This document shows, piece by piece, positions 1-49,274 of a DNA stretch of 49,274 bases. The notes beneath the pieces are model-generated. The model was not told where the DNA came from. It did not search any database and worked only from the letters and a program-made list of their open reading frames with translations. Positions within the stretch are counted from its first letter, which is position 1. Every line of letters begins with the position of its first letter. The stretch comes from a bacterium (GTDB lineage Bacteria > Patescibacteriota > Minisyncoccia > Ryanbacterales > GWA2-47-10b): positions 1 to 49,274 of the forward strand of contig JAQBTR010000004.1 of NCBI GenBank assembly GCA_027624915.1, in the 5' to 3' direction. A program made the position numbers and the translations under genes.

Positions 1-597
1 TCGCCCACCCACCATTTTTGGTATGGTAAGCTTTGTAATTTTTTTATCAAAAGCAGCATTCCATAGTCCAGAGCCCTCGTTAGAAATAACAACTACCCGC
101 AACAAAATATCAACACCAAACTTATCTTCGAGCGCTGCTAATAATATTTCCGCATTAGTTATAACCTCAGTTGTTTTACCTGATTTACTTACTATTGTGA
201 CAAGCAACTCTTCTGGTTTTTGACAGCTTCGTTCTATTACGCGCAGTATTCTATTAATTCGTACTGGATTGACCGTATCGGCCGATAGTAATCCCGGATA
301 CCCAGTTTTTGTCGCCTCATACACGGCAGACGTTCCGAGGCTAGATCCACCTATTCCAATATTTATTACATACTTTAATTCGCTTGTTTTCTTCTCTCGG
401 ACAACTGCCTCAACCTCAGATATCATTTTTTGATCTGAAACCAAATTAATAGACGACTCTGAAACAACATAAGACTTGGAACGCACCACCTCTTGCAGCT
501 CGCCAACATAGTCTTTGATAGATTTGGCCGTCTCACTCACCTCTGATGGAGACAACAGGACAGAATCATATGTAAGTTTTAAGTCGTCGTACTTCAC
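1..597 (-). CDS. pgi: Glucose-6-phosphate isomerase, 5' part (runs off the window start; absent from the ORF track)
   Basis: Manual translation from GTG at 597 gives ...YVINIGIGGSSLG...VSKSGKTTE...IPKMVGGR, the PGI/SIS motifs. TATACT lies 6 nt upstream of the GTG. Confidence 0.9.
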   Translation of the reverse strand, partial: MKYDDLKLTYDSVLLSPSEVSETAKSIKDYVGELQEVVRSKSYVVSESSINLVSDQKMISEVEAVVREKKTSELKYVINIGIGGSSLGTSAVYEATKTGYPGLLSADTVNPVRINRILRVIERSCQKPEELLVTIVSKSGKTTEVITNAEILLAALEDKFGVDILLRVVVISNEGSGLWNAAFDKKITKLTIPKMVGGR

Positions 598-614
598 ACT
601 TACAGTATACAGCT

Positions 615-1178
615 TCAGAAAAACTCAAACAAACGCAAAACAATATTCCCCGTAATGATATTAAATACGAGGTTGCCAATGAGAAGAGGCCCCAAAAGAT
701 AGCGAATTCTATATTTCATTAGAGATAACGGTACTACTAAAATTTCATTAGGAAATGGAATAAAGGCGGCATACAGGCCAAGTCCAACAAGTGGTAACCA
801 AAACCACTTGTCACGAAAACGCTCCAATCTACGCACGGTATCATTTTCTATAAATTCCTCCCCCGTACGTGCAATCCAATAAGCAATAAAATCAGCCAGT
901 GTCATGCCGACCGTTATAACCAAAAGTGTTATAGGAAAACTTAGGCTGGATGCGAGAAATAGTGGCAAAAAAGTAATAGCAGGAACGGGAACTGCAAAAT
1001 TGAAACCACTTATGACAGATACAACAAAGATTCCTATATACCCAAACCTGTTGACCCAATCCTGGATCACAGTTTCATTCTGAGCTTTGTCACTGAGCCA
1101 AAAAGCAAACACAATAACCAAAACAAGGACAATTATCTGCCACCAGAGATGCTTCTTTATGTGACGTTTAAAATGCAT
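615..1178 (-). CDS. Membrane protein, DedA/VTT (SNARE-associated)-like
   Basis: Several hydrophobic helices; G.TLADFIAYWIAR and FIPFPNE motifs resemble DedA/VTT proteins. Confidence 0.65.
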   Translation of the reverse strand: MHFKRHIKKHLWWQIIVLVLVIVFAFWLSDKAQNETVIQDWVNRFGYIGIFVVSVISGFNFAVPVPAITFLPLFLASSLSFPITLLVITVGMTLADFIAYWIARTGEEFIENDTVRRLERFRDKWFWLPLVGLGLYAAFIPFPNEILVVPLSLMKYRIRYLLGPLLIGNLVFNIITGNIVLRLFEFF

Positions 1179-1284
1179 ATTGTATATTGTAGCCCATTAT
1201 CAAAGACTTCAAAGCAGTCCATAGATTGTAAATAGATTTCTATGTATAATTCAAACAGAATAAGCCTGAAAGGAGGGTCTTCTG

Positions 1285-2058
1285 TTGCGAGTAGTGATAA
1301 AAGAGAGGTTCAACTCAATCTCTCATGGTATTGGAGCCCTCTTTGGACTCTGGTGTCTTTTTTTCTTGGTTCCATGGGATGGTTCGAATACTAACGCCAT
1401 AATAATAGCGTGTGTCTTTTATGTAAGTATATTCTTTCTCTATACGGCGAGTGCATTGTATCACGGGATGCCACTTGGAGACATAGAACGCTATAGACGA
1501 AGGGATGGCAAGGTTGTTATCCGAAAAGGACTAAAAGAAAATATAGTTCTGCAAAGACGTCTGCAAACTCTCGACCATTGCGGTATCTTCATCCTCATTG
1601 CCGGGTCATACACGCCAATCTGTTTCTACGCGCTATGGTCGTCAAGCGGCCTTGCTATGTTGATAGCTGTTTGGCTTGTAGCTCTCATAGGAATTATTTC
1701 CAAAATAGCTTTCCTTGGATATGCAAGAAGTAAGTCATCGATAGCATGGCTTTTCAAACCAAGATACGCAGCTTTCCTATATATATTGATGGGATGCATG
1801 ATTGTCGTAAGTATTGATAATCTTTATGTGTCTCTGCCTCGCGCTGGTTTTGTACTTTTCTTTTTAGGAGGTCTATCATACATCATAGGTGGAGTAATAC
1901 ACGCCATCAGATGGCCAAACCCCTTCTCAAGACCAAGCCTGAAACCAGGCGTACCAATTCACTACTACGGGTTCCACGAAATATTTCATGTCTTTATCTT
2001 CATTGGAACCCTTATACATGTGTACGCTATGTATCACCACGTCATTCCCGGGAGCTAA
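1285..2058 (+). CDS. Hemolysin III / PAQR family membrane protein
   Basis: ISHGIG, LYTASALYH, LDHCGIFILIAGSYTP and HEIFHVF..G..IH motifs. Confidence 0.9.
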   Translation: MRVVIKERFNSISHGIGALFGLWCLFFLVPWDGSNTNAIIIACVFYVSIFFLYTASALYHGMPLGDIERYRRRDGKVVIRKGLKENIVLQRRLQTLDHCGIFILIAGSYTPICFYALWSSSGLAMLIAVWLVALIGIISKIAFLGYARSKSSIAWLFKPRYAAFLYILMGCMIVVSIDNLYVSLPRAGFVLFFLGGLSYIIGGVIHAIRWPNPFSRPSLKPGVPIHYYGFHEIFHVFIFIGTLIHVYAMYHHVIPGS

Positions 2059-2070
2059 GCTCCCGGATTT

Positions 2071-2295
2071 TTATTTACTGTCTACTTTTTCTGAAGAAGT
2101 AATAGTCTCATATGCTTCTGGCATAACAAAAACCGAAAGTATGTAAACGATTACTCCCGGAAAAAATCCAGTAAATACAATAAAGAATATAAGCAAAACC
2201 CGGAGCACCACAGGGTCTACTTCAAAATAATCTCCCAAGCCCCCCATAACTCCTGAACATACACGGTTTGTCTTGCTACGATATAATCGTTTCAT
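2071..2295 (-). CDS. PspC domain protein
   Basis: KRLYRSKTNRVCSGVMGGLGDYFEVDPVVLRV is the PspC signature. Confidence 0.9.
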   Translation of the reverse strand: MKRLYRSKTNRVCSGVMGGLGDYFEVDPVVLRVLLIFFIVFTGFFPGVIVYILSVFVMPEAYETITSSEKVDSK

Positions 2296-2312
2296 CCCTA
2301 TACACTAGCATA

Positions 2313-2348
2313 AAACAAAAATTCCGATCTAGACCGGAATTTTTGTTT
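2313..2348. terminator. Bidirectional intrinsic terminator after the pilin operon
   Basis: AAACAAAAATTCCG-ATCTAGAC-CGGAATTTTTGTTT: perfect inverted repeat with A/T tails. Confidence 0.7.
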
Positions 2349-2365
2349 CTTCGTTCAAGTAACTC

Positions 2366-2893
2366 CTATCTTGTTATTTTAATCTCTGTAGTATTTTCTG
2401 ATTCACACGCACCTACGGTTACAGAATTGTTCGAGTTTAAGACCAGATAGTATCCGGTGCTGTCAGACTCACTTGACCAATTAACAGTTCCGTTGGTACT
2501 TGTTGGAATTTTACCGAGGTACCCAAGAGTAGCGAGTTGTCCAAGTCCTATACAATTACCAGAAGCAATAGTTACATCACAGCTTAAATTACAACCGGAA
2601 GTGGATGTCGCATTCTGTGAGCCGGTTATCATAAACGGCGTACCGGTGGCAGTGGAAGCATTGTGACTAATCTCATATGCATATGGACCACCACTATCAA
2701 CTTGGTGAATCTTTATAGCACCTAGAATAGCCGTAATATCAGAAAATCGTGTCGAATCACGTGCATCACGAAAACGAGTAAGTGGATCAAGTGCGACGAA
2801 TGCAACAGCTGCCAAAATGGCAAGAATTGCGATAACAATCAACAGCTCAATCAATGTAAAACCTCTACTATTAAATCCTTTTTTTAATCCCAT
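2366..2893 (-). CDS. Type IV pilin (probable major pilin)
   Basis: Prepilin cleavage site RG|FTLIELLIVIAILAILAAVAFVAL; last gene of the pilus operon. Confidence 0.9.
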   Translation of the reverse strand: MGLKKGFNSRGFTLIELLIVIAILAILAAVAFVALDPLTRFRDARDSTRFSDITAILGAIKIHQVDSGGPYAYEISHNASTATGTPFMITGSQNATSTSGCNLSCDVTIASGNCIGLGQLATLGYLGKIPTSTNGTVNWSSESDSTGYYLVLNSNNSVTVGACESENTTEIKITR

Positions 2894-2920
2894 TTTTTTA
2901 TAATTATTTGCGAACGATTG

Positions 2921-4519
2921 TTATTCGTCAGCGTCTTTACTTATATAAATCGAAAAGACCCAACCTTCAGTCTCTCCGTCTATCTGTATTTTAACCCATT
3001 CGCCCTCTTCATCCTCCTCTAGTAGTGGATAACTCTCACCTGGGTTTATCTTTGCCACCTCACTAAAGGATGTTCCTGGGCCACCACGCACCCTGAGCCA
3101 GCCGGTTTCCGTCTTTAATACGGTAACTGTAGGCAGCAAATCAACAGGATCCTCTACAATGACTATCTCAGTATTCGGGTCTTGCTCCTCCTCCACAACC
3201 TCTTCCTCTACAAAAGGAGCTGGAGCAATCTGTCCGTCAGATGTCTCACTAATCCTGACAATGCGATACCAGTAACCACCAGCGCCAAGAATTATAAGGA
3301 CGATAAGTAACAAACCGAGAACTATCTTTTCTTTGCTTAACTTAGCACGACCCTCACCATCAGCCATTGGTTCAATTACAGGTTTTGGACGCCCAGGATT
3401 CATCTTGGAAGTGTGCATCATACCCATAATCACTGATAATGGATTCCCACCCCTCTCTTTTGTCTTATATGTTTCTAGTCTCATTGATGGTAGTAATCCC
3501 GGGTCACGCTCTTGCCATCTAGCATCCAATCCGCGTAGAGCCAAACCAACGGATTCAATGTACTGAAGCGGTACATCATTTTTTATCACGGCTTGCTTAC
3601 CAACACGAACTGCAATACCAAGATTAGCATTAAAATATTCTGCAAGCCCCTTAAGACCGCTTGAGCCCCCAACAAGAATCATCTCTCTAACGCTCTCGCC
3701 AGACTCTTTTTCAAAAAACTTGATTGCAGATTGTAACTCTTTTAGAACTGGGGTAAGTCCCTTAATAATTGCCGATGAAATGGGCTCGCCGGGAGCTGTC
3801 AAACCAATATTCTTTTTATCTACCTCTGCCTCTCTCTCACCCTTCTTGATTGCCTTGGCTACTTCATCAGTAAGCAGGTCTCCAGCTACATCAACTGAAT
3901 TAGAGTAACGTAACCCAAACGAATCAAAAATTGATACGCCTGTGATGAGCGCTCCGATATCTACAACACAAATCGGACTCTTGGGTGGACGAGCAAAAAG
4001 ACCTCGATACGTAGCGAGCGCTTCCACATCAAATACATCAACTTTTATTTTGAGGGAAACAAAAAAATCATTCCACTCGGTGATGACGTCTAACGGGGTT
4101 GCCGTAATAAGCACCTCTGTTTTGTCTTTGCCGCTCGCAAGAACTCGATACGACATAACTTGTTCATCTGTATGAAGTGGTATATTTTTTTCAGCCTCAA
4201 CTGCCACGAGACTATCTCTATCGTGAGTCTCATGTTCAGGCAAATCTATATGGCTCGTGTATATCTGGCTATCAGGAAGACCAACGACAGCGTGGGTTGG
4301 CGTTGTCGCTCTTGGTTTTACTTCTGCAAAAAGCTTTTTAAAAGCAGTTGAGAGCTTAACCTTGTCTTTGATTCGTCCATGAACAACAGTACCTGGCAAA
4401 AGAGCTACACGTCCCAGTCCCGCAACGCGCATACGCGCACCAGAACGCTCAAGCACAACAAGCTCGACCGTATGGTCAGCGATATCAATACCTACAGAAC
4501 GCTTACTAGAAAATAACAT
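2921..4519 (-). CDS. pilM: Type IV pilus assembly protein PilM fused to a TM helix and a C-terminal bacterial SH3 domain
   Basis: VGIDIADHTVELVVL, CVVDIGA and MILVGGSS (actin-like PilM), then a hydrophobic helix, an acidic linker and WLRVRGGPGTSF...WVKIQ...EGWV (SH3b). Confidence 0.85.
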   Translation of the reverse strand: MLFSSKRSVGIDIADHTVELVVLERSGARMRVAGLGRVALLPGTVVHGRIKDKVKLSTAFKKLFAEVKPRATTPTHAVVGLPDSQIYTSHIDLPEHETHDRDSLVAVEAEKNIPLHTDEQVMSYRVLASGKDKTEVLITATPLDVITEWNDFFVSLKIKVDVFDVEALATYRGLFARPPKSPICVVDIGALITGVSIFDSFGLRYSNSVDVAGDLLTDEVAKAIKKGEREAEVDKKNIGLTAPGEPISSAIIKGLTPVLKELQSAIKFFEKESGESVREMILVGGSSGLKGLAEYFNANLGIAVRVGKQAVIKNDVPLQYIESVGLALRGLDARWQERDPGLLPSMRLETYKTKERGGNPLSVIMGMMHTSKMNPGRPKPVIEPMADGEGRAKLSKEKIVLGLLLIVLIILGAGGYWYRIVRISETSDGQIAPAPFVEEEVVEEEQDPNTEIVIVEDPVDLLPTVTVLKTETGWLRVRGGPGTSFSEVAKINPGESYPLLEEDEEGEWVKIQIDGETEGWVFSIYISKDADE

Positions 4520-4941
4520 CAGTCGTCTTTTTCAGTCCATGAATTAACAGTTATGGTGGAACGCGTATCAGATGACAACGTAACACTCATCTCTATCTTC
4601 TTGTTAAAATTATTACTTGTACTAGCGGTTACCGTAAGAGTTCTATTACTACCGCTAGGCACTATAGTTATTATACACGAACCTCGGGCTGTCGTGAGAT
4701 GTGTACTCGCATAGCCAGTATCTAGTCGTAATCTGCGCATAGCCTCCTCCATACACCCATCCGCCACAGAATGAGCCTCTCCCCCCTGTTGAGAGGCGAA
4801 ACCAAGTTGGAGCTCACCTATACTCAATAGTGAAATGGAGAAGGCTATAACCAGGGCTGCCGCACTGATAATAAGAACCGTTACAATGGCGATAATTCCA
4901 CTTTGGTTCGAATGCGCTGATTGTTGTCTGAAATCACTCAT
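4519..4941 (-). CDS. Minor pilin, PilX-like
   Basis: QSG|IIAIVTVLIISAAALVIAFSI class III signal without Glu5; TGATG overlap with pilM. Confidence 0.7.
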   Translation of the reverse strand: MSDFRQQSAHSNQSGIIAIVTVLIISAAALVIAFSISLLSIGELQLGFASQQGGEAHSVADGCMEEAMRRLRLDTGYASTHLTTARGSCIITIVPSGSNRTLTVTASTSNNFNKKIEMSVTLSSDTRSTITVNSWTEKDD

Positions 4942-4942
4942 T

Positions 4943-5488
4943 TTATTCTCTCGTACTCACGCTTGTTTGTAATGTTTTCGAATATGTATAAATGCGCGAC
5001 TCTACACCATCATTATTGATAGCAATAGTCATCTGGATCCTCACATGAGCTCGCTCTCCTGACTGACTAAGATTTGTAAAAACTAAGTTGGTAATTTGTA
5101 CCTCATCACTTGTGATTGGCACGGCCGTACTCGAACCCTCCTTTACCTGCAATACTCCATCATCAGCCGTTAGATTGATTATTGTTGGACTCTTACTCGA
5201 ATCGTCCATCGAAAGCGAAAGCACTCCGGGATCGCTACCAAATGTTGAAGCTCCTGTATTAATTCCATTAGCCGCCTTAATATGTGCACTCATAACATTG
5301 AATGCTGTCCGAACGTTTGCCTGAACTTCCTGTGCAACATACGTCTTTCCCTGTGAATCAGTAATTGAAACACTATATCTGATAAATCCAGCAGAAATGG
5401 TACCAATAATTGCGAGGTAAATAAGCATCTCAACAAGCGTAAACCCAGCACTGCTTTTCATATCTTTGATTCTTAATTCGTAATTCAT
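4943..5488 (-). CDS. Minor pilin, PilW/GspJ-like (true start 5488 or 5461, not 5977)
   Basis: AG|FTLVEMLIYLAIIG prepilin motif. The track's longer ORF overlaps the upstream gene in another frame. Confidence 0.85.
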   Translation of the reverse strand: MNYELRIKDMKSSAGFTLVEMLIYLAIIGTISAGFIRYSVSITDSQGKTYVAQEVQANVRTAFNVMSAHIKAANGINTGASTFGSDPGVLSLSMDDSSKSPTIINLTADDGVLQVKEGSSTAVPITSDEVQITNLVFTNLSQSGERAHVRIQMTIAINNDGVESRIYTYSKTLQTSVSTRE

Positions 5489-5495
5489 GATTCTT
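5468..5495 (-). repeat. Four tandem 7-nt units (AAGAATC ATGAATT ACGAATT AAGAATC) encoding RIMNYELRI
   Basis: Read directly at the junction of two minor pilin genes. Confidence 0.75.
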
Positions 5496-5501
5496 TCAGA
5501 A

Positions 5502-8500
5502 TTATTTGTAGTTAAGGCGTATTTCAGTAAGCACCGGGGTATCGGTCCCATCTCCTGCAAACTCTGCCCGATACCGAATCCACGGGTCACCATTGTGATC
5601 ACTATGCATGAGTTGACCAGTATTAGTTGTAAAGTAATCCGTGTCGTCCCCATCTTCACCATCAGGTCCAGACCAGTTGGCCGACCACGTACCCGGTGAC
5701 CCACCACTATCAGGAGCGGTCTGTATTTGGACTTGAATCGAACAGGATGGACTACACGCAGGAACAGTCTGATCCCATTCAATAGCACCGTATGCCGTTC
5801 CGTTTGTATCAAAAGCGGACGACACAAAATTGCCAGATGTCTTATAAGCACCCGATGAAGTGAAGTGAATAAATCTTCCGTTTTCACCAGCGCTCCATGC
5901 ATCCGAAGATGATCCGGCAACAACGCCATACAAATGGTCAGATGTGGGTGAACTATCATCAGACCAGCTTGTTCCATTCCATCTATAAATTGTCCCTCCG
6001 TCGGCGACTATCCATCCAAGACTCGCACTCGCCATATAAATATCGTTCCAATCTTCGTTTCCGGTGTCTGTGTGTTCACTCCAAGATAACCCATCATACC
6101 GATAAATTTTTCCATTTTCTCCGGCAATCCACCCGTCTGATGCTGACACCATATATATATCATTCAAATGATCTCCTCCCTGATCAGAATCAGTACTCCA
6201 ACTCGAACCGTTATAGTGGTCTATTTCTCCATTATTGGCGACTGCCCAGATGTCGCTAGCTGAAACCGCATGAATCCCATTTATGTTTTGGCCGGTTGAT
6301 GCACTTGATTCTGTCCATGAGCCGTCATAATGCGCCAAGTCCCCACCATTTCCAACAGCCCAGACATCGGTTGCTGATATCGCCTCTATATCATTCCAGT
6401 CTTCATTTCCGGTATCAATGTTTTCTGTCCAACTAACACCATCATAATGCAAAATTTTTCCCGAATCACCCCCAATCCAACCGTCCGTACCAGTCCTCAT
6501 AAAAATACTGTAGAGATTACCTCCTACGGGTGATGTGACCGAAGACCAAGACGTACCATTATATTCCAATATCACACCATTATCTCCTGTTGCCCACACG
6601 CTTGATGGTGAAACGTAATCTACGGCCTTAATATTTTCTGCAGTAGGAGCTCCATACATAATAGTTATGTCATCAAGTTGTGGTGTTGCGGCAGGATCTG
6701 TAGGTCTTGTTAATGTTATACGATACTGTAAATATCGCCCTGTAGAAGATGTAATTGTTGAACCGGTTTCTGTTGTAAGTTCTGAACTCCATCCATCCCA
6801 ACTACCATCTGGAGTTGCTGTGTTCCCCGTTCGTGTCGCAATAGTAACATCGGAGCCCACAGGTAATACCTCCGTCCAGCTTGCTTGATTCCAGGTTACA
6901 CTGCTTCCCGCATCAATTATTGGTGACTCAAATGTACCCGATGCCGAATATGCAGAACCATACACCCAGATTTCTCCACCATTACCAACCGCCCAACCCG
7001 AACTTGCTGAAGTCATCACTGTATCATTAAATATCTCACCCCCCGTATCTGTATATTCCGCCCACGAACCATTATATTGTAAAATTGTTCCTGTGTTCCC
7101 AGCAGCCCATAAGTTAGAAGAAGTGACCTCATCAATACCATATATATGTTCGCCCGTTGGAGAAGACGGCTCCGACCATGAAGTCCCATTGTAGTGAGCA
7201 AGCGCACCACTGTCCCCAACTGCCCACACATCTGATGCTGAAACAACTTCTATGTCACGCCAGCTCTCATCGCCAGTATCTGCCTGCTGACTCCAACTTG
7301 ATCCATTATAGTAGTGAAAGTATCCATTTTTACCCCCTGTCCACACAGCCGAACTAGACAAAGCATCAATAGAATACAAATTTTGGTTTTGTGGAGCAGA
7401 CGATTCTGTCCAACCAGACCCATTATAGTGTGCCAAGTCTCCACCGTTGCCAACCGCCCATACATCTGAAGCGCTTATTGCTTTAACCGCTTGCCAATTT
7501 TCGCCACCAGTATCTGTATCTTCACTCCACGAAGAACCATTATAATGATATATTTTTCCGCTACTTCCAACAGACCAGACATCACTGGCAGACACCGCAT
7601 CTATTCCCATAAAATTCATACTACCTGCATCACTATCTTCACTCCACGCTGTTCCATTGTAGTGCAAAAATTTACCATTATCAGCAGCTGCCCAAATATC
7701 ATTTGCAGAAACAGCCGTTATTGAATTTAAGTTTTGACCAACCAAATCGCTATTTGCATGCTCCGTCCATGCTGTCGTCTCTGTAAGCTTTATGCTTGCT
7801 GAGCTTCCACTTCCGCTTACTTCCGTACTTAAATGGGTGCCGCCCGTCCAATCTGTGTCTGACGTGTGAGTAACCAGTGTGCCACCAGAGTTTATCCATC
7901 CACCAGATGGCGCAAGAGCTAATACGACCTGTCCTGCAGTTGTAGAGCCGTCAATGTTTGAGCCAGAATCATACGCAGTACAATTATTTTGGTCAGCACA
8001 AATTGATGTCCCAGAACCACCAGTCCACGATGTTTGCGTCCAATCACTCGAATCCCAGTTTGTAATGTATGCCTCACGAGTAACAGACGTTTGAACACCT
8101 GGACGAATAGTCCAACTAACCAAAACTGTAACGAGTTGTGTGTGGACATCTATGTACGTTCCAGGACACGTCGTAATATTATCACTACCGTCACGACAAA
8201 CTGCCGCAAAACTTACCGAACGAGAAAACTTTCCAACCGTATCAGTTGTGCTCTCGCCTGTAAAAATCCACTGACTACCAGATACCTCAACCGCACTTTG
8301 TGTATAGATAAGCTCATTCCACGCGCCATCCCTTATATTCCGAATAGCCTCAATCGCTTCTTGTGCAAGCGCTTCGGCCAAAGTCTGGTCGCCACCCTCA
8401 ACAAGAGCAATGGAACCGCCCGCAGTCATAGAAACAAGAGCTGCTGCAACCAACGCAAAAATGGCGAGGGCTACAATAACCTCTAACACACTCTGACCTC

Positions 8501-8516
8501 GCTGTTCCTGAATCAC
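5502..8516 (-). CDS. Giant minor/tip pilin (PilV-like N-terminus) with two 7-repeat beta-propeller blocks; putative adhesin
   Basis: RG|QSVLEVIVALAIFALV prepilin motif; 14 repeats of the form ..I.A.S.SD.WAVG..G...HY.G..W. Confidence 0.85.
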   Translation of the reverse strand: MIQEQRGQSVLEVIVALAIFALVAAALVSMTAGGSIALVEGGDQTLAEALAQEAIEAIRNIRDGAWNELIYTQSAVEVSGSQWIFTGESTTDTVGKFSRSVSFAAVCRDGSDNITTCPGTYIDVHTQLVTVLVSWTIRPGVQTSVTREAYITNWDSSDWTQTSWTGGSGTSICADQNNCTAYDSGSNIDGSTTAGQVVLALAPSGGWINSGGTLVTHTSDTDWTGGTHLSTEVSGSGSSASIKLTETTAWTEHANSDLVGQNLNSITAVSANDIWAAADNGKFLHYNGTAWSEDSDAGSMNFMGIDAVSASDVWSVGSSGKIYHYNGSSWSEDTDTGGENWQAVKAISASDVWAVGNGGDLAHYNGSGWTESSAPQNQNLYSIDALSSSAVWTGGKNGYFHYYNGSSWSQQADTGDESWRDIEVVSASDVWAVGDSGALAHYNGTSWSEPSSPTGEHIYGIDEVTSSNLWAAGNTGTILQYNGSWAEYTDTGGEIFNDTVMTSASSGWAVGNGGEIWVYGSAYSASGTFESPIIDAGSSVTWNQASWTEVLPVGSDVTIATRTGNTATPDGSWDGWSSELTTETGSTITSSTGRYLQYRITLTRPTDPAATPQLDDITIMYGAPTAENIKAVDYVSPSSVWATGDNGVILEYNGTSWSSVTSPVGGNLYSIFMRTGTDGWIGGDSGKILHYDGVSWTENIDTGNEDWNDIEAISATDVWAVGNGGDLAHYDGSWTESSASTGQNINGIHAVSASDIWAVANNGEIDHYNGSSWSTDSDQGGDHLNDIYMVSASDGWIAGENGKIYRYDGLSWSEHTDTGNEDWNDIYMASASLGWIVADGGTIYRWNGTSWSDDSSPTSDHLYGVVAGSSSDAWSAGENGRFIHFTSSGAYKTSGNFVSSAFDTNGTAYGAIEWDQTVPACSPSCSIQVQIQTAPDSGGSPGTWSANWSGPDGEDGDDTDYFTTNTGQLMHSDHNGDPWIRYRAEFAGDGTDTPVLTEIRLNYK

Positions 8517-9004
8517 AATCTATTCTCCTCAATCGCACCTCGACTGTTTATGTTGATAACACGTCGTTCATCTGCAGAATCGGCAATGATAATTGTTCCT
8601 GTTTTGTTTGGGATGCCGGTACCACGTGTAAAATTAATGTCACGCGCATCTCCAGTACCAGACAAATTAACTATAAATGAGAGAGGCTTATCAAGCTTCA
8701 TGGTGAGTCTATCGTCTACATCACTCAGTGCAAAGGACGTGCCTTTATATAAAATGTATTGGTCCAGTCCCTCGGCCTGTAAATCCAAATAAACTCCGTG
8801 GGGCGAATTGCCCAATCTATTAACTGACCGCTCACGCGCAAGACGCAACGCCTGTATGACCTGATTGCGACCTTCATTTATTTGAGACCGAACCTGAAAA
8901 TTGCCATAGATTGGCAATGTTGCAGCCCCCATAATCATTAGAAGTGCAATCACAACAAGGAGCTCAACAGTAGTGAATCCAGATCCATGAGTATGAGTGT
9001 GCAT
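8513..9004 (-). CDS. Minor pilin, FimT/GspH-like (start moved to ATG 9004)
   Basis: SG|FTTVELLVVIALLMIMG; C-terminal F.RGTG...G.I.I...RVININSRG typical of GspH/FimT. Confidence 0.85.
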   Translation of the reverse strand: MHTHTHGSGFTTVELLVVIALLMIMGAATLPIYGNFQVRSQINEGRNQVIQALRLARERSVNRLGNSPHGVYLDLQAEGLDQYILYKGTSFALSDVDDRLTMKLDKPLSFIVNLSGTGDARDINFTRGTGIPNKTGTIIIADSADERRVININSRGAIEENRL

Positions 9005-9029
9005 CAGGCAACTACGGTTAGCCCTGCTC

Positions 9030-10127
9030 CTAGCGTTTGATGTTGCCTGTAATTTCATAAATTGGTGTTATGATCGAAAGCGCTAGAAAACCTACAATAA
9101 GTCCTATGCCAATCAACAAGATTGGCTCAATAGCGGTTGAAAGTGCCTTAGTTGCGGTATCAACCTCGGCCTCATAAAATTCAGCCAAGTACAAAAACGT
9201 TTCTTCAAACTGGCCAGACTCCTCTCCAACCTTAATCATTCGGGCAACCAGGAGTGGAAACAAATCACGATATGCATCTATGTTTTCGGCTAATCTTCCA
9301 CCACGCGCCACACCCTTACTCACATGTGCAATCGCACGTTTGTAGTAATAATTACCCATAGCATCGTGTGTAATTTCTAGTGCCTCGTCCACTCGTACAC
9401 CACTTTTTATAAGCATCCCTAAGGTACCCGAAAATCGAGCAACATTAGCACTCCGTACCACCGTCTTCACAATTGGCGTATGAATAAGCAACCAGTGGGT
9501 AACTGGATGAGAAAACTTTTGACGAATAGTCCACAAAAAAAGAGTGAGTCCACCTATAATCCCCAAAATCAGTTTTCCGCCATTCGCTTGTATAAAGTTT
9601 GAAAAGGAAATAATAGCTCGCGTGGTAAAAGGTAAGTCAACATCAAGCCCCTCAAAGAGAGGAGTTATCTGTGGAAGGATAACAAACGAAAGACCAAGTG
9701 CCAAAAAAAATGATGCAATGAGAACAATAATAGGGTAGAGCATTGCACTCCGTACTTTGCTGAGTAAATCTTTCTCCTTTTGAAGCTGAGTTGCAACATT
9801 TTCTAAATTTTCAACGAGTGTTCCCGACTTCTCTCCAGCATAAACGGCATTTACAAAGAGGCCTGAAAACGCCTTAGGGTGCTCCTTAAATGCATCTGAG
9901 AGGGTATTGCCTGACTCAACGGCTCGTAATACATGCCCTAAAACTTTTTTAAGTTTACCAGTTGCTGACTCACGCGTTATTTCAAGTGCTTCAGTAATCT
10001 GAAGGCCTGCCTTAAGCATAACCGACAGATTTTTTGCAAAGATCGCCTTTTGAACAAGTGAGACCCCTCCAATGGTAATCTCACCTTGTAATGCACTTTT
10101 TTTAACTTCTTTGTTTTGCGTCGCCAT
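9030..10127 (-). CDS. pilC: Type IV pilus inner-membrane platform protein (T2SS F family)
   Basis: FAKNLSVMLKAG, AGEKSGTL, AMLYP, GEESGQ and IEPILLIGIG motifs. Confidence 0.95.
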   Translation of the reverse strand: MATQNKEVKKSALQGEITIGGVSLVQKAIFAKNLSVMLKAGLQITEALEITRESATGKLKKVLGHVLRAVESGNTLSDAFKEHPKAFSGLFVNAVYAGEKSGTLVENLENVATQLQKEKDLLSKVRSAMLYPIIVLIASFFLALGLSFVILPQITPLFEGLDVDLPFTTRAIISFSNFIQANGGKLILGIIGGLTLFLWTIRQKFSHPVTHWLLIHTPIVKTVVRSANVARFSGTLGMLIKSGVRVDEALEITHDAMGNYYYKRAIAHVSKGVARGGRLAENIDAYRDLFPLLVARMIKVGEESGQFEETFLYLAEFYEAEVDTATKALSTAIEPILLIGIGLIVGFLALSIITPIYEITGNIKR

Positions 10128-10129
10128 AC

Positions 10130-10519
10130 TTATTTCTTTTGCAGAGCTAAGTAGTGACGAACCTTTTCTGGTATCGCATTAATTGATATTTCTGTCTTAA
10201 TCAAATAGTCAAGCGCCCCTAAGTCAAGCGCATTTTTGATATCATTTTCTTGCCCAAGGTTGGTAAGCATAACAACTGGGATTTTTTTGGTCTTCGGATT
10301 TAATTTAAGCTCACTCAACACGTCAAATCCATTTTTATGCGGCAAAATAACATCCAAAAGCACAAGATCGGGGCTGTCAGTTTCTACTCGCTTAAGTCCT
10401 TCCTCTCCAGTAATCGCCATCAAAACATCAAAGCCCTCACGAGCTAACTTCTCGCTATAGAGCTTTATCAAAAACTTATCGTCTTCAATGAGTAAAATTT
10501 TATACTTCTTTTCTGTCAT
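10130..10519 (-). CDS. Single-domain response regulator (receiver only)
   Basis: ILLIEDD, PDLVLLD, MLTN and DYLIK receiver motifs. Confidence 0.9.
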   Translation of the reverse strand: MTEKKYKILLIEDDKFLIKLYSEKLAREGFDVLMAITGEEGLKRVETDSPDLVLLDVILPHKNGFDVLSELKLNPKTKKIPVVMLTNLGQENDIKNALDLGALDYLIKTEISINAIPEKVRHYLALQKK

Positions 10520-10523
10520 AACT

Positions 10524-11264
10524 TTATTTTATAGGAAGAGTGAAGTAAAACGTAGTCCCGTGACCCTCTTCACTCTCAAACCAAATTTTTCCACCATGCT
10601 TTTCAATGATTGCCTTTGCAATAAAGAGTCCTAGCCCCGAACCATCTGGTGCTAGTTCACTCACGCGCGGGCTACGATAAAACTTACTAAAAATTTTGCT
10701 TTCGTCCTCCTTTGAGATTCCTATGCCCGAATCCTTACATTCAAATATTAAACATGCTTTATCTTTGGAAAGTTTGGTTTTTATCTCTCCCTTGCCCTTC
10801 GAATACTTAATTGCATTAAACAATATATTGTTCACAACTTCCTGAATCTTTATGGGGTCAATTATGGCTAGCGGCAACCCATCAGGAATATCCATATCAA
10901 TACTTGTGTTTTTAGCAAGTGCCAGTGGCACCAACCCTTTTACAGAATCTTTTATGATGGCTGCAACATCCGCGGATTTCGAATTAAGTGACAACCGGCC
11001 CTCTTCAATACGCGTTGCATCCAGAAGATCTCTAACCAAACGAATTGTTTTGTTTGTGCTATCGAGAGCAAGCGTGAGATATTCATTTTGATCTTTTGTG
11101 AGTTTTCCCAAATCTCCTGATAAAATTACTTCCAAAGATGACTTAATCCCAGAAAGCGGAGTCTTAAGTTGATGTGAAATTATAGAAGTCACCTCCGTGA
11201 TAGAGTGTTCGTTGACTCCGTGATCCTCTGTATGTTTTTTTTCTTTCTTAAAGGAATTCCACAT
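10524..11264 (-). CDS. Cytoplasmic histidine kinase (HisKA + HATPase, no sensor or TM domain)
   Basis: SHQLKTPL H-box, NILFNAIKY, DSGIGI, GSGLGL and TTFYFTLP. Confidence 0.9.
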   Translation of the reverse strand: MWNSFKKEKKHTEDHGVNEHSITEVTSIISHQLKTPLSGIKSSLEVILSGDLGKLTKDQNEYLTLALDSTNKTIRLVRDLLDATRIEEGRLSLNSKSADVAAIIKDSVKGLVPLALAKNTSIDMDIPDGLPLAIIDPIKIQEVVNNILFNAIKYSKGKGEIKTKLSKDKACLIFECKDSGIGISKEDESKIFSKFYRSPRVSELAPDGSGLGLFIAKAIIEKHGGKIWFESEEGHGTTFYFTLPIK

Positions 11265-11265
11265 A

Positions 11266-12957
11266 TTATGTTTTAGTTACTCTCAACACCTCCTCAAGTG
11301 TCGTAACTCCAAGAAACACCTTAGAAATTCCATCTTCAAGCATTGTGCGCATACCACCTTCGCGAGCCGCATGCATAATATCAACGCTTGAGGAATGTTT
11401 AACAACCAAATCCTTTATATTTTCTTTCATCTCAAGAACTTCAAAAACTCCAATGCGTCCAGTATACCCCGTATGACCACACACCTTACATCCAGAACCC
11501 TTATATACTCGTACTTTAGCGAGGTCTGTATGTCCACTTTTTACAAAAAGTTCTTTGAGCGACTCATCTCTTTCTATTAAATGTTTTTCATCCTCCGTAA
11601 ACTCGTGTGATGCTCGACATGACTCACACACCTTGCGGACCAAACGTTGAGCAATAATAACATTTACTGTACTTGCCACCAAAAATGGCTCAACCCCCAT
11701 ATCCAAAAGTCGTGGAAGTGTAGTAGCGGCATCATTGGCATGAAGGGTAGATAATACTAGGTGACCGGTCATGGCTGAATTAACGGCAATACCGGCCGTT
11801 TCTTCATCGCGAATCTCACCTACCATAATAATATCGGGGTCTTGTCTCACAATCGCACGGAGTCCCTTAGCAAAAGTTAAATTGGTTTTGTTATCAACCT
11901 GAATTTGACTAATACCCTCAATGTCATATTCGACCGGGTCTTCAATAGTAGATATATGAACCTCTCGTCTATTCAATATTTTTAATACAGCATACACAGT
12001 TGTTGTCTTTCCAGAGCCAGTAGGTCCGGTAACCAAAATCATCCCATGGGGATTTTTAATTGCCCTATTCACTTTCTCTAAATCCTTTTCTCCAAGTCCA
12101 AGGTCAGCCAAACCAAATTGTCTATTTTCTGCCGACAAAATTCGCATAACAATATTCTCCCCCTCAGTTACCGGAACAATAGATACACGAACATCTATAG
12201 TTTCATCCCCAAACGAAACGCGCAACTTTCCATCTTGTGCCGCGCGATGCTCATCGGTACGCATACCAGACATTATTTTCAGCCGTGTTAAAATTGATTT
12301 TTCTACTTTTTTGTCCGCCTCTATCATGTCATGCATAACTCCATCAATACGAAATCGTATCAAAAAATTATCTCGCCGTGGTTCGATATGTATGTCTGAC
12401 GAATGATTCTCATATCCAAACTGTAAAAGCTCATCGACAAGAGCAACCATCATATCATCCTTTTCATCCTTGGATATTGTAGGATCAACTATTTTTCTAA
12501 GTTTTTTATCAAATTCTTCTTTTAAGTTTGATCGATACCTGCGCAAAGCTTCATGAAGACCTTGTTCTGTTATGTAGTATGGAATGATGATGTCACCCAG
12601 ACGCTTCTCCAAAAGATGGATAGTTTCTAAATCCTCTGGATCTCTCATTCCCACTCTAATACCGTCAACTGTTCGATTCAGTGCGATTACGCCACGCGAG
12701 CGTGCGACAATCTCAGGCACCTGATTAAACAAAATATCGTCCACCCTCTCATTCGCTAAATCAACATACTTATATCCAAGCGCGTTGGCATAGACCCAAC
12801 CCAGCTGCTCATCTTTGATTAAGTCTTTCTCTACCAAAAGCTTCTCAAGTGGCTTGCCAGATGACTCTGATTCAACCACTGCAATATCAAAAGCCCCCTC
12901 ATCAACAATCCCGGGCCCCACAAGAGCCTCCTTTAATTTTTCATTTGTGAGCAACAT
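11266..12957 (-). CDS. pilB: Type IV pilus assembly ATPase PilB/GspE
   Basis: GPTGSGKTT Walker A, TIEDPVEY, RQDPDIIMVGEIRD, STLH and two CxxC motifs. Confidence 0.95.
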   Translation of the reverse strand: MLLTNEKLKEALVGPGIVDEGAFDIAVVESESSGKPLEKLLVEKDLIKDEQLGWVYANALGYKYVDLANERVDDILFNQVPEIVARSRGVIALNRTVDGIRVGMRDPEDLETIHLLEKRLGDIIIPYYITEQGLHEALRRYRSNLKEEFDKKLRKIVDPTISKDEKDDMMVALVDELLQFGYENHSSDIHIEPRRDNFLIRFRIDGVMHDMIEADKKVEKSILTRLKIMSGMRTDEHRAAQDGKLRVSFGDETIDVRVSIVPVTEGENIVMRILSAENRQFGLADLGLGEKDLEKVNRAIKNPHGMILVTGPTGSGKTTTVYAVLKILNRREVHISTIEDPVEYDIEGISQIQVDNKTNLTFAKGLRAIVRQDPDIIMVGEIRDEETAGIAVNSAMTGHLVLSTLHANDAATTLPRLLDMGVEPFLVASTVNVIIAQRLVRKVCESCRASHEFTEDEKHLIERDESLKELFVKSGHTDLAKVRVYKGSGCKVCGHTGYTGRIGVFEVLEMKENIKDLVVKHSSSVDIMHAAREGGMRTMLEDGISKVFLGVTTLEEVLRVTKT

Positions 12958-13039
12958 AGTAGTGTCCTTCTATTATATAAAAAAATACGGCTCACTACCA
13001 TATTATACTTCTACACAAAGCTTCAGTGCTAGCTACATA

Positions 13040-13426
13040 TTACTTGTCAGGAAGCCTTTCTTTTATCATGTCTGTTAGCTGCTCCAAAGACGTGTCACTT
13101 TTTATGAGATAATCTGTGACCCCAGCCTCCTTTGCTTTTTGGGCGGGATCTCCATCAGCTAGATTCGTCAATATCATTGTAGAGATATTCTTCGTTTTCT
13201 CGCCTCTCTTAAGCTCCTTAAATACTTCAAGCCCATTAAGTTTTGGCATCACAATATCAAGCAAAATAAGATCAGGCTGAAACTCTTCCACCTGGTCTAG
13301 CCCTTCGAGTCCATCTGCCGCCGAACGTACATCAAAATCCTGACGTCGTAGATGCTAAGTAAATGCTTTGGCAATATCCTTCTCATCTTCTATAATGAGT
13401 ATTTTACTTTGTGTCATGTCTGCCAT
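13040..13426 (-). pseudogene. Single-domain response regulator interrupted by one in-frame TAG (13355-13357)
   Basis: MADMTQSKILIIEDEKDIAKAFT*HLRRQDFDVRSAADGLEGLDQVEEFQPDLILLD...: a continuous receiver domain across a single stop. Confidence 0.85.
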
Positions 13427-13491
13427 TATTGCATTACTTTTTGCGCAAGAGTATGATTTAAATAGGAGTTCATCAGATCCAGGGGGAGAAA

Positions 13492-13677
13492 ATGAAGGCC
13501 AGTAATAACGGACCATCTAAATCCTTTCTCATGCGCAACCTTTGCTATCTGGGACTTATCGTGTGTGTGCTACTCATAATCGCGATGTGTTCGACGACTG
13601 CTGGTCGTGTGAATGCTCCACGAGATTTTCTAAGGCAAAGCCTCAACGAAATAAGTGAGGTGCGTAATGTCTGCTAA
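13492..13677 (+). CDS. Small hypothetical membrane protein
   Basis: GGGGGAG upstream of the ATG and one hydrophobic stretch; no recognised family. Confidence 0.35.
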   Translation: MKASNNGPSKSFLMRNLCYLGLIVCVLLIIAMCSTTAGRVNAPRDFLRQSLNEISEVRNVC

Positions 13678-13915
13678 AAACAGAGGGGACGGAACCTTCT
13701 ATCATGATGACATTTCACTCGAAGAAATCCCACCCGAACAGGAACCCATCACTCAAGACCTTGAGGTTATGTACGACGAGGCTCGTTGTGAGCATATCAA
13801 ACTACACTTTGAACTTTGGTGGGAAAAACTCACGCCATACCAACGCAGAGAAATGCGCAAGCGTTTCGCCCTGCGACTCTATAGAGCTGAAATCGTTGAA
13901 CTCTCAGCAAAATAA
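13667..13915 (+). CDS. Hypothetical protein
   Basis: GAGGTG upstream of ATG 13667; followed by a terminator. Confidence 0.5.
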   Translation: MSAKNRGDGTFYHDDISLEEIPPEQEPITQDLEVMYDEARCEHIKLHFELWWEKLTPYQRREMRKRFALRLYRAEIVELSAK

Positions 13916-13916
13916 A

Positions 13917-13953
13917 AACCCGTCCGCGCTTTTAGCGAGACGGGAATTTTTTT
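13917..13953 (+). terminator. Intrinsic terminator
   Basis: CCCGTC...GACGGG stem followed by a T run. Confidence 0.6.
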
Positions 13954-13973
13954 AAAAAAAACATCAACATCTC

Positions 13974-14074
13974 ATAAGGAAACCTAGGACTGTTTTTGTT
14001 CTTCTGATTGAGCGCTTCAGATTAATACTTACTGGCTTAGATCGCACCAAAAAGTAACTCTATGTTTCCCTAAT
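13974..14074 (+). repeat. Family A structured repeat, copy 1
   Basis: TTCTGATTGAGCG (14002-14014), TGGC (14033), GATC (14040), inside an inverted repeat that includes the stop codon at 14060. Confidence 0.75.
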
Positions 14075-14407
14075 AACAACCTCTCCACCGACCTCATGGA
14101 TCGGACATCCAAGCGCGATCTCTCGCGCCTCACTCATTGAGGGAGCTACCACAAAAATATATCCCTTTGTATTTTTTATAAAATCGAGCTGATCCTCTGG
14201 TTCAATATCATCTTGTGTTTCATCAAACATACCGGTGGCCTCACTAATAGGGAGACCTGATGTAAAAAATCCGCCATCAATAAGATGCCGAATCCAAACG
14301 CCCCATCGCCTTCGGTATGCAATTTTTTGAGCCTCAATTGGGTAGACTTCATCAAGTTTGCCTCCCCTAAAAATGAAGATAAACTCTTTCATATTACGCG
14401 GGCTCAT
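14060..14407 (-). CDS. YciI/DGPF-like protein
   Basis: FIFIFRGG...W..WI..L...KGYIFVVA.SMSEAREIALGCP...GG.VVIRE pattern. Confidence 0.7.
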   Translation of the reverse strand: MSPRNMKEFIFIFRGGKLDEVYPIEAQKIAYRRRWGVWIRHLIDGGFFTSGLPISEATGMFDETQDDIEPEDQLDFIKNTKGYIFVVAPSMSEAREIALGCPIHEVGGEVVIRET

Positions 14408-14487
14408 TCTCTTACTAACGAGCCTGAACGACTTTCCGTTACCTTCTTGTTATCCTCATTTACCTCCCTTCGCAAGTACCCTGTGGA

Positions 14488-15120
14488 CTAAATATCAAGA
14501 TCCTCGCCTTCCTTAAGCGGTATATATGTAACACCCATTTTTGAAAGTACGTTAGTCGCAATATCATGCCATACATGGGTATTAACAAGCCCGTCGTGTA
14601 TTGGAAAAACTTTCATCGGTCGTACTGTTTTTATATAGGCCAGAGTACTTGATACATTCTGCCATGGAGCACCAATAGGCAAGGCTAGCGTACGAACAGG
14701 TCGTCTTGTTTGTTCCAAAGAACCCCCCGGTATATAGAGAGCCTCTCCTATGTGGTACCCAGTATTATGAGGTGTAAAAACTCCCTCATAGAGAGTCTCG
14801 TGGGCGTGGTCTTCTGCTTCAATCTCAAGATTTTTGATTTTAACGCGCGCGCCGTCAGAAAGAATCTCTGCATCGACAAAAATATTTGATAGTTCTCGCG
14901 CAACTTCATTATTGGTTATAACTCGCACACCTTCATTTTTATTCAAAACATCCTTAATGGTCTCCTCATCAAAGTGATCAGGCCCATTGTTTGTAATCAA
15001 AATAGCATCCAACCCACCAACTCCAAACTGCCCACTTGTAAAACGCCCGGGATCAACCATAATCTTGGCGCCCCCAGACTCAATCACCAAACACGAATGT
15101 CCTATTTTATGTATCTTCAT
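14488..15120 (-). CDS. MBL-fold metallo-hydrolase with a degenerate metal motif
   Basis: GHSCLVIE, VDPG, ILITNNGPDH (in place of THxHxDH) and PIHDG. Confidence 0.8.
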   Translation of the reverse strand: MKIHKIGHSCLVIESGGAKIMVDPGRFTSGQFGVGGLDAILITNNGPDHFDEETIKDVLNKNEGVRVITNNEVARELSNIFVDAEILSDGARVKIKNLEIEAEDHAHETLYEGVFTPHNTGYHIGEALYIPGGSLEQTRRPVRTLALPIGAPWQNVSSTLAYIKTVRPMKVFPIHDGLVNTHVWHDIATNVLSKMGVTYIPLKEGEDLDI

Positions 15121-15134
15121 TTAATTCTTGCACC

Positions 15135-15398
15135 CTACGAGCGATACCTCTTCAAAAGTTCTTTTGTATAGTGTGACTGCCAGTACCCCTTGTGTTCATC
15201 TTGATCGAGCTCTTTTAAAACATTTGCTAATTCTTCTTCGTCTGGTACGATACTCACCAAATCAGGAAACCGAGTTTTAATAAGTAAATACTGTGCATAC
15301 CAACTAGGCCACTCTGGGTCTTCACCGTTTTGCTTTTTGAAAGCCTCATGGTGAGCTTCGGCTGTATCTTCTAGAATTTGATTGATTTCTTCCTCCAT
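15135..15398 (-). CDS. Hypothetical protein (start probably 15398)
   Basis: AEAHHEAFKKQNGEDPEWPSWYAQYL; begins just after the xth stop. Confidence 0.65.
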   Translation of the reverse strand: MEEEINQILEDTAEAHHEAFKKQNGEDPEWPSWYAQYLLIKTRFPDLVSIVPDEEELANVLKELDQDEHKGYWQSHYTKELLKRYRS

Positions 15399-15400
15399 AC

Positions 15401-16171
15401 TTATTTTAAGTCTAACATGAGTGGACAATGATCTGAACCCATTTCATTTGTTAAAATCTTCATATCTTTAACATCTTTCATCAAATCTGGGCTCACAAAG
15501 AAGTAATCAATACGCCAACCAACATTGCGGTCTCTGGCACGCGTCTTCATATCCCAATAGGTGTACATATCAACCTTCTTGGGGTTAAGACTACGAAACA
15601 CATCCACGTATCCTTTTTTCTCTACCTTGTCGAGCCATGCTCGTTCTATTGGCAAGAAGCCTGTGTTCTCAACATTTTCTTTTGGACGTGCTAAGTCAAT
15701 TTCATGATGGGCAGTATTCACATCCCCGCAAAAAATAATCTTCTTTCCTTTCTTGCGCAATTTTTCTGTATGTTTCAAAAACACTTCATAAAACTCAAGC
15801 TTATACTTGATTCGGTGTGGGCCTTGTCCGCCATTTGGAAAGTACACACCAAATACAACTATCTCGCCGTAATCGGCCCAGACAATTCTTCCCTCTTCAT
15901 CAAATTTTTTAATGCCCATACCCTCACCCATGTCCTCTGCAGGAATTCTCGAATATAACGCCGTACCACTATATCCTTTGCGTAATTGTGATGATGAGAA
16001 CACAACTTCGTAATCATCGAGCTCTCTTAATTCTTCTGGAAGCTGTTCTTCTTCTGACTTAGTTTCTTGAAGACAGATAACATCCGGTTTATATTTTTTT
16101 ATAAACGGCAATAACTGGTCACGCTTATGTATCGCACGAAGACCATTTACGTTCCAGGAAACTATACGCAT
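15401..16171 (-). CDS. xth: Exodeoxyribonuclease III / AP endonuclease
   Basis: SWNVNGLRA, CLQETK, GDVNTAH, GWRIDYF and SDHCP. Confidence 0.97.
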   Translation of the reverse strand: MRIVSWNVNGLRAIHKRDQLLPFIKKYKPDVICLQETKSEEEQLPEELRELDDYEVVFSSSQLRKGYSGTALYSRIPAEDMGEGMGIKKFDEEGRIVWADYGEIVVFGVYFPNGGQGPHRIKYKLEFYEVFLKHTEKLRKKGKKIIFCGDVNTAHHEIDLARPKENVENTGFLPIERAWLDKVEKKGYVDVFRSLNPKKVDMYTYWDMKTRARDRNVGWRIDYFFVSPDLMKDVKDMKILTNEMGSDHCPLMLDLK

Positions 16172-16256
16172 TAAAGAAGTATACCACGCTCTAACTTACA
16201 AACTCAGGTCTTTTTTTATTCTGTGAATTTGTTAGTGTCACAAGAGAGGTGCTCGC

Positions 16257-16877
16257 ATGAGTATTGCATGGCTGGACTGGCTTGATATTCAGTGCTCAAA
16301 ACTGTCTCCTGAAAATTTAACCGCATATGATACAGAGCCAAGAAAAAGCGACGTCTTCATCGGCAATCTACCTGAAGACACTTTGAGATTGCGCGCATTC
16401 GCGCACAAATATGTCGATGAATCAAAAGAAACGATGCGCAGATTTTTTGAGTATCACACTGATATGCAGGCACATGCCACTGAGGAATGTGAACGCTTCC
16501 AAGCTGAACTTTCAAAAAAAGCTACCTTTGTCGAAGCTATCGTAAGTAGTTTTTGGGCGTCTGTCTTTCATGAATTCCCCCAGTGTGATTTTCCGTTGGC
16601 CGTGCGCACTAACGGTAGGCTTGTAGTATGTCAGCCGGATGAAACAATGGATCACTTCAATCAAGGTGATGATGATTTTGATCCAGATGAAGACACGGTA
16701 AAAAACTTCTTTGAATGTGTTGGCCCTCCACCAGGAATGCCTGCGTTTGCGGTTATTCATCAAGGCGATCATCATATAAATCAGCCCTCGCTTGGTGCCT
16801 CCAAGCCCCCCGAAGGACTCCCCGTCGGATTCGACCACACTATGTGGGGAGATGACCCAAGCAAAAAAGGTAACTAG
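16257..16877 (+). CDS. Hypothetical protein
   Basis: 206-aa ORF with a GAGG ribosome site and a downstream terminator; no family recognised. Confidence 0.6.
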   Translation: MSIAWLDWLDIQCSKLSPENLTAYDTEPRKSDVFIGNLPEDTLRLRAFAHKYVDESKETMRRFFEYHTDMQAHATEECERFQAELSKKATFVEAIVSSFWASVFHEFPQCDFPLAVRTNGRLVVCQPDETMDHFNQGDDDFDPDEDTVKNFFECVGPPPGMPAFAVIHQGDHHINQPSLGASKPPEGLPVGFDHTMWGDDPSKKGN

Positions 16878-16905
16878 CCCGAAACAACGTTTCGGGTATT
16901 TTTTT
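16878..16905 (+). terminator. Intrinsic terminator
   Basis: CCCGAAAC-AAC-GTTTCGGG followed by a T run. Confidence 0.75.
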
Positions 16906-16957
16906 ACTGCTTGAGTTTATAACATCAATTTGCTAATACATAGTTAGAGGTGATCTT

Positions 16958-17641
16958 ATGCCATACGTACAAAGCATAGACCGTACAGGTCTAGATATTC
17001 TTATTGATGGTGCAGCTCACACTGCAGCAAGCAAATCTACCGACAACACAAAACTACTACAAGGATACAAACAAGCATTTACAACAGTTGCAAGCAATTT
17101 ATTACACTTTGTTCGTGGTGGTTCTGGGTGTGAAGTAAAACAATCCCCATACATGATTCTTGCACGAGGAATCTACGAAGCTGGAGAACAGTATGGATAT
17201 GATGGCGCGTATTTGGGCGAACTCAACTACGCGATAACCAGATTCATACAGAAAGTTCCACAAATCAAAGTTGAGTCTGGTGAGTGGGAACCAGCCAATG
17301 AACTACGATATTGGCTCTATGCCCGTACCGTTGAAGCTCTCATCTGGGCATCAGCTGAAACGCTTTCCTATGGATGTGGTATTGCTGGTGTGTTTGAAGA
17401 TATAAAAGATGAGTATAAACGAAGAGTAAGCGCTCCATACGAGATCACACAACAACTAAAGAATGGAGATTGCTACACCACACCCTACTACACAAAACCA
17501 ATTCCGCTTTATAATCAACAGGGACATATCATCGGTTACATGGAAGTACATATGACACGAGATGCTACCTCCCTCGACAAAGATAGCCTCCCAGATTTCC
17601 TCATGACTCAAGGTATTGTGGACCAAAATCACAAAGACTAG
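16958..17641 (+). CDS. Hypothetical protein resembling the phage-associated DUF6899-type family
   Basis: MPYV...DR, GELNYAITR and EYKRRVSAPYE....NGD motifs; family recalled from memory. Confidence 0.6.
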   Translation: MPYVQSIDRTGLDILIDGAAHTAASKSTDNTKLLQGYKQAFTTVASNLLHFVRGGSGCEVKQSPYMILARGIYEAGEQYGYDGAYLGELNYAITRFIQKVPQIKVESGEWEPANELRYWLYARTVEALIWASAETLSYGCGIAGVFEDIKDEYKRRVSAPYEITQQLKNGDCYTTPYYTKPIPLYNQQGHIIGYMEVHMTRDATSLDKDSLPDFLMTQGIVDQNHKD

Positions 17642-17754
17642 CCGCGACAATGTTCGCGACTTTTTTGTTATAATTTCAAGTGAGGAGCGAGTGAAAGCTT
17701 GCTTACACATCGTCCGAGCGCCGGGATTATCACCACAAGAGTATTTCCATTTTT

Positions 17755-17812
17755 ACCACAGGGGCACTTCTTGTTGTCAGCTACTCACTATCGTTCGTAG
17801 GACAACAATGTC
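17755..17812 (-). repeat. Family B hairpin repeat, copy 1 (with a partial duplicate at 17731-17747)
   Basis: Reverse complement aligns with 27497-27560 and 28884-28947. Confidence 0.75.
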
Positions 17813-17924
17813 GTATACTACCCCAGGGCAGCCTCTCTTTTCTTTCAGAAAATTCACCTCCTCCTTTCAGTCGTTAAAAATATGGTCACAAGACGAAGTG
17901 CTCTGCTATACTACGCTCATTCAT

Positions 17925-18359
17925 ATGAAAATGAACAAAAAACAATTTCTAGAGTCACTCAAAGATGTTTACTGCCGAATTGCCGTTACCAAAAATGGTG
18001 TTGGTCTGGTTGCTATTCGCCCCATACCAAAAGGAACTGACCCGTTCAAAAACTGTGATCCGTTCGGTGACGTACTTGAAATTCCCGAAGACGAGTTTGA
18101 AAAATATAAAGCACCAAATTCTGCCAAAATGATAGTTCGTGACTTTTGCGCGTTACAAGACGGCGTGTACTTCGTCCCCGACTATGGCATTGATGCGCTC
18201 CCCAAATGCTATTACTTAAACCACGACTCCAAAAAAGCCAATATGATAACTCGTGACCGCGGCGAAATATTTCTCGCCAAACGTCACATAAAAACCGGTG
18301 AGGAATTACTCGCTAACTACGATGAGTATCACGAATCCCGCCACTTCGATCGCAATTGA
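17925..18359 (+). CDS. SET-domain protein (putative lysine methyltransferase); start moved to 17925/17931
   Basis: GVGLVAIRPIPKG, YYLNHD and FLAKRHIKTGEELLANY correspond to SET motifs I, III and IV. Confidence 0.8.
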   Translation: MKMNKKQFLESLKDVYCRIAVTKNGVGLVAIRPIPKGTDPFKNCDPFGDVLEIPEDEFEKYKAPNSAKMIVRDFCALQDGVYFVPDYGIDALPKCYYLNHDSKKANMITRDRGEIFLAKRHIKTGEELLANYDEYHESRHFDRN

Positions 18360-18409
18360 CCACGTGATGCATTCCGTGCAAGCATAATCATAAAGATAAG
18401 GAGCATCAC

Positions 18410-18883
18410 ATGCGAAGATTGCTTTTAGCAGCTACACTCATGCTATGCGTTCCACATGTCGCACGCGCAACACATTTGGGACCCGTCATTTTTGGAATCG
18501 AACGACATGAAGCGGCACTCGTGTGCAAGACCTTGTATGGCGCTACATTTATTGCCAAGCACGAAGAAGCTTCAATAAAAGCTGGCGAGACATTTGTTCA
18601 ATATCAAAACAGTATTCGAAACAGTGAATTTAAGCCAGACTGTAGATACCTCACTGTTCGACACCTTCCGAGAGAAACCATGTATCAATGGAGGGGTAGA
18701 TATGTTGTGGAAAATGACTTAAAAGATGAAAATCGAACAGATTTTCCGGCAATGACATTTAGCATTATACGTTCAGATGCATTTAAAAATAGTGGCGACT
18801 TTCTTGAAGTCTTTATTATCCTACCAGATGAAGCCCCCGCCCCATGTACACATTCTGAAGTTCTTCTGGAAAAAACCATCTAA
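18410..18883 (+). CDS. Secreted hypothetical protein
   Basis: Signal peptide MRRLLLAATLMLCVPHVARA; AAGGAG upstream. Confidence 0.6.
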   Translation: MRRLLLAATLMLCVPHVARATHLGPVIFGIERHEAALVCKTLYGATFIAKHEEASIKAGETFVQYQNSIRNSEFKPDCRYLTVRHLPRETMYQWRGRYVVENDLKDENRTDFPAMTFSIIRSDAFKNSGDFLEVFIILPDEAPAPCTHSEVLLEKTI

Positions 18884-18900
18884 CCTCCGCCTGGGAGGTT
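18882..18900. terminator. Hairpin between convergent genes
   Basis: AACCTCC-GCCTG-GGAGGTT. Confidence 0.55.
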
Positions 18901-18948
18901 ATTTTACTATGCGCTTTTTGTCTTAATTATAAGCGCTGAGGACTATAG

Positions 18949-19524
18949 TTATTCAAACCTCACTGGAATCTCAAGCGCATCATCATTCTCTGGTAGGCCG
19001 GAAGGATTATCTCTTTGCAAAATCAGTGTCCCTCTACGCATAAAATCTGGGTCGCCATCCTTGTATGGAGATTCAAATGCAATTACCGATTCATAAGGAA
19101 CAAAACTTTCTGTCATCCATTCCCCCTGTGCTGTCCCATAATGCTGCGCGATTATTTTGCCGTCCCAGTCAGTCAACACAACGGGGAAACTTGCCTCAAA
19201 AAACCACAGTCCACGTGCCTTACCAGTTATAGTAAGTGGACTTTTGATTACGTCATTTGAGTGTGGCATATCAATCATAATGAGATCACTTTTTTCGATT
19301 GTGTTGCCGATAGACTCTGTATATGTCTCGCCACTTCCATCACGGCACGTACGCGGGTAACTTTCTGCAACTGAATATCCTGCTTTAGCACAACTTGCAA
19401 AATCAGTAACCTTGGGTGGTTTTTGCCAGTACGAAGAAATACCGCGTTGACCTACAGTGTACCCAACATATACCCCTAGGATAAACGTAACTATAAGAAA
19501 GGTGAGTTTTGTTTTAATAAACAT
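18949..19524 (-). CDS. Gmad2 immunoglobulin-like domain surface protein
   Basis: TM anchor, FASCAKAG....ESYPRTC module, ITGKARGLWFFEASFPV and LILQRDNPSGLPEND. Confidence 0.8.
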   Translation of the reverse strand: MFIKTKLTFLIVTFILGVYVGYTVGQRGISSYWQKPPKVTDFASCAKAGYSVAESYPRTCRDGSGETYTESIGNTIEKSDLIMIDMPHSNDVIKSPLTITGKARGLWFFEASFPVVLTDWDGKIIAQHYGTAQGEWMTESFVPYESVIAFESPYKDGDPDFMRRGTLILQRDNPSGLPENDDALEIPVRFE

Positions 19525-19527
19525 AGA

Positions 19528-19710
19528 TTATTTTTTATCTCTTTTATGTTTTTTAGGCTTCCAATCCTCTACAATTATCTTTTTACCACGCCTCGTGAGC
19601 ACAAGTTTTTGCCGTTCGCGAATTTTAAGCTCTTTAACAATCTCTGCTGGGATATTTATCGTAAGACTCCTTTTACCCACGCGAATGACTTTTCTCACAT
19701 GTTTTTCCAT
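19528..19710 (-). CDS. AbrB/MazE/SpoVT-family DNA-binding protein
   Basis: RKVIRVGKRSLTINIPAEIVKELKI...KIIVE swapped-hairpin pattern. Confidence 0.85.
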   Translation of the reverse strand: MEKHVRKVIRVGKRSLTINIPAEIVKELKIRERQKLVLTRRGKKIIVEDWKPKKHKRDKK

Positions 19711-19720
19711 ACATACATTG

Positions 19721-19780
19721 TGCTACGTTACATGTAACGTAGCAAGTAAAACTGTGTAACGTAGCATGCTACGTTACACA
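19721..19780. promoter_or_regulatory. Two perfect palindromes built from one 12-mer (putative operator)
   Basis: TGCTACGTTACA-TGTAACGTAGCA (19721-19744) and TGTAACGTAGCA-TGCTACGTTACA (19755-19778), starting 11 bp from the AbrB-like start codon. Confidence 0.75.
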
Positions 19781-19785
19781 GAGAG

Positions 19786-19878
19786 TATTACAGAAATCTT
19801 ACTTTTTTGTTTCCGATTGACCGCACAACGCAACCTCATCGTGGCGAAGATCACAAACAAAGTAAGGTTTCTGTAATA
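19786..19878 (+). repeat. Family A structured repeat, copy 2
   Basis: TTCCGATTGACCG (19811), TGGC (19842), GATC (19849), inside a closing stem of about 25 bp. Confidence 0.75.
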
Positions 19879-19887
19879 TCAAAGAGT

Positions 19888-19958
19888 GCATTAATTTTTG
19901 TTTCTGATTGAGCGCTCAAAATAACAACCCGATGGCTTTGATCGCAAAGAAATAAAGC
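19888..19958 (+). repeat. Family A structured repeat, copy 3
   Basis: TTCTGATTGAGCG (19902), TGGC (19933), GATC (19940). Confidence 0.75.
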
Positions 19959-19979
19959 AGTATTTTGCCACTGGAAAGC

Positions 19980-20008
19980 TTGACAATTAATAATTTTCAT
20001 GATATGAT
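19980..20008 (+). promoter_or_regulatory. Sigma70-type promoter
   Basis: TTGACA-17 bp-TATGAT upstream of the 20081 gene. Confidence 0.75.
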
Positions 20009-20080
20009 GCTCGACAGAACTTCCGTAAGACCTCGCCAAATTGGCAGGCTGGAACAAGAACATATAGAGGAGATGACTTA

Positions 20081-20848
20081 ATGAACCGACGAACCTTGAT
20101 TTGGAGAGTTGGAGGCTTCGGCCTCCTACTGATGATTGCGGTAGGCCTATTTGCCTACCAGGACTGGACGGAAGAACCCCCCGTCGACGTCGTTCGCGGC
20201 GTACCTCCGGTCTCACGAGCCCTGCAACACGTCTCCTATGCCGTCGACGACATGGCTGACATGTCGGAAGCGGAACGCGGAAAGTACCTCGAAACGAACT
20301 TCCCTCATCTGCCACAAGACGTCGTCTACTATCTGCGGGACCTCGGCAAGATCCACCCGAGTCGAGAGATCACCCGGGTCGAATTCCGCTATGGAAGCCT
20401 TGGGGACATCATGGCTGAGTCCGGCGACGACATCGAGAGGGTAAACGGCTACTTCGAGAACCAGCTCATTGCCATCGTCTACGTGGAGCAAGGGGTCGAA
20501 CCCTACATCGTGATCGTCGAGTGTCTCAATGGCACCTTCATCACAGTGGATAGGTGGAAAACTCTTCAGGCAGTCGGCGAGCATGGCATCACCGAGTCAT
20601 TCGTTATCGGTCGCGGTGAAGGACTCACACATCACGTGAGCTACGGCACCGCCATCGATTTGGCCGAGCGCTTCGAACTGCCGCTCTACGTCGGTAACCG
20701 GATGAGGTCGGACCGCAGGATCACACCGAATGAGGCACGTCTCATCGATACCGATCACGAGCAGGTAACGGTGAAAGTGGGTGTCGGCGACTTCTTCGAC
20801 CTTCGTCGTATGGAGTACCGCAAAGCCGGTCGCCAACAACAGTCCTAG
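20081..20848 (+). CDS. GC-rich orphan protein with an N-terminal TM/signal segment
   Basis: 255-aa ORF with its own promoter, GAGGAG site and terminator; visibly more G/C-ending codons than its neighbours. Confidence 0.7.
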   Translation: MNRRTLIWRVGGFGLLLMIAVGLFAYQDWTEEPPVDVVRGVPPVSRALQHVSYAVDDMADMSEAERGKYLETNFPHLPQDVVYYLRDLGKIHPSREITRVEFRYGSLGDIMAESGDDIERVNGYFENQLIAIVYVEQGVEPYIVIVECLNGTFITVDRWKTLQAVGEHGITESFVIGRGEGLTHHVSYGTAIDLAERFELPLYVGNRMRSDRRITPNEARLIDTDHEQVTVKVGVGDFFDLRRMEYRKAGRQQQS

Positions 20849-20886
20849 CCCAAAAAGGATATCGGAGAATCCTCAACTTCTCTCCG

Positions 20887-20950
20887 AGAGCCAGGCAATG
20901 TCCTGGCTCTTTTTTTATACAAAACAAAAATCGCCCTAGGGCGATTTTTG
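20887..20950. terminator. Two adjacent intrinsic terminators between convergent genes
   Basis: AGAGCCAGG..CCTGGCTCT plus T run (20887-20916); CAAAAATCGCCC-TA-GGGCGATTTTTG (20925-20950). Confidence 0.75.
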
Positions 20951-20967
20951 TATAGTCTAGTTTTGGA

Positions 20968-21789
20968 TTACTGAATCCAAGTAACGTGTGTTACAACAAC
21001 TTGTCCATTTCCTAAGTCGCGTACATATACCGAGTTCTTGCCTTGTGCGTCTTGGCTTACAGCACGTCCCCAAGATGAGGGATTATTGTGGTTGATACTA
21101 GCACCAACATCATTCTTTTTTGGCTTGCCCTTTCCGTTTCCACCGCCACCACCGCCTCCACCATCTGTAGAGTTAAGGTGAGCATATATTGCTTCCATCT
21201 CATCAAGGTCGTGCTGGTTTAACTTGCGGTTATCAAGCTGGCCAAGGATTGTGCCATCTGGGTCGTTTGTATAATCCATACATGTACCCAAATTTGCATT
21301 ATTGAAGTTCTCGTCTTGATGGTCAAGACCAAATGTGTGACCAATCTCCTGACATGTAACTAGGTCACGCCATGCCTGACTATCGTATTCTGGTGTGTCA
21401 AAGTATGTATCGTTAAGCTTTACAACGCCCTGCGTGATGTGATTACTCTTACCTCGTGTTGCCCAAATTGAGGCAATACCGAGCCATCCATTATTTCCAT
21501 ACGATGCATTACAAACCTCAACCCGTCCACTTGTTGGGTCACAGTTTGCATTGCTATTACCTACGACAACGTCATTCTTGAGAACTGACTGGTTCCAATC
21601 AGTTGATGCTACCAGAAGACTCAAGTCCCACTCTGCTGTCGTAACATTGTCACCGAGTTTTAATGGGTTTGCTATAGTATCTGCCGTTGAGAGATTCCAA
21701 TGATACTTGCCCCATGAGTGACTAGCGCTTACCGCCCCCGCTACAAAAAGTAGTGCAAGAGAAGTCGCCAAAATTACTTTTTTATTCAT
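20968..21789 (-). CDS. Secreted metzincin-like zinc metalloprotease with a QExxHxxGxxH motif
   Basis: Signal peptide; CQEIGHTFGLDHQD followed by a Met-turn-like TCMDY. Confidence 0.75.
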   Translation of the reverse strand: MNKKVILATSLALLFVAGAVSASHSWGKYHWNLSTADTIANPLKLGDNVTTAEWDLSLLVASTDWNQSVLKNDVVVGNSNANCDPTSGRVEVCNASYGNNGWLGIASIWATRGKSNHITQGVVKLNDTYFDTPEYDSQAWRDLVTCQEIGHTFGLDHQDENFNNANLGTCMDYTNDPDGTILGQLDNRKLNQHDLDEMEAIYAHLNSTDGGGGGGGGNGKGKPKKNDVGASINHNNPSSWGRAVSQDAQGKNSVYVRDLGNGQVVVTHVTWIQ

Positions 21790-21908
21790 ATCTCTTTAAT
21801 ATAGACTAACGAGTAAATAATCCACCTATGCTATGCCAATAGAGTACCACACTTCCACAAAATAGCAAACCCTGAATAACCACCTAGGCATACCAGTAAA
21901 CTCGCATA

Positions 21909-21937
21909 TTGACTTTCATATTAAATCATGTTATATT
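21909..21937 (+). promoter_or_regulatory. Sigma70-type promoter with extended -10
   Basis: TTGACT-17 bp-(TGn)TATATT about 120 nt upstream of the helicase ATG. Confidence 0.65.
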
Positions 21938-22057
21938 CAGGTCAAGCTTTTGATACTCGTGTAGGGCTCACTGGCTCGGCAGATTGCACTGCAATCGCGT
22001 TAATTATTACTTCCTGCACCGCCCGAAACACGTAAAGCGTTTCATCTAACTAAATAT

Positions 22058-23392
22058 ATGTACAAAAAAGACAACCGACAAAGCCGGGGTAATTCCCAGC
22101 GACAATCTTCTAGTGGCACAAAACGTCACGCTACTTCGCGTCCTTCATTTAAATCAGGTCGCAGCGGTGGTACGTTTGGCAACTCTAACTATAAAGGCGG
22201 TAGCTCTTCGCGCCCACAGAGACCACACCAGAAAGGTTCCTCACGTTTAAGCCGTCCATCTGGAGGTCGTCAAGGACGCAAAATCCCAACGTTTAATCCA
22301 TCACAATTTATCAACCAAAACCCAGTTGAGGTGACTCAAGAAGTTTGTGTACCAAAGCACAAAAACTTTGAAGCTTTTGGATTGAACAAAAGTCTTAACA
22401 TAGCTCTTGAAAGAATGGGACTCAAAGTTCCATCCCCCATTCAAGATCAGATCATTCCTGAAATTATGGCCAGTAAAGATGTTGTTGGTTTGGCAGAAAC
22501 CGGAACTGGTAAGACAGCCGCTTTCTTGCTTCCACTCATTGAAAGAACTCTCAAAGGACATAACCAGCAAACGCTCATCTTGGCACCAACCCGTGAACTC
22601 GCAATCCAAATCGAAAGCGAGTTTAAGAAGATTGCAGCAGGCATGCATCTTAACTCTGTTGTATGTGTTGGAGGTGCAAACATTAACCAGCAAATCAAGT
22701 ATCTTCGTCGCAAGAATCACTTTATAATTGGTACACCAGGACGAATAATTGACTTGATGACCCGCAAAAATCTAGTACCAGCAGATATCAAAAATGTTGT
22801 ACTGGACGAAGCAGATCGTATGCTCGATATGGGATTTATCAATGATATAAAACTTATCTTGGCAGCCCTTCCACAGCAAAGAAGTACGCTATTTTTCTCA
22901 GCTACAATGCCTGCTGATGCTAAACGACTTGTTAATGACTTTCTTCGTAGCCCGGTAACTATCTCCGTTAAGAAAAAGGATGTAACTAATAGTATTGAGC
23001 AAGACGTTGTTATGTTTGAGCATTCTTCAAAATTTGAAACCCTCATGAAACTGTTTAGTGATCCCTCTCTATCTCGTGTTCTTATCTTTGGTTCTATGAA
23101 GCATAGCGTACAGAAACTAGCACGAGAACTTGGATCGCACGGTATCCCAACAGAAGCTATCCATGGTAACAAAAGCCACGGTCAGCGACAGCGAGCCTTG
23201 GCAGCATTCAAAAATGGAACAGTACGAGTACTCGTTGCAACTGATGTTGCGGCTCGAGGTATCCATGTTGATGACGTGAGTCACGTAATCAACTATGACC
23301 TACCTCAAACCTTTGAGGACTATGTACACCGCATCGGTCGTACTGGTCGCGCCGACAAACGCGGCAAAGCACTCACCTTCGTACAAAAATAA
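22058..23392 (+). CDS. DEAD-box RNA helicase with an R/G/S-rich N-terminal extension
   Basis: AETGTGKT, PTRELA, TPGR, DEAD, SAT and HRIGRTGR. Confidence 0.97.
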   Translation: MYKKDNRQSRGNSQRQSSSGTKRHATSRPSFKSGRSGGTFGNSNYKGGSSSRPQRPHQKGSSRLSRPSGGRQGRKIPTFNPSQFINQNPVEVTQEVCVPKHKNFEAFGLNKSLNIALERMGLKVPSPIQDQIIPEIMASKDVVGLAETGTGKTAAFLLPLIERTLKGHNQQTLILAPTRELAIQIESEFKKIAAGMHLNSVVCVGGANINQQIKYLRRKNHFIIGTPGRIIDLMTRKNLVPADIKNVVLDEADRMLDMGFINDIKLILAALPQQRSTLFFSATMPADAKRLVNDFLRSPVTISVKKKDVTNSIEQDVVMFEHSSKFETLMKLFSDPSLSRVLIFGSMKHSVQKLARELGSHGIPTEAIHGNKSHGQRQRALAAFKNGTVRVLVATDVAARGIHVDDVSHVINYDLPQTFEDYVHRIGRTGRADKRGKALTFVQK

Positions 23393-23398
23393 TCAAAC

Positions 23399-23432
23399 AA
23401 AAAACAGCCCCGCCTAGGCGGGGCTGTTTTTT
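23399..23432. terminator. Bidirectional intrinsic terminator
   Basis: AAAAAACAGCCCCGCC-TA-GGCGGGGCTGTTTTTT. Confidence 0.85.
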
Positions 23433-23688
23433 AATATGCTCGTGAAATCACTACCACCAAGAGGACCGAGGCGCCGAGGATTCGGCGAAATGTATTGACG
23501 CCAGAAGTGAGTTCGAGCCATGCCCATGTAAAAATTGAACCGAAGGCGACAAGCGATAAGACAGATGTCAGCTTGTCATGTATTGGAATATACAAAAGCA
23601 CACTACTTACAAACCAAACAATAAGTGGAGCGTTGGGTGTTTGAGTAATCATCGTGTTACCGTCTTTGTCTTTGAAGATGCTTTTCAT
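23431..23688 (-). CDS. Small membrane protein
   Basis: FKDKDG...ITQTPNAPL..W...WAWLELTSGVNTFRRILG; three hydrophobic helices. Confidence 0.7.
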   Translation of the reverse strand: MKSIFKDKDGNTMITQTPNAPLIVWFVSSVLLYIPIHDKLTSVLSLVAFGSIFTWAWLELTSGVNTFRRILGASVLLVVVISRAY

Positions 23689-23791
23689 TTAATAATTCTT
23701 GAAGGCCCCCTGCTATTTTTTGTTCGTGCTGACAATGTGGACATGTAAGTGTCGCGTGTTCCATACCATTATTATAGCTCAAAACTAGAGA

Positions 23792-25258
23792 TTATTTCAG
23801 TGGTCGCAATTTTTCTAAATCAAGTGTCTCATCGATGCGGATTTTTTTAACAAAATCTGGAACGTGGGAAACAAGTATCATAGTCCCCTCATACGCGTCT
23901 AATGCCTTTGCAATGATAGGCAAATGACGGAAGTTAATGTGATTGGTTGGTTCATCCAATATCAAAAGATTCGGCTTCTGCAAAACGAGTTGGGCAAATG
24001 CAACAAGTCCTTTTTGTCCTTCGGATAAGTTACCAACCTTGCTATACATAACGTCACCTGAAATTAAAAAACCAGCGGCCACACTACGCATATGCTCTTC
24101 GTCTTTCTTTGGCATAACTGACTCAAGTATCTCATATACCGTCTTATCAAAATCGAGCGTAGAAAAGTCCTGTCGGTAGTAACCAACCTGCACTCCTTCA
24201 GAAATTTTGGCACCCTTTTCTTTGCCATGCGCCAAGTTCTCAAGAAGAGTACTCTTGCCGATTCCGTTTGGTCCAGTTAAGAGTAGGCGGCGATTTTTGA
24301 GCATTGATACGTGTGCCTCGCGTTTAACTACCTTGTGGTCCTGCATTATCGAAAGTGAGTCGATAGTAATAAGTGGGCCTACGTGACGCTCTTTTACATC
24401 AATCGTAAACTTGCGAATAGTCTTATCCTCACGTCGGACGTCTATCTTAGATTCTTCGGCTTCTGCTGCACTCTCACGCATACGCTTTGCCAAGACACGC
24501 ATCTGACCTCCTTTGTTTGCAAAGAAGTTGGCTTTGTCCTTTTTTTCTTGAATGTGCTTTTCGTACTGAGCATTTTTACGTCGCTCCTTTTCTACTCGCA
24601 CCATAATCTCGCGTACCACGTCTTTGTAGTTACCAGTGTATTGCTCCATCTTTCGTGTATGAACATCCAAGTACAATACACCCTCGGTAAATGCATTTAG
24701 AAAGTCTGCGTCATGGGAGATAACAACAACCGTCTTTTTGTAATCAATCAAAAACTTAGTTAAGTGGTCAATACCAGCCTTGTCCAGGTTGTTGGTTGGC
24801 TCGTCAAGCAAGAGTAAATCTGGATTTTGGATGAGGGCTGCTGCCAAAAGCAATCGCGCTTGCTGACCACCAGAAAAATCTTTTATCTTTTTTGTTTTTG
24901 GCGCATGCAGGTTAACCGCCTCAAGCACGTCGTCTATCTTGGGATCAATATCATATACCTTCTCATCAAACTGACCTTCAAAAAATTCACGCACCGTATG
25001 TTCAAGCTCACCACGTGGGATTACCTGGCGACCAATAGCAATAGAAAGTTTGGGTGACAAATTGATATCACCGTCCTCTGGTTTCTTTTCTTTTGTAATG
25101 AGTCCAAAGAGCGTACTCTTACCAGAACCATTCTGGCCCATAAGTGCGATTTTTGCACCGCGGCGTACAGAAAAAGTAACCCCCTCAAGGATTGGCTTGT
25201 GGGCTTTGTACTCGAAGATAACATCCTCGAATCTAACTATTACTTCTTTGCTTGCCAT
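23792..25258 (-). CDS. ABC-F family ATP-binding protein
   Basis: Two ABC cassettes (GQNGSGKS/FSGGQ/LLLDEPTN and GPNGIGKS/LSEGQ/ILDEPTN) and no TM segment. Confidence 0.95.
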   Translation of the reverse strand: MASKEVIVRFEDVIFEYKAHKPILEGVTFSVRRGAKIALMGQNGSGKSTLFGLITKEKKPEDGDINLSPKLSIAIGRQVIPRGELEHTVREFFEGQFDEKVYDIDPKIDDVLEAVNLHAPKTKKIKDFSGGQQARLLLAAALIQNPDLLLLDEPTNNLDKAGIDHLTKFLIDYKKTVVVISHDADFLNAFTEGVLYLDVHTRKMEQYTGNYKDVVREIMVRVEKERRKNAQYEKHIQEKKDKANFFANKGGQMRVLAKRMRESAAEAEESKIDVRREDKTIRKFTIDVKERHVGPLITIDSLSIMQDHKVVKREAHVSMLKNRRLLLTGPNGIGKSTLLENLAHGKEKGAKISEGVQVGYYRQDFSTLDFDKTVYEILESVMPKKDEEHMRSVAAGFLISGDVMYSKVGNLSEGQKGLVAFAQLVLQKPNLLILDEPTNHINFRHLPIIAKALDAYEGTMILVSHVPDFVKKIRIDETLDLEKLRPLK

Positions 25259-25311
25259 AATTCTATGATTCTTTAATTAAAAAAGGGCGCAGGGCGCTCT
25301 TAATGTTCCCC

Positions 25312-25474
25312 GGGATTGCTTTCAAACTTGCTTTCGTTATTAAAATTCCCAAATTTTGAGCGGAGCGAAGATAAAAATTTTGAACTTAATGCCGTAGGTA
25401 TTGGTAAAAAATTTTTATCAAGCTAGAGCCAAAATTTAGGGATTTTGGTAGAAATGGAGTTTGAAAGTGATCCC
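25312..25474 (+). repeat. Family C long hairpin, copy 1
   Basis: GGGATTGCTTTCAAACT/AGTTTGAAAGTGATCCC outer stem; core TGAACTTAATGCCGTAGGTATTGGT (25381-25405). Confidence 0.75.
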
Positions 25475-25494
25475 AATATACCACAAATTCCCTG

Positions 25495-26769
25495 TTAATT
25501 CAATCCCCCAAGGCCCTCGGCAACGCTAGAACCCGCAACGTATCCAGATGACCAACAAAGCTGGAGTGAGAATCCACCCGATGGTCTACTAATATGTAGG
25601 AGGTCTCCTGTTATATATAGGTTAGAAACTTTCTTTGAGCGCATTGTTTTTGTGTCTATTTCATCAAGTGGTACGCCACCGTCAGCAACGACTGCTCTAT
25701 CAAAACCCATGAGTCCATTGATAGTAAGTGGCAATGCCTTGAGAGAGTGCGTCAAAAATTTTCGCTCCTCACGACTTACTGAATGAACGGGCTTACTCGT
25801 ATCAACGTGTCCTGCCAAAAGTATCAAAATACCTTTTGCCATACCTTCAGGTACGACTTCTTTCAAAACTGTTTTTAAATTCTTGTTTTTGTTCTTATCA
25901 AAGACTGCCGTAATTCTACGATCAAGCACTCCTAAGTCTGTGTCGGGATATGCATCAATCTTGGCGGTTACCGCGCCACTGTGTAGTAGGTCTGCTACCT
26001 TGTGTGCGAGATTCAAAATAAGTGGGCCGGACAAACCAAAGTGTGTAAACAGAATCTTTCCTTTTTCAGAAAATGCTTTCTTGCTATCAACAAAAAATGT
26101 GATTCGCATGAACGAAAGTGAGACTCCAGCCAGTTTTTTGGACCACACGTCTTCCACAGCAAGCGGAACAATGGTTGGGCTCGGTTTTCTTATTGTATGA
26201 CCGAGTTTTTTGAGCCATAAAAATCCGTCCCCTGTCGAACCCGTTTCTGGATGAGAGAGACCACCAGTTGAGACAAGATAGTTAGTGGCATAATATTTGT
26301 TTTTGCCACACGACACGCTCCTTATATCATTTTTAATCGTATCGATACCCGTCACGGGAGAATTAATCTTAACCTCAACATTACCTTTTTTCACATACTT
26401 TTCGAGAGTCTTTAATACATCAAAAGCTTTTTCAGTTTTTGGAAATGCTCGCTTGCGTGCTTGCACAACAAGTGGAAGTCCGCGCGAATCAAAAAATTCA
26501 AAGGTATCTTTTATACCAAACTTTGCAAACAAAGAGTACAAAAACTTGTTTGATTTGCTATACGCACTAAGTAGCACGTGCTCGTCTTCTTCGGCGTTTG
26601 TTATGTTACAACGTCCACCTCCTGATATCTTAAGCTTTTCTCCTAACTTTCTATTCTTCTCAAGAAGTAACACGCGTGCACCAAGTTCGGCAGCTCTGCC
26701 TGCAGCCATAAGACCAGATGCCCCACCACCTATAACTATGAGATCATATTTTGTTTCGTTGGAGTTCAA
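25495..26769 (-). CDS. HI0933/YhiN-family FAD-dependent oxidoreductase
   Basis: IGGGASGLMAA, KISGGGRCNITN, TGGLSHPETGSTGDG, LFTHFGLSGP and GGFSLQ. Confidence 0.92.
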   Translation of the reverse strand: MNSNETKYDLIVIGGGASGLMAAGRAAELGARVLLLEKNRKLGEKLKISGGGRCNITNAEEDEHVLLSAYSKSNKFLYSLFAKFGIKDTFEFFDSRGLPLVVQARKRAFPKTEKAFDVLKTLEKYVKKGNVEVKINSPVTGIDTIKNDIRSVSCGKNKYYATNYLVSTGGLSHPETGSTGDGFLWLKKLGHTIRKPSPTIVPLAVEDVWSKKLAGVSLSFMRITFFVDSKKAFSEKGKILFTHFGLSGPLILNLAHKVADLLHSGAVTAKIDAYPDTDLGVLDRRITAVFDKNKNKNLKTVLKEVVPEGMAKGILILLAGHVDTSKPVHSVSREERKFLTHSLKALPLTINGLMGFDRAVVADGGVPLDEIDTKTMRSKKVSNLYITGDLLHISRPSGGFSLQLCWSSGYVAGSSVAEGLGGLN

Positions 26770-26775
26770 TTATTT

Positions 26776-27399
26776 TTAGTTTATTAGGCCTACGAGGACC
26801 GGGTAGATTCTATCGGCGATTATCTCATACCCTTTGTCGTTTGGGTGAATACTATCATACATCAAATCAGGTGTTCCTATAAGACCATCGAGTACGTTTG
26901 GAATATAGGCCGTATCGTACTCTTTTGCGAGCTCCTTGTAGTCATCTTTGTAATTATCTTTAAGAAGTCCTCCACGAACACCCAGGAGAATCACAATGGA
27001 TCCCTTTTGTTGAGTAGACTCTATCATCATCCTTAGATTAGAAAATGTTTGTTCTTTAGAAACCTTCCGAAGATAGTCGTTCCCACCCAAAAGAATGAGT
27101 ACTAGTTTTGGATCGCTATCCAACGCCTTATCGAACCTCAAAAGACCAGAAGCTGTAGTATCCCCCGCCACTCCTAAGTTTAGGATTGGCATATCAAGCT
27201 TGCGTGATAAGACGGAAACAAAATCGTTGCCAGGGGTTGATCCGACACCCTCAACCAAGCTATCTCCAAAGGCAATTATGTCTATTCCGGAGGACGGATA
27301 GTTTTTTACATTTTTGTTGGAATTAAGGTCGTCCCCAAACAAAAAGAACGCACCAACAATAGCGAGTAACACCGCAATCAAAATTAGAAGCCGTTTCAT
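26776..27399 (-). CDS. SGNH/GDSL arylesterase (TesA-like)
   Basis: FGDSL, GVAGDTT, LGGND and DSIHPN blocks. Confidence 0.92.
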   Translation of the reverse strand: MKRLLILIAVLLAIVGAFFLFGDDLNSNKNVKNYPSSGIDIIAFGDSLVEGVGSTPGNDFVSVLSRKLDMPILNLGVAGDTTASGLLRFDKALDSDPKLVLILLGGNDYLRKVSKEQTFSNLRMMIESTQQKGSIVILLGVRGGLLKDNYKDDYKELAKEYDTAYIPNVLDGLIGTPDLMYDSIHPNDKGYEIIADRIYPVLVGLIN

Positions 27400-27496
27400 T
27401 GCTTTATTCTACCGCTTCTGAGACCCGCTTTCTATTGGCGTGTTAATCTAATCCCGCTAGGGTTAGATTAATTAATTTAAACGCGCGAGCGGTGGC

Positions 27497-27560
27497 TCGT
27501 GACTTTGTTTTCCTGCGAAGCATTGCGAGCAGATAAAACAAGAAATACTCTTGTGGTGCT
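27497..27560 (+). repeat. Family B hairpin repeat, copy 2
   Basis: 64 bp, same length as 28884-28947 with matching ends. Confidence 0.8.
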
Positions 27561-27608
27561 CAACTACCAACAAAAAAGCCCTGGTGTCGTCCCGAAGGGC
27601 GACCTTTT

Positions 27609-27668
27609 TTATTTCTTGTCTTTCTTGGGCTTCTTTTTTTCTTTTCTTCTGTCTTGTGATTTTGCCAT
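27609..27668 (-). CDS. 19-aa lysine-rich peptide MAKSQDRRKEKKKPKKDKK
   Basis: ATG at 27668, TAA at 27609, followed by a hairpin and T run. Below the ORF track's length cutoff. Confidence 0.5.
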   Translation of the reverse strand: MAKSQDRRKEKKKPKKDKK

Positions 27669-27697
27669 AAAGCTATTTTGGCTTTGTAATGATTCTA

Positions 27698-28270
27698 TTA
27701 TACCTCCTTATGCCTAAAACATGCTACTTCATGATCGTTTACCATTCCTATTGTTTGCAAGATTGCATAGATAATTGTCGAACCAACGAAGCTCATTCCT
27801 CTCTTTTTAAGGTCTCGGCTTATAGCATCTGATAGTTCGGTTGAGGCAGGAACCTGAGATATATACTTCCACTTGTTTTGTACTGTCTTACCTCCAGAAA
27901 AACCCCAAATGTATGTATCGAAAGAACCAAACTCTTTTTGTATATCTATAAACACCTTTGCGTTTTTTACTGCCGAGGCAATCTTAAGTCTATTTCGTAC
28001 AATGCCCTCGTTCTTTAATAAAGTCTCTGCTTTTTTTGCGTTATACTTTGAAACCTTCTTAACATCAAAATTATCGAAGGCTTTTCGATAATTTTCACGT
28101 TTATTCAAAATCGTTCTCCATGAAAGACCTGCCTGAGCGCCATCTAACGTAAGAACCTCAAATAAACGTCTGTCATCGTGTAACGGCACACCCCACTCCT
28201 TATCGTGATACTGTGCCATAAGTGTATCGCTATCATTCAATGGCCAACATCGCTTTTTTCCTTTTTTCAT
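27698..28270 (-). CDS. tag: DNA-3-methyladenine glycosylase I
   Basis: RCW, YHDKEWGVP, AQAGLSWRTIL, IVRNRLKI and GMVNDHEVAC. Confidence 0.95.
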   Translation of the reverse strand: MKKGKKRCWPLNDSDTLMAQYHDKEWGVPLHDDRRLFEVLTLDGAQAGLSWRTILNKRENYRKAFDNFDVKKVSKYNAKKAETLLKNEGIVRNRLKIASAVKNAKVFIDIQKEFGSFDTYIWGFSGGKTVQNKWKYISQVPASTELSDAISRDLKKRGMSFVGSTIIYAILQTIGMVNDHEVACFRHKEV

Positions 28271-28290
28271 AATCTTATCTGACGAACAAT

Positions 28291-28494
28291 CTACAAAAGA
28301 CCATCAAGCGAGCCTGCATAGGTACTAAGAAATGCAGGTATTGCGAATACCAAACCAATTGCTGGTAATACAACAAGAGCAATAGTAACCCATGTAACAA
28401 TGAGAAAGTACTTGCGTGTCTTCTCTACCGACACATATATTGCACTCAGCTTCTCGTCCTGTTCCTCAAACTTTTTTAATACTACTTCATCCAT
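28291..28494 (-). CDS. Small membrane protein
   Basis: Coiled-coil N-terminus, then SVEKTRKYF and a TM helix; TATGAT 6 nt upstream. Confidence 0.65.
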   Translation of the reverse strand: MDEVVLKKFEEQDEKLSAIYVSVEKTRKYFLIVTWVTIALVVLPAIGLVFAIPAFLSTYAGSLDGLL

Positions 28495-28513
28495 ACATAA
28501 ATCATATCACGAT

Positions 28514-28861
28514 TTATTTCAAAAATTCTAATACGTTTTCTGGTGGGCGGCCGATGACTGCCTTTTGGCCGAACACAACAATGGGACGCTCAATGAGTAT
28601 CGGGTTTTCTACCATCATTTCTATAAGCTCCTTCTCTGTCATCTCTTTGTCAGAATACAACTCCTTGTATACCGACTCGCCCTTACGAACGAGATCGATC
28701 GCCTCCATTTCTAACTTACCGAGTAGTTCTCTCAACTGGACTTCGGTTGGAGGATTTTGTAGATACTCTATAACCTCCACATCAACATTATGTTCGCGCA
28801 ACAAATCAAAAGTAGCTCTACTCTTACTACATCTTGGATTGTGATATATTGTTGCCTTCAT
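28514..28861 (-). CDS. arsC: Arsenate reductase (ArsC/Spx family)
   Basis: IYHNPRCSKSR, IEYL and NPILIERPIV. Confidence 0.92.
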   Translation of the reverse strand: MKATIYHNPRCSKSRATFDLLREHNVDVEVIEYLQNPPTEVQLRELLGKLEMEAIDLVRKGESVYKELYSDKEMTEKELIEMMVENPILIERPIVVFGQKAVIGRPPENVLEFLK

Positions 28862-29136
28862 GTTGCCGGACTAGGATTCCGCTTCGTGACATTGTTTCCC
28901 TACGAACACGGTGAGTAATTGGAAACAAGAAATGCTCTTGTGGTGCTAGAACCCGTCGTCGTAAACTCCTCCTTGAGAACCCACGGTTCTCAAACGCTTC
29001 GCTATTTCCTCCACGGGGAAACAAATGTTTCCCCGACCCCCTTCTTAGGTTCGAATCCCCTATATATTAGCAAACAAAAATAAAATAACCCACCCCCTTG
29101 GCGAGTTATTTTATTTATGTTGCCGGACTAGGATTC
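28860..29136 (-). mobile_element. tRNA-Gln-linked mini-element bounded by 20-bp direct repeats of the tRNA 3' end
   Basis: ATGTTGCCGGACTAGGATTC at 28860-28879 and 29117-29136; inverted T-arm copy at 29046-29058; contains family B copy 3. Confidence 0.6.
28884..28947 (+). repeat. Family B hairpin repeat, copy 3
   Basis: TCGTGAC.TTGTTT...AAACAAGAAAT.CTCTTGTGGTGCT. Confidence 0.8.
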
Positions 29137-29190
29137 GAACCTAGATAGGCGGCACCAAAAGCCGCAGTCCTACCATTAGACGATCCGGCA
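29120..29190 (-). tRNA. tRNA-Gln (anticodon UUG), CCA not encoded
   Basis: TGCCGGA/TCCGGCA acceptor stem, GCGGC-TTTTGGT-GCCGC anticodon arm, CTAGG-TTCGAAT-CCTAG T arm. Confidence 0.95.
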
Positions 29191-29196
29191 ATATCT

Positions 29197-29874
29197 CTAA
29201 CTTAAGTACTCTATCACACCTTCTACCCACCCATCAATTCTACGATTTAGGTCCGTACTGCGTTGAATAACCACCTTCATAGCTCCATGATATTCTTCCT
29301 GGTTATTACTTCTCGATGTTTTTGGGTTATGTGTTTTTAATGTTAACTTGAGATCTTCTTTTTTTATCTTTAGTAAACGACACCAATATGTTTGAGACTT
29401 TAATATATTTGCTCGTTCGTGAATGTGCATCCGGTAAACAAAACGAGGTGAATCAAAATATTTTTGAGACCATTCGATAAAAAGCAATATAGTCCTTGAA
29501 TCCATATTTATAAACTCAACACCCTGGCTTGGTAACCAATCTTTTTGTTTAGAACCTTCTGCCCAGTACAGCATGACTCCAGACAACCAGAGTGGATCCT
29601 TTATAAATCGAGAGACCTCTTTTCGTGCGCTCAATTTAACATCTTGCGTTCGTTGAAGTCGTATTTCCTTTTTCTTCTTTGCCCCACGCAAAGCGGCATC
29701 AATTCTTTTCTGAGTTATTCGTTGTTTTTGTAGTTTTGACAAGCCAACATCACGCAACCATAAAGATAGGGTGGATTTCGCAACTGGAACTTCTTTCAAT
29801 ATTTCTCTATAGGAAAGACCATGTTCACGCAAACGTATAGCTTTTTGTTTTTCTCTAGACTTGGATAAAACCAT
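29197..29874 (-). CDS. HTH plus LAGLIDADG-like domain protein, directly upstream of tRNA-Gln
   Basis: LREHGLSYREI....VAKSTLSLW (HTH); LSGVMLYWAEGSK and EFINMD resemble a LAGLIDADG helix. Confidence 0.6.
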   Translation of the reverse strand: MVLSKSREKQKAIRLREHGLSYREILKEVPVAKSTLSLWLRDVGLSKLQKQRITQKRIDAALRGAKKKKEIRLQRTQDVKLSARKEVSRFIKDPLWLSGVMLYWAEGSKQKDWLPSQGVEFINMDSRTILLFIEWSQKYFDSPRFVYRMHIHERANILKSQTYWCRLLKIKKEDLKLTLKTHNPKTSRSNNQEEYHGAMKVVIQRSTDLNRRIDGWVEGVIEYLS

Positions 29875-29924
29875 GAATATATGTTATACCCATATATTAC
29901 CATGGTTTTTATGATTATCAAGCA

Positions 29925-31028
29925 CTAGTCACGGACTGATACGTCGAGTAGTGCCAATTCAACTGGGAGTTCTTGGAATGCTCCACGGAAGCCTTTATTA
30001 TGTGATTCGAGGAGTTTTACGAGGAGCAACTCGGCATCCTTACGTGGTGTATCTTTATGATCTTCGAAGAACTTGGCATGATCCTCTGAAATGTCTTTCT
30101 TGAGATCATCAAACACCTTGGGACTAAGAAGTGTCAAAAATAGAGTTCGTGATTCGTGTACCAAAAGTCGCGACAACATCTTGGGATCTAATCCCCGCTC
30201 AAGTATGCTTGCAAGTAACTCAACGATGGTCTTTGGGTCTTTGGCGAGGGCCGCGTGTAAGAGTTCGTGGACTGAGGAGAGTTTTGGTAAGCCAAACAAG
30301 TTCTCAAGAGCATCCTTGTCAGCGCCTTCTGGGTATGCATCCATGAGCTGACCGAGCATACTTTCGGCATCTCGCATCGAGCCATCTGCCAAAAATGTTA
30401 CGAGTGACGTACCGTCTTCGTCGAGTTTGTACTTTTCTTTTTTGAGAATTTCGCGAATACGCTCTCGAATCTTGTCTTGTGCTATACGACGAAACTCAAA
30501 TGATTGTGTGCGAGAAAGTATAGTGTCTGGTACACGCTCAAGCTCAGTTGTCGCCAAGATAAACATAGCGTGCGCCGGTGGTTCCTCTAATGTTTTCAAA
30601 AGTGCGTTAAATGCTTCTTTTGTAAGCATATGCACCTCATCTATGATATACACCTTACGCTTGGCATGCATTGGACTAAACCGCACAGACTCACGTAGGT
30701 CACGAATGTCATCAATACCACGATTACTGGCCGCATCAATTTCAATCAAGTCGAGAGCTTTACCGCTTGCGAAATTGATACACGAATCACATTTGTTGTC
30801 TGGCTCACCGTCTTTGCTAAGGTTCTCACAGTTGTATGCCTTGGCGAGCAAACGCGCGAGCGTTGTCTTGCCGGTACCACGCGTTCCCGAAAATACATAT
30901 GCGTGTGCAACACGATCAAGTTTGAGTGCATTACGAAGAACAGTTACCACATGGTCCTGACCAATAACCTCACCAAACGTGGTGGGTCGATACTTACGAT
31001 ACAAAACGACGTGGCCCTCCTTTTCCAT
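29925..31028 (-). CDS. dnaX: DNA polymerase III subunit gamma/tau (short form)
   Basis: LYRKYRP, GTRGTGKTT, EIDAASNRG, IIDEVHML and SRTQ. Confidence 0.97.
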   Translation of the reverse strand: MEKEGHVVLYRKYRPTTFGEVIGQDHVVTVLRNALKLDRVAHAYVFSGTRGTGKTTLARLLAKAYNCENLSKDGEPDNKCDSCINFASGKALDLIEIDAASNRGIDDIRDLRESVRFSPMHAKRKVYIIDEVHMLTKEAFNALLKTLEEPPAHAMFILATTELERVPDTILSRTQSFEFRRIAQDKIRERIREILKKEKYKLDEDGTSLVTFLADGSMRDAESMLGQLMDAYPEGADKDALENLFGLPKLSSVHELLHAALAKDPKTIVELLASILERGLDPKMLSRLLVHESRTLFLTLLSPKVFDDLKKDISEDHAKFFEDHKDTPRKDAELLLVKLLESHNKGFRGAFQELPVELALLDVSVRD

Positions 31029-31185
31029 AGAGGTACTCTAGCAAGTTTCTCCTGCTACCTCAAACCAAAAAACTAAACACACGTCTGAACGGTTTTTGAA
31101 GCTATAAGCTTCAACCTCACAACCGTCCTAAAGACGGTGAGAATGAGTGAAGAGGTAATATTAAGTTTTTTGTTGTACGTGCGTT

Positions 31186-31346
31186 CACCCCACAGACGAA
31201 TATTTAGTCGTAACGAAAGGCACAAATTTCTTGCGAAAAAAGTGAAGGATGAGGAGGTAATATCCAGCGGATATTTTGACGAGGAGTGAGCTTTTTGTAG
31301 CTAAAATTTGAGACTTGCAGTAGACTAGGGATTTGTCTGTGGGGTG
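31186..31346 (+). ncRNA. Family E 161-bp structured element, copy 1 (candidate ncRNA or mini-element)
   Basis: Co-linear with 47643-47803; the 24-bp outer stem overlaps the GtrA stop codon. Confidence 0.6.
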
Positions 31347-31951
31347 TTATCCTTAAAAACTATGAGTTTGTATCCAAAAAAGTTCCAGAAGAGAGACACT
31401 AGAGTTGCCGCTACCTTAGCTACAACCACGAATTGTTGCTGGTTAAAACTATCACGTGGAGCATATTCAATCATCAAAAACAAGATAGCCGTGTTTATTA
31501 CAATACCCATTATGGTGACGGCAACAAAAATCAAAAATTCTTTTCGCGAAGGAGCATCAGTTTCTTTGAATGTCCAACCGCGCTGCCAAAAATAACTATT
31601 TACAATAGCGATTGAAACGGAAATAACATTAAATAACAAAAGCGTTGCGCCATCATACGAAGCATTTGTTGACGTCAAATACGTAAGAATACCTGCATCC
31701 ACCGTAAAGTTCATCAACCCAACGATTGCAAAGCGTCCCATTTGTTTTAACGCAATAATATGTGAGAAGAGACGAGAGGCAATGACATATGCAACATACT
31801 CACCAATTGGTAATACAACAAACAAAGACCAAAGAGGTATAACAAAGCCCCCAAACTCACGAGATATATCGCCATATGTCACCAACAAAGACGCAAAAAA
31901 TGCGGTTACCAAACCGATTATTGCAGCATAGATATAATCTTTTTTAACCAT
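31325..31951 (-). CDS. GtrA-family membrane protein
   Basis: RFAIVGLMNFTVD, NSYFWQRGWTF and WNFFGYKLIVF. Confidence 0.9.
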   Translation of the reverse strand: MVKKDYIYAAIIGLVTAFFASLLVTYGDISREFGGFVIPLWSLFVVLPIGEYVAYVIASRLFSHIIALKQMGRFAIVGLMNFTVDAGILTYLTSTNASYDGATLLLFNVISVSIAIVNSYFWQRGWTFKETDAPSRKEFLIFVAVTIMGIVINTAILFLMIEYAPRDSFNQQQFVVVAKVAATLVSLFWNFFGYKLIVFKDNTPQTNP

Positions 31952-34364
31952 GTTTATATCGTTTCGTAATATCTGCTTCTACCTCTGCTCTATTGCTACC
32001 ATATTTCTTACGTGAACCCTCTATAATTTCTTCCCTTTGGGCTTTGTTACCATCTTCTGGCTTAGGGATAATGATATTAAATGCTTTTGATGTTTGCCCG
32101 TTTATTAATAGCTTAACATATGCATTGCGATTGTTAATGTTCATAAGATCTTGAGCATGAAATACAGGCTCAAACTGCTTCTCCATAAATTCACCGTCCT
32201 CAGATCCTACCCGGAATGCAATCATTGTGCCTACGTTACCAAAGACCGCCTTTCTGATATCATCATCAAGCTGACCCAAAAACTGATGTGCAATCACAAG
32301 ATTGAGCCTATACTTACGAGCTTCTGACAAGATAGTTGATATTGATTTGGTCGTGACATTTTGAAACTCATCTATATAGCAATAGAAGTCGCGTCTGGCG
32401 GCTTCTGCTATATCTGCTCGTGAAAGCGCTCCTATTAATATCTTGCCTACAATTATATGCCCCAAAAGAGCAGCATTAAGCTCGCCCAAGCGCCCCTTGG
32501 ATAGATTTATTAAAAGAATTTTGCCCTGATCCATCACCTCACGAAATCGAATAGTTGAATGTTCTTGCGCAATAATCGGTCGCATAATGTCGTTGGACAA
32601 GAATGTATCGAACTTGGATGTGATATATGGAACCATATTTTGTAAACTTGCCTCACCTCCAGCCTTGGTTGCTATCTTTTCCCAAAAGGTATTGACTACA
32701 ACATTACTTGAACGAGAGAGTTTGTACTTACGAAATTCTTCGTCCACCAAAACCCGCTGTACCTCCAAAAGCGTATTGCCAGATTGTGGGTCCTGCATAA
32801 CAAGCATGGTCGCATTTCGGAAATACTGCTCAAACATTGGCCCACCAGCAACCGACATGTTGTATAGCTTATTAAATATATCGAGAAGCTCATTTACGAT
32901 TGTTGTTTTTTGTTCTGGGTAACGCATATCATACTCCAAAAAATTAAGCCCCATAGGTCGCTCAACATCAGCCGGATTGAAGTAAATTACATCGTCAAAT
33001 CGTTCTTTTGGTACTGTTGCCAAAAGATCCTCTACATCTTGTCCATGTGGATCAATAAAGCAGACACCGCGTCCCGCTTGTATGTCTTGGCGTGCCATTT
33101 CTTTGAGGAGAGTAGATTTACCCGTTCCCGTCTGACCTATGACATACATATGACGGCGGCGATCATCCTCTGTTATATATACATTTTTTTGAGTGCCACG
33201 AAATGTGCTCTCACCAATTTTGAGACCCTGACCCGCAAGCTCAACTGGAGCTGGCGCCTCACGACTCTTGAGATATTGAACATTGGTTTGCGCAAACCCA
33301 GAGTATGGAAAATGAAATAACGTAGCCAACTCTTGCGCAGATGTATAGAGAGAATTACTATTTTTGAAAAGTCTGAATGAAAAATTATATACAAGCTCCT
33401 CAAGCGCCTTTCCACCAACTCGTATAAAACCAAACTGATTGCCTTCTGGATTATCAAATTGGCTAAAAGCCGACTCAAGACCTTGTAGTATAGTACCTGT
33501 TTCTTCTGGTGTTTCTGCTGAGACAAGTATACGAATGTTTACATCAAATGGATTATATGAAGCCTTACCTTCAATTTGGTGTACGAGGTTTTCATCAAAT
33601 GGCTTGTTTGGTTCTGGGTTGTCTGATGCTTTTTTAGGAGACTTGGCAAGTTGTTTTAGTTCTTGCTTGGTTCCGCCAAGTGCTTCTTTGAGAGACTTGC
33701 CACGACGCAAGTCTTGCCCAACGCGCTTACCCTCAACATTGCGAGCGCTTCGTGCTGGACGCATAACAAACTGTATGCTCGCACCATCTCCTGTGTGTTT
33801 CAATTTGGCAAAGGCGCCAGTAATTGCCTCAAGAGGGTCTTTGCTGAGTTCATTATATGTCTTAAGACTTAGTAGATTATTCTTCTTGAGCTTGAGAATT
33901 GAGCCGCCTGTCGTACCTGTTGGATGAAAAATATTGTAGTCATTCGTTTCTTCAACCTTGGCAGAAGGCATAAAGGAGTTTAGTTGATTTGCAAAATAGC
34001 TAGAGAAACGCCTCGGCATAGAAGCATAGAACACTACTTCTTCGCCAACATGCGGCAATGCTACCTCAAACGTAATTGTAGACGCGCCAAACCGCATATC
34101 ATGCCACGGTGTTGTTCTAAGAGGTTCGAGTGAAGAATAAAACTGCTCCATGGCTGCCATAATTTCTTTTGGCTCTTTTTGTTTTGCCTCCCCTGATTCT
34201 GTGTGTTCATTTTTTGGTAACAACACACGATACAATACCGTATCGAGTGCTCCAGATAATTCAAACTTACGTTTTGGCATAACAACCAATACATAAAAAA
34301 GAATAGTAGCCCCAATCGTAAGACCTGCGACACCAAAAAATACTGTTAGTAAAATATCAGCCAT
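31944..34364 (-). CDS. VirB4/TraD/HerA-like P-loop ATPase (T4SS coupling-protein-like) with an N-terminal membrane anchor
   Basis: RRRHMYVIGQTGTGKS, FIDPHG, YIDEFQN and LSEARKYRL. Confidence 0.88.
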   Translation of the reverse strand: MADILLTVFFGVAGLTIGATILFYVLVVMPKRKFELSGALDTVLYRVLLPKNEHTESGEAKQKEPKEIMAAMEQFYSSLEPLRTTPWHDMRFGASTITFEVALPHVGEEVVFYASMPRRFSSYFANQLNSFMPSAKVEETNDYNIFHPTGTTGGSILKLKKNNLLSLKTYNELSKDPLEAITGAFAKLKHTGDGASIQFVMRPARSARNVEGKRVGQDLRRGKSLKEALGGTKQELKQLAKSPKKASDNPEPNKPFDENLVHQIEGKASYNPFDVNIRILVSAETPEETGTILQGLESAFSQFDNPEGNQFGFIRVGGKALEELVYNFSFRLFKNSNSLYTSAQELATLFHFPYSGFAQTNVQYLKSREAPAPVELAGQGLKIGESTFRGTQKNVYITEDDRRRHMYVIGQTGTGKSTLLKEMARQDIQAGRGVCFIDPHGQDVEDLLATVPKERFDDVIYFNPADVERPMGLNFLEYDMRYPEQKTTIVNELLDIFNKLYNMSVAGGPMFEQYFRNATMLVMQDPQSGNTLLEVQRVLVDEEFRKYKLSRSSNVVVNTFWEKIATKAGGEASLQNMVPYITSKFDTFLSNDIMRPIIAQEHSTIRFREVMDQGKILLINLSKGRLGELNAALLGHIIVGKILIGALSRADIAEAARRDFYCYIDEFQNVTTKSISTILSEARKYRLNLVIAHQFLGQLDDDIRKAVFGNVGTMIAFRVGSEDGEFMEKQFEPVFHAQDLMNINNRNAYVKLLINGQTSKAFNIIIPKPEDGNKAQREEIIEGSRKKYGSNRAEVEADITKRYKHG

Positions 34365-34737
34365 TTGACTCTACCTCTAACACACCACGATTCTTCATGT
34401 CGTCGAGAAATTTATCGACAAGTGCATCATGAAATGCATCAATCAAATACGGATTGTGTGTATTTCTAACCTGTTTTGTAGCCTCTACAATTCCATGTGC
34501 AAATGCAGTCTGTACTAAAACAGCAACATCTTTGTCGATTTCGTCATCATCTGGTTTCGTTGGAGGTACTTGTGGTGGTGGTACACTTGACTTGATATTT
34601 TCTGTGTGTTCTTTTATTGATTCGGACACAACTTCTTTTGAACTTTGCCCTGCAACCTCTTTTCTCTTCTCGAGAATTTTCTGTTCGAGGTAATTGATCT
34701 CCTCTTCTGGAGAATTAAAATTTGGTATTTCCGTCAT
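34357..34737 (-). CDS. Hypothetical protein coupled to the ATPase gene
   Basis: NPYLIDAFHDALVD motif; 8-bp overlap with the ATPase gene. Confidence 0.75.
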   Translation of the reverse strand: MTEIPNFNSPEEEINYLEQKILEKRKEVAGQSSKEVVSESIKEHTENIKSSVPPPQVPPTKPDDDEIDKDVAVLVQTAFAHGIVEATKQVRNTHNPYLIDAFHDALVDKFLDDMKNRGVLEVESNG

Positions 34738-34792
34738 ACACAGCCATTATAACAGAATGTTCTCTAATATAGTATAATAACTGGGTATCGTT

Positions 34793-36421
34793 ATGTCGGA
34801 AAAACCACAATATATTCTTCTTGTCATTATCCTGGTTGTTGCAGGATTTTTGCGTCTCTGGCAACTTGGCTATAGTCCAGAAAACCTAGCCCAAAGCCCA
34901 CCTACTCCAGCCTCAATCCCACCCGGACTCTTTTCTGATGAAGCAATGAATGGAAATAATGCATCCGAAGCCCTTGATACGGGTAACTATAAGGTGTTTT
35001 ATCGTGAAAATAATGGCCGTGAGGGGCTCTATATTAATCTCCAGGCCCTTTCACTAAGATTCTTTGGTCATACTGCATTTGCGCTCCGTCTTGTCAGCGC
35101 ACTCTTTGGAATACTATCCATATGGGCCTTGTGGTGGTTTGCTCGCGAATATACAAAAAATGAATGGATAGCACTTGCCTCATCATTCTTTATGGCAACG
35201 AGCTTTTGGCATATTCTTTTTTCGCGTGTTGGTTTTCGTGCAATTATGGCGCCGTTCTTCCTATCGGCGGGTCTTGCCGCTCTTTATTACGGATGGAATA
35301 GAGCTAGCGATGAAACAAAACACTCAAAGATTATTATCATAAGCGCTCTTGGTGGTGTTTTGTTTGGTCTTGGTTTTCATTCCTATATCGCTTACCGAAT
35401 CGCGCCACTCTTGTTAATTCCTATTATTTGGTCATTTATCAAACTAGCCAAAAAATCAAAACACTGTGTACTGTGTATCCCTGCCATTTTTCTTTTATTT
35501 ACATTTATTGCAGGACTCCCACTCGCCTACTACTTCTTACAAAATCCCGGGGACTTTCTTGGACGTACATCACAAATTTCTATAATGAACAGCGATAATC
35601 CGATTGGTGCGTTCTTAATAAATTCTGGTAAAACAATTCAATCATTATATTTTGTTGGAGACTTTAACTGGAGACATAACTATGCAGGATTTCCAGCTCT
35701 TTGGTGGCCGGTAGCCGTATTCTTTACAATTGGTGTTATTGAAGCTGTAAGAAGAAAATACTGGATGTTATTTATTTGGTTTTTTGTGATGCTTTTGCCG
35801 GTAGCCTTTTCATCCGAGGGTGTTCCTCATTCGCTACGCGCAATTATTATGCTACCTCCTATCATGATTATTGCGGGTGTTGGGCTCCAACATGCTTGGA
35901 AACTATTTGCCGATTGGCTCAAACGAATGAAAACAGCTCACACGGAAGCTTCTTCCATCATTTTGCGCATTCAAAAAGCATTGCCTATTCTTGGTCTTGC
36001 TATTTTATTTGCTATATTCCTTTGGAATTTCGACCTCTACTTCCAAAGATGGTCTATCAGACCAGAAGTAAAACTAGCGTTCAACCGTGAAGAGCATCGT
36101 ATCGCTCTATTTCTAAATGAACTCCCAGAAGAGCTCCCAAAGTATGTGCTACTTGATCTTGACGATACCGTAGACCGCACTGGACGCCCAATGAGCATAC
36201 AGCCAATACTATTTGTCACAGATACGTATCTACCACATGCTGAAGGTCATAAGAACATACACTATATAACTCCTTTGGATGTACCAAATATTGATTGCCA
36301 AGAAGATTGTATAGTCATCCCACCAAAAAACACGATACAATCAATGAATCATCTTAAGGAATTCTTTCCTTCTATGAATCTCCAAAAAACAGAAGGTATA
36401 CTTGTCGCAAGGCCTAGGTAA
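34793..36421 (+). CDS. GT-C fold glycosyltransferase (GT39/ArnT-like)
   Basis: PPGLFSDEA acidic dyad in the first loop, WHILFSR and many TM helices. Confidence 0.88.
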   Translation: MSEKPQYILLVIILVVAGFLRLWQLGYSPENLAQSPPTPASIPPGLFSDEAMNGNNASEALDTGNYKVFYRENNGREGLYINLQALSLRFFGHTAFALRLVSALFGILSIWALWWFAREYTKNEWIALASSFFMATSFWHILFSRVGFRAIMAPFFLSAGLAALYYGWNRASDETKHSKIIIISALGGVLFGLGFHSYIAYRIAPLLLIPIIWSFIKLAKKSKHCVLCIPAIFLLFTFIAGLPLAYYFLQNPGDFLGRTSQISIMNSDNPIGAFLINSGKTIQSLYFVGDFNWRHNYAGFPALWWPVAVFFTIGVIEAVRRKYWMLFIWFFVMLLPVAFSSEGVPHSLRAIIMLPPIMIIAGVGLQHAWKLFADWLKRMKTAHTEASSIILRIQKALPILGLAILFAIFLWNFDLYFQRWSIRPEVKLAFNREEHRIALFLNELPEELPKYVLLDLDDTVDRTGRPMSIQPILFVTDTYLPHAEGHKNIHYITPLDVPNIDCQEDCIVIPPKNTIQSMNHLKEFFPSMNLQKTEGILVARPR

Positions 36422-36425
36422 ACAC

Positions 36426-38240
36426 ATGAAAAAAATAACAACAATATTAGCGGGATTCCTCTTCTTCGTTATGTTTGTTCTCGCGTTTTTCTCGTCCTAC
36501 GATGATTCGGTTATATTTGATGAAACCGCACATATCGGCGCTGGATATTCGTATATTACAGAATTTGATATGCGACTCAATCCAGAACATCCACCACTCT
36601 TCAAAGATTTAGCGGCTCTACCATTACTTACACAAAATCTTAACTTCCGAACGGATACCGACGCATGGCAAAACAAAGTAAATGGCCAATGGGATGCTGG
36701 GGGTGGATTAATTTTTGAATACGGTAACGATCCACAGAAAATAATACGTCTCTCTCGTCTACCCATTATGCTCATGAGTGTTTTAGTAGGATTTCTCTTT
36801 TTCTTCTGGGCACGAAGGCACTTTGGTAAACGTGTTGCATTACTTGGTGCGTTCTTCTATGCATTCTCTCCTACCGTTATTGCACACTCCCGTTTTGTCA
36901 CAACTGATATTGCGGCAGCCCTTGGATTTTTGATTGGTATATCAACATTTGTTGATTTTCTTGAAACGCGCTCAAAAAAACATTTAATTGTAGCTGGGCT
37001 CGCATTTGGTATAGCGCAAAGCCTTAAGTTTTCACTTTTCTTATTGGGCCCTATTTCTATCGTGCTTGCAATCCTTTGGGCCTATTCAAACCGAATGGAT
37101 ATAAAGAATTTTGGGAAGCTTGCAGGACAGGTTCTCTTGATCTTTATTATTGGAGCCTTACTTGTATGGCTTATCTATATCCCACATGTCTGGAACTACC
37201 CTCAAGAAAAACAACTCAGTGACGCGAAAACTCTCATCAGTACCTTTAAGGTAAAACCATTTGTTGATCTTGATTTGTGGCTCATCAAAAATGATTTCAC
37301 CCGCCCACTTGGTCATTACTTAATGGGCGTCATGATGGTCACACAGCGAACAGCTGGTGGTAACAGTGCATACTTCTGGGGCGAGGTTTCTGCCGATGGA
37401 TGGCCGCACTACTTCCCAATAGTATACCTACTCAAAGAAACCCTTGGATTTCATATCCTGACGCTCATGGCTCTTGTGCTCGCTTTCTTGCGCATCAAAC
37501 GCAAGAAAGAGCGTGGTAACGCTAGAGATTGGATTCGTAATAACTTTGCGCTCACGGCGACTTTATTCTTTGTTGGATTTTACTGGATTTTGACCATCTT
37601 TAACCCCCTCAACATAGGAATACGACATCTTTTGCCGATTTTTCCTTTTGTCTATATTCTCGTCGCGCGCGAAATTATTATATGGATTTCTGGAGGTGAA
37701 GCCTCTTATGGAAACCTGATGCAAACAATAAAATCTCTGTATAAAAACTTTGTAGCACCTGCTCCAAAAATTATGATTCTTGCGCTCATCATGCTTTGGA
37801 TATCTGGTAGTGTTCTTCTCGCCTTTCCGTTTTATCTTTCATACTATAACGAACTTGCTGGTGGAACGCTCAATGGGTACAAAATTGCGACTGATTCTAA
37901 CTATGATTGGGGTCAAGACCTAAAAAGACTTGCAAATAAACTAGAAATGGACTACCCAGAAGAAGACACTGTATACCTTCACTACTTCGGTGGTAGTTCA
38001 CAAAATAGTGGTGCACAACAATATTACCTAGGCGACAAGTTTAAGGCACACTATTCGAGCTTTGGACCACCACCATCCGGCTCACTCTTTGCTATATCTG
38101 TAAACGAACTCATGGGTCTCTGGGCAACACCAGTCGCCGGCTTCCCAGAACAAGAACCACAAAATAGCTACGAATGGCTCAAACCCTTAGAACCAATCGA
38201 CCGAGGCGGAACTTCAATCTTCATATACCGCATACCATAG
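36426..38240 (+). CDS. GT-C fold glycosyltransferase (GT39/ArnT-like), second paralog; start probably 36426
   Basis: IFDETAHIGAG, NPEHPPL, GIRHLLP and DSNYDWGQDL. Confidence 0.88.
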   Translation: MKKITTILAGFLFFVMFVLAFFSSYDDSVIFDETAHIGAGYSYITEFDMRLNPEHPPLFKDLAALPLLTQNLNFRTDTDAWQNKVNGQWDAGGGLIFEYGNDPQKIIRLSRLPIMLMSVLVGFLFFFWARRHFGKRVALLGAFFYAFSPTVIAHSRFVTTDIAAALGFLIGISTFVDFLETRSKKHLIVAGLAFGIAQSLKFSLFLLGPISIVLAILWAYSNRMDIKNFGKLAGQVLLIFIIGALLVWLIYIPHVWNYPQEKQLSDAKTLISTFKVKPFVDLDLWLIKNDFTRPLGHYLMGVMMVTQRTAGGNSAYFWGEVSADGWPHYFPIVYLLKETLGFHILTLMALVLAFLRIKRKKERGNARDWIRNNFALTATLFFVGFYWILTIFNPLNIGIRHLLPIFPFVYILVAREIIIWISGGEASYGNLMQTIKSLYKNFVAPAPKIMILALIMLWISGSVLLAFPFYLSYYNELAGGTLNGYKIATDSNYDWGQDLKRLANKLEMDYPEEDTVYLHYFGGSSQNSGAQQYYLGDKFKAHYSSFGPPPSGSLFAISVNELMGLWATPVAGFPEQEPQNSYEWLKPLEPIDRGGTSIFIYRIP

Positions 38241-38253
38241 GAGAGACTGACAC

Positions 38254-38395
38254 ATAAAAAGCATGTCAAAGGTTTTATATCATTCTCGCCCAGCCAGCGC
38301 TGGGCTCCGAGGCTTCAGCTCTTTTGCTTTGACTTACATCAAAGACCGTGCCAAAAGAGCCTCAGAACCCATAAAACAATTGACATGCTTTTTAT
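38254..38395. repeat. 142-bp MITE-like branched hairpin with 16-bp perfect terminal inverted repeats
   Basis: ATAAAAAGCATGTCAA (38254-38269) / TTGACATGCTTTTTAT (38380-38395). Confidence 0.7.
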
Positions 38396-38495
38396 TCTTG
38401 ACTGTCATGCTCTCCACACCCACAAAAAAATAGAAAGTAACTTTTGCACTTCTCGCTTGAGCTCCCAGCATCCTACAATCCGCGGTTGTGGTCAC

Positions 38496-38640
38496 TTTTG
38501 ATTGAGCGCTCCAGGTAACCACCACGGCTCCCCATCCCAACAAAAAATCACCCAGAACTATTTTATACTTCCGATTGAGCGGTTTATTTAACCACCTTCA
38601 CGGCAAAGATCGTATAAAAATGGTTCTGGGCGTTTTTTGT
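38496..38640 (+). repeat. Family A structured repeats: degenerate copy 5 and intact copy 4 in tandem
   Basis: TTTTGATTGAGCG (38496) with CGGC (38525); TTCCGATTGAGCG (38569), CGGC (38601) and GATC (38608) inside the 38540-38640 stem. Confidence 0.75.
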
Positions 38641-39453
38641 CTACCTATCGTATTCTATGAACCGATAAAAAATACGGTTACCGAAGCGAAGGTCGATGTA
38701 GTCTAGCTCATCGGCTTTTTCTTTTATTTCGTTGTCGAGGGTGAGTTGCATATTTTTATATGCCTCTTCTGGATCTGTATCCTCTAAGAGTCGAATTTCC
38801 CAACCAGCACGTGTCTCAGCGTGAAGTGTTGCATCCCTAGCATCAATCGCAAACTGCAAACTCTGTAGGTAATCATTCTCTTGCGCTCGTTCGTTAAAGA
38901 ATGTAATAAGTCTCATCATGCGTTGAGACATTTGTTTTTCACCCAGAGTAATCTCACGATCCCGCTCGTCAGTAATTTTAGGAACGATGGTGCCCGCAAA
39001 ATCTGGAGCCGATTGAAAGGCAACACCAGCCCTATCAATCCAATAACAATCCTCTGGTAGTCCCTGACACAAAACTCCCCATCCAGAATATTCTACAACC
39101 TCTACCGCAAGCTCGTGCGGCCAACTTCGTGTAATATGGACATCTTTTATTACAGGCGAGTGAGACTTGATGATGCTCGCGAGCCCATACTTACTCATCC
39201 ACATGATATCTTGTGGTATAACATATAACGCTTTCTCAGTAAGCGTACGCTCCAAAAATGAGCGCACATCATCTTCTTCTAATCTATCTGTCCCCTCAAT
39301 AGATATGGTCTCAATACGAAAATATGGAGAGTATATTAAAAATCCAAATAAACTACCAACAACCAAAAGAATTGGAAGCATCACGTATAAAGACTTAGCG
39401 ACCCTTCGCTTTTTGTGACGCTTGCTTGATGCTCGAAAACTCTTTTTACGCAT
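38641..39453 (-). CDS. FtsQ/DivIB-like POTRA-domain cell division protein
   Basis: Basic N-terminus, TM helix, FRIETISIEG...ITRSWPHELAVEVVE and LDYIDLRFGNRIFY. Confidence 0.8.
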   Translation of the reverse strand: MRKKSFRASSKRHKKRRVAKSLYVMLPILLVVGSLFGFLIYSPYFRIETISIEGTDRLEEDDVRSFLERTLTEKALYVIPQDIMWMSKYGLASIIKSHSPVIKDVHITRSWPHELAVEVVEYSGWGVLCQGLPEDCYWIDRAGVAFQSAPDFAGTIVPKITDERDREITLGEKQMSQRMMRLITFFNERAQENDYLQSLQFAIDARDATLHAETRAGWEIRLLEDTDPEEAYKNMQLTLDNEIKEKADELDYIDLRFGNRIFYRFIEYDR

Positions 39454-39454
39454 C

Positions 39455-40726
39455 TCAAGAAGTTTTACTTGGTATAGTATTAAATCCAGTATATTTCTGA
39501 AGAACTTCTGGTACTTTTATATAACCATCTTGTGTTTGGTATTGTTCAAGAATGTTAATGAGAATACGTGGGGATGCAATTGCTGTATTGTTGAGAGAAT
39601 GGGCAAATCTCATCTTGCCCTCACTATCTTTATACCTAATACCTAATCGTCTTGTTTGAAAATCATGAAAGTATGATGCTGAGTGCGTCTCTCCATATTT
39701 TTGCTGTGAAGGAACCCAGGTTTCTATATCATATTTTTTAACCTGTCCTTGTCCTAAGTCCCCGCCACAATTTAATACAACTCGGTAGTGAAGACCTAAT
39801 TTTTGTAATAGCTCTTCAGCATTAGCCGTTATTTCTTCATGTAAACGAACTGACTCCACGTGATCAGCCCTACATAAGACTACCTGTTCTACCTTCCAAA
39901 ATTCGTGTACACGATAGAGTCCTTTTGTATCTTTGCCGTGTGTGCCAATCTCACGTCTATAACACGCGGAGAAAGCCGCATATTTTTTTGGAAACTCTTC
40001 TTCTTTTAGTATCTCATCACGAAGCATACCCATAGTGGATACCTCTGAAGTACCAACAAGGCTCAAATCATCCTGAGTATGAAAAACGTCTTCTTTACCT
40101 TGTGGAAAATATCCCGTTCCTAAAAAGTTTGCATCTGTTGCAAGTGACGGCGTCGTTAATGCTGTAAATCCTTTTGCCCGAAGCTCTGACATTGCAAACT
40201 GCCACAGAGCCATAGAAAGAATCACTGCCTCATTTTTTAAAAAGTATCCTCTAAATCCAGCTACCTTTGTCCCTCTTTCAAAATCTGCCAAATCCAAGTC
40301 CTTGAGCAAAGTTATGTGGTCTTTGGGATTAGTGATAGCTGGTATGTCACCCACTTTTCGCACCTCAACATTATCAGCATCAGTCTTGCCATCAGGAACT
40401 GATGGGTCAGGAATGTTCGGGACCGCATACATAAGTACTTCAAATTCCTCATTCAGTTTTACGAGCTTTTCTTCACGATTCTTGAGGTCTGACTTAAGTG
40501 AACCTACTTCTTCTATAGATTTCTTTTTTGATTCTTCGTCTTCAATTTTAGCGATTTCAGCAGACGTGGCATTAAGCTGAGCGCGCATTGCCTCAACCTC
40601 AGTCATCGCCTCACGTCTTATCTTATCTAGCTCAACAAGCTTGTCTACATCAAAAACAAGATGCTTTTTGCGAGCAGCATCTCGTACAAGGGTCGGATTT
40701 TCACGGATAAATTTTATGTCCAGCAT
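39455..40726 (-). CDS. serS: Serine--tRNA ligase
   Basis: MLDIKFIRENP, LVGTSEV, YRREIG, RVHEFWKVEQ and HSLNNTAIA. Confidence 0.97.
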   Translation of the reverse strand: MLDIKFIRENPTLVRDAARKKHLVFDVDKLVELDKIRREAMTEVEAMRAQLNATSAEIAKIEDEESKKKSIEEVGSLKSDLKNREEKLVKLNEEFEVLMYAVPNIPDPSVPDGKTDADNVEVRKVGDIPAITNPKDHITLLKDLDLADFERGTKVAGFRGYFLKNEAVILSMALWQFAMSELRAKGFTALTTPSLATDANFLGTGYFPQGKEDVFHTQDDLSLVGTSEVSTMGMLRDEILKEEEFPKKYAAFSACYRREIGTHGKDTKGLYRVHEFWKVEQVVLCRADHVESVRLHEEITANAEELLQKLGLHYRVVLNCGGDLGQGQVKKYDIETWVPSQQKYGETHSASYFHDFQTRRLGIRYKDSEGKMRFAHSLNNTAIASPRILINILEQYQTQDGYIKVPEVLQKYTGFNTIPSKTS

Positions 40727-40763
40727 TCCCTCATTATACCGATTTTAGACCTATTTCCAAATA

Positions 40764-40791
40764 AAAATCCCTCGCTTTCGCGAGGGATTTT
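40764..40791. terminator. Intrinsic terminator
   Basis: AAAATCCCTCGC-TTTC-GCGAGGGATTTT. Confidence 0.8.
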
Positions 40792-40808
40792 CTTAACTCA
40801 AAATTTGT

Positions 40809-41270
40809 TTATTCGACGACCAAATTACCAATCATACCCTGAGCACGATGCGCACCAACACTACAGTAATACTCAAACGTACCTGTTTTGTCGGCAACAA
40901 ATTCTATAGATGTTGTGCCATCATCAACAGCAACTTGTTTTGTTGCTACACCAAATTCATCAATACTCCAGTCATGAAATCCAGAAGTACTCGAGAAATT
41001 AATAACAACTGTATCGCCCTTCTTGACCTTGATCTCGCTCATTGAAAAAGCGAAGTTGCGTCCCGTTACGTCAAAAACTTTCTTTTCACCCCCCTCCATC
41101 ATGGCATCGTCATCTTCCATCATGGCACCGTCGTCATTCATTGCATCATCATCCATTATGGCATCATCTTTGTTCTCCATGGCGTCTGGCGCCTCAGGCG
41201 AACTCGTTGTAAGAAAATAGATACCTCCTACAACCACTACTAATATTATTACCCCTATTAATGCTTTCAT
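40809..41270 (-). CDS. Membrane-anchored cupredoxin with a Met/Asp-rich linker (start moved to 41270)
   Basis: GFHDW and YYCSVGAHRAQGM give the H...C-X4-H-X4-M type-1 copper site. Confidence 0.88.
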   Translation of the reverse strand: MKALIGVIILVVVVGGIYFLTTSSPEAPDAMENKDDAIMDDDAMNDDGAMMEDDDAMMEGGEKKVFDVTGRNFAFSMSEIKVKKGDTVVINFSSTSGFHDWSIDEFGVATKQVAVDDGTTSIEFVADKTGTFEYYCSVGAHRAQGMIGNLVVE

Positions 41271-41346
41271 ACGATGTATTATCTTTATATAAGAAGCATT
41301 AGTCAACCAATACGAGTGTACAAAAAAGAGCACCCTTGTGGGGGTG

Positions 41347-41925
41347 CTACGCAACCATATTTTTTGTTTGTCCTAATTCGGTATCTAATGAAACGCCAGC
41401 AATAAACGGATGACGCAGTGTACGTTCTACTGCACGATACTCTGTTGTATACGGAAGCTCATCAATACGATGGAGCTCAACCATTCCTCGTTTTTCTGGG
41501 TTGGTACTAGCTACCGTTACCAGCTGTGACGTTGGATAGTTTTGTGTATCGTATACGATTCCAACATGTCTTGTAGCATTGGGTCCGATTGAACGCGACC
41601 TTACATATATAACAACATCGCCAAATGTGTATGGCATATCAGGATTTTTTTCTACCCATCCGCTCCAATTACAAAGATCTCTCTCAAGGCCATCTACGGT
41701 GAGATGCAGGGTCTGGCATGCTCGGACGTCCTTGCCACGAGGCCTCGGTTCCAAGACAATGGGAATCAAAACACTTGAAACAAAGAGGGCGCATTTGCGC
41801 AAGCCATTACCGGTCTGTTCTCGAACATCTCCCCTCTCGAGTCCGAAGACGTGTGGAGGGGCAATAGCTGATCTCGCATACATGTCAATCCAAGCGCGAA
41901 GGTTCTCATTTGGGAGAAGCTGCAT
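41347..41925 (-). CDS. Hypothetical protein with an NlpC/P60-like Cys-His pair
   Basis: KCALFVSSVL, FGDVVIY and RHVGIVY. Confidence 0.55.
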   Translation of the reverse strand: MQLLPNENLRAWIDMYARSAIAPPHVFGLERGDVREQTGNGLRKCALFVSSVLIPIVLEPRPRGKDVRACQTLHLTVDGLERDLCNWSGWVEKNPDMPYTFGDVVIYVRSRSIGPNATRHVGIVYDTQNYPTSQLVTVASTNPEKRGMVELHRIDELPYTTEYRAVERTLRHPFIAGVSLDTELGQTKNMVA

Positions 41926-41980
41926 AGCTAAAAACCTCCATTATTTTCTAGACGCACTATACACTAAAAATTGGATTGAT

Positions 41981-42802
41981 TCAACCCTCCTCGGTACACT
42001 GAATCAACTCAAGAGCCCCGTAGAGTCCTCCTATGTCACCGAGTTCAGCTAGCTTAAGCTCGGGTGTTTTAGGAAAAATCTTTACTAATTTATTTAGCTT
42101 ATCTTTAACTAAATCCATTGGAACATGTGGTGCCATTCCACCACCCAATACAATACATTCTGGAGACCAGAGAACAACAATGTTATTAAGGGCAGACGCA
42201 AGATGATTACAAATCTCATCCCATAACTTTGGGTCATCAATTTCTGATGCTCTCAATCCATATTTTTCTTTGAGCACCGTTCCTGAAATAAGTGACTCAA
42301 TTGTTCTTGGCTCACCATTTATTAGATCAACAATTTGGTGACCAGCCTCAAAGCCCAGATATGCGTGATCAGGCCTTCCGTCTACAATGCGAGCACCACC
42401 AACTCCAGTACTTATTGTTATATATGCAACTATACGGCAACCTCTACCTGCGCCTCGAACAGCCTCACCAACACCGACAACAACAGCATCATTTTCTAAA
42501 CGTACTGGCGCGTCAAGCTTTTCTGAAATATCATGCTTTAATTGTCTGCCAACCCAGTCAGGAAGATTGGGTGCATTAACTAAGCCATCATGATTTGGAT
42601 CAAGGGGTCCTGGAACTCCACCAGTTATTGTCTCTATCTTTTCACCAATTGCGATCTGTTTTGCAGTTCCTGTAAGGAGTGTCACTCCTTCGTCATAACG
42701 CTCTGGAGTACTCAGAATAATAGGATCCGCCGAAAACGTATGACAGTCTTTACTTCCTGCAACACGCATGTGTGACCCTCCAATATCAAAAAGTATGTGC
42801 AT
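41981..42802 (-). CDS. ROK-family sugar kinase
   Basis: FDIGGS, GVPGP, LENDA, ISTGVGG and EAGHQ. Confidence 0.92.
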   Translation of the reverse strand: MHILFDIGGSHMRVAGSKDCHTFSADPIILSTPERYDEGVTLLTGTAKQIAIGEKIETITGGVPGPLDPNHDGLVNAPNLPDWVGRQLKHDISEKLDAPVRLENDAVVVGVGEAVRGAGRGCRIVAYITISTGVGGARIVDGRPDHAYLGFEAGHQIVDLINGEPRTIESLISGTVLKEKYGLRASEIDDPKLWDEICNHLASALNNIVVLWSPECIVLGGGMAPHVPMDLVKDKLNKLVKIFPKTPELKLAELGDIGGLYGALELIQCTEEG

Positions 42803-42817
42803 TTAAAATAATAAACT

Positions 42818-42981
42818 GGTGTATAAATGAAAATTTGCTTTCGAAGCGACGATTTTATGATTTTTGCGAAGCGGAGTCAAAAAATATGAACTTAATGCCA
42901 GAGGTATTGGTGAGTATTTTTTGACAAACTGCAGCAAAATCATAGAATCTTGAGCTGAAATGATATTTTTAATTATACACC
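42818..42981 (+). repeat. Family C long hairpin, copy 2
   Basis: Core TGAACTTAATGCCAGAGGTATTGGT (42887-42911), 23/25 identical to copy 1; the outer stem includes the CBS gene's GGTGTATAA end. Confidence 0.75.
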
Positions 42982-43446
42982 CAGCAGTCTTATTGGCTTG
43001 AGGACATCAAACCTACTCACAACACCTACAACTTTTTTGTCTTCATCTATAACAGGAATTGGATTTACGCGGTGGTGGTCCCTAAATGCCGAAACCGTCT
43101 CCTCATAACTTGCATTTGGCATGAGTGTGAGTGGGTCGGGGTTCATAACATCGACCGATTTCAAATTAGCGATTTCTTTTACATCTTTCTGAAAATCCTT
43201 CGAGGACCCGTGTGATGTTTTTAACTGTCCCAGGATTTGTTGAAATGTTGGCAGGTGAATTGCCGAACCCTTACCAATCAAATCATATTCGGTAAGAATC
43301 CCAACAAGCGCGCCAGAACTATCCAAAACTGGCATACCATCAATACCATGTTCTGCAAGAAGTATAGCGGCCTCACTGATAGGAGTGTCTTCTTGCACCG
43401 TGATTACTTCCTTTGTCATTATGTCGCTAACTGTAACGTTTTCCAT
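42973..43446 (-). CDS. CBS-pair domain protein
   Basis: VSDIMTKEVIT...GMPVLD...GILTEYDL, then a second CBS motif. Confidence 0.92.
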   Translation of the reverse strand: MENVTVSDIMTKEVITVQEDTPISEAAILLAEHGIDGMPVLDSSGALVGILTEYDLIGKGSAIHLPTFQQILGQLKTSHGSSKDFQKDVKEIANLKSVDVMNPDPLTLMPNASYEETVSAFRDHHRVNPIPVIDEDKKVVGVVSRFDVLKPIRLLGV

Positions 43447-43456
43447 AAAAATTTAT

Positions 43457-45091
43457 TTAATCAGAACTGTAACAGAATGCGCCAACATCATCAGCACACT
43501 GCAAGCCAAAGATAATACCATCATCATCAAATTCTAAAGAGGGGTTGCCCTTGTCTTCCATATATGCTCGAACTACATAACCTTTCCCATCTCGTGATAC
43601 ATAATCATATTGATTGTCCCCCGGGTCTTCAGGAAGTACGTCTATAAACGTAGGTGTTAACTCGCCTGCCAAATTTGACCATCTCACAGATGAAGAGCTG
43701 CCGCTATGTAGCGGGAAGGAGCCGTTACTGTCGTAATAAAGTTCAAGAGCTAGGCGAACCCTAGCAATATCACCAGCGCGCTGAGCGTCCCGGCCTTTCT
43801 CACTCGCACTCCCAAATACTGTCGAAGAATCCTGACGTGCTGAGTCAAAAAATTCATCAAATGTTTTTGATTCCTCTGGTGCTTGTATATTGAGCTCTTT
43901 ATTAAAACTGGTGTAGGTGACATCAGATCGAATAGTATATTTAATCCCACCCTCAGTCGGGCTAAGCGCGTCTGGATCGTCTCCATACAGATCTTTGAAA
44001 TTTAAGTCTACACTTATATCTGTAGAGACTCGCAATGGTAACACCTTTGACTTATCTATCCATATTTCCATGGAATTAATGTGTATTGCATCAATAATTT
44101 TCTCTTGTAGTAAAATGGCGTCTGGGTCCTGTTCAAGAAGAGCGCTCTCCTCGTACACAAGTTCCATGAGTTCTTTATATAAACCCTTTAAAGCATCCTT
44201 ATCAAGCTCAATGGAGTAGTGAAATGCTCCTCTGGAACCAACGGCATCACTACCAAGACGATTCACTGACTTAATAAGATTGTATTTCTGGACAAGCTCT
44301 ATGGCATCAATATTGAAACTTGGAATATCGTTTGGTGTTATACCGAGAGCTTCTCCTCCCTCAAGGTCAGTAATATCCAGACGAATCCAACTATCCTCGA
44401 TGCTGTCAAATCCAAAAATATCAAAGATACTTGGTAAATCTAATTGCATATACACCATCTCTCCCATTCCTATGAGTGACACTCCGCCTGAGGTTGCAAA
44501 TTGAAAATCATCACTACCCATTTTTGCATCTACCTTACCATTCATAGTGTAGGCAATATTTTCTTGGTCGTGTCTATCGTATGAACCATCCATGTTTATT
44601 GAAAATGTTCCTGGGCCATAGAGAGATTCGAGACCTAATGAATCGCTAGAGGTCTCTTCGTCACCAGGATTATATTCAAACTCAACATTTACAGTCCCTT
44701 GATATTCCATCGAATCCACCTTGGACAAATTAATTAAAGCTTCTGTTACAAGACTTTCTGGACTCTTTAGATAGTCGGTATAAAAATATCCATAACCTGC
44801 GGCAGCACTTGTTGCCAATAGTAGCAAAACTATTACTAAAAGTATCTTGCTTTTATTACCACTTGAGTTTGAGTGTGTTGTTGACTGTTGTGAACTAGGA
44901 ACACCGAGTGGTGGCGCTATTGGTGGAGGTGCTGCAGGAGATGGTGTTACTGGTGGTGGCACTACTGGCGGAGGTACAACAGGAGGTAGTGACACTGGTG
45001 GAGGTAAAGATGTTTTCTGACCTTCATTACCAGTATCTGGCTGCAAAACATTACTCTGACCGATTTGTGCTCGGTATGGATCTTGGTTCAT
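43457..45091 (-). CDS. Membrane protein: Pro-rich N-terminus, TM helix, beta-rich domain, C-terminal pilin (GspG-like) head
   Basis: PPPV repeats; KGRDAQRAGDI..VRLALELYYDSNGSFP...LPEDP...YDY. Confidence 0.75.
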   Translation of the reverse strand: MNQDPYRAQIGQSNVLQPDTGNEGQKTSLPPPVSLPPVVPPPVVPPPVTPSPAAPPPIAPPLGVPSSQQSTTHSNSSGNKSKILLVIVLLLLATSAAAGYGYFYTDYLKSPESLVTEALINLSKVDSMEYQGTVNVEFEYNPGDEETSSDSLGLESLYGPGTFSINMDGSYDRHDQENIAYTMNGKVDAKMGSDDFQFATSGGVSLIGMGEMVYMQLDLPSIFDIFGFDSIEDSWIRLDITDLEGGEALGITPNDIPSFNIDAIELVQKYNLIKSVNRLGSDAVGSRGAFHYSIELDKDALKGLYKELMELVYEESALLEQDPDAILLQEKIIDAIHINSMEIWIDKSKVLPLRVSTDISVDLNFKDLYGDDPDALSPTEGGIKYTIRSDVTYTSFNKELNIQAPEESKTFDEFFDSARQDSSTVFGSASEKGRDAQRAGDIARVRLALELYYDSNGSFPLHSGSSSSVRWSNLAGELTPTFIDVLPEDPGDNQYDYVSRDGKGYVVRAYMEDKGNPSLEFDDDGIIFGLQCADDVGAFCYSSD

Positions 45092-45125
45092 AAATCTTAT
45101 TTCATCGATTCGATAATAATATTAT

Positions 45126-45263
45126 CTATAGTGTACCGCGCTGTACTCCCTCCATACAACCTATAGTCATGCGAAACGCTTTAAGGCTCCATATAGCAGT
45201 AATAAAAAGAAGGCTAAAAGTTGCGAGTCCAAAAATATCAAAAAAATCTGCTAAATAGTTCAT
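45126..45263 (-). CDS. Possible 45-aa hydrophobic ORF (MNYLADFFDIFGLATFSLLFITAIWSLK...)
   Basis: Manual translation; may be a gene remnant. Confidence 0.25.
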   Translation of the reverse strand: MNYLADFFDIFGLATFSLLFITAIWSLKAFRMTIGCMEGVQRGTL

Positions 45264-45319
45264 AGATTTATTATAAAGGCTTGTCTATAATAAGAAAACC
45301 TGTTATAGTCTTTACTTAC

Positions 45320-45390
45320 GGGCCTGTAGTTTAGTGGTAAAACGACCCCCTTGCACGGGGTAGCTCGGAGTTCGATTCTCCGCAGGTCCA
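45320..45390 (+). tRNA. tRNA-Ala (anticodon UGC), CCA not encoded
   Basis: GGGCCTG/CAGGTCC acceptor with G3:U70, ACCCC-CTTGCAC-GGGGT anticodon arm, TTCGATT T loop. Confidence 0.96.
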
Positions 45391-45589
45391 CAAAAATAAG
45401 AAACCGAAAGCACTGCTTTTGATGATTATATTTTTGTAGGATTTGCGGAGAATCGAAAGGCGGAGGCGGTATACAAGACGAAGCTTTGCTGAGTGTTTGT
45501 CGCCGAGCCAGGGTCGTGAGCGTATCATTGTAAGGAGCGTGGCGACTATACAATGAATGACTCCTGACCGGTTCCCGCAGGTCCACAAA
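45380..45589 (+). mobile_element. tRNA-Ala-linked mini-element bounded by 15-bp direct repeats of the tRNA 3' end
   Basis: CCGCAGGTCCACAAA at 45380-45394 and 45575-45589; inverted copy of the T arm at 45445-45457. Confidence 0.6.
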
Positions 45590-45675
45590 TAAAAATATCC
45601 ACCTTTCTGGTGGATGTTTTTATTTGCATGATTTGGAGAAAATATTGAACTCAAGAAAGAGACCGAAAAAATATT

Positions 45676-46638
45676 TTAGAAGGGTTCGACTAGTTTTTGT
45701 ACTGGATAGTAGTCGGGATCAATGGCCCGTTTGAAACAAACACCTCCTGCGTTGTGATCCCAATTTGTCTGAACACCATAGTTCGTTTGAGCAATTCTTG
45801 GCAATTGATCATTTATAGTTGATATTTTAAATTCAGCACATAATTCAAATGAATTTTCACCGAGTACTCTATATATGTATGGTTCTTGTGTGACGGGATC
45901 TACTGGTAACTCAATTCCTCGAATATCATCTACAAGATTGTTAAGAGATTCTGGAACCTCTCCTTTTTGTTGCCAGTATCGAACAATTTGATCTTGAATA
46001 TTTGATAAATCATTTACTCGTTGCTGGTCAAATCGTCGTTCTCGTTGTGATTGAGGGAGACCTACCATCCAGAATCCCCATATAAGGGTTAGGCTGACAA
46101 TTAAAACAACCGTACTCTCAAATACTTTCATACGAGCATCTTGCCACGCAGGAGTCTCTTTTTTAAGATTCCAGCCATAGTAGAGTGTTACTGAACCGCC
46201 GATTACAAGAATGGCGATAGCCTTAAGCAAAAACGATGTCGTCAGATCTCCATTCAAAAAACCAAAAACAACAGCTACAAGATCACCAATTAGCACAATA
46301 AGTGTGGCAAAAAGTGTAAGATATAAAAGCCATTTGCGACTTTTCATATCCCGCTTAAATGAGTGCGCCGTTAAATCTCGTCCGAGGTACCGCTGAAGTA
46401 ATAAAAAAATTGGAAATACAATTACTAATATAGCCAGTGGCCAGCGCAATACATCTGCTGGTGTTTGCCATGAATATCTTTGTTCAAGTACATCGGGAAC
46501 ATACACGCTAATCATTGTAAAGATTATCGCGCCAAAACTAAACACAACGGTATACAGCCCAATGACACCAAGGAGGTGTGTAAAAACATCTTTTGGTCCT
46601 GCGTGTGCATCTACTAATTGCTGTGGTTGTTCATTCAT
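45676..46638 (-). CDS. DUF5671-type membrane protein with a C-terminal pilin-like head
   Basis: LRWPLAILVIVFP, RKWLLYLTLF and GFLNGDLT; then RFDQQRVNDLSNIQ...DPVTQEPYIY...FELCAEF. Confidence 0.75.
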   Translation of the reverse strand: MNEQPQQLVDAHAGPKDVFTHLLGVIGLYTVVFSFGAIIFTMISVYVPDVLEQRYSWQTPADVLRWPLAILVIVFPIFLLLQRYLGRDLTAHSFKRDMKSRKWLLYLTLFATLIVLIGDLVAVVFGFLNGDLTTSFLLKAIAILVIGGSVTLYYGWNLKKETPAWQDARMKVFESTVVLIVSLTLIWGFWMVGLPQSQRERRFDQQRVNDLSNIQDQIVRYWQQKGEVPESLNNLVDDIRGIELPVDPVTQEPYIYRVLGENSFELCAEFKISTINDQLPRIAQTNYGVQTNWDHNAGGVCFKRAIDPDYYPVQKLVEPF

Positions 46639-46657
46639 ATGATGATCCTAGTTTTTA

Positions 46658-47632
46658 TTATTTTGCTAACCTTATAAGATGCATTACCAAATCTGGAAAT
46701 TCTAAACCTCTATGTTGTGCCGCCTTTGGGAACAACGACTCGCGTGTTAACCCAGGTAATGTATTTACTTCAAGAACATAAAGTTCTGGAGCTCTACGTG
46801 TTATGCTGGATGGCTTAATTATCATGTCAGTTCGTGAGTAGTGTCGCAACCCAAGCGCCTCGTGCGCCTTGAGTGCTGTTTCCTGAATCTTGGCAAGCAT
46901 GGCTCCATAAAATGGTGCGGGGCAAACCTCGGTTGTCTTGCCATTATACTTAACTTTGTAGTCAAAAAAATCTGCACTTTCTGGTGGGACTATTTCTATG
47001 GGAGTTAGTGCTGATATTATCCTACCATCTAGCCCTTCAATGACGCCACACGTGACTTCGCGACCAGGAATAAACTCCTGAATAATGAGATGCGAATCGG
47101 TCTCCAATGCACTCTCAAACGCACCGGGCAGGTGTTCACGATTTGAGGCCTTTGTAACCCCCAGAGATGAGCCTCTGGAGCGTGGTTTTATAATCCATGG
47201 TGGTGCCGAATGCGCTAATGCAAGTCTGGGTTCTGCTACGTCACGAGCAAGAACGAGACTTTTTGGCATCTTAATACCAACGCCCTCAAGTACTTTTTGT
47301 GACATTTCCTTATTCATAGCCATAGCGGATGCAAGCGCGCCAGAACCCGTAAACGGCATTTGATTGTGCTCTAGAATACGCTGTATTTTTCCATCCTCTC
47401 CATATTCGCCATGCAGTGCATTAAACATTACGTCCACCTTGTGGCATGCATCCCCAGGCATAATGAGTCTTTGTTCATCTCCGAAGAGCCAGCTCCCTGC
47501 TTTCGTTATAAAAATTGGATATGCTTCAACTCGTCCTTTTAGTGCACGAAGTACATTCATGCCAGACATAAGTGACACGTCATGCTCACTCGATGGTCCA
47601 CCCATTAATACGCCAACGCGAGGAATATTCAT
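46658..47632 (-). CDS. ddl: D-alanine--D-alanine ligase
   Basis: GGPSSEHDVSLMSG, LHGEYGEDG, GSSLG, FFDYKVKY and LEVNTLPG. Confidence 0.95.
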   Translation of the reverse strand: MNIPRVGVLMGGPSSEHDVSLMSGMNVLRALKGRVEAYPIFITKAGSWLFGDEQRLIMPGDACHKVDVMFNALHGEYGEDGKIQRILEHNQMPFTGSGALASAMAMNKEMSQKVLEGVGIKMPKSLVLARDVAEPRLALAHSAPPWIIKPRSRGSSLGVTKASNREHLPGAFESALETDSHLIIQEFIPGREVTCGVIEGLDGRIISALTPIEIVPPESADFFDYKVKYNGKTTEVCPAPFYGAMLAKIQETALKAHEALGLRHYSRTDMIIKPSSITRRAPELYVLEVNTLPGLTRESLFPKAAQHRGLEFPDLVMHLIRLAK

Positions 47633-47642
47633 ATTATTGAGG

Positions 47643-47803
47643 AGTCCTGAGAAATAATTTGATTTCGTTGCGAGATGGTTTTATCTTGAGCGAAAACAAT
47701 GAAGCACGAAGAGGTAGTATACGGAGTATACGCCGATGAGTGATGAGTTGTTTGTAGCCAAGATAAATTCATCGCAGTAGGAAACAAATTATTGATCGGG
47801 ACT
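47643..47803 (+). ncRNA. Family E 161-bp structured element, copy 2
   Basis: Co-linear with 31186-31346; the outer stem overlaps the stop codon at 47789. Confidence 0.6.
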
Positions 47804-49273
47804 AACGTCATAGTAATAATCACCCGGATCTGCATCGTATTTCAAAAGCTCAGATAAACGATCTTCAAGTTTTGCTGACAAAATATATGAATCTCCATTA
47901 CGCTTGTATGGATATCGTTTTTGTGTTTTTGGATCCAAAAGAACAATCACCATATATTCTGGTACGAGCTCTGGCAATGTATTTGGATATTTCTCTAGTC
48001 TCTCACGATACAGTCGCAAACCCTCTTGTATTGCCTTTAGGTCTCTTACCCGAGTTATGTCACGAGCTTTTGGGTTAGAAGCTTGTAAATCCTCAAGTAT
48101 ATAATCATATGCATCTTCCAACGCTTCTCCCAACTCTCGAGTCTTGAGTGGAGTTTCAACATCTACAGATTCATTGATATTAGACAGTGCCGCTATTAAA
48201 AGAAACGTCGTGTCACCATTTTCAAAGCTTACAGAAACGTTCTCTACTTCTCGCGAATCAGCACCCACCCAAACATCAAATCTCACCGGGGAAGCAAGTG
48301 GTCCTTCAAATCCAAATGTCTCTAGTGCCTCCTCCATGAGTCTCCCCGTTATATGATACTGGAGCGACCCATTAGTATATTCTTTAACGATTTCGTTACT
48401 CCAATCAATGAAAGAAAAACTTACCGTGCTCTGGACTCCCTCAAGCGGGAGAACCTGTGCTAGAGGACGACCACCAACACGATACGCATCAAATGAACTA
48501 TCAACTGCGCTGAGCCGGTCTACATACGTATCCACATCTTTAGATACTGTTTCGTCACGAAATACTATCCATGACTCTTCGAACGCTCCATTACCAAATG
48601 GCCCAAAAGAAGCTCCATAGTATGGGAGATTAGTCAGCTGAAAATAGTTTGTTCCATTTTTGTATCGCGATTCAAACGCTACATCAGAATTAAAAAAGTC
48701 CTCTGTTCCAAAAGACATTTCCATCCTATACACAGGGTCTTTTGCTCTAGAGTAGTCGAGCTCGCCCTCTAGATGTATACGAATACTACTTACCGGCTCC
48801 GTGCCCACAAGTGGTAGAGTTCTCAAAAAAAGACTCGCAAGCTGCGGAACAAATGGCTCTATTTTTTGTGTGACAGCCCTTGGATCGTCATACAAACTCA
48901 TACTGACATCCACATCATAGGCAAAGGACTTGGTATTTGTTATTTTTTTGAATGCGCTCGAAACAGCAAGCGAAGGTTCTACTACAGATACATACACCCA
49001 TGCGCCAGCACCAAGAATACCCGAAATCGCCAAAAGTAATCCACTAATGCCTAGAGTACGTTTGATAATGTTATTTTCCCCATCCCCCTTTGCTGTAAAT
49101 GGAGGTACCTGTGACTCCTTCTTTGGTTTTTCTGGTTCGTCTTTTATAACACTCTCAATAAGATTCTCCTCGGAGCTAACTTCTTGCGTAGCGGGCTTTG
49201 CGGGTAATGGTATCTCTTTTTGAGGTCGCGTTACTGGAAGTTTTTTTACTTCTTTGGGTGCCTGTAACTCATG
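47789..49273 (-). CDS. Paralog of the 43457-45091 gene (Pro/Lys/Glu-rich N-terminus, TM helix, beta-rich domain, pilin head); 5' end lies outside the window
   Basis: The frame stays open from 49033 to the window end; KARDITRVRDLKAIQEGLRLY...LDPKTQKRYPY...YILSAKLE. Confidence 0.75.
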   Translation of the reverse strand, partial: HELQAPKEVKKLPVTRPQKEIPLPAKPATQEVSSEENLIESVIKDEPEKPKKESQVPPFTAKGDGENNIIKRTLGISGLLLAISGILGAGAWVYVSVVEPSLAVSSAFKKITNTKSFAYDVDVSMSLYDDPRAVTQKIEPFVPQLASLFLRTLPLVGTEPVSSIRIHLEGELDYSRAKDPVYRMEMSFGTEDFFNSDVAFESRYKNGTNYFQLTNLPYYGASFGPFGNGAFEESWIVFRDETVSKDVDTYVDRLSAVDSSFDAYRVGGRPLAQVLPLEGVQSTVSFSFIDWSNEIVKEYTNGSLQYHITGRLMEEALETFGFEGPLASPVRFDVWVGADSREVENVSVSFENGDTTFLLIAALSNINESVDVETPLKTRELGEALEDAYDYILEDLQASNPKARDITRVRDLKAIQEGLRLYRERLEKYPNTLPELVPEYMVIVLLDPKTQKRYPYKRNGDSYILSAKLEDRLSELLKYDADPGDYYYDVSPDQ

Positions 49274-49274
49274 G

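Follow-up and report, generated by a model that had tools for sequence, protein, structure and literature searches.

The window analysed here, a 49,274-nt stretch of a metagenome contig from the chromosome of an uncultivated Patescibacteria (Paceibacteria) bacterium whose closest SerRS, PilB and RpoC matches are 71%, 65% and 77% identical, carries a short conserved motif, here called family A, at three sites, and a fourth site lies 5.4 kb beyond the window end in the same orientation. A bidirectional terminator (13917-13950) precedes copy c1 (site 1), and the minus-strand gene 14060-14407 has its stop codon (14060-14062) on the other side of this copy. At site 2, c2 lies in the divergent spacer 19525-20080, and both c2 and c3 are upstream of a promoter-like sequence (TTGACA-17-TATGAT, 19980-20008) of the plus-strand gene at 20081. 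Site 3 holds c4 and c5, the latter between the convergent genes 36402-38240 (plus) and 38641-39453 (minus), and the unit at site 4 begins directly past the rpoC stop codon. The individual features are:

13978-14069, plus strand: copy c1, model score 75.6 bits
19785-19879, plus strand: copy c2 (core 19811-19854, a GACCG variant), model score 77.7 bits
19895-19950, plus strand: copy c3 (core 19902-19945, 91 nt past c2), model score 82.6 bits
38446-38495, plus strand: 5' extension module E, joined directly to the core of c4
38496-38548, plus strand: copy c4, variant type A', model score 55.4 bits
38551-38630, plus strand: copy c5 (core 38569-38613), model score 79.8 bits
3017-2966 of the off-window locus L109, minus strand of that locus: copy c7, type A', about 85% identical to c4

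The analyses presented here confirm that family A, a conserved core with hairpins recurring between genes, is real and non-random. The five cores lie where the first-pass annotation had placed them, all on the plus strand (intact at 14002, 19811, 19902 and 38569; variant at 38496), GATC indeed follows the start of the core at 38, 38, 38 and 39 nt in the four intact copies, and the uniform orientation extends to the off-window site. The pattern GATTGAGCG-N18-21-GGC-N3-GATC, which in c1 reads TTCTGATTGAGCG-N19-GGC-TTA-GATCGC (14002-14045), has three matches in the window and none in 100 shuffles; with at most one mismatch, GATTGAGCG is found 20 times against 9.6 expected, a number that no shuffle reached. 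An independent repeat search of the window also recovered the family, as repeat groups D3 and D7. A covariance model built from five copies gives these 75.6-82.6 bits and the degenerate copy at 38496 55.4 bits and, since the next best match in the window reaches only 11 bits, we conclude that no further copy is present there. The AAC(C/A)ACC loop tract that had been described holds for three of the five copies and fails in the others. Altogether the evidence base is thin: seven cores at four sites on one contig from one sample, with copy number counted within the 68 kb examined.

From base to tip, the hairpin of an intact copy consists of a copy-specific closing stem (P1) of 3 to about 26 bp; a UUCY-containing unpaired stretch on the 5' side, in three copies a clean bulge of 4 nt; a 4-bp helix, GAUU/GAUC, which never varies and whose last pair is U.G; an asymmetric internal loop in which GA faces three variable bases; and a 2-bp GC/GC helix topped by about 19 nt of variable apical sequence. 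Closing stems had been proposed throughout, and the two quoted examples are strong: that of c2 spans about 26 bp (GTATTACAGAAATCTTACTTTTTTGT / ACAAACAAAGTAAGGTTTCTGTAATAT; whole hairpin MFE -33.5 kcal/mol, z -6.7) and that of c5 18/19 nt (CCCAGAACTATTTTATAC / GTATAAAAATGGTTCTGGG; z -4.0, and -5.2 for the minus strand), with flank-flank duplex energies of -26.1 kcal/mol for the copy at 19811 and -27.4 kcal/mol for the one at 38569 (p about 0.001 in both cases against 4000 random places). Those at 14002 and 19902 are weak, at about 6 bp (p = 0.10 and 0.54 in the same test); c1 can form an inner TTTTTG/CAAAAA and an outer GGAAAC/GTTTCC stem, and c3 has 6 bp only (TTTTTG/CAAAGA), its flank pairing being within chance. 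Across the five intact copies, 11 of the 13 pairs of the closing helix show changes in both partners, and 87% of the structure is paired, a level reached by none of 500 shuffles, with slid controls at 36-50%. Local alignments between sites extend no further than the inner stem, leaving about 45 nt of core as the alignable part.

The pairing of GAUU with GAUC that had been suggested is invariant in all intact copies, as is the GC/GC helix, and these two helices (P2 and P3) therefore carry no covariation evidence for or against the fold. No known riboswitch, ribozyme or other Rfam class was matched at curated or relaxed E-values: Rfam 15 at gathering thresholds returned two tRNAs only for the whole window, and relaxed searches of sites 1-4 gave sub-threshold noise, all at or below 24 bits. 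Since an Rfam match was not found and covariation was (in P1), the earlier proposal of a structured RNA or protein-binding module survives as a hairpin architecture with compensating copy-specific stems, narrower than claimed because covariation is limited to the outer stem.

A further claim, that a sixth, decayed unit lies at 38446-38495, has to be replaced. That stretch gives no score as a core copy and is a separate conserved 5' module, E, with the order GCACTTCTC, small hairpin, TCCCAGCATCCTACAATCC, hairpin, TTGTGGTCAC. The three E blocks recur at about 2950-2851 of L109 (minus strand) with 9/9, 19/19 and 10/10 identical positions, and the two hairpins that separate these blocks have neither the same size nor the same sequence at the two E sites; one E hairpin, CUACAA/UUGUGG, keeps its U.G pairs on the plus strand at both. 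Perfectly conserved blocks alternating with hairpins of variable length argue for selection on the fold. Copy c4 retains the TTTTGATTGAGCG head, lacks GATC, ends in a C-rich tail (..GGTAACCACCACGGCTCCCCATCCCAACAAAAAA) and has a chimeric look, as if the head of E/A had been joined to the tail of A'. Its identity of about 85% with c7 indicates that A' is a propagated variant rather than random decay. Site 4 is composed of A', E and A, closed by a stem of about 20 bp with an A-run and a T-run. E, core A and A' (no GATC, C-rich tail) are combined in tandem, as pairs and triplets.

Conservation of a core while the stems around it differ completely is what a structured RNA under selection classically shows, and it counts against reading family A as a repeat; recently copied REP, MITE, ERIC and BOX elements do not show wholly different stems. 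The main rival to the repeat reading developed below, which we consider rather unlikely, is a dedicated structured non-coding RNA family read from the plus strand, in the form of sibling small RNAs, a protein-bound RNP module or a small self-cleaving ribozyme, in which c5 and c8 (the unit at site 4) would provide termination through their closing stems and U-runs, with the C-rich apical loops as interaction surfaces. The conserved core with covarying P1 and the invariant, single-stranded blocks of E between variable-length hairpins fit this well, as does a tandem arrangement without gene association, which is also typical of small ribozymes. In addition, the consensus fold is better on the plus than on the minus strand (-6.9 vs -3.8 kcal/mol), and the U.G pair of GAUU/GAUC is kept on the plus strand in all five intact copies, like those of the E hairpin. 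However, G.U pair counts over family A (13 on plus vs 18 on minus) and the z-scores of its two largest units, c5 and c8, favour the minus strand, P2 and P3 never vary, no Rfam class (ribozymes included) is matched, no promoter-like site was found consistently upstream of the units, and at three of the four sites the plus strand either runs antisense to the neighbouring genes or is preceded by a terminator.

The fixed, variable 3-nt bulge between GGC and GA, opposite GA-GC, would also suit an RNA and resembles the kink-turn (ribosomal Kt-7, box C/D RNAs), in which a 3-nt bulge and then tandem sheared G.A/A.G pairs lie between a Watson-Crick C-stem and an NC-stem. The likeness includes closure of the bulge by a C-G pair and a U facing U after the GA pairs; unlike a kink-turn, the core has a canonical stem of only 2 bp before a G.G clash and a non-canonical stem without Watson-Crick closure. 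By sequence, c1, c3 and c5 carry the signature and c2 has it in shifted form; in c8, position 2n is A where G is required. No L7Ae-type protein was identified. The simple GAUU/GAUC register, in which P1 begins immediately after GATC in three copies, explains the data with fewer assumptions.

Other RNA classes were considered and rejected. A hammerhead ribozyme has CUGANGA and GAAA core boxes around three stems; here CUGAUUGA carries an extra U, no GAAA is conserved because the N3 position varies, and no Rfam hammerhead matches. TIGR arrays, the RNA guides of Nop-domain Tas proteins, consist of units in tandem, with flanking stems described as 'variable but consistently palindromic' and two 8-12-nt spacers per unit, each spacer lying between box D (UG) and box C (CCA) motifs; they adjoin a Tas gene in runs of 5-15 or more units and are reported from parasitic bacteria and phages (PMC12045711). 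Family A shares the tandem units, the variable palindromic flanks and the short conserved motifs inside; it differs in having one long conserved head and tail with no dual-spacer symmetry and in being scattered over 40 kb, and no Nop domain was found among the called genes in Pfam scans or precomputed Pfam annotations. We therefore also set aside a box C/D guide array.

The gene settings are diverse, convergent for c1 and c4/c5, divergent for c2/c3 and co-directional at site 4, with no consistent position of family A relative to genes. A cis-regulatory leader or riboswitch was rejected, there being no same-strand 5'-UTR placement at any site: c1, c4 and c5 run toward the 3' end of a convergent gene, c2 and c3 are placed before the promoter-like site, not after it, and the genes on either side of site 4 lie antisense to it. 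Copy c5, flanked by an A-run (A6, 38542-38547) and a T-run (T6, 38633-38638), is laid out like a bidirectional intrinsic terminator, and we infer a possible terminator role. In form, the c5 and c8 units resemble intrinsic terminators, being long, G+C-poor stems between an A-run and a U-run that begin about 10 nt past a stop codon (of the FtsQ-like gene and rpoC, respectively). Unlike them, c1, c2 and c3 have no U-run, and the 'loop' of family A is 45 to about 150 nt long, conserved and internally structured, vs 3-8 nt, the range that the terminator scan accepted; the ordinary terminators of this contig combine stems of 8-16 bp with loops of 3-5 nt.

Comparison with relatives suggests that at least some of the units were inserted. 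The spacers syntenic with sites 3 and 4 measure 0-244 nt in relatives vs 366-400 nt here: at site 3 (400 nt) the ends of the FtsQ and glycosyltransferase genes overlap or are at most 244 nt apart in four syntenic loci, none of which has a family A copy, and at site 4 the syntenic relative L114 has an rpoC-FtsK spacer of only 40 nt, the same position in L112 being occupied by a toxin-antitoxin pair and a diversity-generating retroelement. The comparison applies to sites 3 and 4, the PilB-side relative (L236) not being syntenic with sites 1 and 2. Scanning about 112 kb that represent at least five relatives with the family A model (R1) gave no copy, which also speaks against the dedicated RNA family, and strict pattern scans of 596 Gb of genomes and of a metagenome collection, as well as strict and relaxed scans of a viral collection, gave only chance matches in coding regions. 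This insertion-like distribution and the absence from relatives point toward a dispersed repeat over a dedicated regulatory RNA, as do the variable gene placement, the tandem pairs and triplets, the variant and chimeric copies and a co-occurring second hairpin family.

We therefore favour, tentatively and at somewhat less than an even chance, a lineage-specific dispersed hairpin repeat of the REP/ERIC/BOX kind that occupies gene-end spacers, with two terminator-like copies and a core that is probably a protein recognition site. Like REP/BIME, ERIC and BOX elements, family A is short, non-coding, multi-copy, hairpin-forming, lineage-restricted and located in intergenic or 3'-UTR spacers; it is modular and often tandem (E, A and A'), and BOX elements are built of A, B and C modules. 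Repeats of this type that lie between stop codons and terminators, as family A does, can stabilize or terminate transcripts. The elements would have entered or arisen in gene-end and intergenic spacers of this lineage and may have multiplied through local duplication and recombination between cores; they would be co-transcribed with neighbouring genes and act as RNA hairpins, the closing stem and A-run/U-run of c5 and c8 potentially serving as a bidirectional terminator or stabilizer after a stop codon, and the conserved core most likely being the recognition site of an element-encoded or host nucleic-acid-binding protein. The match is incomplete: family A is multi-copy, intergenic, hairpin-forming and modular as ERIC and BOX are, and lacks their whole-element similarity, conserving only the core of about 45 nt where theirs includes the stems. 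A REP is a 20-40-nt imperfect palindrome with a stem sequence conserved between copies and a 5' GTAG-type tetranucleotide; a REP palindrome was rejected for a non-palindromic core, stems that differ between copies, no GTAG at the 5' foot and an orientation that is uniform, not alternating. A MITE was likewise rejected: the element ends share GAT only (GATTGAGCG vs GATCNNNGCC), the flanks are inverted and copy-specific without direct repeats, and neither terminal inverted repeats nor target duplications were found in the family A copies, which is a point against the repeat reading as well.

The one orientation of all seven cores at four sites, the insertion-like distribution at sites 3 and 4 and the hairpins with bulges and G.T pairs could formally also describe single-stranded DNA elements handled by a Y1/HUH enzyme, in REP-RAYT or IS200/IS605-derived style, with orientation following replication; GC skew on the plus strand is uniformly negative across the window (-0.06 to -0.18), so that a single replication arm is plausible. 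We regard this as highly improbable. Y1/HUH enzymes recognize conserved hairpins, whereas family A stems are copy-specific; the 5' GTAG-type tetranucleotide and the alternating orientation are lacking; the usual skew rule exposes the minus sequence on the lagging-strand template, yet the shared fold is better on plus; and among the genes of the 68 kb examined we found no Y1/HUH enzyme, RAYT (the Y1-transposase whose gene REPs typically flank) or other transposase, integrase or reverse transcriptase, an absence that also weighs against the repeat reading. The slimmest chance of all goes to double-stranded DNA sites for a lineage-specific recombinase, nucleoid or partition protein, two boxes about three helical turns apart. 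Two conserved blocks of 13 and 10 bp at a fixed spacing of 19-20 nt, and conservation of GATC in a window where it is under-represented (115 observed vs 180 expected), would agree with such sites, but a duplex site needs no flanking inverted repeats and predicts no compensatory variation in them, the boxes are asymmetric, and tandem copies are variably spaced (73, 91 and 168 nt). Although the genes at 14.1-19.5 kb have c1 on one side and c2/c3 on the other, the likeness between c1 and c3 is only about 70% and the genes in between include no integrase.

Patescibacteria genomes are tiny and tightly packed and, to our knowledge, almost nothing is known of their non-coding RNA and repeat biology. 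Here, spacers of 0-244 nt in relatives appear to have grown to 150-600 nt and to have filled with hairpin elements whose core is conserved as stems turn over through compensating changes. If these are merely selfish repeats, even reduced episymbiont genomes would tolerate repeat expansions, and the elements would offer a handle on transcription-unit ends in these organisms; should the core instead prove to be a protein or ribozyme module, a phylum without a genetic system would have supplied a new RNA class, one directly testable in vitro.

Finally, the second family in the same genome comprises six hairpins of about 165 nt in the same uniform orientation as family A, and model R2 found none in the relatives' loci scanned. 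These hairpins are clearly specific to the plus strand (39 G.U pairs on plus vs 8 on minus; plus more stable by 14-22 kcal/mol), which favours the dedicated RNA family and disfavours the Y1/HUH explanation. It is conceivable, if improbable, that family A and these UUGAGCG hairpins together form a previously undescribed functional class of structured RNA in a deep Patescibacteria lineage, in which the core (bulge, helix and 3x2 loop) would dock a dedicated RNA-binding or RNA-guided protein or self-cleave, and the stems and apical loops would carry copy-specific information. The heptamer TTGAGCG is common to both families, and 9 of its 11 plus-strand occurrences fall within their elements.

The five cores of family A, an intergenic hairpin repeat in which a conserved core is closed by a copy-specific stem (P1), were all found by direct reading on the + strand, as the first-pass annotation had claimed, and in the four intact window copies GATC indeed lies 38, 38, 38 and 39 nt from the core start.

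Family A cores in the window (core start, strand, copy and site, sequence)
14002, + strand, c1 (site 1): TTCTGATTGAGCG-N19-GGC-TTA-GATC
19811, + strand, c2 (site 2): TTCCGATTGACCG-N19-GGC-GAA-GATC
19902, + strand, c3 (site 2): TTCTGATTGAGCG-N19-GGC-TTT-GATC
38496, + strand, c4 (site 3): TTTTGATTGAGCG.., without GATC, tail C-rich
38569, + strand, c5 (site 3): TTCCGATTGAGCG-N20-GGC-AAA-GATC

The pattern GATTGAGCG-N18-21-GGC-N3-GATC matches three times in the window and never in 100 shuffles, GATTGAGCG with up to one mismatch matches 20 times there (9.6 expected), and the family was also recovered by an independent repeat finder. When the window was scanned with R1, the covariance model of family A, the four intact copies scored 75.6-82.6 bits and c4 55.4 bits; no further copy was found in the window, all other scores being 11.4 bits or less. 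GATC is rarer than expected in the window (115 observed against ~180), and CTAG is likewise under-represented; GATC is kept in every intact core despite this scarcity.

The RNAalifold consensus of the five intact copies starts from P1, continues with UUCY, unpaired on the 5' side, and a 4-bp helix P2 (GAUU/GAUC, with U.G as its terminal pair), and then passes through an internal loop in which GA faces three variable bases to a 2-bp helix P3 (GC/GC) and, at the apex, ~19-22 nt of variable sequence. Support for P1 is good: both sides are changed in 11 of 13 pairs with the structure 87% paired, values reached by none of 500 shuffles, and slid controls are only 36-50% paired. The copy-specific closing stems described earlier are long in c2 and c5 only (duplex p ~0.001 each; hairpin z -6.7 for c2 and -4.0 for c5), while those of c1 and c3 amount to ~6 bp beside the core. 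Since P2 and P3 do not vary among copies, natural variation is uninformative on them. The P1 3' arm starts right after GATC in c2, c5 and the off-window copy c8, so that UUCY remains as a clean 4-nt bulge, which supports the GAUU/GAUC register that the first-pass annotation had proposed; reading GGC-N3-GA opposite GA-GC as a kink-turn is less parsimonious than this simple helix register.

Extending the sequence beyond the window end revealed a fourth cluster (site 4), in the spacer from the rpoC stop to the gene that follows, to which the uniform orientation of the copies extends. It comprises c7, a c4-type variant (~85% identical to c4), and c8, which has an intact core (TTCTGATTAAGCG..AGC-ATA-GATC; 25.4 bits). 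Immediately on the 5' side of c8 is a module, E, which also precedes c4 in the window; its three blocks (GCACTTCTC, TCCCAGCATCCTACAATCC and TTGTGGTCAC) are identical at both sites, and the two hairpins between them vary in size and sequence from one site to the other. Because the same conserved blocks precede c8, the presumed sixth decayed unit before c4 is actually this separate module. On sequence grounds c4 itself looks like an E-linked core head joined to a variant-type tail, as recombination between tandem cores would be predicted to produce. E and c8 together are enclosed by a ~20-bp stem that an A-run precedes and a U-run follows (z-scores -6.1 on the + and -7.6 on the - strand), a layout that c5 shares and that fits a predicted terminator role at the two sites.

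Rfam gave no match to family A at curated or relaxed thresholds, in line with the earlier remark that it fits no familiar riboswitch or ribozyme consensus. A strict 20-base pattern gave 27 matches in GTDB genomes and 75 in a metagenome collection, all of them chance matches to coding sequence that was GC-rich or unrelated; one Clostridia gene, for instance, recurred across dozens of gut contigs (Agathobaculum among those named). These strict scans yielded no relative. Among viral contigs the strict pattern had no match and a relaxed 16-base pattern at least 120, which amount to noise, all in GC-rich coding sequence and none with the TTCY prefix; strings from module E and from the second hairpin family described below had none. 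When contigs of the one sequencing run that contains the locus were compared with c4/c5 at 80% likeness, the locus itself was returned alone, with no other copies, and R1 detected no family A copy in relatives, of which at least five were scanned over ~112 kb in total. The family is lineage-specific. At site 3 the spacer between the FtsQ and glycosyltransferase gene ends is 400 nt here, against a range from overlap to 244 nt at four syntenic loci in relatives; at site 4, 366 nt separate rpoC from the next gene, against 40 nt to FtsK in one relative (L114), and in another (L112) the post-rpoC spacer (9971-13213) is occupied by a diversity-generating retroelement (bAvd and reverse transcriptase) together with a toxin-antitoxin pair of the YafQ type. 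In this group the rpoC-ftsK position is a hot spot for insertions. Sites 3 and 4 look like inserted or expanded spacer DNA. This comparison is confined to sites 3 and 4 because the locus of the closest PilB relative, tried for sites 1 and 2, is not syntenic there.

From the sequence of one contig we suggest, as a leading though still tentative reading, that family A may be a dispersed hairpin repeat whose core is recognised by a protein. Its dispersal would resemble that of REP, ERIC and BOX elements, being restricted to one lineage, insertion-like at the sites open to a synteny check and indifferent to spacer type, with tandem, variant and chimeric copies and a second hairpin repeat family alongside. 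The distribution fits such small dispersed repeats, whereas the conservation pattern, an invariant core with copy-specific compensating stems, is atypical of them, and it is this combination that leads us to rank the repeat first and a dedicated structured RNA, which we consider rather unlikely, second. The invariant core with its compensating stems, and the E blocks with their variable hairpins, are characteristic of a fold or recognition site under selection. An element acting as single-stranded DNA seems to us improbable, and a duplex DNA binding site, ranked last of the four, more improbable still. The original observation is thus borne out and extended, and its interpretation as a structured RNA or protein-binding module is supported in part.

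The strand on which family A might act receives arguments from both sides. For the + strand, the consensus fold reaches -6.9 kcal/mol against -3.8 on the - strand, U.G pairs are conserved in P2 and in one E hairpin, and the + strand U-G wobbles reported earlier are present in the c2, c3 and c5 stems. For the - strand stand the z-scores of c5 and the c8 unit and the G.U counts (18 on - against 13 on +). As a strand criterion, G.U versus A.C counts give an ambiguous result for this family. No RNA-seq run was found to contain the locus. At three of the four sites the elements lie just past a minus-strand gene's stop codon, ahead of a terminator, so the minus strand is most likely the one transcribed. 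GC skew on the + strand is negative in every 5-kb bin of the window profile, and the window therefore probably lies on one replication arm.

Several other readings were rejected. A small ORF meets stop codons within the core in the + frames, and the minus frame (A-Q-S-E), open in some copies, lacks a start codon and is interrupted in c5 and c8. A promoter using TTGAGC as -35 box could reach TTAGAT only across a spacer of 23 nt, the spacing also mismatches a sigma-54 promoter, and no promoter-like site was found consistently upstream of the units. Although c1 and c2/c3 bracket 14.1-19.5 kb, attachment sites of an island were dismissed on the identity of c1 and c3, only ~70%, and the lack of an integrase between them; integron attC boxes are conserved at the stem base, the opposite of family A, and a DNA uptake sequence would occur on both strands, within genes and far more often. 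A 10-nt stretch of c8, which we take to match loop B of the hairpin ribozyme, is absent from the other copies, and that class was set aside, as was the hammerhead ribozyme. TIGR or box C/D-type arrays were likewise considered and rejected (PMC12045711).

A second family, of six imperfect hairpins of ~165 nt, occurs in the same genome, all in the window + orientation.

Second-family hairpins
25312-25474, + strand: window copy
31186-31346, + strand: window copy
42818-42981, + strand: window copy
47643-47803, + strand: window copy
L111 (an off-window locus of the same genome), - strand, 6313-6475 and 6574-6734: tandem pair in the SecF-rpoB spacer

Each window copy is flanked by two co-directional minus-strand genes. 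Folding favours the + strand by 14-22 kcal/mol, with 39 G.U pairs there against 8 on the - strand, and by these folding models the family is strongly strand-specific. Two copies are 82% identical with seven compensatory pairs; the outer stems are copy-specific, and the inner motifs TTTCG, TTGAGCG, GTAGCC and GTAGAAA are shared. Rfam gave no match, and a scan of relatives' loci with R2, the covariance model of this family, no convincing one. The heptamer TTGAGCG is shared with family A; within 68 kb it occurs 11 times on the plus strand, nine of them inside elements of the two families. One second-family copy contains TTCAGATTTTGAGCG-A-GGCGAAGAT, a sequence resembling both family A core halves without the apical insert; the families may be related.

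Other inverted repeats accompany these elements. At 2313-2348, 20916-20959 and 23399-23432 lie (near-)perfect 17-22-nt palindromes (AAAAAACAGCCCCGCCT/AGGCGGGGCTGTTTTTT, for instance) of A-run, GC core and T-run without a loop spacer. They probably serve as ordinary bidirectional terminators of this genome, in contrast to the family A hairpins. In the divergent spacer just upstream of c2 (19718-19782), the 12-mer TGTAACGTAGCA occurs four times as two perfect palindromes, TGCTACGTTACA/TGTAACGTAGCA and TGTGTAACGTAGCA/TGCTACGTTACACA, which look like operators, and the second is scored as a minus-strand terminator as well. A foldback of ~142 nt (38254-38395; two 25-nt arms with 92% complementarity around an inner hairpin) begins just past the glycosyltransferase stop at 38240 and forms the left part of the 400-nt E/c4/c5 spacer. 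Additionally, tRNA-Gln (minus) and tRNA-Ala (plus) each have an inverted copy of their own T-arm and 3' end within ~100 nt.

tRNA inverted-copy pairs
29037-29058 with 29131-29152
45371-45396 with 45432-45457

The primary transcripts could thus form 22-26-bp hairpins with the tRNA 3' half, and the copies may be tRNA fragments or terminator-like pairings.

Finally, the window is a metagenome contig of 49,274 bases. Its right-hand 44 kb is part of an 83-kb aquatic-sample scaffold (99.995% identity over the 19.8 kb compared), and window 1-4897 forms a separate 4,897-base scaffold in the ENA assembly (ERZ23495043), the 83-kb scaffold ending about there; this split match indicates that the window comes from a different assembly of the same sample (biosample SAMN03444961). 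It encodes bacterial housekeeping functions (type IV pilus, SerRS, FtsQ-like, Ddl, DEAD-box helicase, ABC-F, glycosyltransferases), whose closest proteins, 65-77% identical, are named Patescibacteria, Paceibacterota or Candidatus Ryanbacteria; the host has no sampled close relatives. Beside pilB, a response-regulator receiver gene (13040-13516, - strand) appears split into ORFs 13355-13516 and 13040-13291, as a result of a frameshift, pseudogene formation or misassembly.

Follow-up and report, generated by a model that had tools for sequence, protein, structure and literature searches.

The window, by which we mean the whole stretch of 49,274 nt that we have analysed, contains four dispersed copies of a hairpin-shaped element which we call a rod. 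Two of them, C1 and C2, are the main subject of this work. C1 is found on the + strand at 25312–25474, between the genes for an ABC ATPase and an HI0933-like flavoprotein; C2 is found on the same strand at 42816–42984, between a ROK gene and a CBS gene. As originally predicted, both rods lie between genes which are co-oriented on the minus strand. The 3′ arm of C2 overlaps the last codons and the stop of the CBS gene (42973–43446, minus strand). The C rods are 163–168 nt long, and no open reading frame is confined to any rod. Housekeeping genes make up the flanks of the rods. When neighbouring proteins were clustered, no recurrent partner was found next to them, and the copies have no promoter or terminator in common.

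Core and fold of the C rods

Both C rods are capped by the same 25-nt core, TGAACTTAATGCCNNAGGTATTGGT, which is present at exactly two sites of the window, both on the + strand: 25381–25405 in C1 and 42887–42911 in C2. The two copies differ only in their loop bases, GT in the first and AG in the second. None of 100 dinucleotide shuffles gave a match to this core with up to three mismatches. The core stem of C1, AAUGCC/GGUAUU (25388–25393 and 25397–25402), surrounds the 3-nt loop GUA; the core also has an ACU/GGU pairing with a bulged U, and UGA...(A/G)A purines on its flanks. An independent Logan contig has exactly the same sequence for C2.

Each rod is a single, complete nested hairpin, of about 163 nt in C1 and 168 nt in C2, and its inverted arms are paired from end to end, as terminal inverted repeats. 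The R1 scores are 157 bits for C1 and 159 bits for C2. Purine-rich internal loops interrupt the arms, and they correspond to the GA-rich loops which had been noticed before: in C1 GAGCGGAGCGA on the 5′ arm (25358–25368) faces AGCTAGAGC (25421–25429), in C2 GCGAAGCGGAG (42866–42876) faces AAACTGCAGC (42926–42935). The GC/GC pairs in this region of C1 are invariant in the rod alignment.

The stems of C1 and C2 are unrelated in sequence, yet paired. On the + strand, where the rod is the minimum free energy structure, C1 has an energy of about −72 to −76.9 kcal/mol and C2 of about −63 kcal/mol (−62.8), whereas the minus strand gives about −50 to −60.0 and −42.3 kcal/mol respectively. The + strand is thus more stable by about 20 kcal/mol. 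Its fold has z-scores of −7.9 (C1) and −8.3 (C2), and none of 200 shuffles is equally good. Eight G-U pairs are present on the + strand of each rod and only one on the minus strand. Thus the rods of about 165 nt, the unrelated but pairing stems and the wobbles on the + strand, all of which had been proposed from the sequence, were found again when the rods were folded.

Relatives in the window and in other genomes

The other two rods of the window are E1 (31186–31346, + strand), which has the same architecture as the C rods with a different apex and an R1 score of 134 bits, and E2 (47643–47803, + strand). E2 has the canonical lower loop, formed by TTCGTTGCGAGA at 47664–47675 and CGCAGTAGG at 47773–47781. 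We compared C and E with two covariance models, R2, which contains only rods of the gammaproteobacterial type, and R3, which contains only C-type rods. R3 detects E2 with 48.3 bits (E 7e-8), its sole match in the window outside the training set. R2 matches E2 (45.6 bits, E 1e-7), E1 (32.8 bits, E 4e-5) and marginally C1 (21.8 bits, E 0.0065), always on the + strand; its value for C2 (E 0.16) is not separated from that of generic hairpins. The C and E rods can be aligned to one architecture with common invariant loop bases. This alignment and the detection of E2 by R3 uphold the earlier suggestion that C is a sister subfamily of E.

The C core is also found in two other Parcubacteria. In one of them, CG11_39_22, there are four or more copies, almost identical to one another and each with a flanking 4-bp direct repeat, and these copies combine the C core with the exact lower internal loop UUCGUAGCGAGA/CGCAGUAGGA. 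The apex is identical in 23 of 23 bases in the three species, although the stems differ. Since the C core and the canonical loops occur together in the CG11 copies, and since R3 detects E2, we conclude that C1 and C2 belong to a wider superfamily of rods. Type C is a narrow subfamily of Parcubacteria, in which the usual apex, AGGYA-hairpin-YCGAG, has been replaced by the 25-nt core.

A search with the loop pair of the CG11 copies gave about 35 rods of 175–200 nt from at least eight phyla. Their hosts include Gammaproteobacteria, Desulfobacteraceae, Acidobacteriota, Nitrospirae, Verrucomicrobia, Victivallales and Bdellovibrionota; several MAGs have 3–7 copies each, with sharp boundaries. We define the superfamily by the lower loop UUCGUMGCGAGA / CGCAGUAGGA, a rod of 165–200 nt, conserved purine loops whose positions are fixed, and a forward strand of higher stability than the reverse. 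The lower-loop motifs of the rods outside CPR were set by the search pattern, so that their invariance is partly due to ascertainment. The family has a range much wider than this genome and its phylum.

Among Parcubacteria the distribution is patchy: no rods were found in 78 kb from four other contigs of this group. An exact scan of metagenome contigs for the core found only the same CG11 organism. A relaxed scan for the C apex in 185k species genomes gave, beyond CG11 and Paceibacter, only chance matches without R1 rods. Viral contigs had no matches and plasmids no blastn match. The pattern matches in Enterovibrio and Mesorhizobium and a few others are situated in coding DNA, and we have discarded them as due to chance. 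A search for related loci by means of DnaX led to unrelated phyla only, and a sliding-window scan of folding energy was too unspecific for listing rods.

The rods do not correspond to any family in Rfam 15, which detects only two tRNAs in the window and nothing on its rods even at E ≤ 5; six rod loci outside CPR also have no match at E ≤ 1. 6S RNA, SRP RNA and HEARO were dropped on these grounds, and so was Acido-Lenti-1, since it has no match on the loci of Acidobacteriota or Victivallales. The loops do not match the cores of hairpin or hammerhead ribozymes, the register of the GA pairs does not fit a K-turn, and a retron msr/msd was dropped in the absence of a reverse transcriptase. A literature search with motif strings and keywords gave no description of the family.

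The stems of the rods change in a concerted way. For the 12 CPR rods 91% of the cells in the alignment are paired, and 42 of the 54 pairs show double changes; none of 500 shuffles is as good, and slid controls reach 33–51%. One might think of chance palindromes or low-complexity DNA, as the region is AT-rich and the stems contain A/T runs, but such an origin is refuted by this strong covariation, by the z-scores of about −8 against shuffles, by the absence of the core from shuffled sequences and by the presence of the same core in other species.

Strand asymmetry, insertion and the nature of the rods

The preference for one strand extends beyond the C rods. Counted over 37 rods, G-U pairs number 259 in the forward direction and 107 in the reverse; most 1x1 mismatches of the forward strand are A.G or G.G, while those of the reverse are A.C or C.U. 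The purine loops are not palindromic: G and A are found on both arms of the same strand. Contacts of the types G-U, G-A and G-G are kept on one strand only. Selection therefore appears to act on this strand in a single-stranded form, which may be either a transcript or a single-stranded DNA intermediate.

If that form is a transcript, the rods might be multi-copy genes for a structured RNA which acts in trans, expressed from the + strand and possibly derived from domesticated MITEs; the apex and the purine loops would then be the binding site of a protein, which might be a dimer (such as RNase III or an L7Ae-like factor). We consider this reading rather unlikely. The better fold of the + strand (with 6–12 G-U pairs against 0–2) and the identity of the apex in three species with different stems speak in its favour, and so does the orientation of the rods in the window: all four are placed in the same direction, antisense to the flanking genes, which random insertion would give only about once in eight cases. 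In a vent metatranscriptome there are also contigs which are about 88–90% similar to a rod from Nitrospirales, outside CPR, but these contigs are strandless and may include DNA. No RNA run contains the rods of the window or of CG11. Against RNA genes we find that the copies share neither promoter nor terminator, that they fill intergenic spacers and even overlap stop codons, that they are lacking in the 78 kb from other Parcubacteria and that their relatives have target-site duplications.

The rods may also influence the neighbouring genes. In the operon transcripts of the minus strand they could have a role in cis, either as sites where the mRNA is processed or stabilised or by insulating one gene from the next, like ERIC and Correia hairpins in mRNAs, although we give this role an even lower probability than that of RNA genes. 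The rods are placed within strings of co-directional genes, and their minus strand still folds with −42 to −60 kcal/mol. Downstream of C1 for minus-strand transcripts there is a weak hairpin which, with the T-run behind it, resembles a terminator (25283–25303), so that C1 would belong to the 3′ UTR of the gene for the HI0933-like protein. The arms of C2 contain promoter-like hexamers, one of them facing the ROK gene. However, the strand under selection, with its G-U and G-A contacts, is the one which is absent from those mRNAs, and over all rod loci the orientation with respect to neighbouring genes is mixed.

The flanks of the relatives point to mobility. Outside CPR the sequences on both sides of the rods co-vary: TTAG/TTAG is found five times, CTAG/CTAG at least six times and GTAG/GTA once. 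In CG11 the 4-bp flanks are CATA, CATA, ATTA and CTTA. The duplication has the pattern YTAG outside CPR and NNTA in a Parcubacteria genome. A duplication of 4 bp implies a staggered cut by an enzyme acting in trans. IS5 produces YTAR duplications (PMC5009759), and MITEPsy1, which derives from IS5, duplicates CTAG/YTAA (PMC3189936). The window itself has no recognisable direct repeat around C1, C2, E1 or E2, and the termini of C1 and C2 are unrelated, so that the mobility of C1 and C2 is deduced from their relatives. The CBS homologues were used as anchors in a search for an empty site; the CBS-ROK neighbourhood is not conserved and no such site was shown. The metagenome contigs aligned on the window gave no deletion variant.

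The most probable interpretation, to which we assign a probability of about 60%, is that C1 and C2 are two old copies, now immobile, of a non-autonomous, hairpin-shaped mobile element similar to a MITE. The element is a near-perfect foldback of about 165–200 bp, below the limit of 300 bp for a MITE, with no open reading frame and with purine-rich internal loops at fixed positions. Young copies in other genomes show its insertion into intergenic DNA with a 4-bp target-site duplication. An IS5-type DDE transposase is a candidate for the enzyme, as the duplications made by this type are also YTAR. Once the element has been inserted, its stems would drift while their pairing is kept, and one strand alone would retain the G-U, G-A and G-G contacts. 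We found no transposase, RAYT, reverse transcriptase or integrase near the rods of the window, and no parent insertion sequence or transposase with matching ends in the window, in about 50 rod loci or in plasmids. Two further features count against a MITE. The four rods of the window share one orientation, which random insertion would give in only about one case of eight. The apex is also better conserved than the termini; in a classical MITE, where the terminal inverted repeats are what is recognised, one would expect the reverse, so that something else than the binding of a transposase may constrain the apex.

A structure-specific recombination site in single-stranded DNA, either similar to attC or an end of the IS200/IS605 or RAYT (REPIN) type, would also have a conserved structure, a variable sequence and strand-specific folding. 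The asymmetry of the rods persists with DNA energy parameters (−9 kcal/mol on average), and GTAG tetranucleotides are present in both lower-loop motifs. We regard such sites as improbable. The rods have no R″/R′ cores (RYYYAAC...GTTRRRY), they are flanked by housekeeping genes instead of cassettes, the window has no integrase, Y1 or RAYT gene (there is no Y1_Tnp match among its roughly 45 proteins), and neither attC nor IS200/IS605 or RAYT systems make 4-bp duplications. An integron attC has been discarded.

More speculatively, the rods might form a class of mobile elements common to several phyla, whose spread or retention is determined by the single-stranded fold and not by the terminal sequence. 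The purine loops show a dyad symmetry, with the same 5′-3′ sequence on both arms (GACCGA/GACCGA, GUA/AGUA). A dimeric protein might read these loops together with the apex, and a 4-bp duplication would still be left. Such a mechanism, if true, would be neither TIR-directed DDE transposition, REPIN/RAYT mobility nor attC recombination, and it would function despite the minimal size of CPR genomes.

Few known genomes are as streamlined as those of CPR/Parcubacteria, yet four structured repeats take up about 650 bp of these 49 kb, and one may ask why the genome tolerates them. Their architecture, including the non-palindromic loops, is found in multiple copies in Proteobacteria, Acidobacteriota, Nitrospirae, Verrucomicrobia and other groups, and has no entry in Rfam. 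Should a mobilising or host machinery read the strand-specific fold, the rods would be well suited as a model in which to study structure-directed mobility or the RNA domestication of transposons. Covariation screens are likely to take the rods for novel non-coding RNAs, and as repeated sequences they could make the assembly of metagenomes more difficult; both problems may be avoided when the rods are recognised as a repeat family.

Comparison with known systems

Integron attC sites resemble the rods by being recognised through their fold, with strand-specific folding and conserved unpaired bases. They differ by their R′/R″ cores, their integrase and their cassette arrays, while the rods are solitary insertions with target-site duplications.

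ERIC, YPAL and Correia (NEMIS) elements are hairpin MITEs of Enterobacteria, Yersinia and Neisseria. They are intergenic imperfect palindromes of 100–170 bp, which form long RNA hairpins if co-transcribed and can carry promoters or RNase sites. Each of them is limited to a genus or family, duplicates TA and shows overall sequence identity among its copies. In contrast, the rods span phyla, keep their structure while the sequence diverges and are strongly asymmetric between strands.

The IS5-derived MITEs, such as MITEPsy1 of Pseudomonas syringae, are also small, non-coding, intergenic and present in many copies, with inverted ends and a 4-bp CTAG/YTAR duplication. The rods differ from them in that the full length of 165–200 nt is a foldback, and in that the internal loops are conserved and not palindromic. 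The ends of the rods are unlike the inverted repeats of IS5 and MITEPsy1 (GGAAGGT...), no parent insertion sequence has been found, and the CPR copies conserve the apex and not the ends.

REPINs are likewise dispersed, non-coding repeats which form hairpins, contain GTAG and persist for a long time. They are pairs of short REP palindromes which depend on RAYT and produce no target-site duplication, and none of these features holds for the rods. The original prediction of a REPIN-like element applies loosely, in the sense of a dispersed non-coding hairpin repeat. It does not agree with a single rod which lacks the GTAG-REP doublet, has no RAYT or Y1 gene in its window and has relatives with 4-bp duplications. 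A MITE-like description fits the rods better than a REPIN-like one.

The C rods and their surroundings

Within the window the 25-nt core of family C, TGAACTTAATGCCNNAGGTATTGGT, matches only 25381-25405 and 42887-42911, both on the + strand and exactly the sites of the original prediction; allowing up to 3 mismatches adds no match, and 100 shuffles have none. Each core caps an unbranched rod on the + strand, C1 (25312-25474) and C2 (approximately 42816-42984), and the internal-loop strings noted earlier are present in their positions. The flanking stems hold up: the + strands fold with -76.9 kcal/mol (C1, z -7.9) and -62.8 kcal/mol (C2, z -8.3), which none of 200 shuffles equals. The reverse complements give -60.0 and -42.3 kcal/mol, a difference due to the G-U pairs being mostly on the + strand (8 in C1 and 8 in C2, vs 1 and 1 on the - strand), where the wobbles had been placed.

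Both rods do lie between co-oriented minus-strand genes: C1 is flanked by an ABC ATPase (23792-25258) and a HI0933-like flavoprotein (25495-26769), C2 by genes for ROK (41981-42802) and CBS (42973-43446) proteins. The last codons and stop of the CBS gene come from the C2 rod. Between C1 and the start of the ABC ATPase the - strand has GAGCGCCCTGCGCCC followed by TTTTTT (25283-25303), which form a weak hairpin, similar to a terminator and with a single mismatch, seen by eye and not called by the scan; it would make C1 part of the 3' UTR in minus-strand transcripts of the HI0933-like gene. The arms of C2 contain promoter-like hexamers, TTGACT-17-TAAAAT at 42852-42880 (-) toward the ROK gene and TTGACA-16-TAGAAT at 42921-42948 (+, 11/12 matches) pointing away from it; these pairs are not conserved among other C copies.

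The window (about 42% GC) is part of an aquatic-metagenome scaffold of 83 kb, and its genes fit a CPR bacterium: type IV pilus, PMT-like glycosyltransferases, DUF5671, DUF8128. The closest homologues of the CBS protein have 60-65% identity; the named ones are Parcubacteria (Giovannonibacteria, Sungbacteria, Ryanbacteria). An Rfam search of the window gave two tRNAs and nothing else. Each of them adjoins an inverted partial copy of a tRNA 3' half (T-arm GGTTCGAATCC), at 45371-45457 beside tRNA-Ala (45320-45391) and at 29037-29152 beside tRNA-Gln (29119-29190); these copies may have been left by integration events at tRNA genes.

Other hairpins are also found. Two of about 95 nt (19786-19878 and 38543-38638) make up a second family, with a common inner motif, TTCCGATTGA(C/G)CG ... 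GGC(G/A)AAGATC, and outer stems which are unrelated yet paired, the - strand being slightly more stable. A rod of about 140 nt (38254-38395) has outer arms of 25 nt, 92% complementary, around G+C-rich inner hairpins; its - strand folds with -65 vs -56 kcal/mol for the + strand, and our rod models do not match it. In the region 20000-21000 the local G+C rises to 0.49 and ORFs overlap on both strands. This region also contains several palindromes (20182-20264), and its folding energies are unusually low for either strand; its ORF 20081-20848 has no Pfam match.

Relatives of the rods

The core is not confined to the window: a scan of 185,579 species genomes finds it in two, those of Parcubacteria CG11_39_22 (CG11) and Ca. 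Paceibacter BE2012. It is also in two metagenome contigs, which match the CG11 sequence exactly. A relaxed apex pattern adds only CG11 copies, of which there are at least four, near-identical. More contigs of the window's source metagenome span the core and have the GAGCTT variant of CG11. One CG11 copy (L001, 5817-5875) has a 28-nt extension in the apical loop which forms an extra small hairpin, so the apex loop tolerates insertions. Among 12 CPR rods, 91% of cells are paired and double changes affect 42 of 54 pairs; 0 of 500 shuffles reach this level and slid controls give 33-51%.

The E rods, E1 (31186-31346) and E2 (47643-47803), have the size and the + bias of the C rods and share with them invariant loop bases, GCG in the 5' arm and AGC in the 3' arm. 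R1, a covariance model built on all six rods, detects C1, C2, E1 and E2 in the window and nothing else. A model of C-type rods only (R3) finds E2 with 48 bits (E 7e-8) as its sole non-training match there (E<=1, filters off), which supports the proposal that C is a sister of E. Three of the four window rods overlap the last codons and stop of the right-hand gene (42973-42984, 47789-47803, 31325-31346): CBS, a 414-aa protein of unknown function and a GtrA-like protein. Rod insertions appear to have given these three genes new C-termini and stops.

The CG11 copies, which combine the C apex with canonical loops, have exactly the lower internal loop of E2, TTCGTNGCGAGA ... CGCAGTAGG. A search for this pair across species genomes, with a spacing of 90-120 nt, gave 52 loci. 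About 35 are rods of 175-200 nt whose motifs all lie 22-24 bp above the base, at a constant place in the structure; the rest (Enterovibrio, Mesorhizobium and others) are chance matches in coding DNA. The hosts are Gammaproteobacteria, Desulfobacteraceae, Acidobacteriota, Nitrospirae/Nitrospirales, Verrucomicrobia, Victivallales/Lentisphaerales, Bdellovibrionota, Fermentibacteria, Sungiibacteriota and additional Parcubacteria, several MAGs having 3-7 copies. In one Acidobacteriota genome (L114, ~5500-5760) rods abut with a common CCTAGG junction, and one Gammaproteobacteria chromosome (L136, 2087-6976) has three copies of mixed orientation within 5 kb. Searches of plasmids and viral contigs gave no rod, and Rfam 15 matches no rod even at E<=1.

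R2, a model made from six rods of gammaproteobacterial type and no others, recovers every non-CPR rod. In the window (filters off), always on the + strand, it finds E2 (45.6 bits, E 1e-7), E1 (32.8 bits, E 4e-5), C1 (21.8 bits, E 0.0065) and C2 (14.7 bits, which does not set it apart from generic hairpins). Given these low C scores, the tie of C to the superfamily rests mainly on the CG11 copies and the match of R3 to E2. In the best-supported reading E is nearer the widespread type; C, a narrow subfamily of Parcubacteria, has had its apex replaced.

Strand asymmetry

In 37 rods there are 259 G-U pairs on the motif-carrying strand vs 107 on the complement. The 1x1 mismatches of the motif strand are mostly A.G and G.G (95), with 29 A.C; those of the complement are A.C (91) and C.U or C.C (114). 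Several internal loops have an identical 5'-3' sequence on both arms (GACCGA/GACCGA, GUA/AGUA), which breaks the DNA palindrome but makes the folded strand locally dyad-symmetric. A deamination bias on the window's G-rich (-) strand should put the wobbles on that strand, the opposite of what is observed; the simplest reading is therefore that selection acts on the forward strand in a single-stranded form. The asymmetry persists with DNA energy parameters (mean -9 kcal/mol) and so does not distinguish RNA from single-stranded DNA. Taken together, the rods have mixed orientations with respect to neighbouring genes, although all four window copies are antisense. No RNA run contained the window or CG11 rods; one hydrothermal-vent metatranscriptome has contigs 88-90% like a Nitrospirales rod with different flanks, in strand-less data where DNA carry-over is possible.

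Mobility and comparison with known elements

In multi-copy genomes the rods have sharp ends and unique flanks, and the 4 bases on either side are co-varying direct repeats: TTAG/TTAG (L136a, L136b, L105, L115, L129), CTAG/CTAG (L088, L109, L126, L136c, L095) and GTAG/GTA (L122), a few pairs being decayed. An extension of the inverted repeat would place CTAA opposite TTAG; the repeats are direct and are therefore target-site duplications. Four CG11 copies have CATA/CATA (twice), ATTA/ATTA and CTTA/CTTA; these rods adjoin infB/rbfA, pnp and a tRNA-Leu. Around C1, C2, E1 and E2 no duplication is recognisable, and they look like old copies. A 4-bp YTAR duplication is an IS5 signature (PMC5009759), and a known IS5-derived MITE duplicates CTAG/YTAA (PMC3189936). 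An IS5-like DDE transposase is suggested as the mobilising enzyme, the duplication being the sole basis. Neighbour comparison found no conserved protein next to the rods, and among about 45 window proteins checked there is no transposase, Y1/RAYT, reverse transcriptase or integrase. No rods occur in 78 kb of four other Parcubacteria contigs, so their distribution is patchy. A contig of Parcubacteria without rods codes for a 216-aa protein (L171, 6322-6972) with a weak Y1_Tnp (IS200/RAYT-like) Pfam match.

REPIN/RAYT, attC, 6S RNA and other Rfam families fail their defining tests; the REPIN-like character originally proposed stands as regards a selfish-repeat type of element, but not as a REPIN. 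The rods are best interpreted as a MITE-like, non-autonomous mobile superfamily. They differ from a textbook MITE in two ways: the CPR copies keep the apex (23/23 bases in three species) and the loops instead of the termini, and strand-specific non-canonical pairs persist in stems unrelated in sequence. Both features would also fit a domesticated RNA, which the rods may be, or a mobility which may be directed by the fold. On the MITE-like reading, the rods are a structured MITE whose phylogenetic range is unexpectedly broad.

Follow-up and report, generated by a model that had tools for sequence, protein, structure and literature searches.

An uncatalogued family of ~150-base elements that fold as long rods on one strand in ultra-small bacteria

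E1 and E2 are true members of an uncatalogued family (family E) of ~150-base elements that fold on one strand only, and their purine-rich strand has been selected to fold into a long rod. In a few ultra-small bacteria, the elements look to have been inserted in the gaps between housekeeping genes. Between an RNA gene and a mobile mini-element, the context evidence leans toward a mobile origin. In the reading that we favor, with a probability of about 0.45, family E would be a palindromic element of the ERIC, Rickettsia palindromic element (RPE) or REPIN kind that is non-autonomous, spreads horizontally and acts as a single strand. The genomes of Patescibacteria measure ~1 Mb, their genes overlap, and non-coding DNA is scarce. 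A non-coding element of 150 nt that has repeatedly been accepted between essential, coupled genes (dnaX, ddl, rplJ-rplL and khpA-trmD), and whose fold dozens of compensating changes have preserved, is therefore either an effective genomic parasite with single-strand mobility or an unrecognised RNA function. Family E provides a clean new case for how palindromic repeats keep structure, its stacked G·A and loop-E motifs make a good structural target, and the alignment and covariance model offer a handle for a full census and a search for partner proteins.

The window, a 49,274-nt stretch of DNA, contains four copies of the element, all on the + strand. E1 (31186–31346) and E2 (47643–47803) are 161-nt type-A rods with covariance-model scores of 123 and 140 bits, and their folding energies (dG) are −58 and −66 in sense versus −43 and −44 in antisense. 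E1 is located between a GtrA-like gene and dnaX, and E2 between a hypothetical gene and ddl; each is antisense to both neighbors. A covariance-model search, which a sequence-only reading of this DNA had proposed after noticing E1 and E2, found two further copies in the window; other organisms also carry copies. The two additional window copies, E3 (25312–25474; dG −70 versus −48) and E4 (42817–42984; dG −62 versus −41), are diverged and carry a type-B apical module. Their covariance-model cores score 42 bits (25324–25463, E = 7e-8) and 48 bits (42831–42969, E = 2.5e-9), respectively. E3 is flanked by an HI0933-like flavoprotein gene and an ABC-F gene, and E4 by a CBS-domain gene and a ROK kinase gene. 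The four copies lie beside unrelated housekeeping genes in ~58 kb of the source scaffold, spaced 5–12 kb apart. Their pairwise identity is 45–64% and their termini are unrelated to one another. Family members are multi-loop rods of 140–170 nt with 31–38% G+C. Their neighbors include dnaX, ddl, ABC-F, ROK, rplJ/rplL and khpA/trmD, and the majority of the copies are antisense; L035 and L097a (L numbers denote copies outside the window) are in sense orientation. In E1, E2 and E4, the outer 8–20 nt of the stem coincide with the end of the upstream gene on the minus strand, including its stop codon and the codons just before it. The GtrA-like ORF ends on the minus strand inside the E1 3' arm (31325–31351) with eight extra codons, DNTPQTNP, and a stop, unlike its homologues, which terminate in IVF(K/R)E.

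E1 and E2 had been described as co-linear 161-nt elements that align without gaps, and the comparison bears this out. The gapless alignment has 88 identities in 161 positions, compared with 43.2 ± 5.5 (maximum 63) in 2000 shuffles. The shared motifs occupy the 0-based offsets given in the sequence-only reading (CGTnnCGA, +23; GCGAAAA, +47; TGAAG..GAGGTARTAT, +57; TGTAGC, +110; GCAGTAG, +131), and the swapped helices were recovered as AATATCC/GGATATT versus GTATAC/GTATAC and as AAATTT/AAATTT versus TTTATCTTG/CAAGATAAA. RNAalifold folds E1 and E2 together into a single rod of 53 pairs, 22 of which are compensatory. Adding five relatives from other metagenomes to E1 and E2 gave a seven-sequence alignment in which 90.9% of cells pair and compensating changes occur at 25 of 46 pairs. 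With 12 family members, these values rise to 92.4% and 37 of 46. Sliding the pairing partners drops pairing to 31–46%; this strong covariation, specific to the pairing register, supports the earlier suggestion that the elements are mini-elements or have been selected to fold as single strands of RNA or ssDNA.

The folding strand was identified from wobble pairs and energies. The G-T wobbles that had been reported for the + strand, antisense to the flanking genes in the window, are indeed found there, with 35 G-U against 8 A-C cells in the seven sequences. The sense strand folds better than the antisense strand in all 11 copies examined with both RNA and DNA parameters, and the advantage of the + strand over the − strand is 15–18 kcal/mol. 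Because of the G-U/A-C imbalance and these folding energies, the purine-rich strand is the one that folds. The minus-strand copy still folds well (z of −3.9 and −6.0).

The rod is built from a basal domain that is conserved and an apical module that can be exchanged. The four window copies have a common basal domain and differ in their apical modules. The basal domain contains a UCGUnnCGA/GCAGUAG loop and a GCGAAAA/UUUGUAGC loop-E-like motif. In E1, the basal 5' loop motif TCGTAACGA (31208–31216) lies opposite GCAGTAG (31317–31323), and GCGAAAA (31233–31239) lies opposite TTTGTAGC (31294–31301), forming a GAA/GUA loop-E-like signature. The equivalent E2 segments, likewise on the + strand, are TCGTTGCGA (47665–47673) opposite GCAGTAG (47774–47780) and GCGAAAA (47690–47696) opposite TTTGTAGC (47751–47758). 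The basal 5' loop motif is kept in most copies of every module type, and it is diverged in L041, E3 and E4. The GCGAA/UGUAGC signature is present in six of seven type-A copies (GUGAA in L035). L041 is an exception with GCAGC in place of GUAGC, and one variant in the groundwater run X9 restores GUAGC. By its signature, with G-U-A opposite G-A-A between Watson-Crick pairs, GCGAAAA/UUUGUAGC would be a loop-E/sarcin-ricin S-turn-like motif. A canonical k-turn or C/D box is excluded by the absence of a 3-nt bulge.

The type-A apical module spans 31243–31290 in E1 (+ strand; alignment columns 47–94) and, with the same architecture, 47700–47747 in E2 (+ strand). As read from the alignment, it is ordered as UGAAG/UGAG, a three-pair stretch, GARGA/GAYGA and a terminal hairpin. 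The three-pair stretch is a tandem G·A in E1 and a 3-bp helix in other copies, and GARGA/GAYGA forms two tandem G·A pairs around a covarying R-Y pair. In E1 and E2, the apex thus described stacks three tandem G·A motifs (UGA/GA-type purine pairs) on one another. The same conserved blocks could be read as encoding small peptides, in an MKxEEV... or a ..SELFVAK.. frame, with pairing being secondary, since the ELFVAKI codons of E1 and E2 differ at synonymous sites alone and RTG AAG nnn GAR GAG GTA is found in all seven type-A copies. This explanation is hardly credible: L080, L083 and L097 interrupt the ELFVAK frame with a TGA, the MKxEEV frame ends after 5 to 18 codons at varying positions and a 1-nt indel shifts it in L097, and no SD precedes RTG. 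Moreover, both the variable "codon" (columns 52–54/87–89) and the R of GAR (columns 57/84) change in step with the bases that they pair with. A small-protein gene or type I toxin was rejected on the same stops and frameshift, with no conserved ORF.

The mobile reading draws on comparison of loci between genomes. At the ddl junction of four relatives, the upstream gene abuts or overlaps ddl (0–3 nt), whereas in the source it is separated by a 156-nt gap filled by E2. The GtrA-dnaX spacer that holds E1 is without the element in two related genomes, and ~145 kb from seven other Patescibacteria genomes, searched with filters off, contained no copy. L080 and L097, whose flanks are unrelated, share a head-to-head dimer of 338 bp at 91% identity, and a third locus has a monomer that is 93–95% identical, which points to recent duplication; the window contains no dimers. 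The tight junction at E2 and the repeated dimer are signs of mobility. Of the refuting outcomes that the sequence-only reading had listed, none of those examined was observed. In X9, many contigs match the L041 copy at 80% or more and extend into unlike sequence; their depth is ~330 versus 20–77 on the neighboring rplL. The distribution of the family is patchy: E2 is nearer to copies in another organism (70–73%) than to E1 (59%), and one family member was found in a MAG labelled Bdellovibrionales.

The main rival, which is unlikely but carries appreciable weight, is that the copies are genes for small non-coding RNAs, each transcribed on its own, that form a multi-copy family, perhaps horizontally acquired and now kept for a function in the host. 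Proteins would bind such RNAs by the basal domain as a handle, and different specificities would come from the apical modules. The strong strand-specific covariation and conserved purine-rich loops fit such RNAs, as do sub-lineages common to different organisms and L035, a copy in sense orientation with a hairpin resembling an intrinsic terminator after it. The four window copies, although diverged, are all intact in structure, in a sample without close paralogues. No second contig at least 80% like E2 was found in the source metagenome, which marks the window copies as old and diverged. Selection on each copy in place, as expected of an RNA gene, explains such old, diverged and intact copies no less well than selfish spread does. 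Purine-rich non-canonical conserved loops are also commoner in protein-binding RNAs than in DNA repeats. The small-RNA reading is opposed by the lack of a sigma-70-like promoter or terminator around E1 or E2, by dimers whose 5' ends lie only a few nucleotides apart and by the missing family in close relatives. In addition, E2 and E4 leave no room for promoter or terminator signals because they occupy the whole gap between co-directional genes and overlap the stop codon. No RNA run was found to contain a copy.

The minus-strand copy could instead act in cis in the operon mRNA, either by 3'-end stabilisation or processing or by restoring translational coupling; in the coupling variant, the rod base would bring the upstream stop codon and downstream start together. 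Of the six antisense copies, five (E1, E2, E4, L041 and L083) have the upstream stop codon within the rod 3' arm. The other arm of E2 and E4 lies 10–15 nt before the next start codon, and that of E2 includes the sole AGGA upstream of ddl. A terminator-like hairpin with a T run follows E3 on the minus strand, and the stable fold of the minus-strand copy would also suit a cis element. This role is improbable, however, given that selection acts on the opposite strand by both wobble counts and folding energies, and that L035 and L097a are in sense orientation. Furthermore, the rod base is 53–157 nt from the next start codon in E1, E3 and L041, and the conserved loops on the minus strand are pyrimidine-rich and without known role. 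A riboswitch or gene-specific leader was set aside, as family E has no constant gene-family association or orientation and is mostly antisense.

E1 and E2 are part of a dispersed, lineage-restricted family of ~140–170-nt elements. Under the favored mobile reading, the single-stranded form of these elements (RNA copy or ssDNA) would be the substrate for a trans-acting protein that recognises it via the conserved basal loops. A single-strand substrate read by a protein is proposed as the reason why the loops are conserved, the stems co-vary and the apical part can be swapped. Insertions would survive mostly right after stop codons, and the surviving orientation would put the weaker complementary hairpin into the operon mRNA. 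Against this reading, the surroundings of every copy lack a transposase, a reverse transcriptase and any other gene that might mobilise the element, and the four window copies differ in their termini. GC skew also assigns the folded strand of the window to the leading-strand template, opposite to the strand rule of IS200/IS605-type single-strand transposons. A blastn search against phages and plasmids gave no match. An 8-bp direct repeat ATTATTGA (47633–47640 and 47788–47795), reached in 7 of 300 shuffles, is a possible target-site duplication seen at E2 alone; flanking direct repeats at ten other copies did not exceed chance.

The absence of a known family match, stated earlier from the letters alone, holds against Rfam 15. 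At gathering thresholds, the whole window yielded two tRNAs only, and scans of the E1 and E2 loci at E ≤ 10 returned chance-level matches of 10–14 bits. ERIC (IRU) of Enterobacteria are ~127-bp imperfect palindromes that are intergenic within transcription units, vary by internal insertions and reportedly keep their structure through compensating changes. Family E, compared by description only, resembles ERIC in its similar length, long hairpin and dispersed intergenic copies. It differs in its conserved purine-rich non-canonical loops, interchangeable apical modules and occurrence in Patescibacteria, and its copies are few and very diverged in the source genome. RPE, found only in Rickettsia, are 100–150-nt selfish repeats of a reduced genome, often in frame inside genes. 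RPE are also mentioned in PMC10969869. Family E is likewise tolerated at or inside gene ends, with ORFs running into E1, E2 and E4, but its copies are all intergenic or at gene ends and cross phylum-level labels. As in ERIC and RPE, family E presents a 100–170-nt imperfect palindrome in several dispersed copies with presence/absence differences between related genomes.

REP are 20–40-bp G+C-rich simple hairpins with an unpaired GTAG/CGTC tag at one end (PMC3733652), and REP and REPIN are mobilised by RAYT tyrosine transposases (PMC3733652, PMC3116915). Family E shares with them single-strand hairpins, the lack of a target duplication, a position after coding regions between co-directional genes and, in L080/L097, an inverted dimer as the repeated unit. 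GTAG is found within the conserved GCAGTAG, but only inside an internal loop, and the elements are 140–170-nt A+T-rich rods rather than REP hairpins. No RAYT (Y1 transposase) gene was found among the annotated neighbors (~58 kb in the source and 2–8 kb at other loci). MITEs derive from DDE insertion sequences (PMC10969869, PMC11602168). Family E is similarly short, non-coding, multi-copy and intergenic, and the termini TAGACCTGYTG/CARCAGRTCTA are shared by L080, L083 and L097, copies of one organism. However, the termini of E1–E4 are unrelated, only E2 has a flanking repeat, and the covariation and G-U asymmetry reflect single-strand selection, which duplex TIR recognition does not need. We know of no parent IS.

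Integron attC sites have R''/L''...L'/R' boxes (RYYYAAC...GTTRRRY) and occur in single-gene cassette arrays near IntI. Reading of E1 and E2 excludes this class: GTTRRRY is absent from the boundaries, and the copies lie 5–12 kb apart between housekeeping genes. The 150–190-nt rods of 6S RNA and SRP RNA, with their conserved internal loops, resemble family E, and dnaX is the classical neighbor of the SRP RNA gene. E1 is upstream of dnaX, yet on the opposite strand. Both RNAs were rejected, since their Rfam models score nothing, no GNRA loop or domain-IV motif is present, and the element occurs in four copies and is missing in relatives.

A doubtful reading is that family E represents a class not described before: modular elements of structured RNA or of ssDNA in ultra-small bacteria, either mobile or kept by the host as regulatory RNAs. 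A putative, conserved protein-binding handle would bear interchangeable apical modules, and the element would move between genomes and enter between translationally coupled genes without leaving a target duplication. The mechanism might use pairing of the outer arm of the element with the target. The arms of E2 and E4 mirror the adjacent gene end, a hint of arm-target pairing. A solo fragment, GTGAAGAGGTAATAT (31144–31161, + strand), corresponds to the E1 apical 5'-strand motif minus 6 nt and lies ~100 nt upstream of E1. It shares an exact 10-mer with E1, the local alignment is not significant, and the fragment is possibly a remnant.

The two 161-nt elements on the + strand of the window, E1 (31186–31346) and E2 (47643–47803), align without gaps, and each of the motifs that the sequence-only reading had assigned to both was found at its expected offset. 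E1 and E2 are identical at 88 of 161 positions, compared with 43 ± 5.5 (maximum of 63) in 2000 shuffles. The helices quoted for the two elements are unlike in sequence and retain their pairing in both. RNAalifold folds E1 and E2 into one long hairpin of 53 base pairs, 22 of which have changed on both sides. The covariation proposed for the stems is borne out by a seven-sequence core alignment, in which 25 of the 46 pairs contain compensating changes. The hand-drawn structure is paired in 90.9% of the cells of this alignment, and shifting the 3′ partners by 1–3 columns lowers pairing to 34–45%. In a 12-member alignment, which is biased toward the structure to which it was fitted, 92.4% of the cells pair and 37 of the 46 pairs exhibit compensating changes; with 7–12 sequences, three of them 92–93% identical, the two covariation counts represent a limited number of independent events.

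The hairpin is a rod in which an exchangeable apical module sits on a conserved basal domain. In copies with the type A module, the center of the rod forms a continuous stack that starts with U-R and R-Y closing pairs, followed by G•A/A•G, an A-U pair and a co-varying 3-bp helix, which is replaced by tandem G•A in E1. The upper stack consists of G•A/A•G, a co-varying R-Y pair and another G•A/A•G and leads into the terminal hairpin. Below the apical stack, GCGAAAA lies opposite UUUGUAGC and carries, at the sequence level only, the GAA/GUA loop-E signature.

Consistent with the earlier proposal that the fold belongs to no known RNA family, Rfam yielded no match at the gathering thresholds or at E ≤ 10. 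SRP RNA, considered because of the dnaX neighborhood, and 6S RNA were each rejected on the basis of no model score, the wrong strand and the presence of four copies. Integron attC sites, k-turns and C/D boxes were dismissed on inspection because their defining features are missing. Coding mini-ORFs were attractive on E1 and E2 alone, where the ELFVAKI differences are synonymous, and are broken in the L080 group. In three members, the ELFVAK frame is interrupted by a TGA codon; the MKxEEV frame reaches a stop anywhere from 5 to 18 codons. The mini-ORF signal is explained by the covariation of the pairs.

Scanning public genomes and metagenomes for exact patterns identified at least five further distinct members, at loci L035 (identical to L092), L041 (identical to L098), L080, L083 and L097. 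A covariance model built from the seven core sequences, R1, located two additional copies in the window, both intergenic and on the + strand: E4 (42817–42984; core 42831–42969, 48 bits) and E3 (25312–25474; core 25324–25463, 42 bits), with rough E-values of 2.5e-9 and 7e-8, respectively. R1 also detected second and third copies at L080 and L097 and matched nothing across 632 kb of unrelated loci. Chance pattern matches in Clostridia and Bacteroidota MAGs (L025 7414–7438, L053, L074 and L046) represent an unrelated purine-rich hairpin beside a terminator or tRNA, in which GAAAAAAGTGAAGAGTGAAGAGGTAATAGTGAA pairs with upstream TTCACTATTAC; R1 did not match it. In viral contigs, all 17 pattern matches fall by chance within coding sequence, and blastn against phage and plasmid collections gave no match.

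The basal domain TTTCGTnnCGAAA … GAGCGAAAA / GCCAAAAT … TTGCAGTAGnAA is common to all members and bears different apical modules. Type A is found in E1, E2, L035, L041, L083 and the first copies of L080 and L097 (L080a and L097a), type B in E3 and E4, type C in the second copies (L080b and L097b) and the short type D in the third L097 copy (25–138). E2 is closest to the L080, L083 and L097 copies (70–73%) and only 59% identical to E1, whose own closest match (66%) is L035, from a marine MAG labelled Bdellovibrionales.

When contigs from groundwater sequencing runs X8–X10 and X13 were aligned to the L041 element (L041 3978–4127), many additional dispersed copies with at least 80% similarity to it appeared; the contigs continue into unrelated sequence. 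In run X9, the depth is ∼330 on L041-like copies versus 20–77 on the adjacent rplL. The dominant X9 variant contains three compensatory double changes in the apical stem, where G•A, U•G and A-U become A-U, G-C and G-C. In this variant, GUAGC is restored and GAGGUA is replaced by GAGAGAUA. Exact-pattern scans therefore under-count the family.

The G-T wobbles were correctly placed on the + strand by the sequence-only reading: G-U cells outnumber A-C cells by 35 to 8. In all 11 copies, folding is more favorable for the sense strand, by 7–34 kcal/mol, and this advantage holds under both RNA and DNA parameters. The purine-rich strand is thus the folding strand. Because the + strand is the C-rich strand in the window, the asymmetry is opposite to the replication-associated C-to-T bias expected here. 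Selection acts on the fold of one specific strand.

The copies lie between unrelated housekeeping genes: GtrA/dnaX (E1), hypothetical/ddl (E2), flavoprotein/ABC-F (E3) and CBS/ROK (E4) in the window, rplJ/rplL at L041 and khpA-like/trmD at L035. A riboswitch or gene-specific leader was rejected because these neighbors are unrelated to one another. The ddl junction provides a sign of mobility of the kind that had been sought: in four relatives, whose Ddl is 65–70% identical to that of the source, the upstream gene overlaps ddl or ends 0–3 nt away, and in the source a 156-nt gap is occupied by E2. E2 is flanked by an exact 8-bp direct repeat, ATTATTGA (47633–47640 and 47788–47795; matched by 7 of 300 shuffles), a possible target-site duplication, and in silico deletion of E2 with one repeat restores the tight stop/start junction of the relatives (...CAA TAA T ATG). 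No empty-site allele was detected in the source sample, which shows a single contig and no joints. Ten other copies have no flanking direct repeat, and a classical MITE was rejected on this basis.

The GtrA–dnaX spacer of two related genomes contains other sequence and no element, and conservation by synteny is rejected at both this and the ddl junction. GtrA homologues terminate in …IVF(K/R)E, and the source ORF runs eight codons further, into E1. Synteny at the E3 site is not conserved among the loci compared. Across seven other Patescibacteria genomes, R1 with filters off found no copy in the ∼145 kb searched. A 338-bp head-to-head dimer of types C and A occurs at L097 853–1189 and L080 1917–2254 with 91% identity and unrelated flanks; both loci are from one metagenome, which contains a 93–95% identical monomer at a third locus. 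The dimer, the monomer and the short type D copy share the termini TAGACCTGYTG/CARCAGRTCTA. The distribution of the family is insertional, patchy and multi-copy.

The leading reading, to which we assign a probability of about 45%, is that of a palindromic element that is non-autonomous and spreads horizontally. Its single-stranded form would be recognized via the conserved basal loops, and the apical module would be cargo that the element can do without. The family is nearest in kind to ERIC, Rickettsia palindromic elements and REPINs. Unlike these repeats, it has strongly conserved non-canonical purine loops and swappable apical modules, lacks target duplication and a known mobilizing gene, and occurs in Patescibacteria. 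The main rival, a family of genuine small-RNA genes, is rather unlikely and is best supported by the four window copies, which are old (45–64% identical to one another), have each stayed intact and have no close paralogues in the source sample, suggesting selection on each copy in place. The source organism, a Ryanbacteria-like Patescibacterium, was searched over ∼58 kb of an 83-kb scaffold; the 8.4-kb extension included in this stretch contains no further copy. Around E1 and E2, no sigma-70 promoter or intrinsic terminator is recognizable, and none of the RNA-seq runs contained any copy.

Of the eight copies that stand alone, six have an antisense orientation relative to their flanking genes; in five of these six, the neighbor's stop codon lies inside the 3′ arm. 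This placement may simply follow from the sites at which, and the way in which, a genome with overlapping genes tolerates insertions. In the outermost stems of E2 (47643–47650 with 47796–47803) and E4 (42817–42827 with 42973–42984), the final codons and stop codon of the minus-strand gene lying upstream pair with a mirrored sequence 10–15 nt before the next start codon, and the only AGGA upstream of ddl lies within the mirrored arm of E2. Either the ORFs extend into the element, or one of its arms originated as a copy of the coding arm or became adapted to it. This pairing suggests a cis-acting function in the minus-strand mRNA, which the strand asymmetry speaks against and which we consider very improbable.

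A G+C-rich, terminator-like hairpin with a T run lies on the minus strand at 25275–25300, between E3 and the ABC-F gene; with this arrangement, the complement of E3 would be part of the flavoprotein gene's 3′ UTR. The GtrA–dnaX spacer is a variable hot spot (L001 9664–9960, L004 9504–9997 and window 31029–31324): one relative has a 98-aa ORF there and another a ParE-type toxin-antitoxin pair, and in the window the spacer is occupied by E1. Upstream of dnaX, GTGAAGAGGTAATAT (31144–31161) equals the apical 5′-strand motif of E1 minus 6 nt; it lies ∼100 nt upstream of E1's own motif and may be what is left of an older copy, with a local alignment that is not significant. In place of the single 560–778-aa gene found upstream of ddl in relatives, the source has two called ORFs of 143 and 502 aa (L102 7933–9844; window ∼47789–49700); a frameshift or an assembly difference may account for the split. 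Between dnaX and tRNA-Gln, a 225-aa minus-strand ORF (29197–29874) has a weak HTH_23 match and, on visual inspection, contains a LAGLIDADG-like 'LYWAEGSK' motif; it may be a free-standing homing-endonuclease-like gene.
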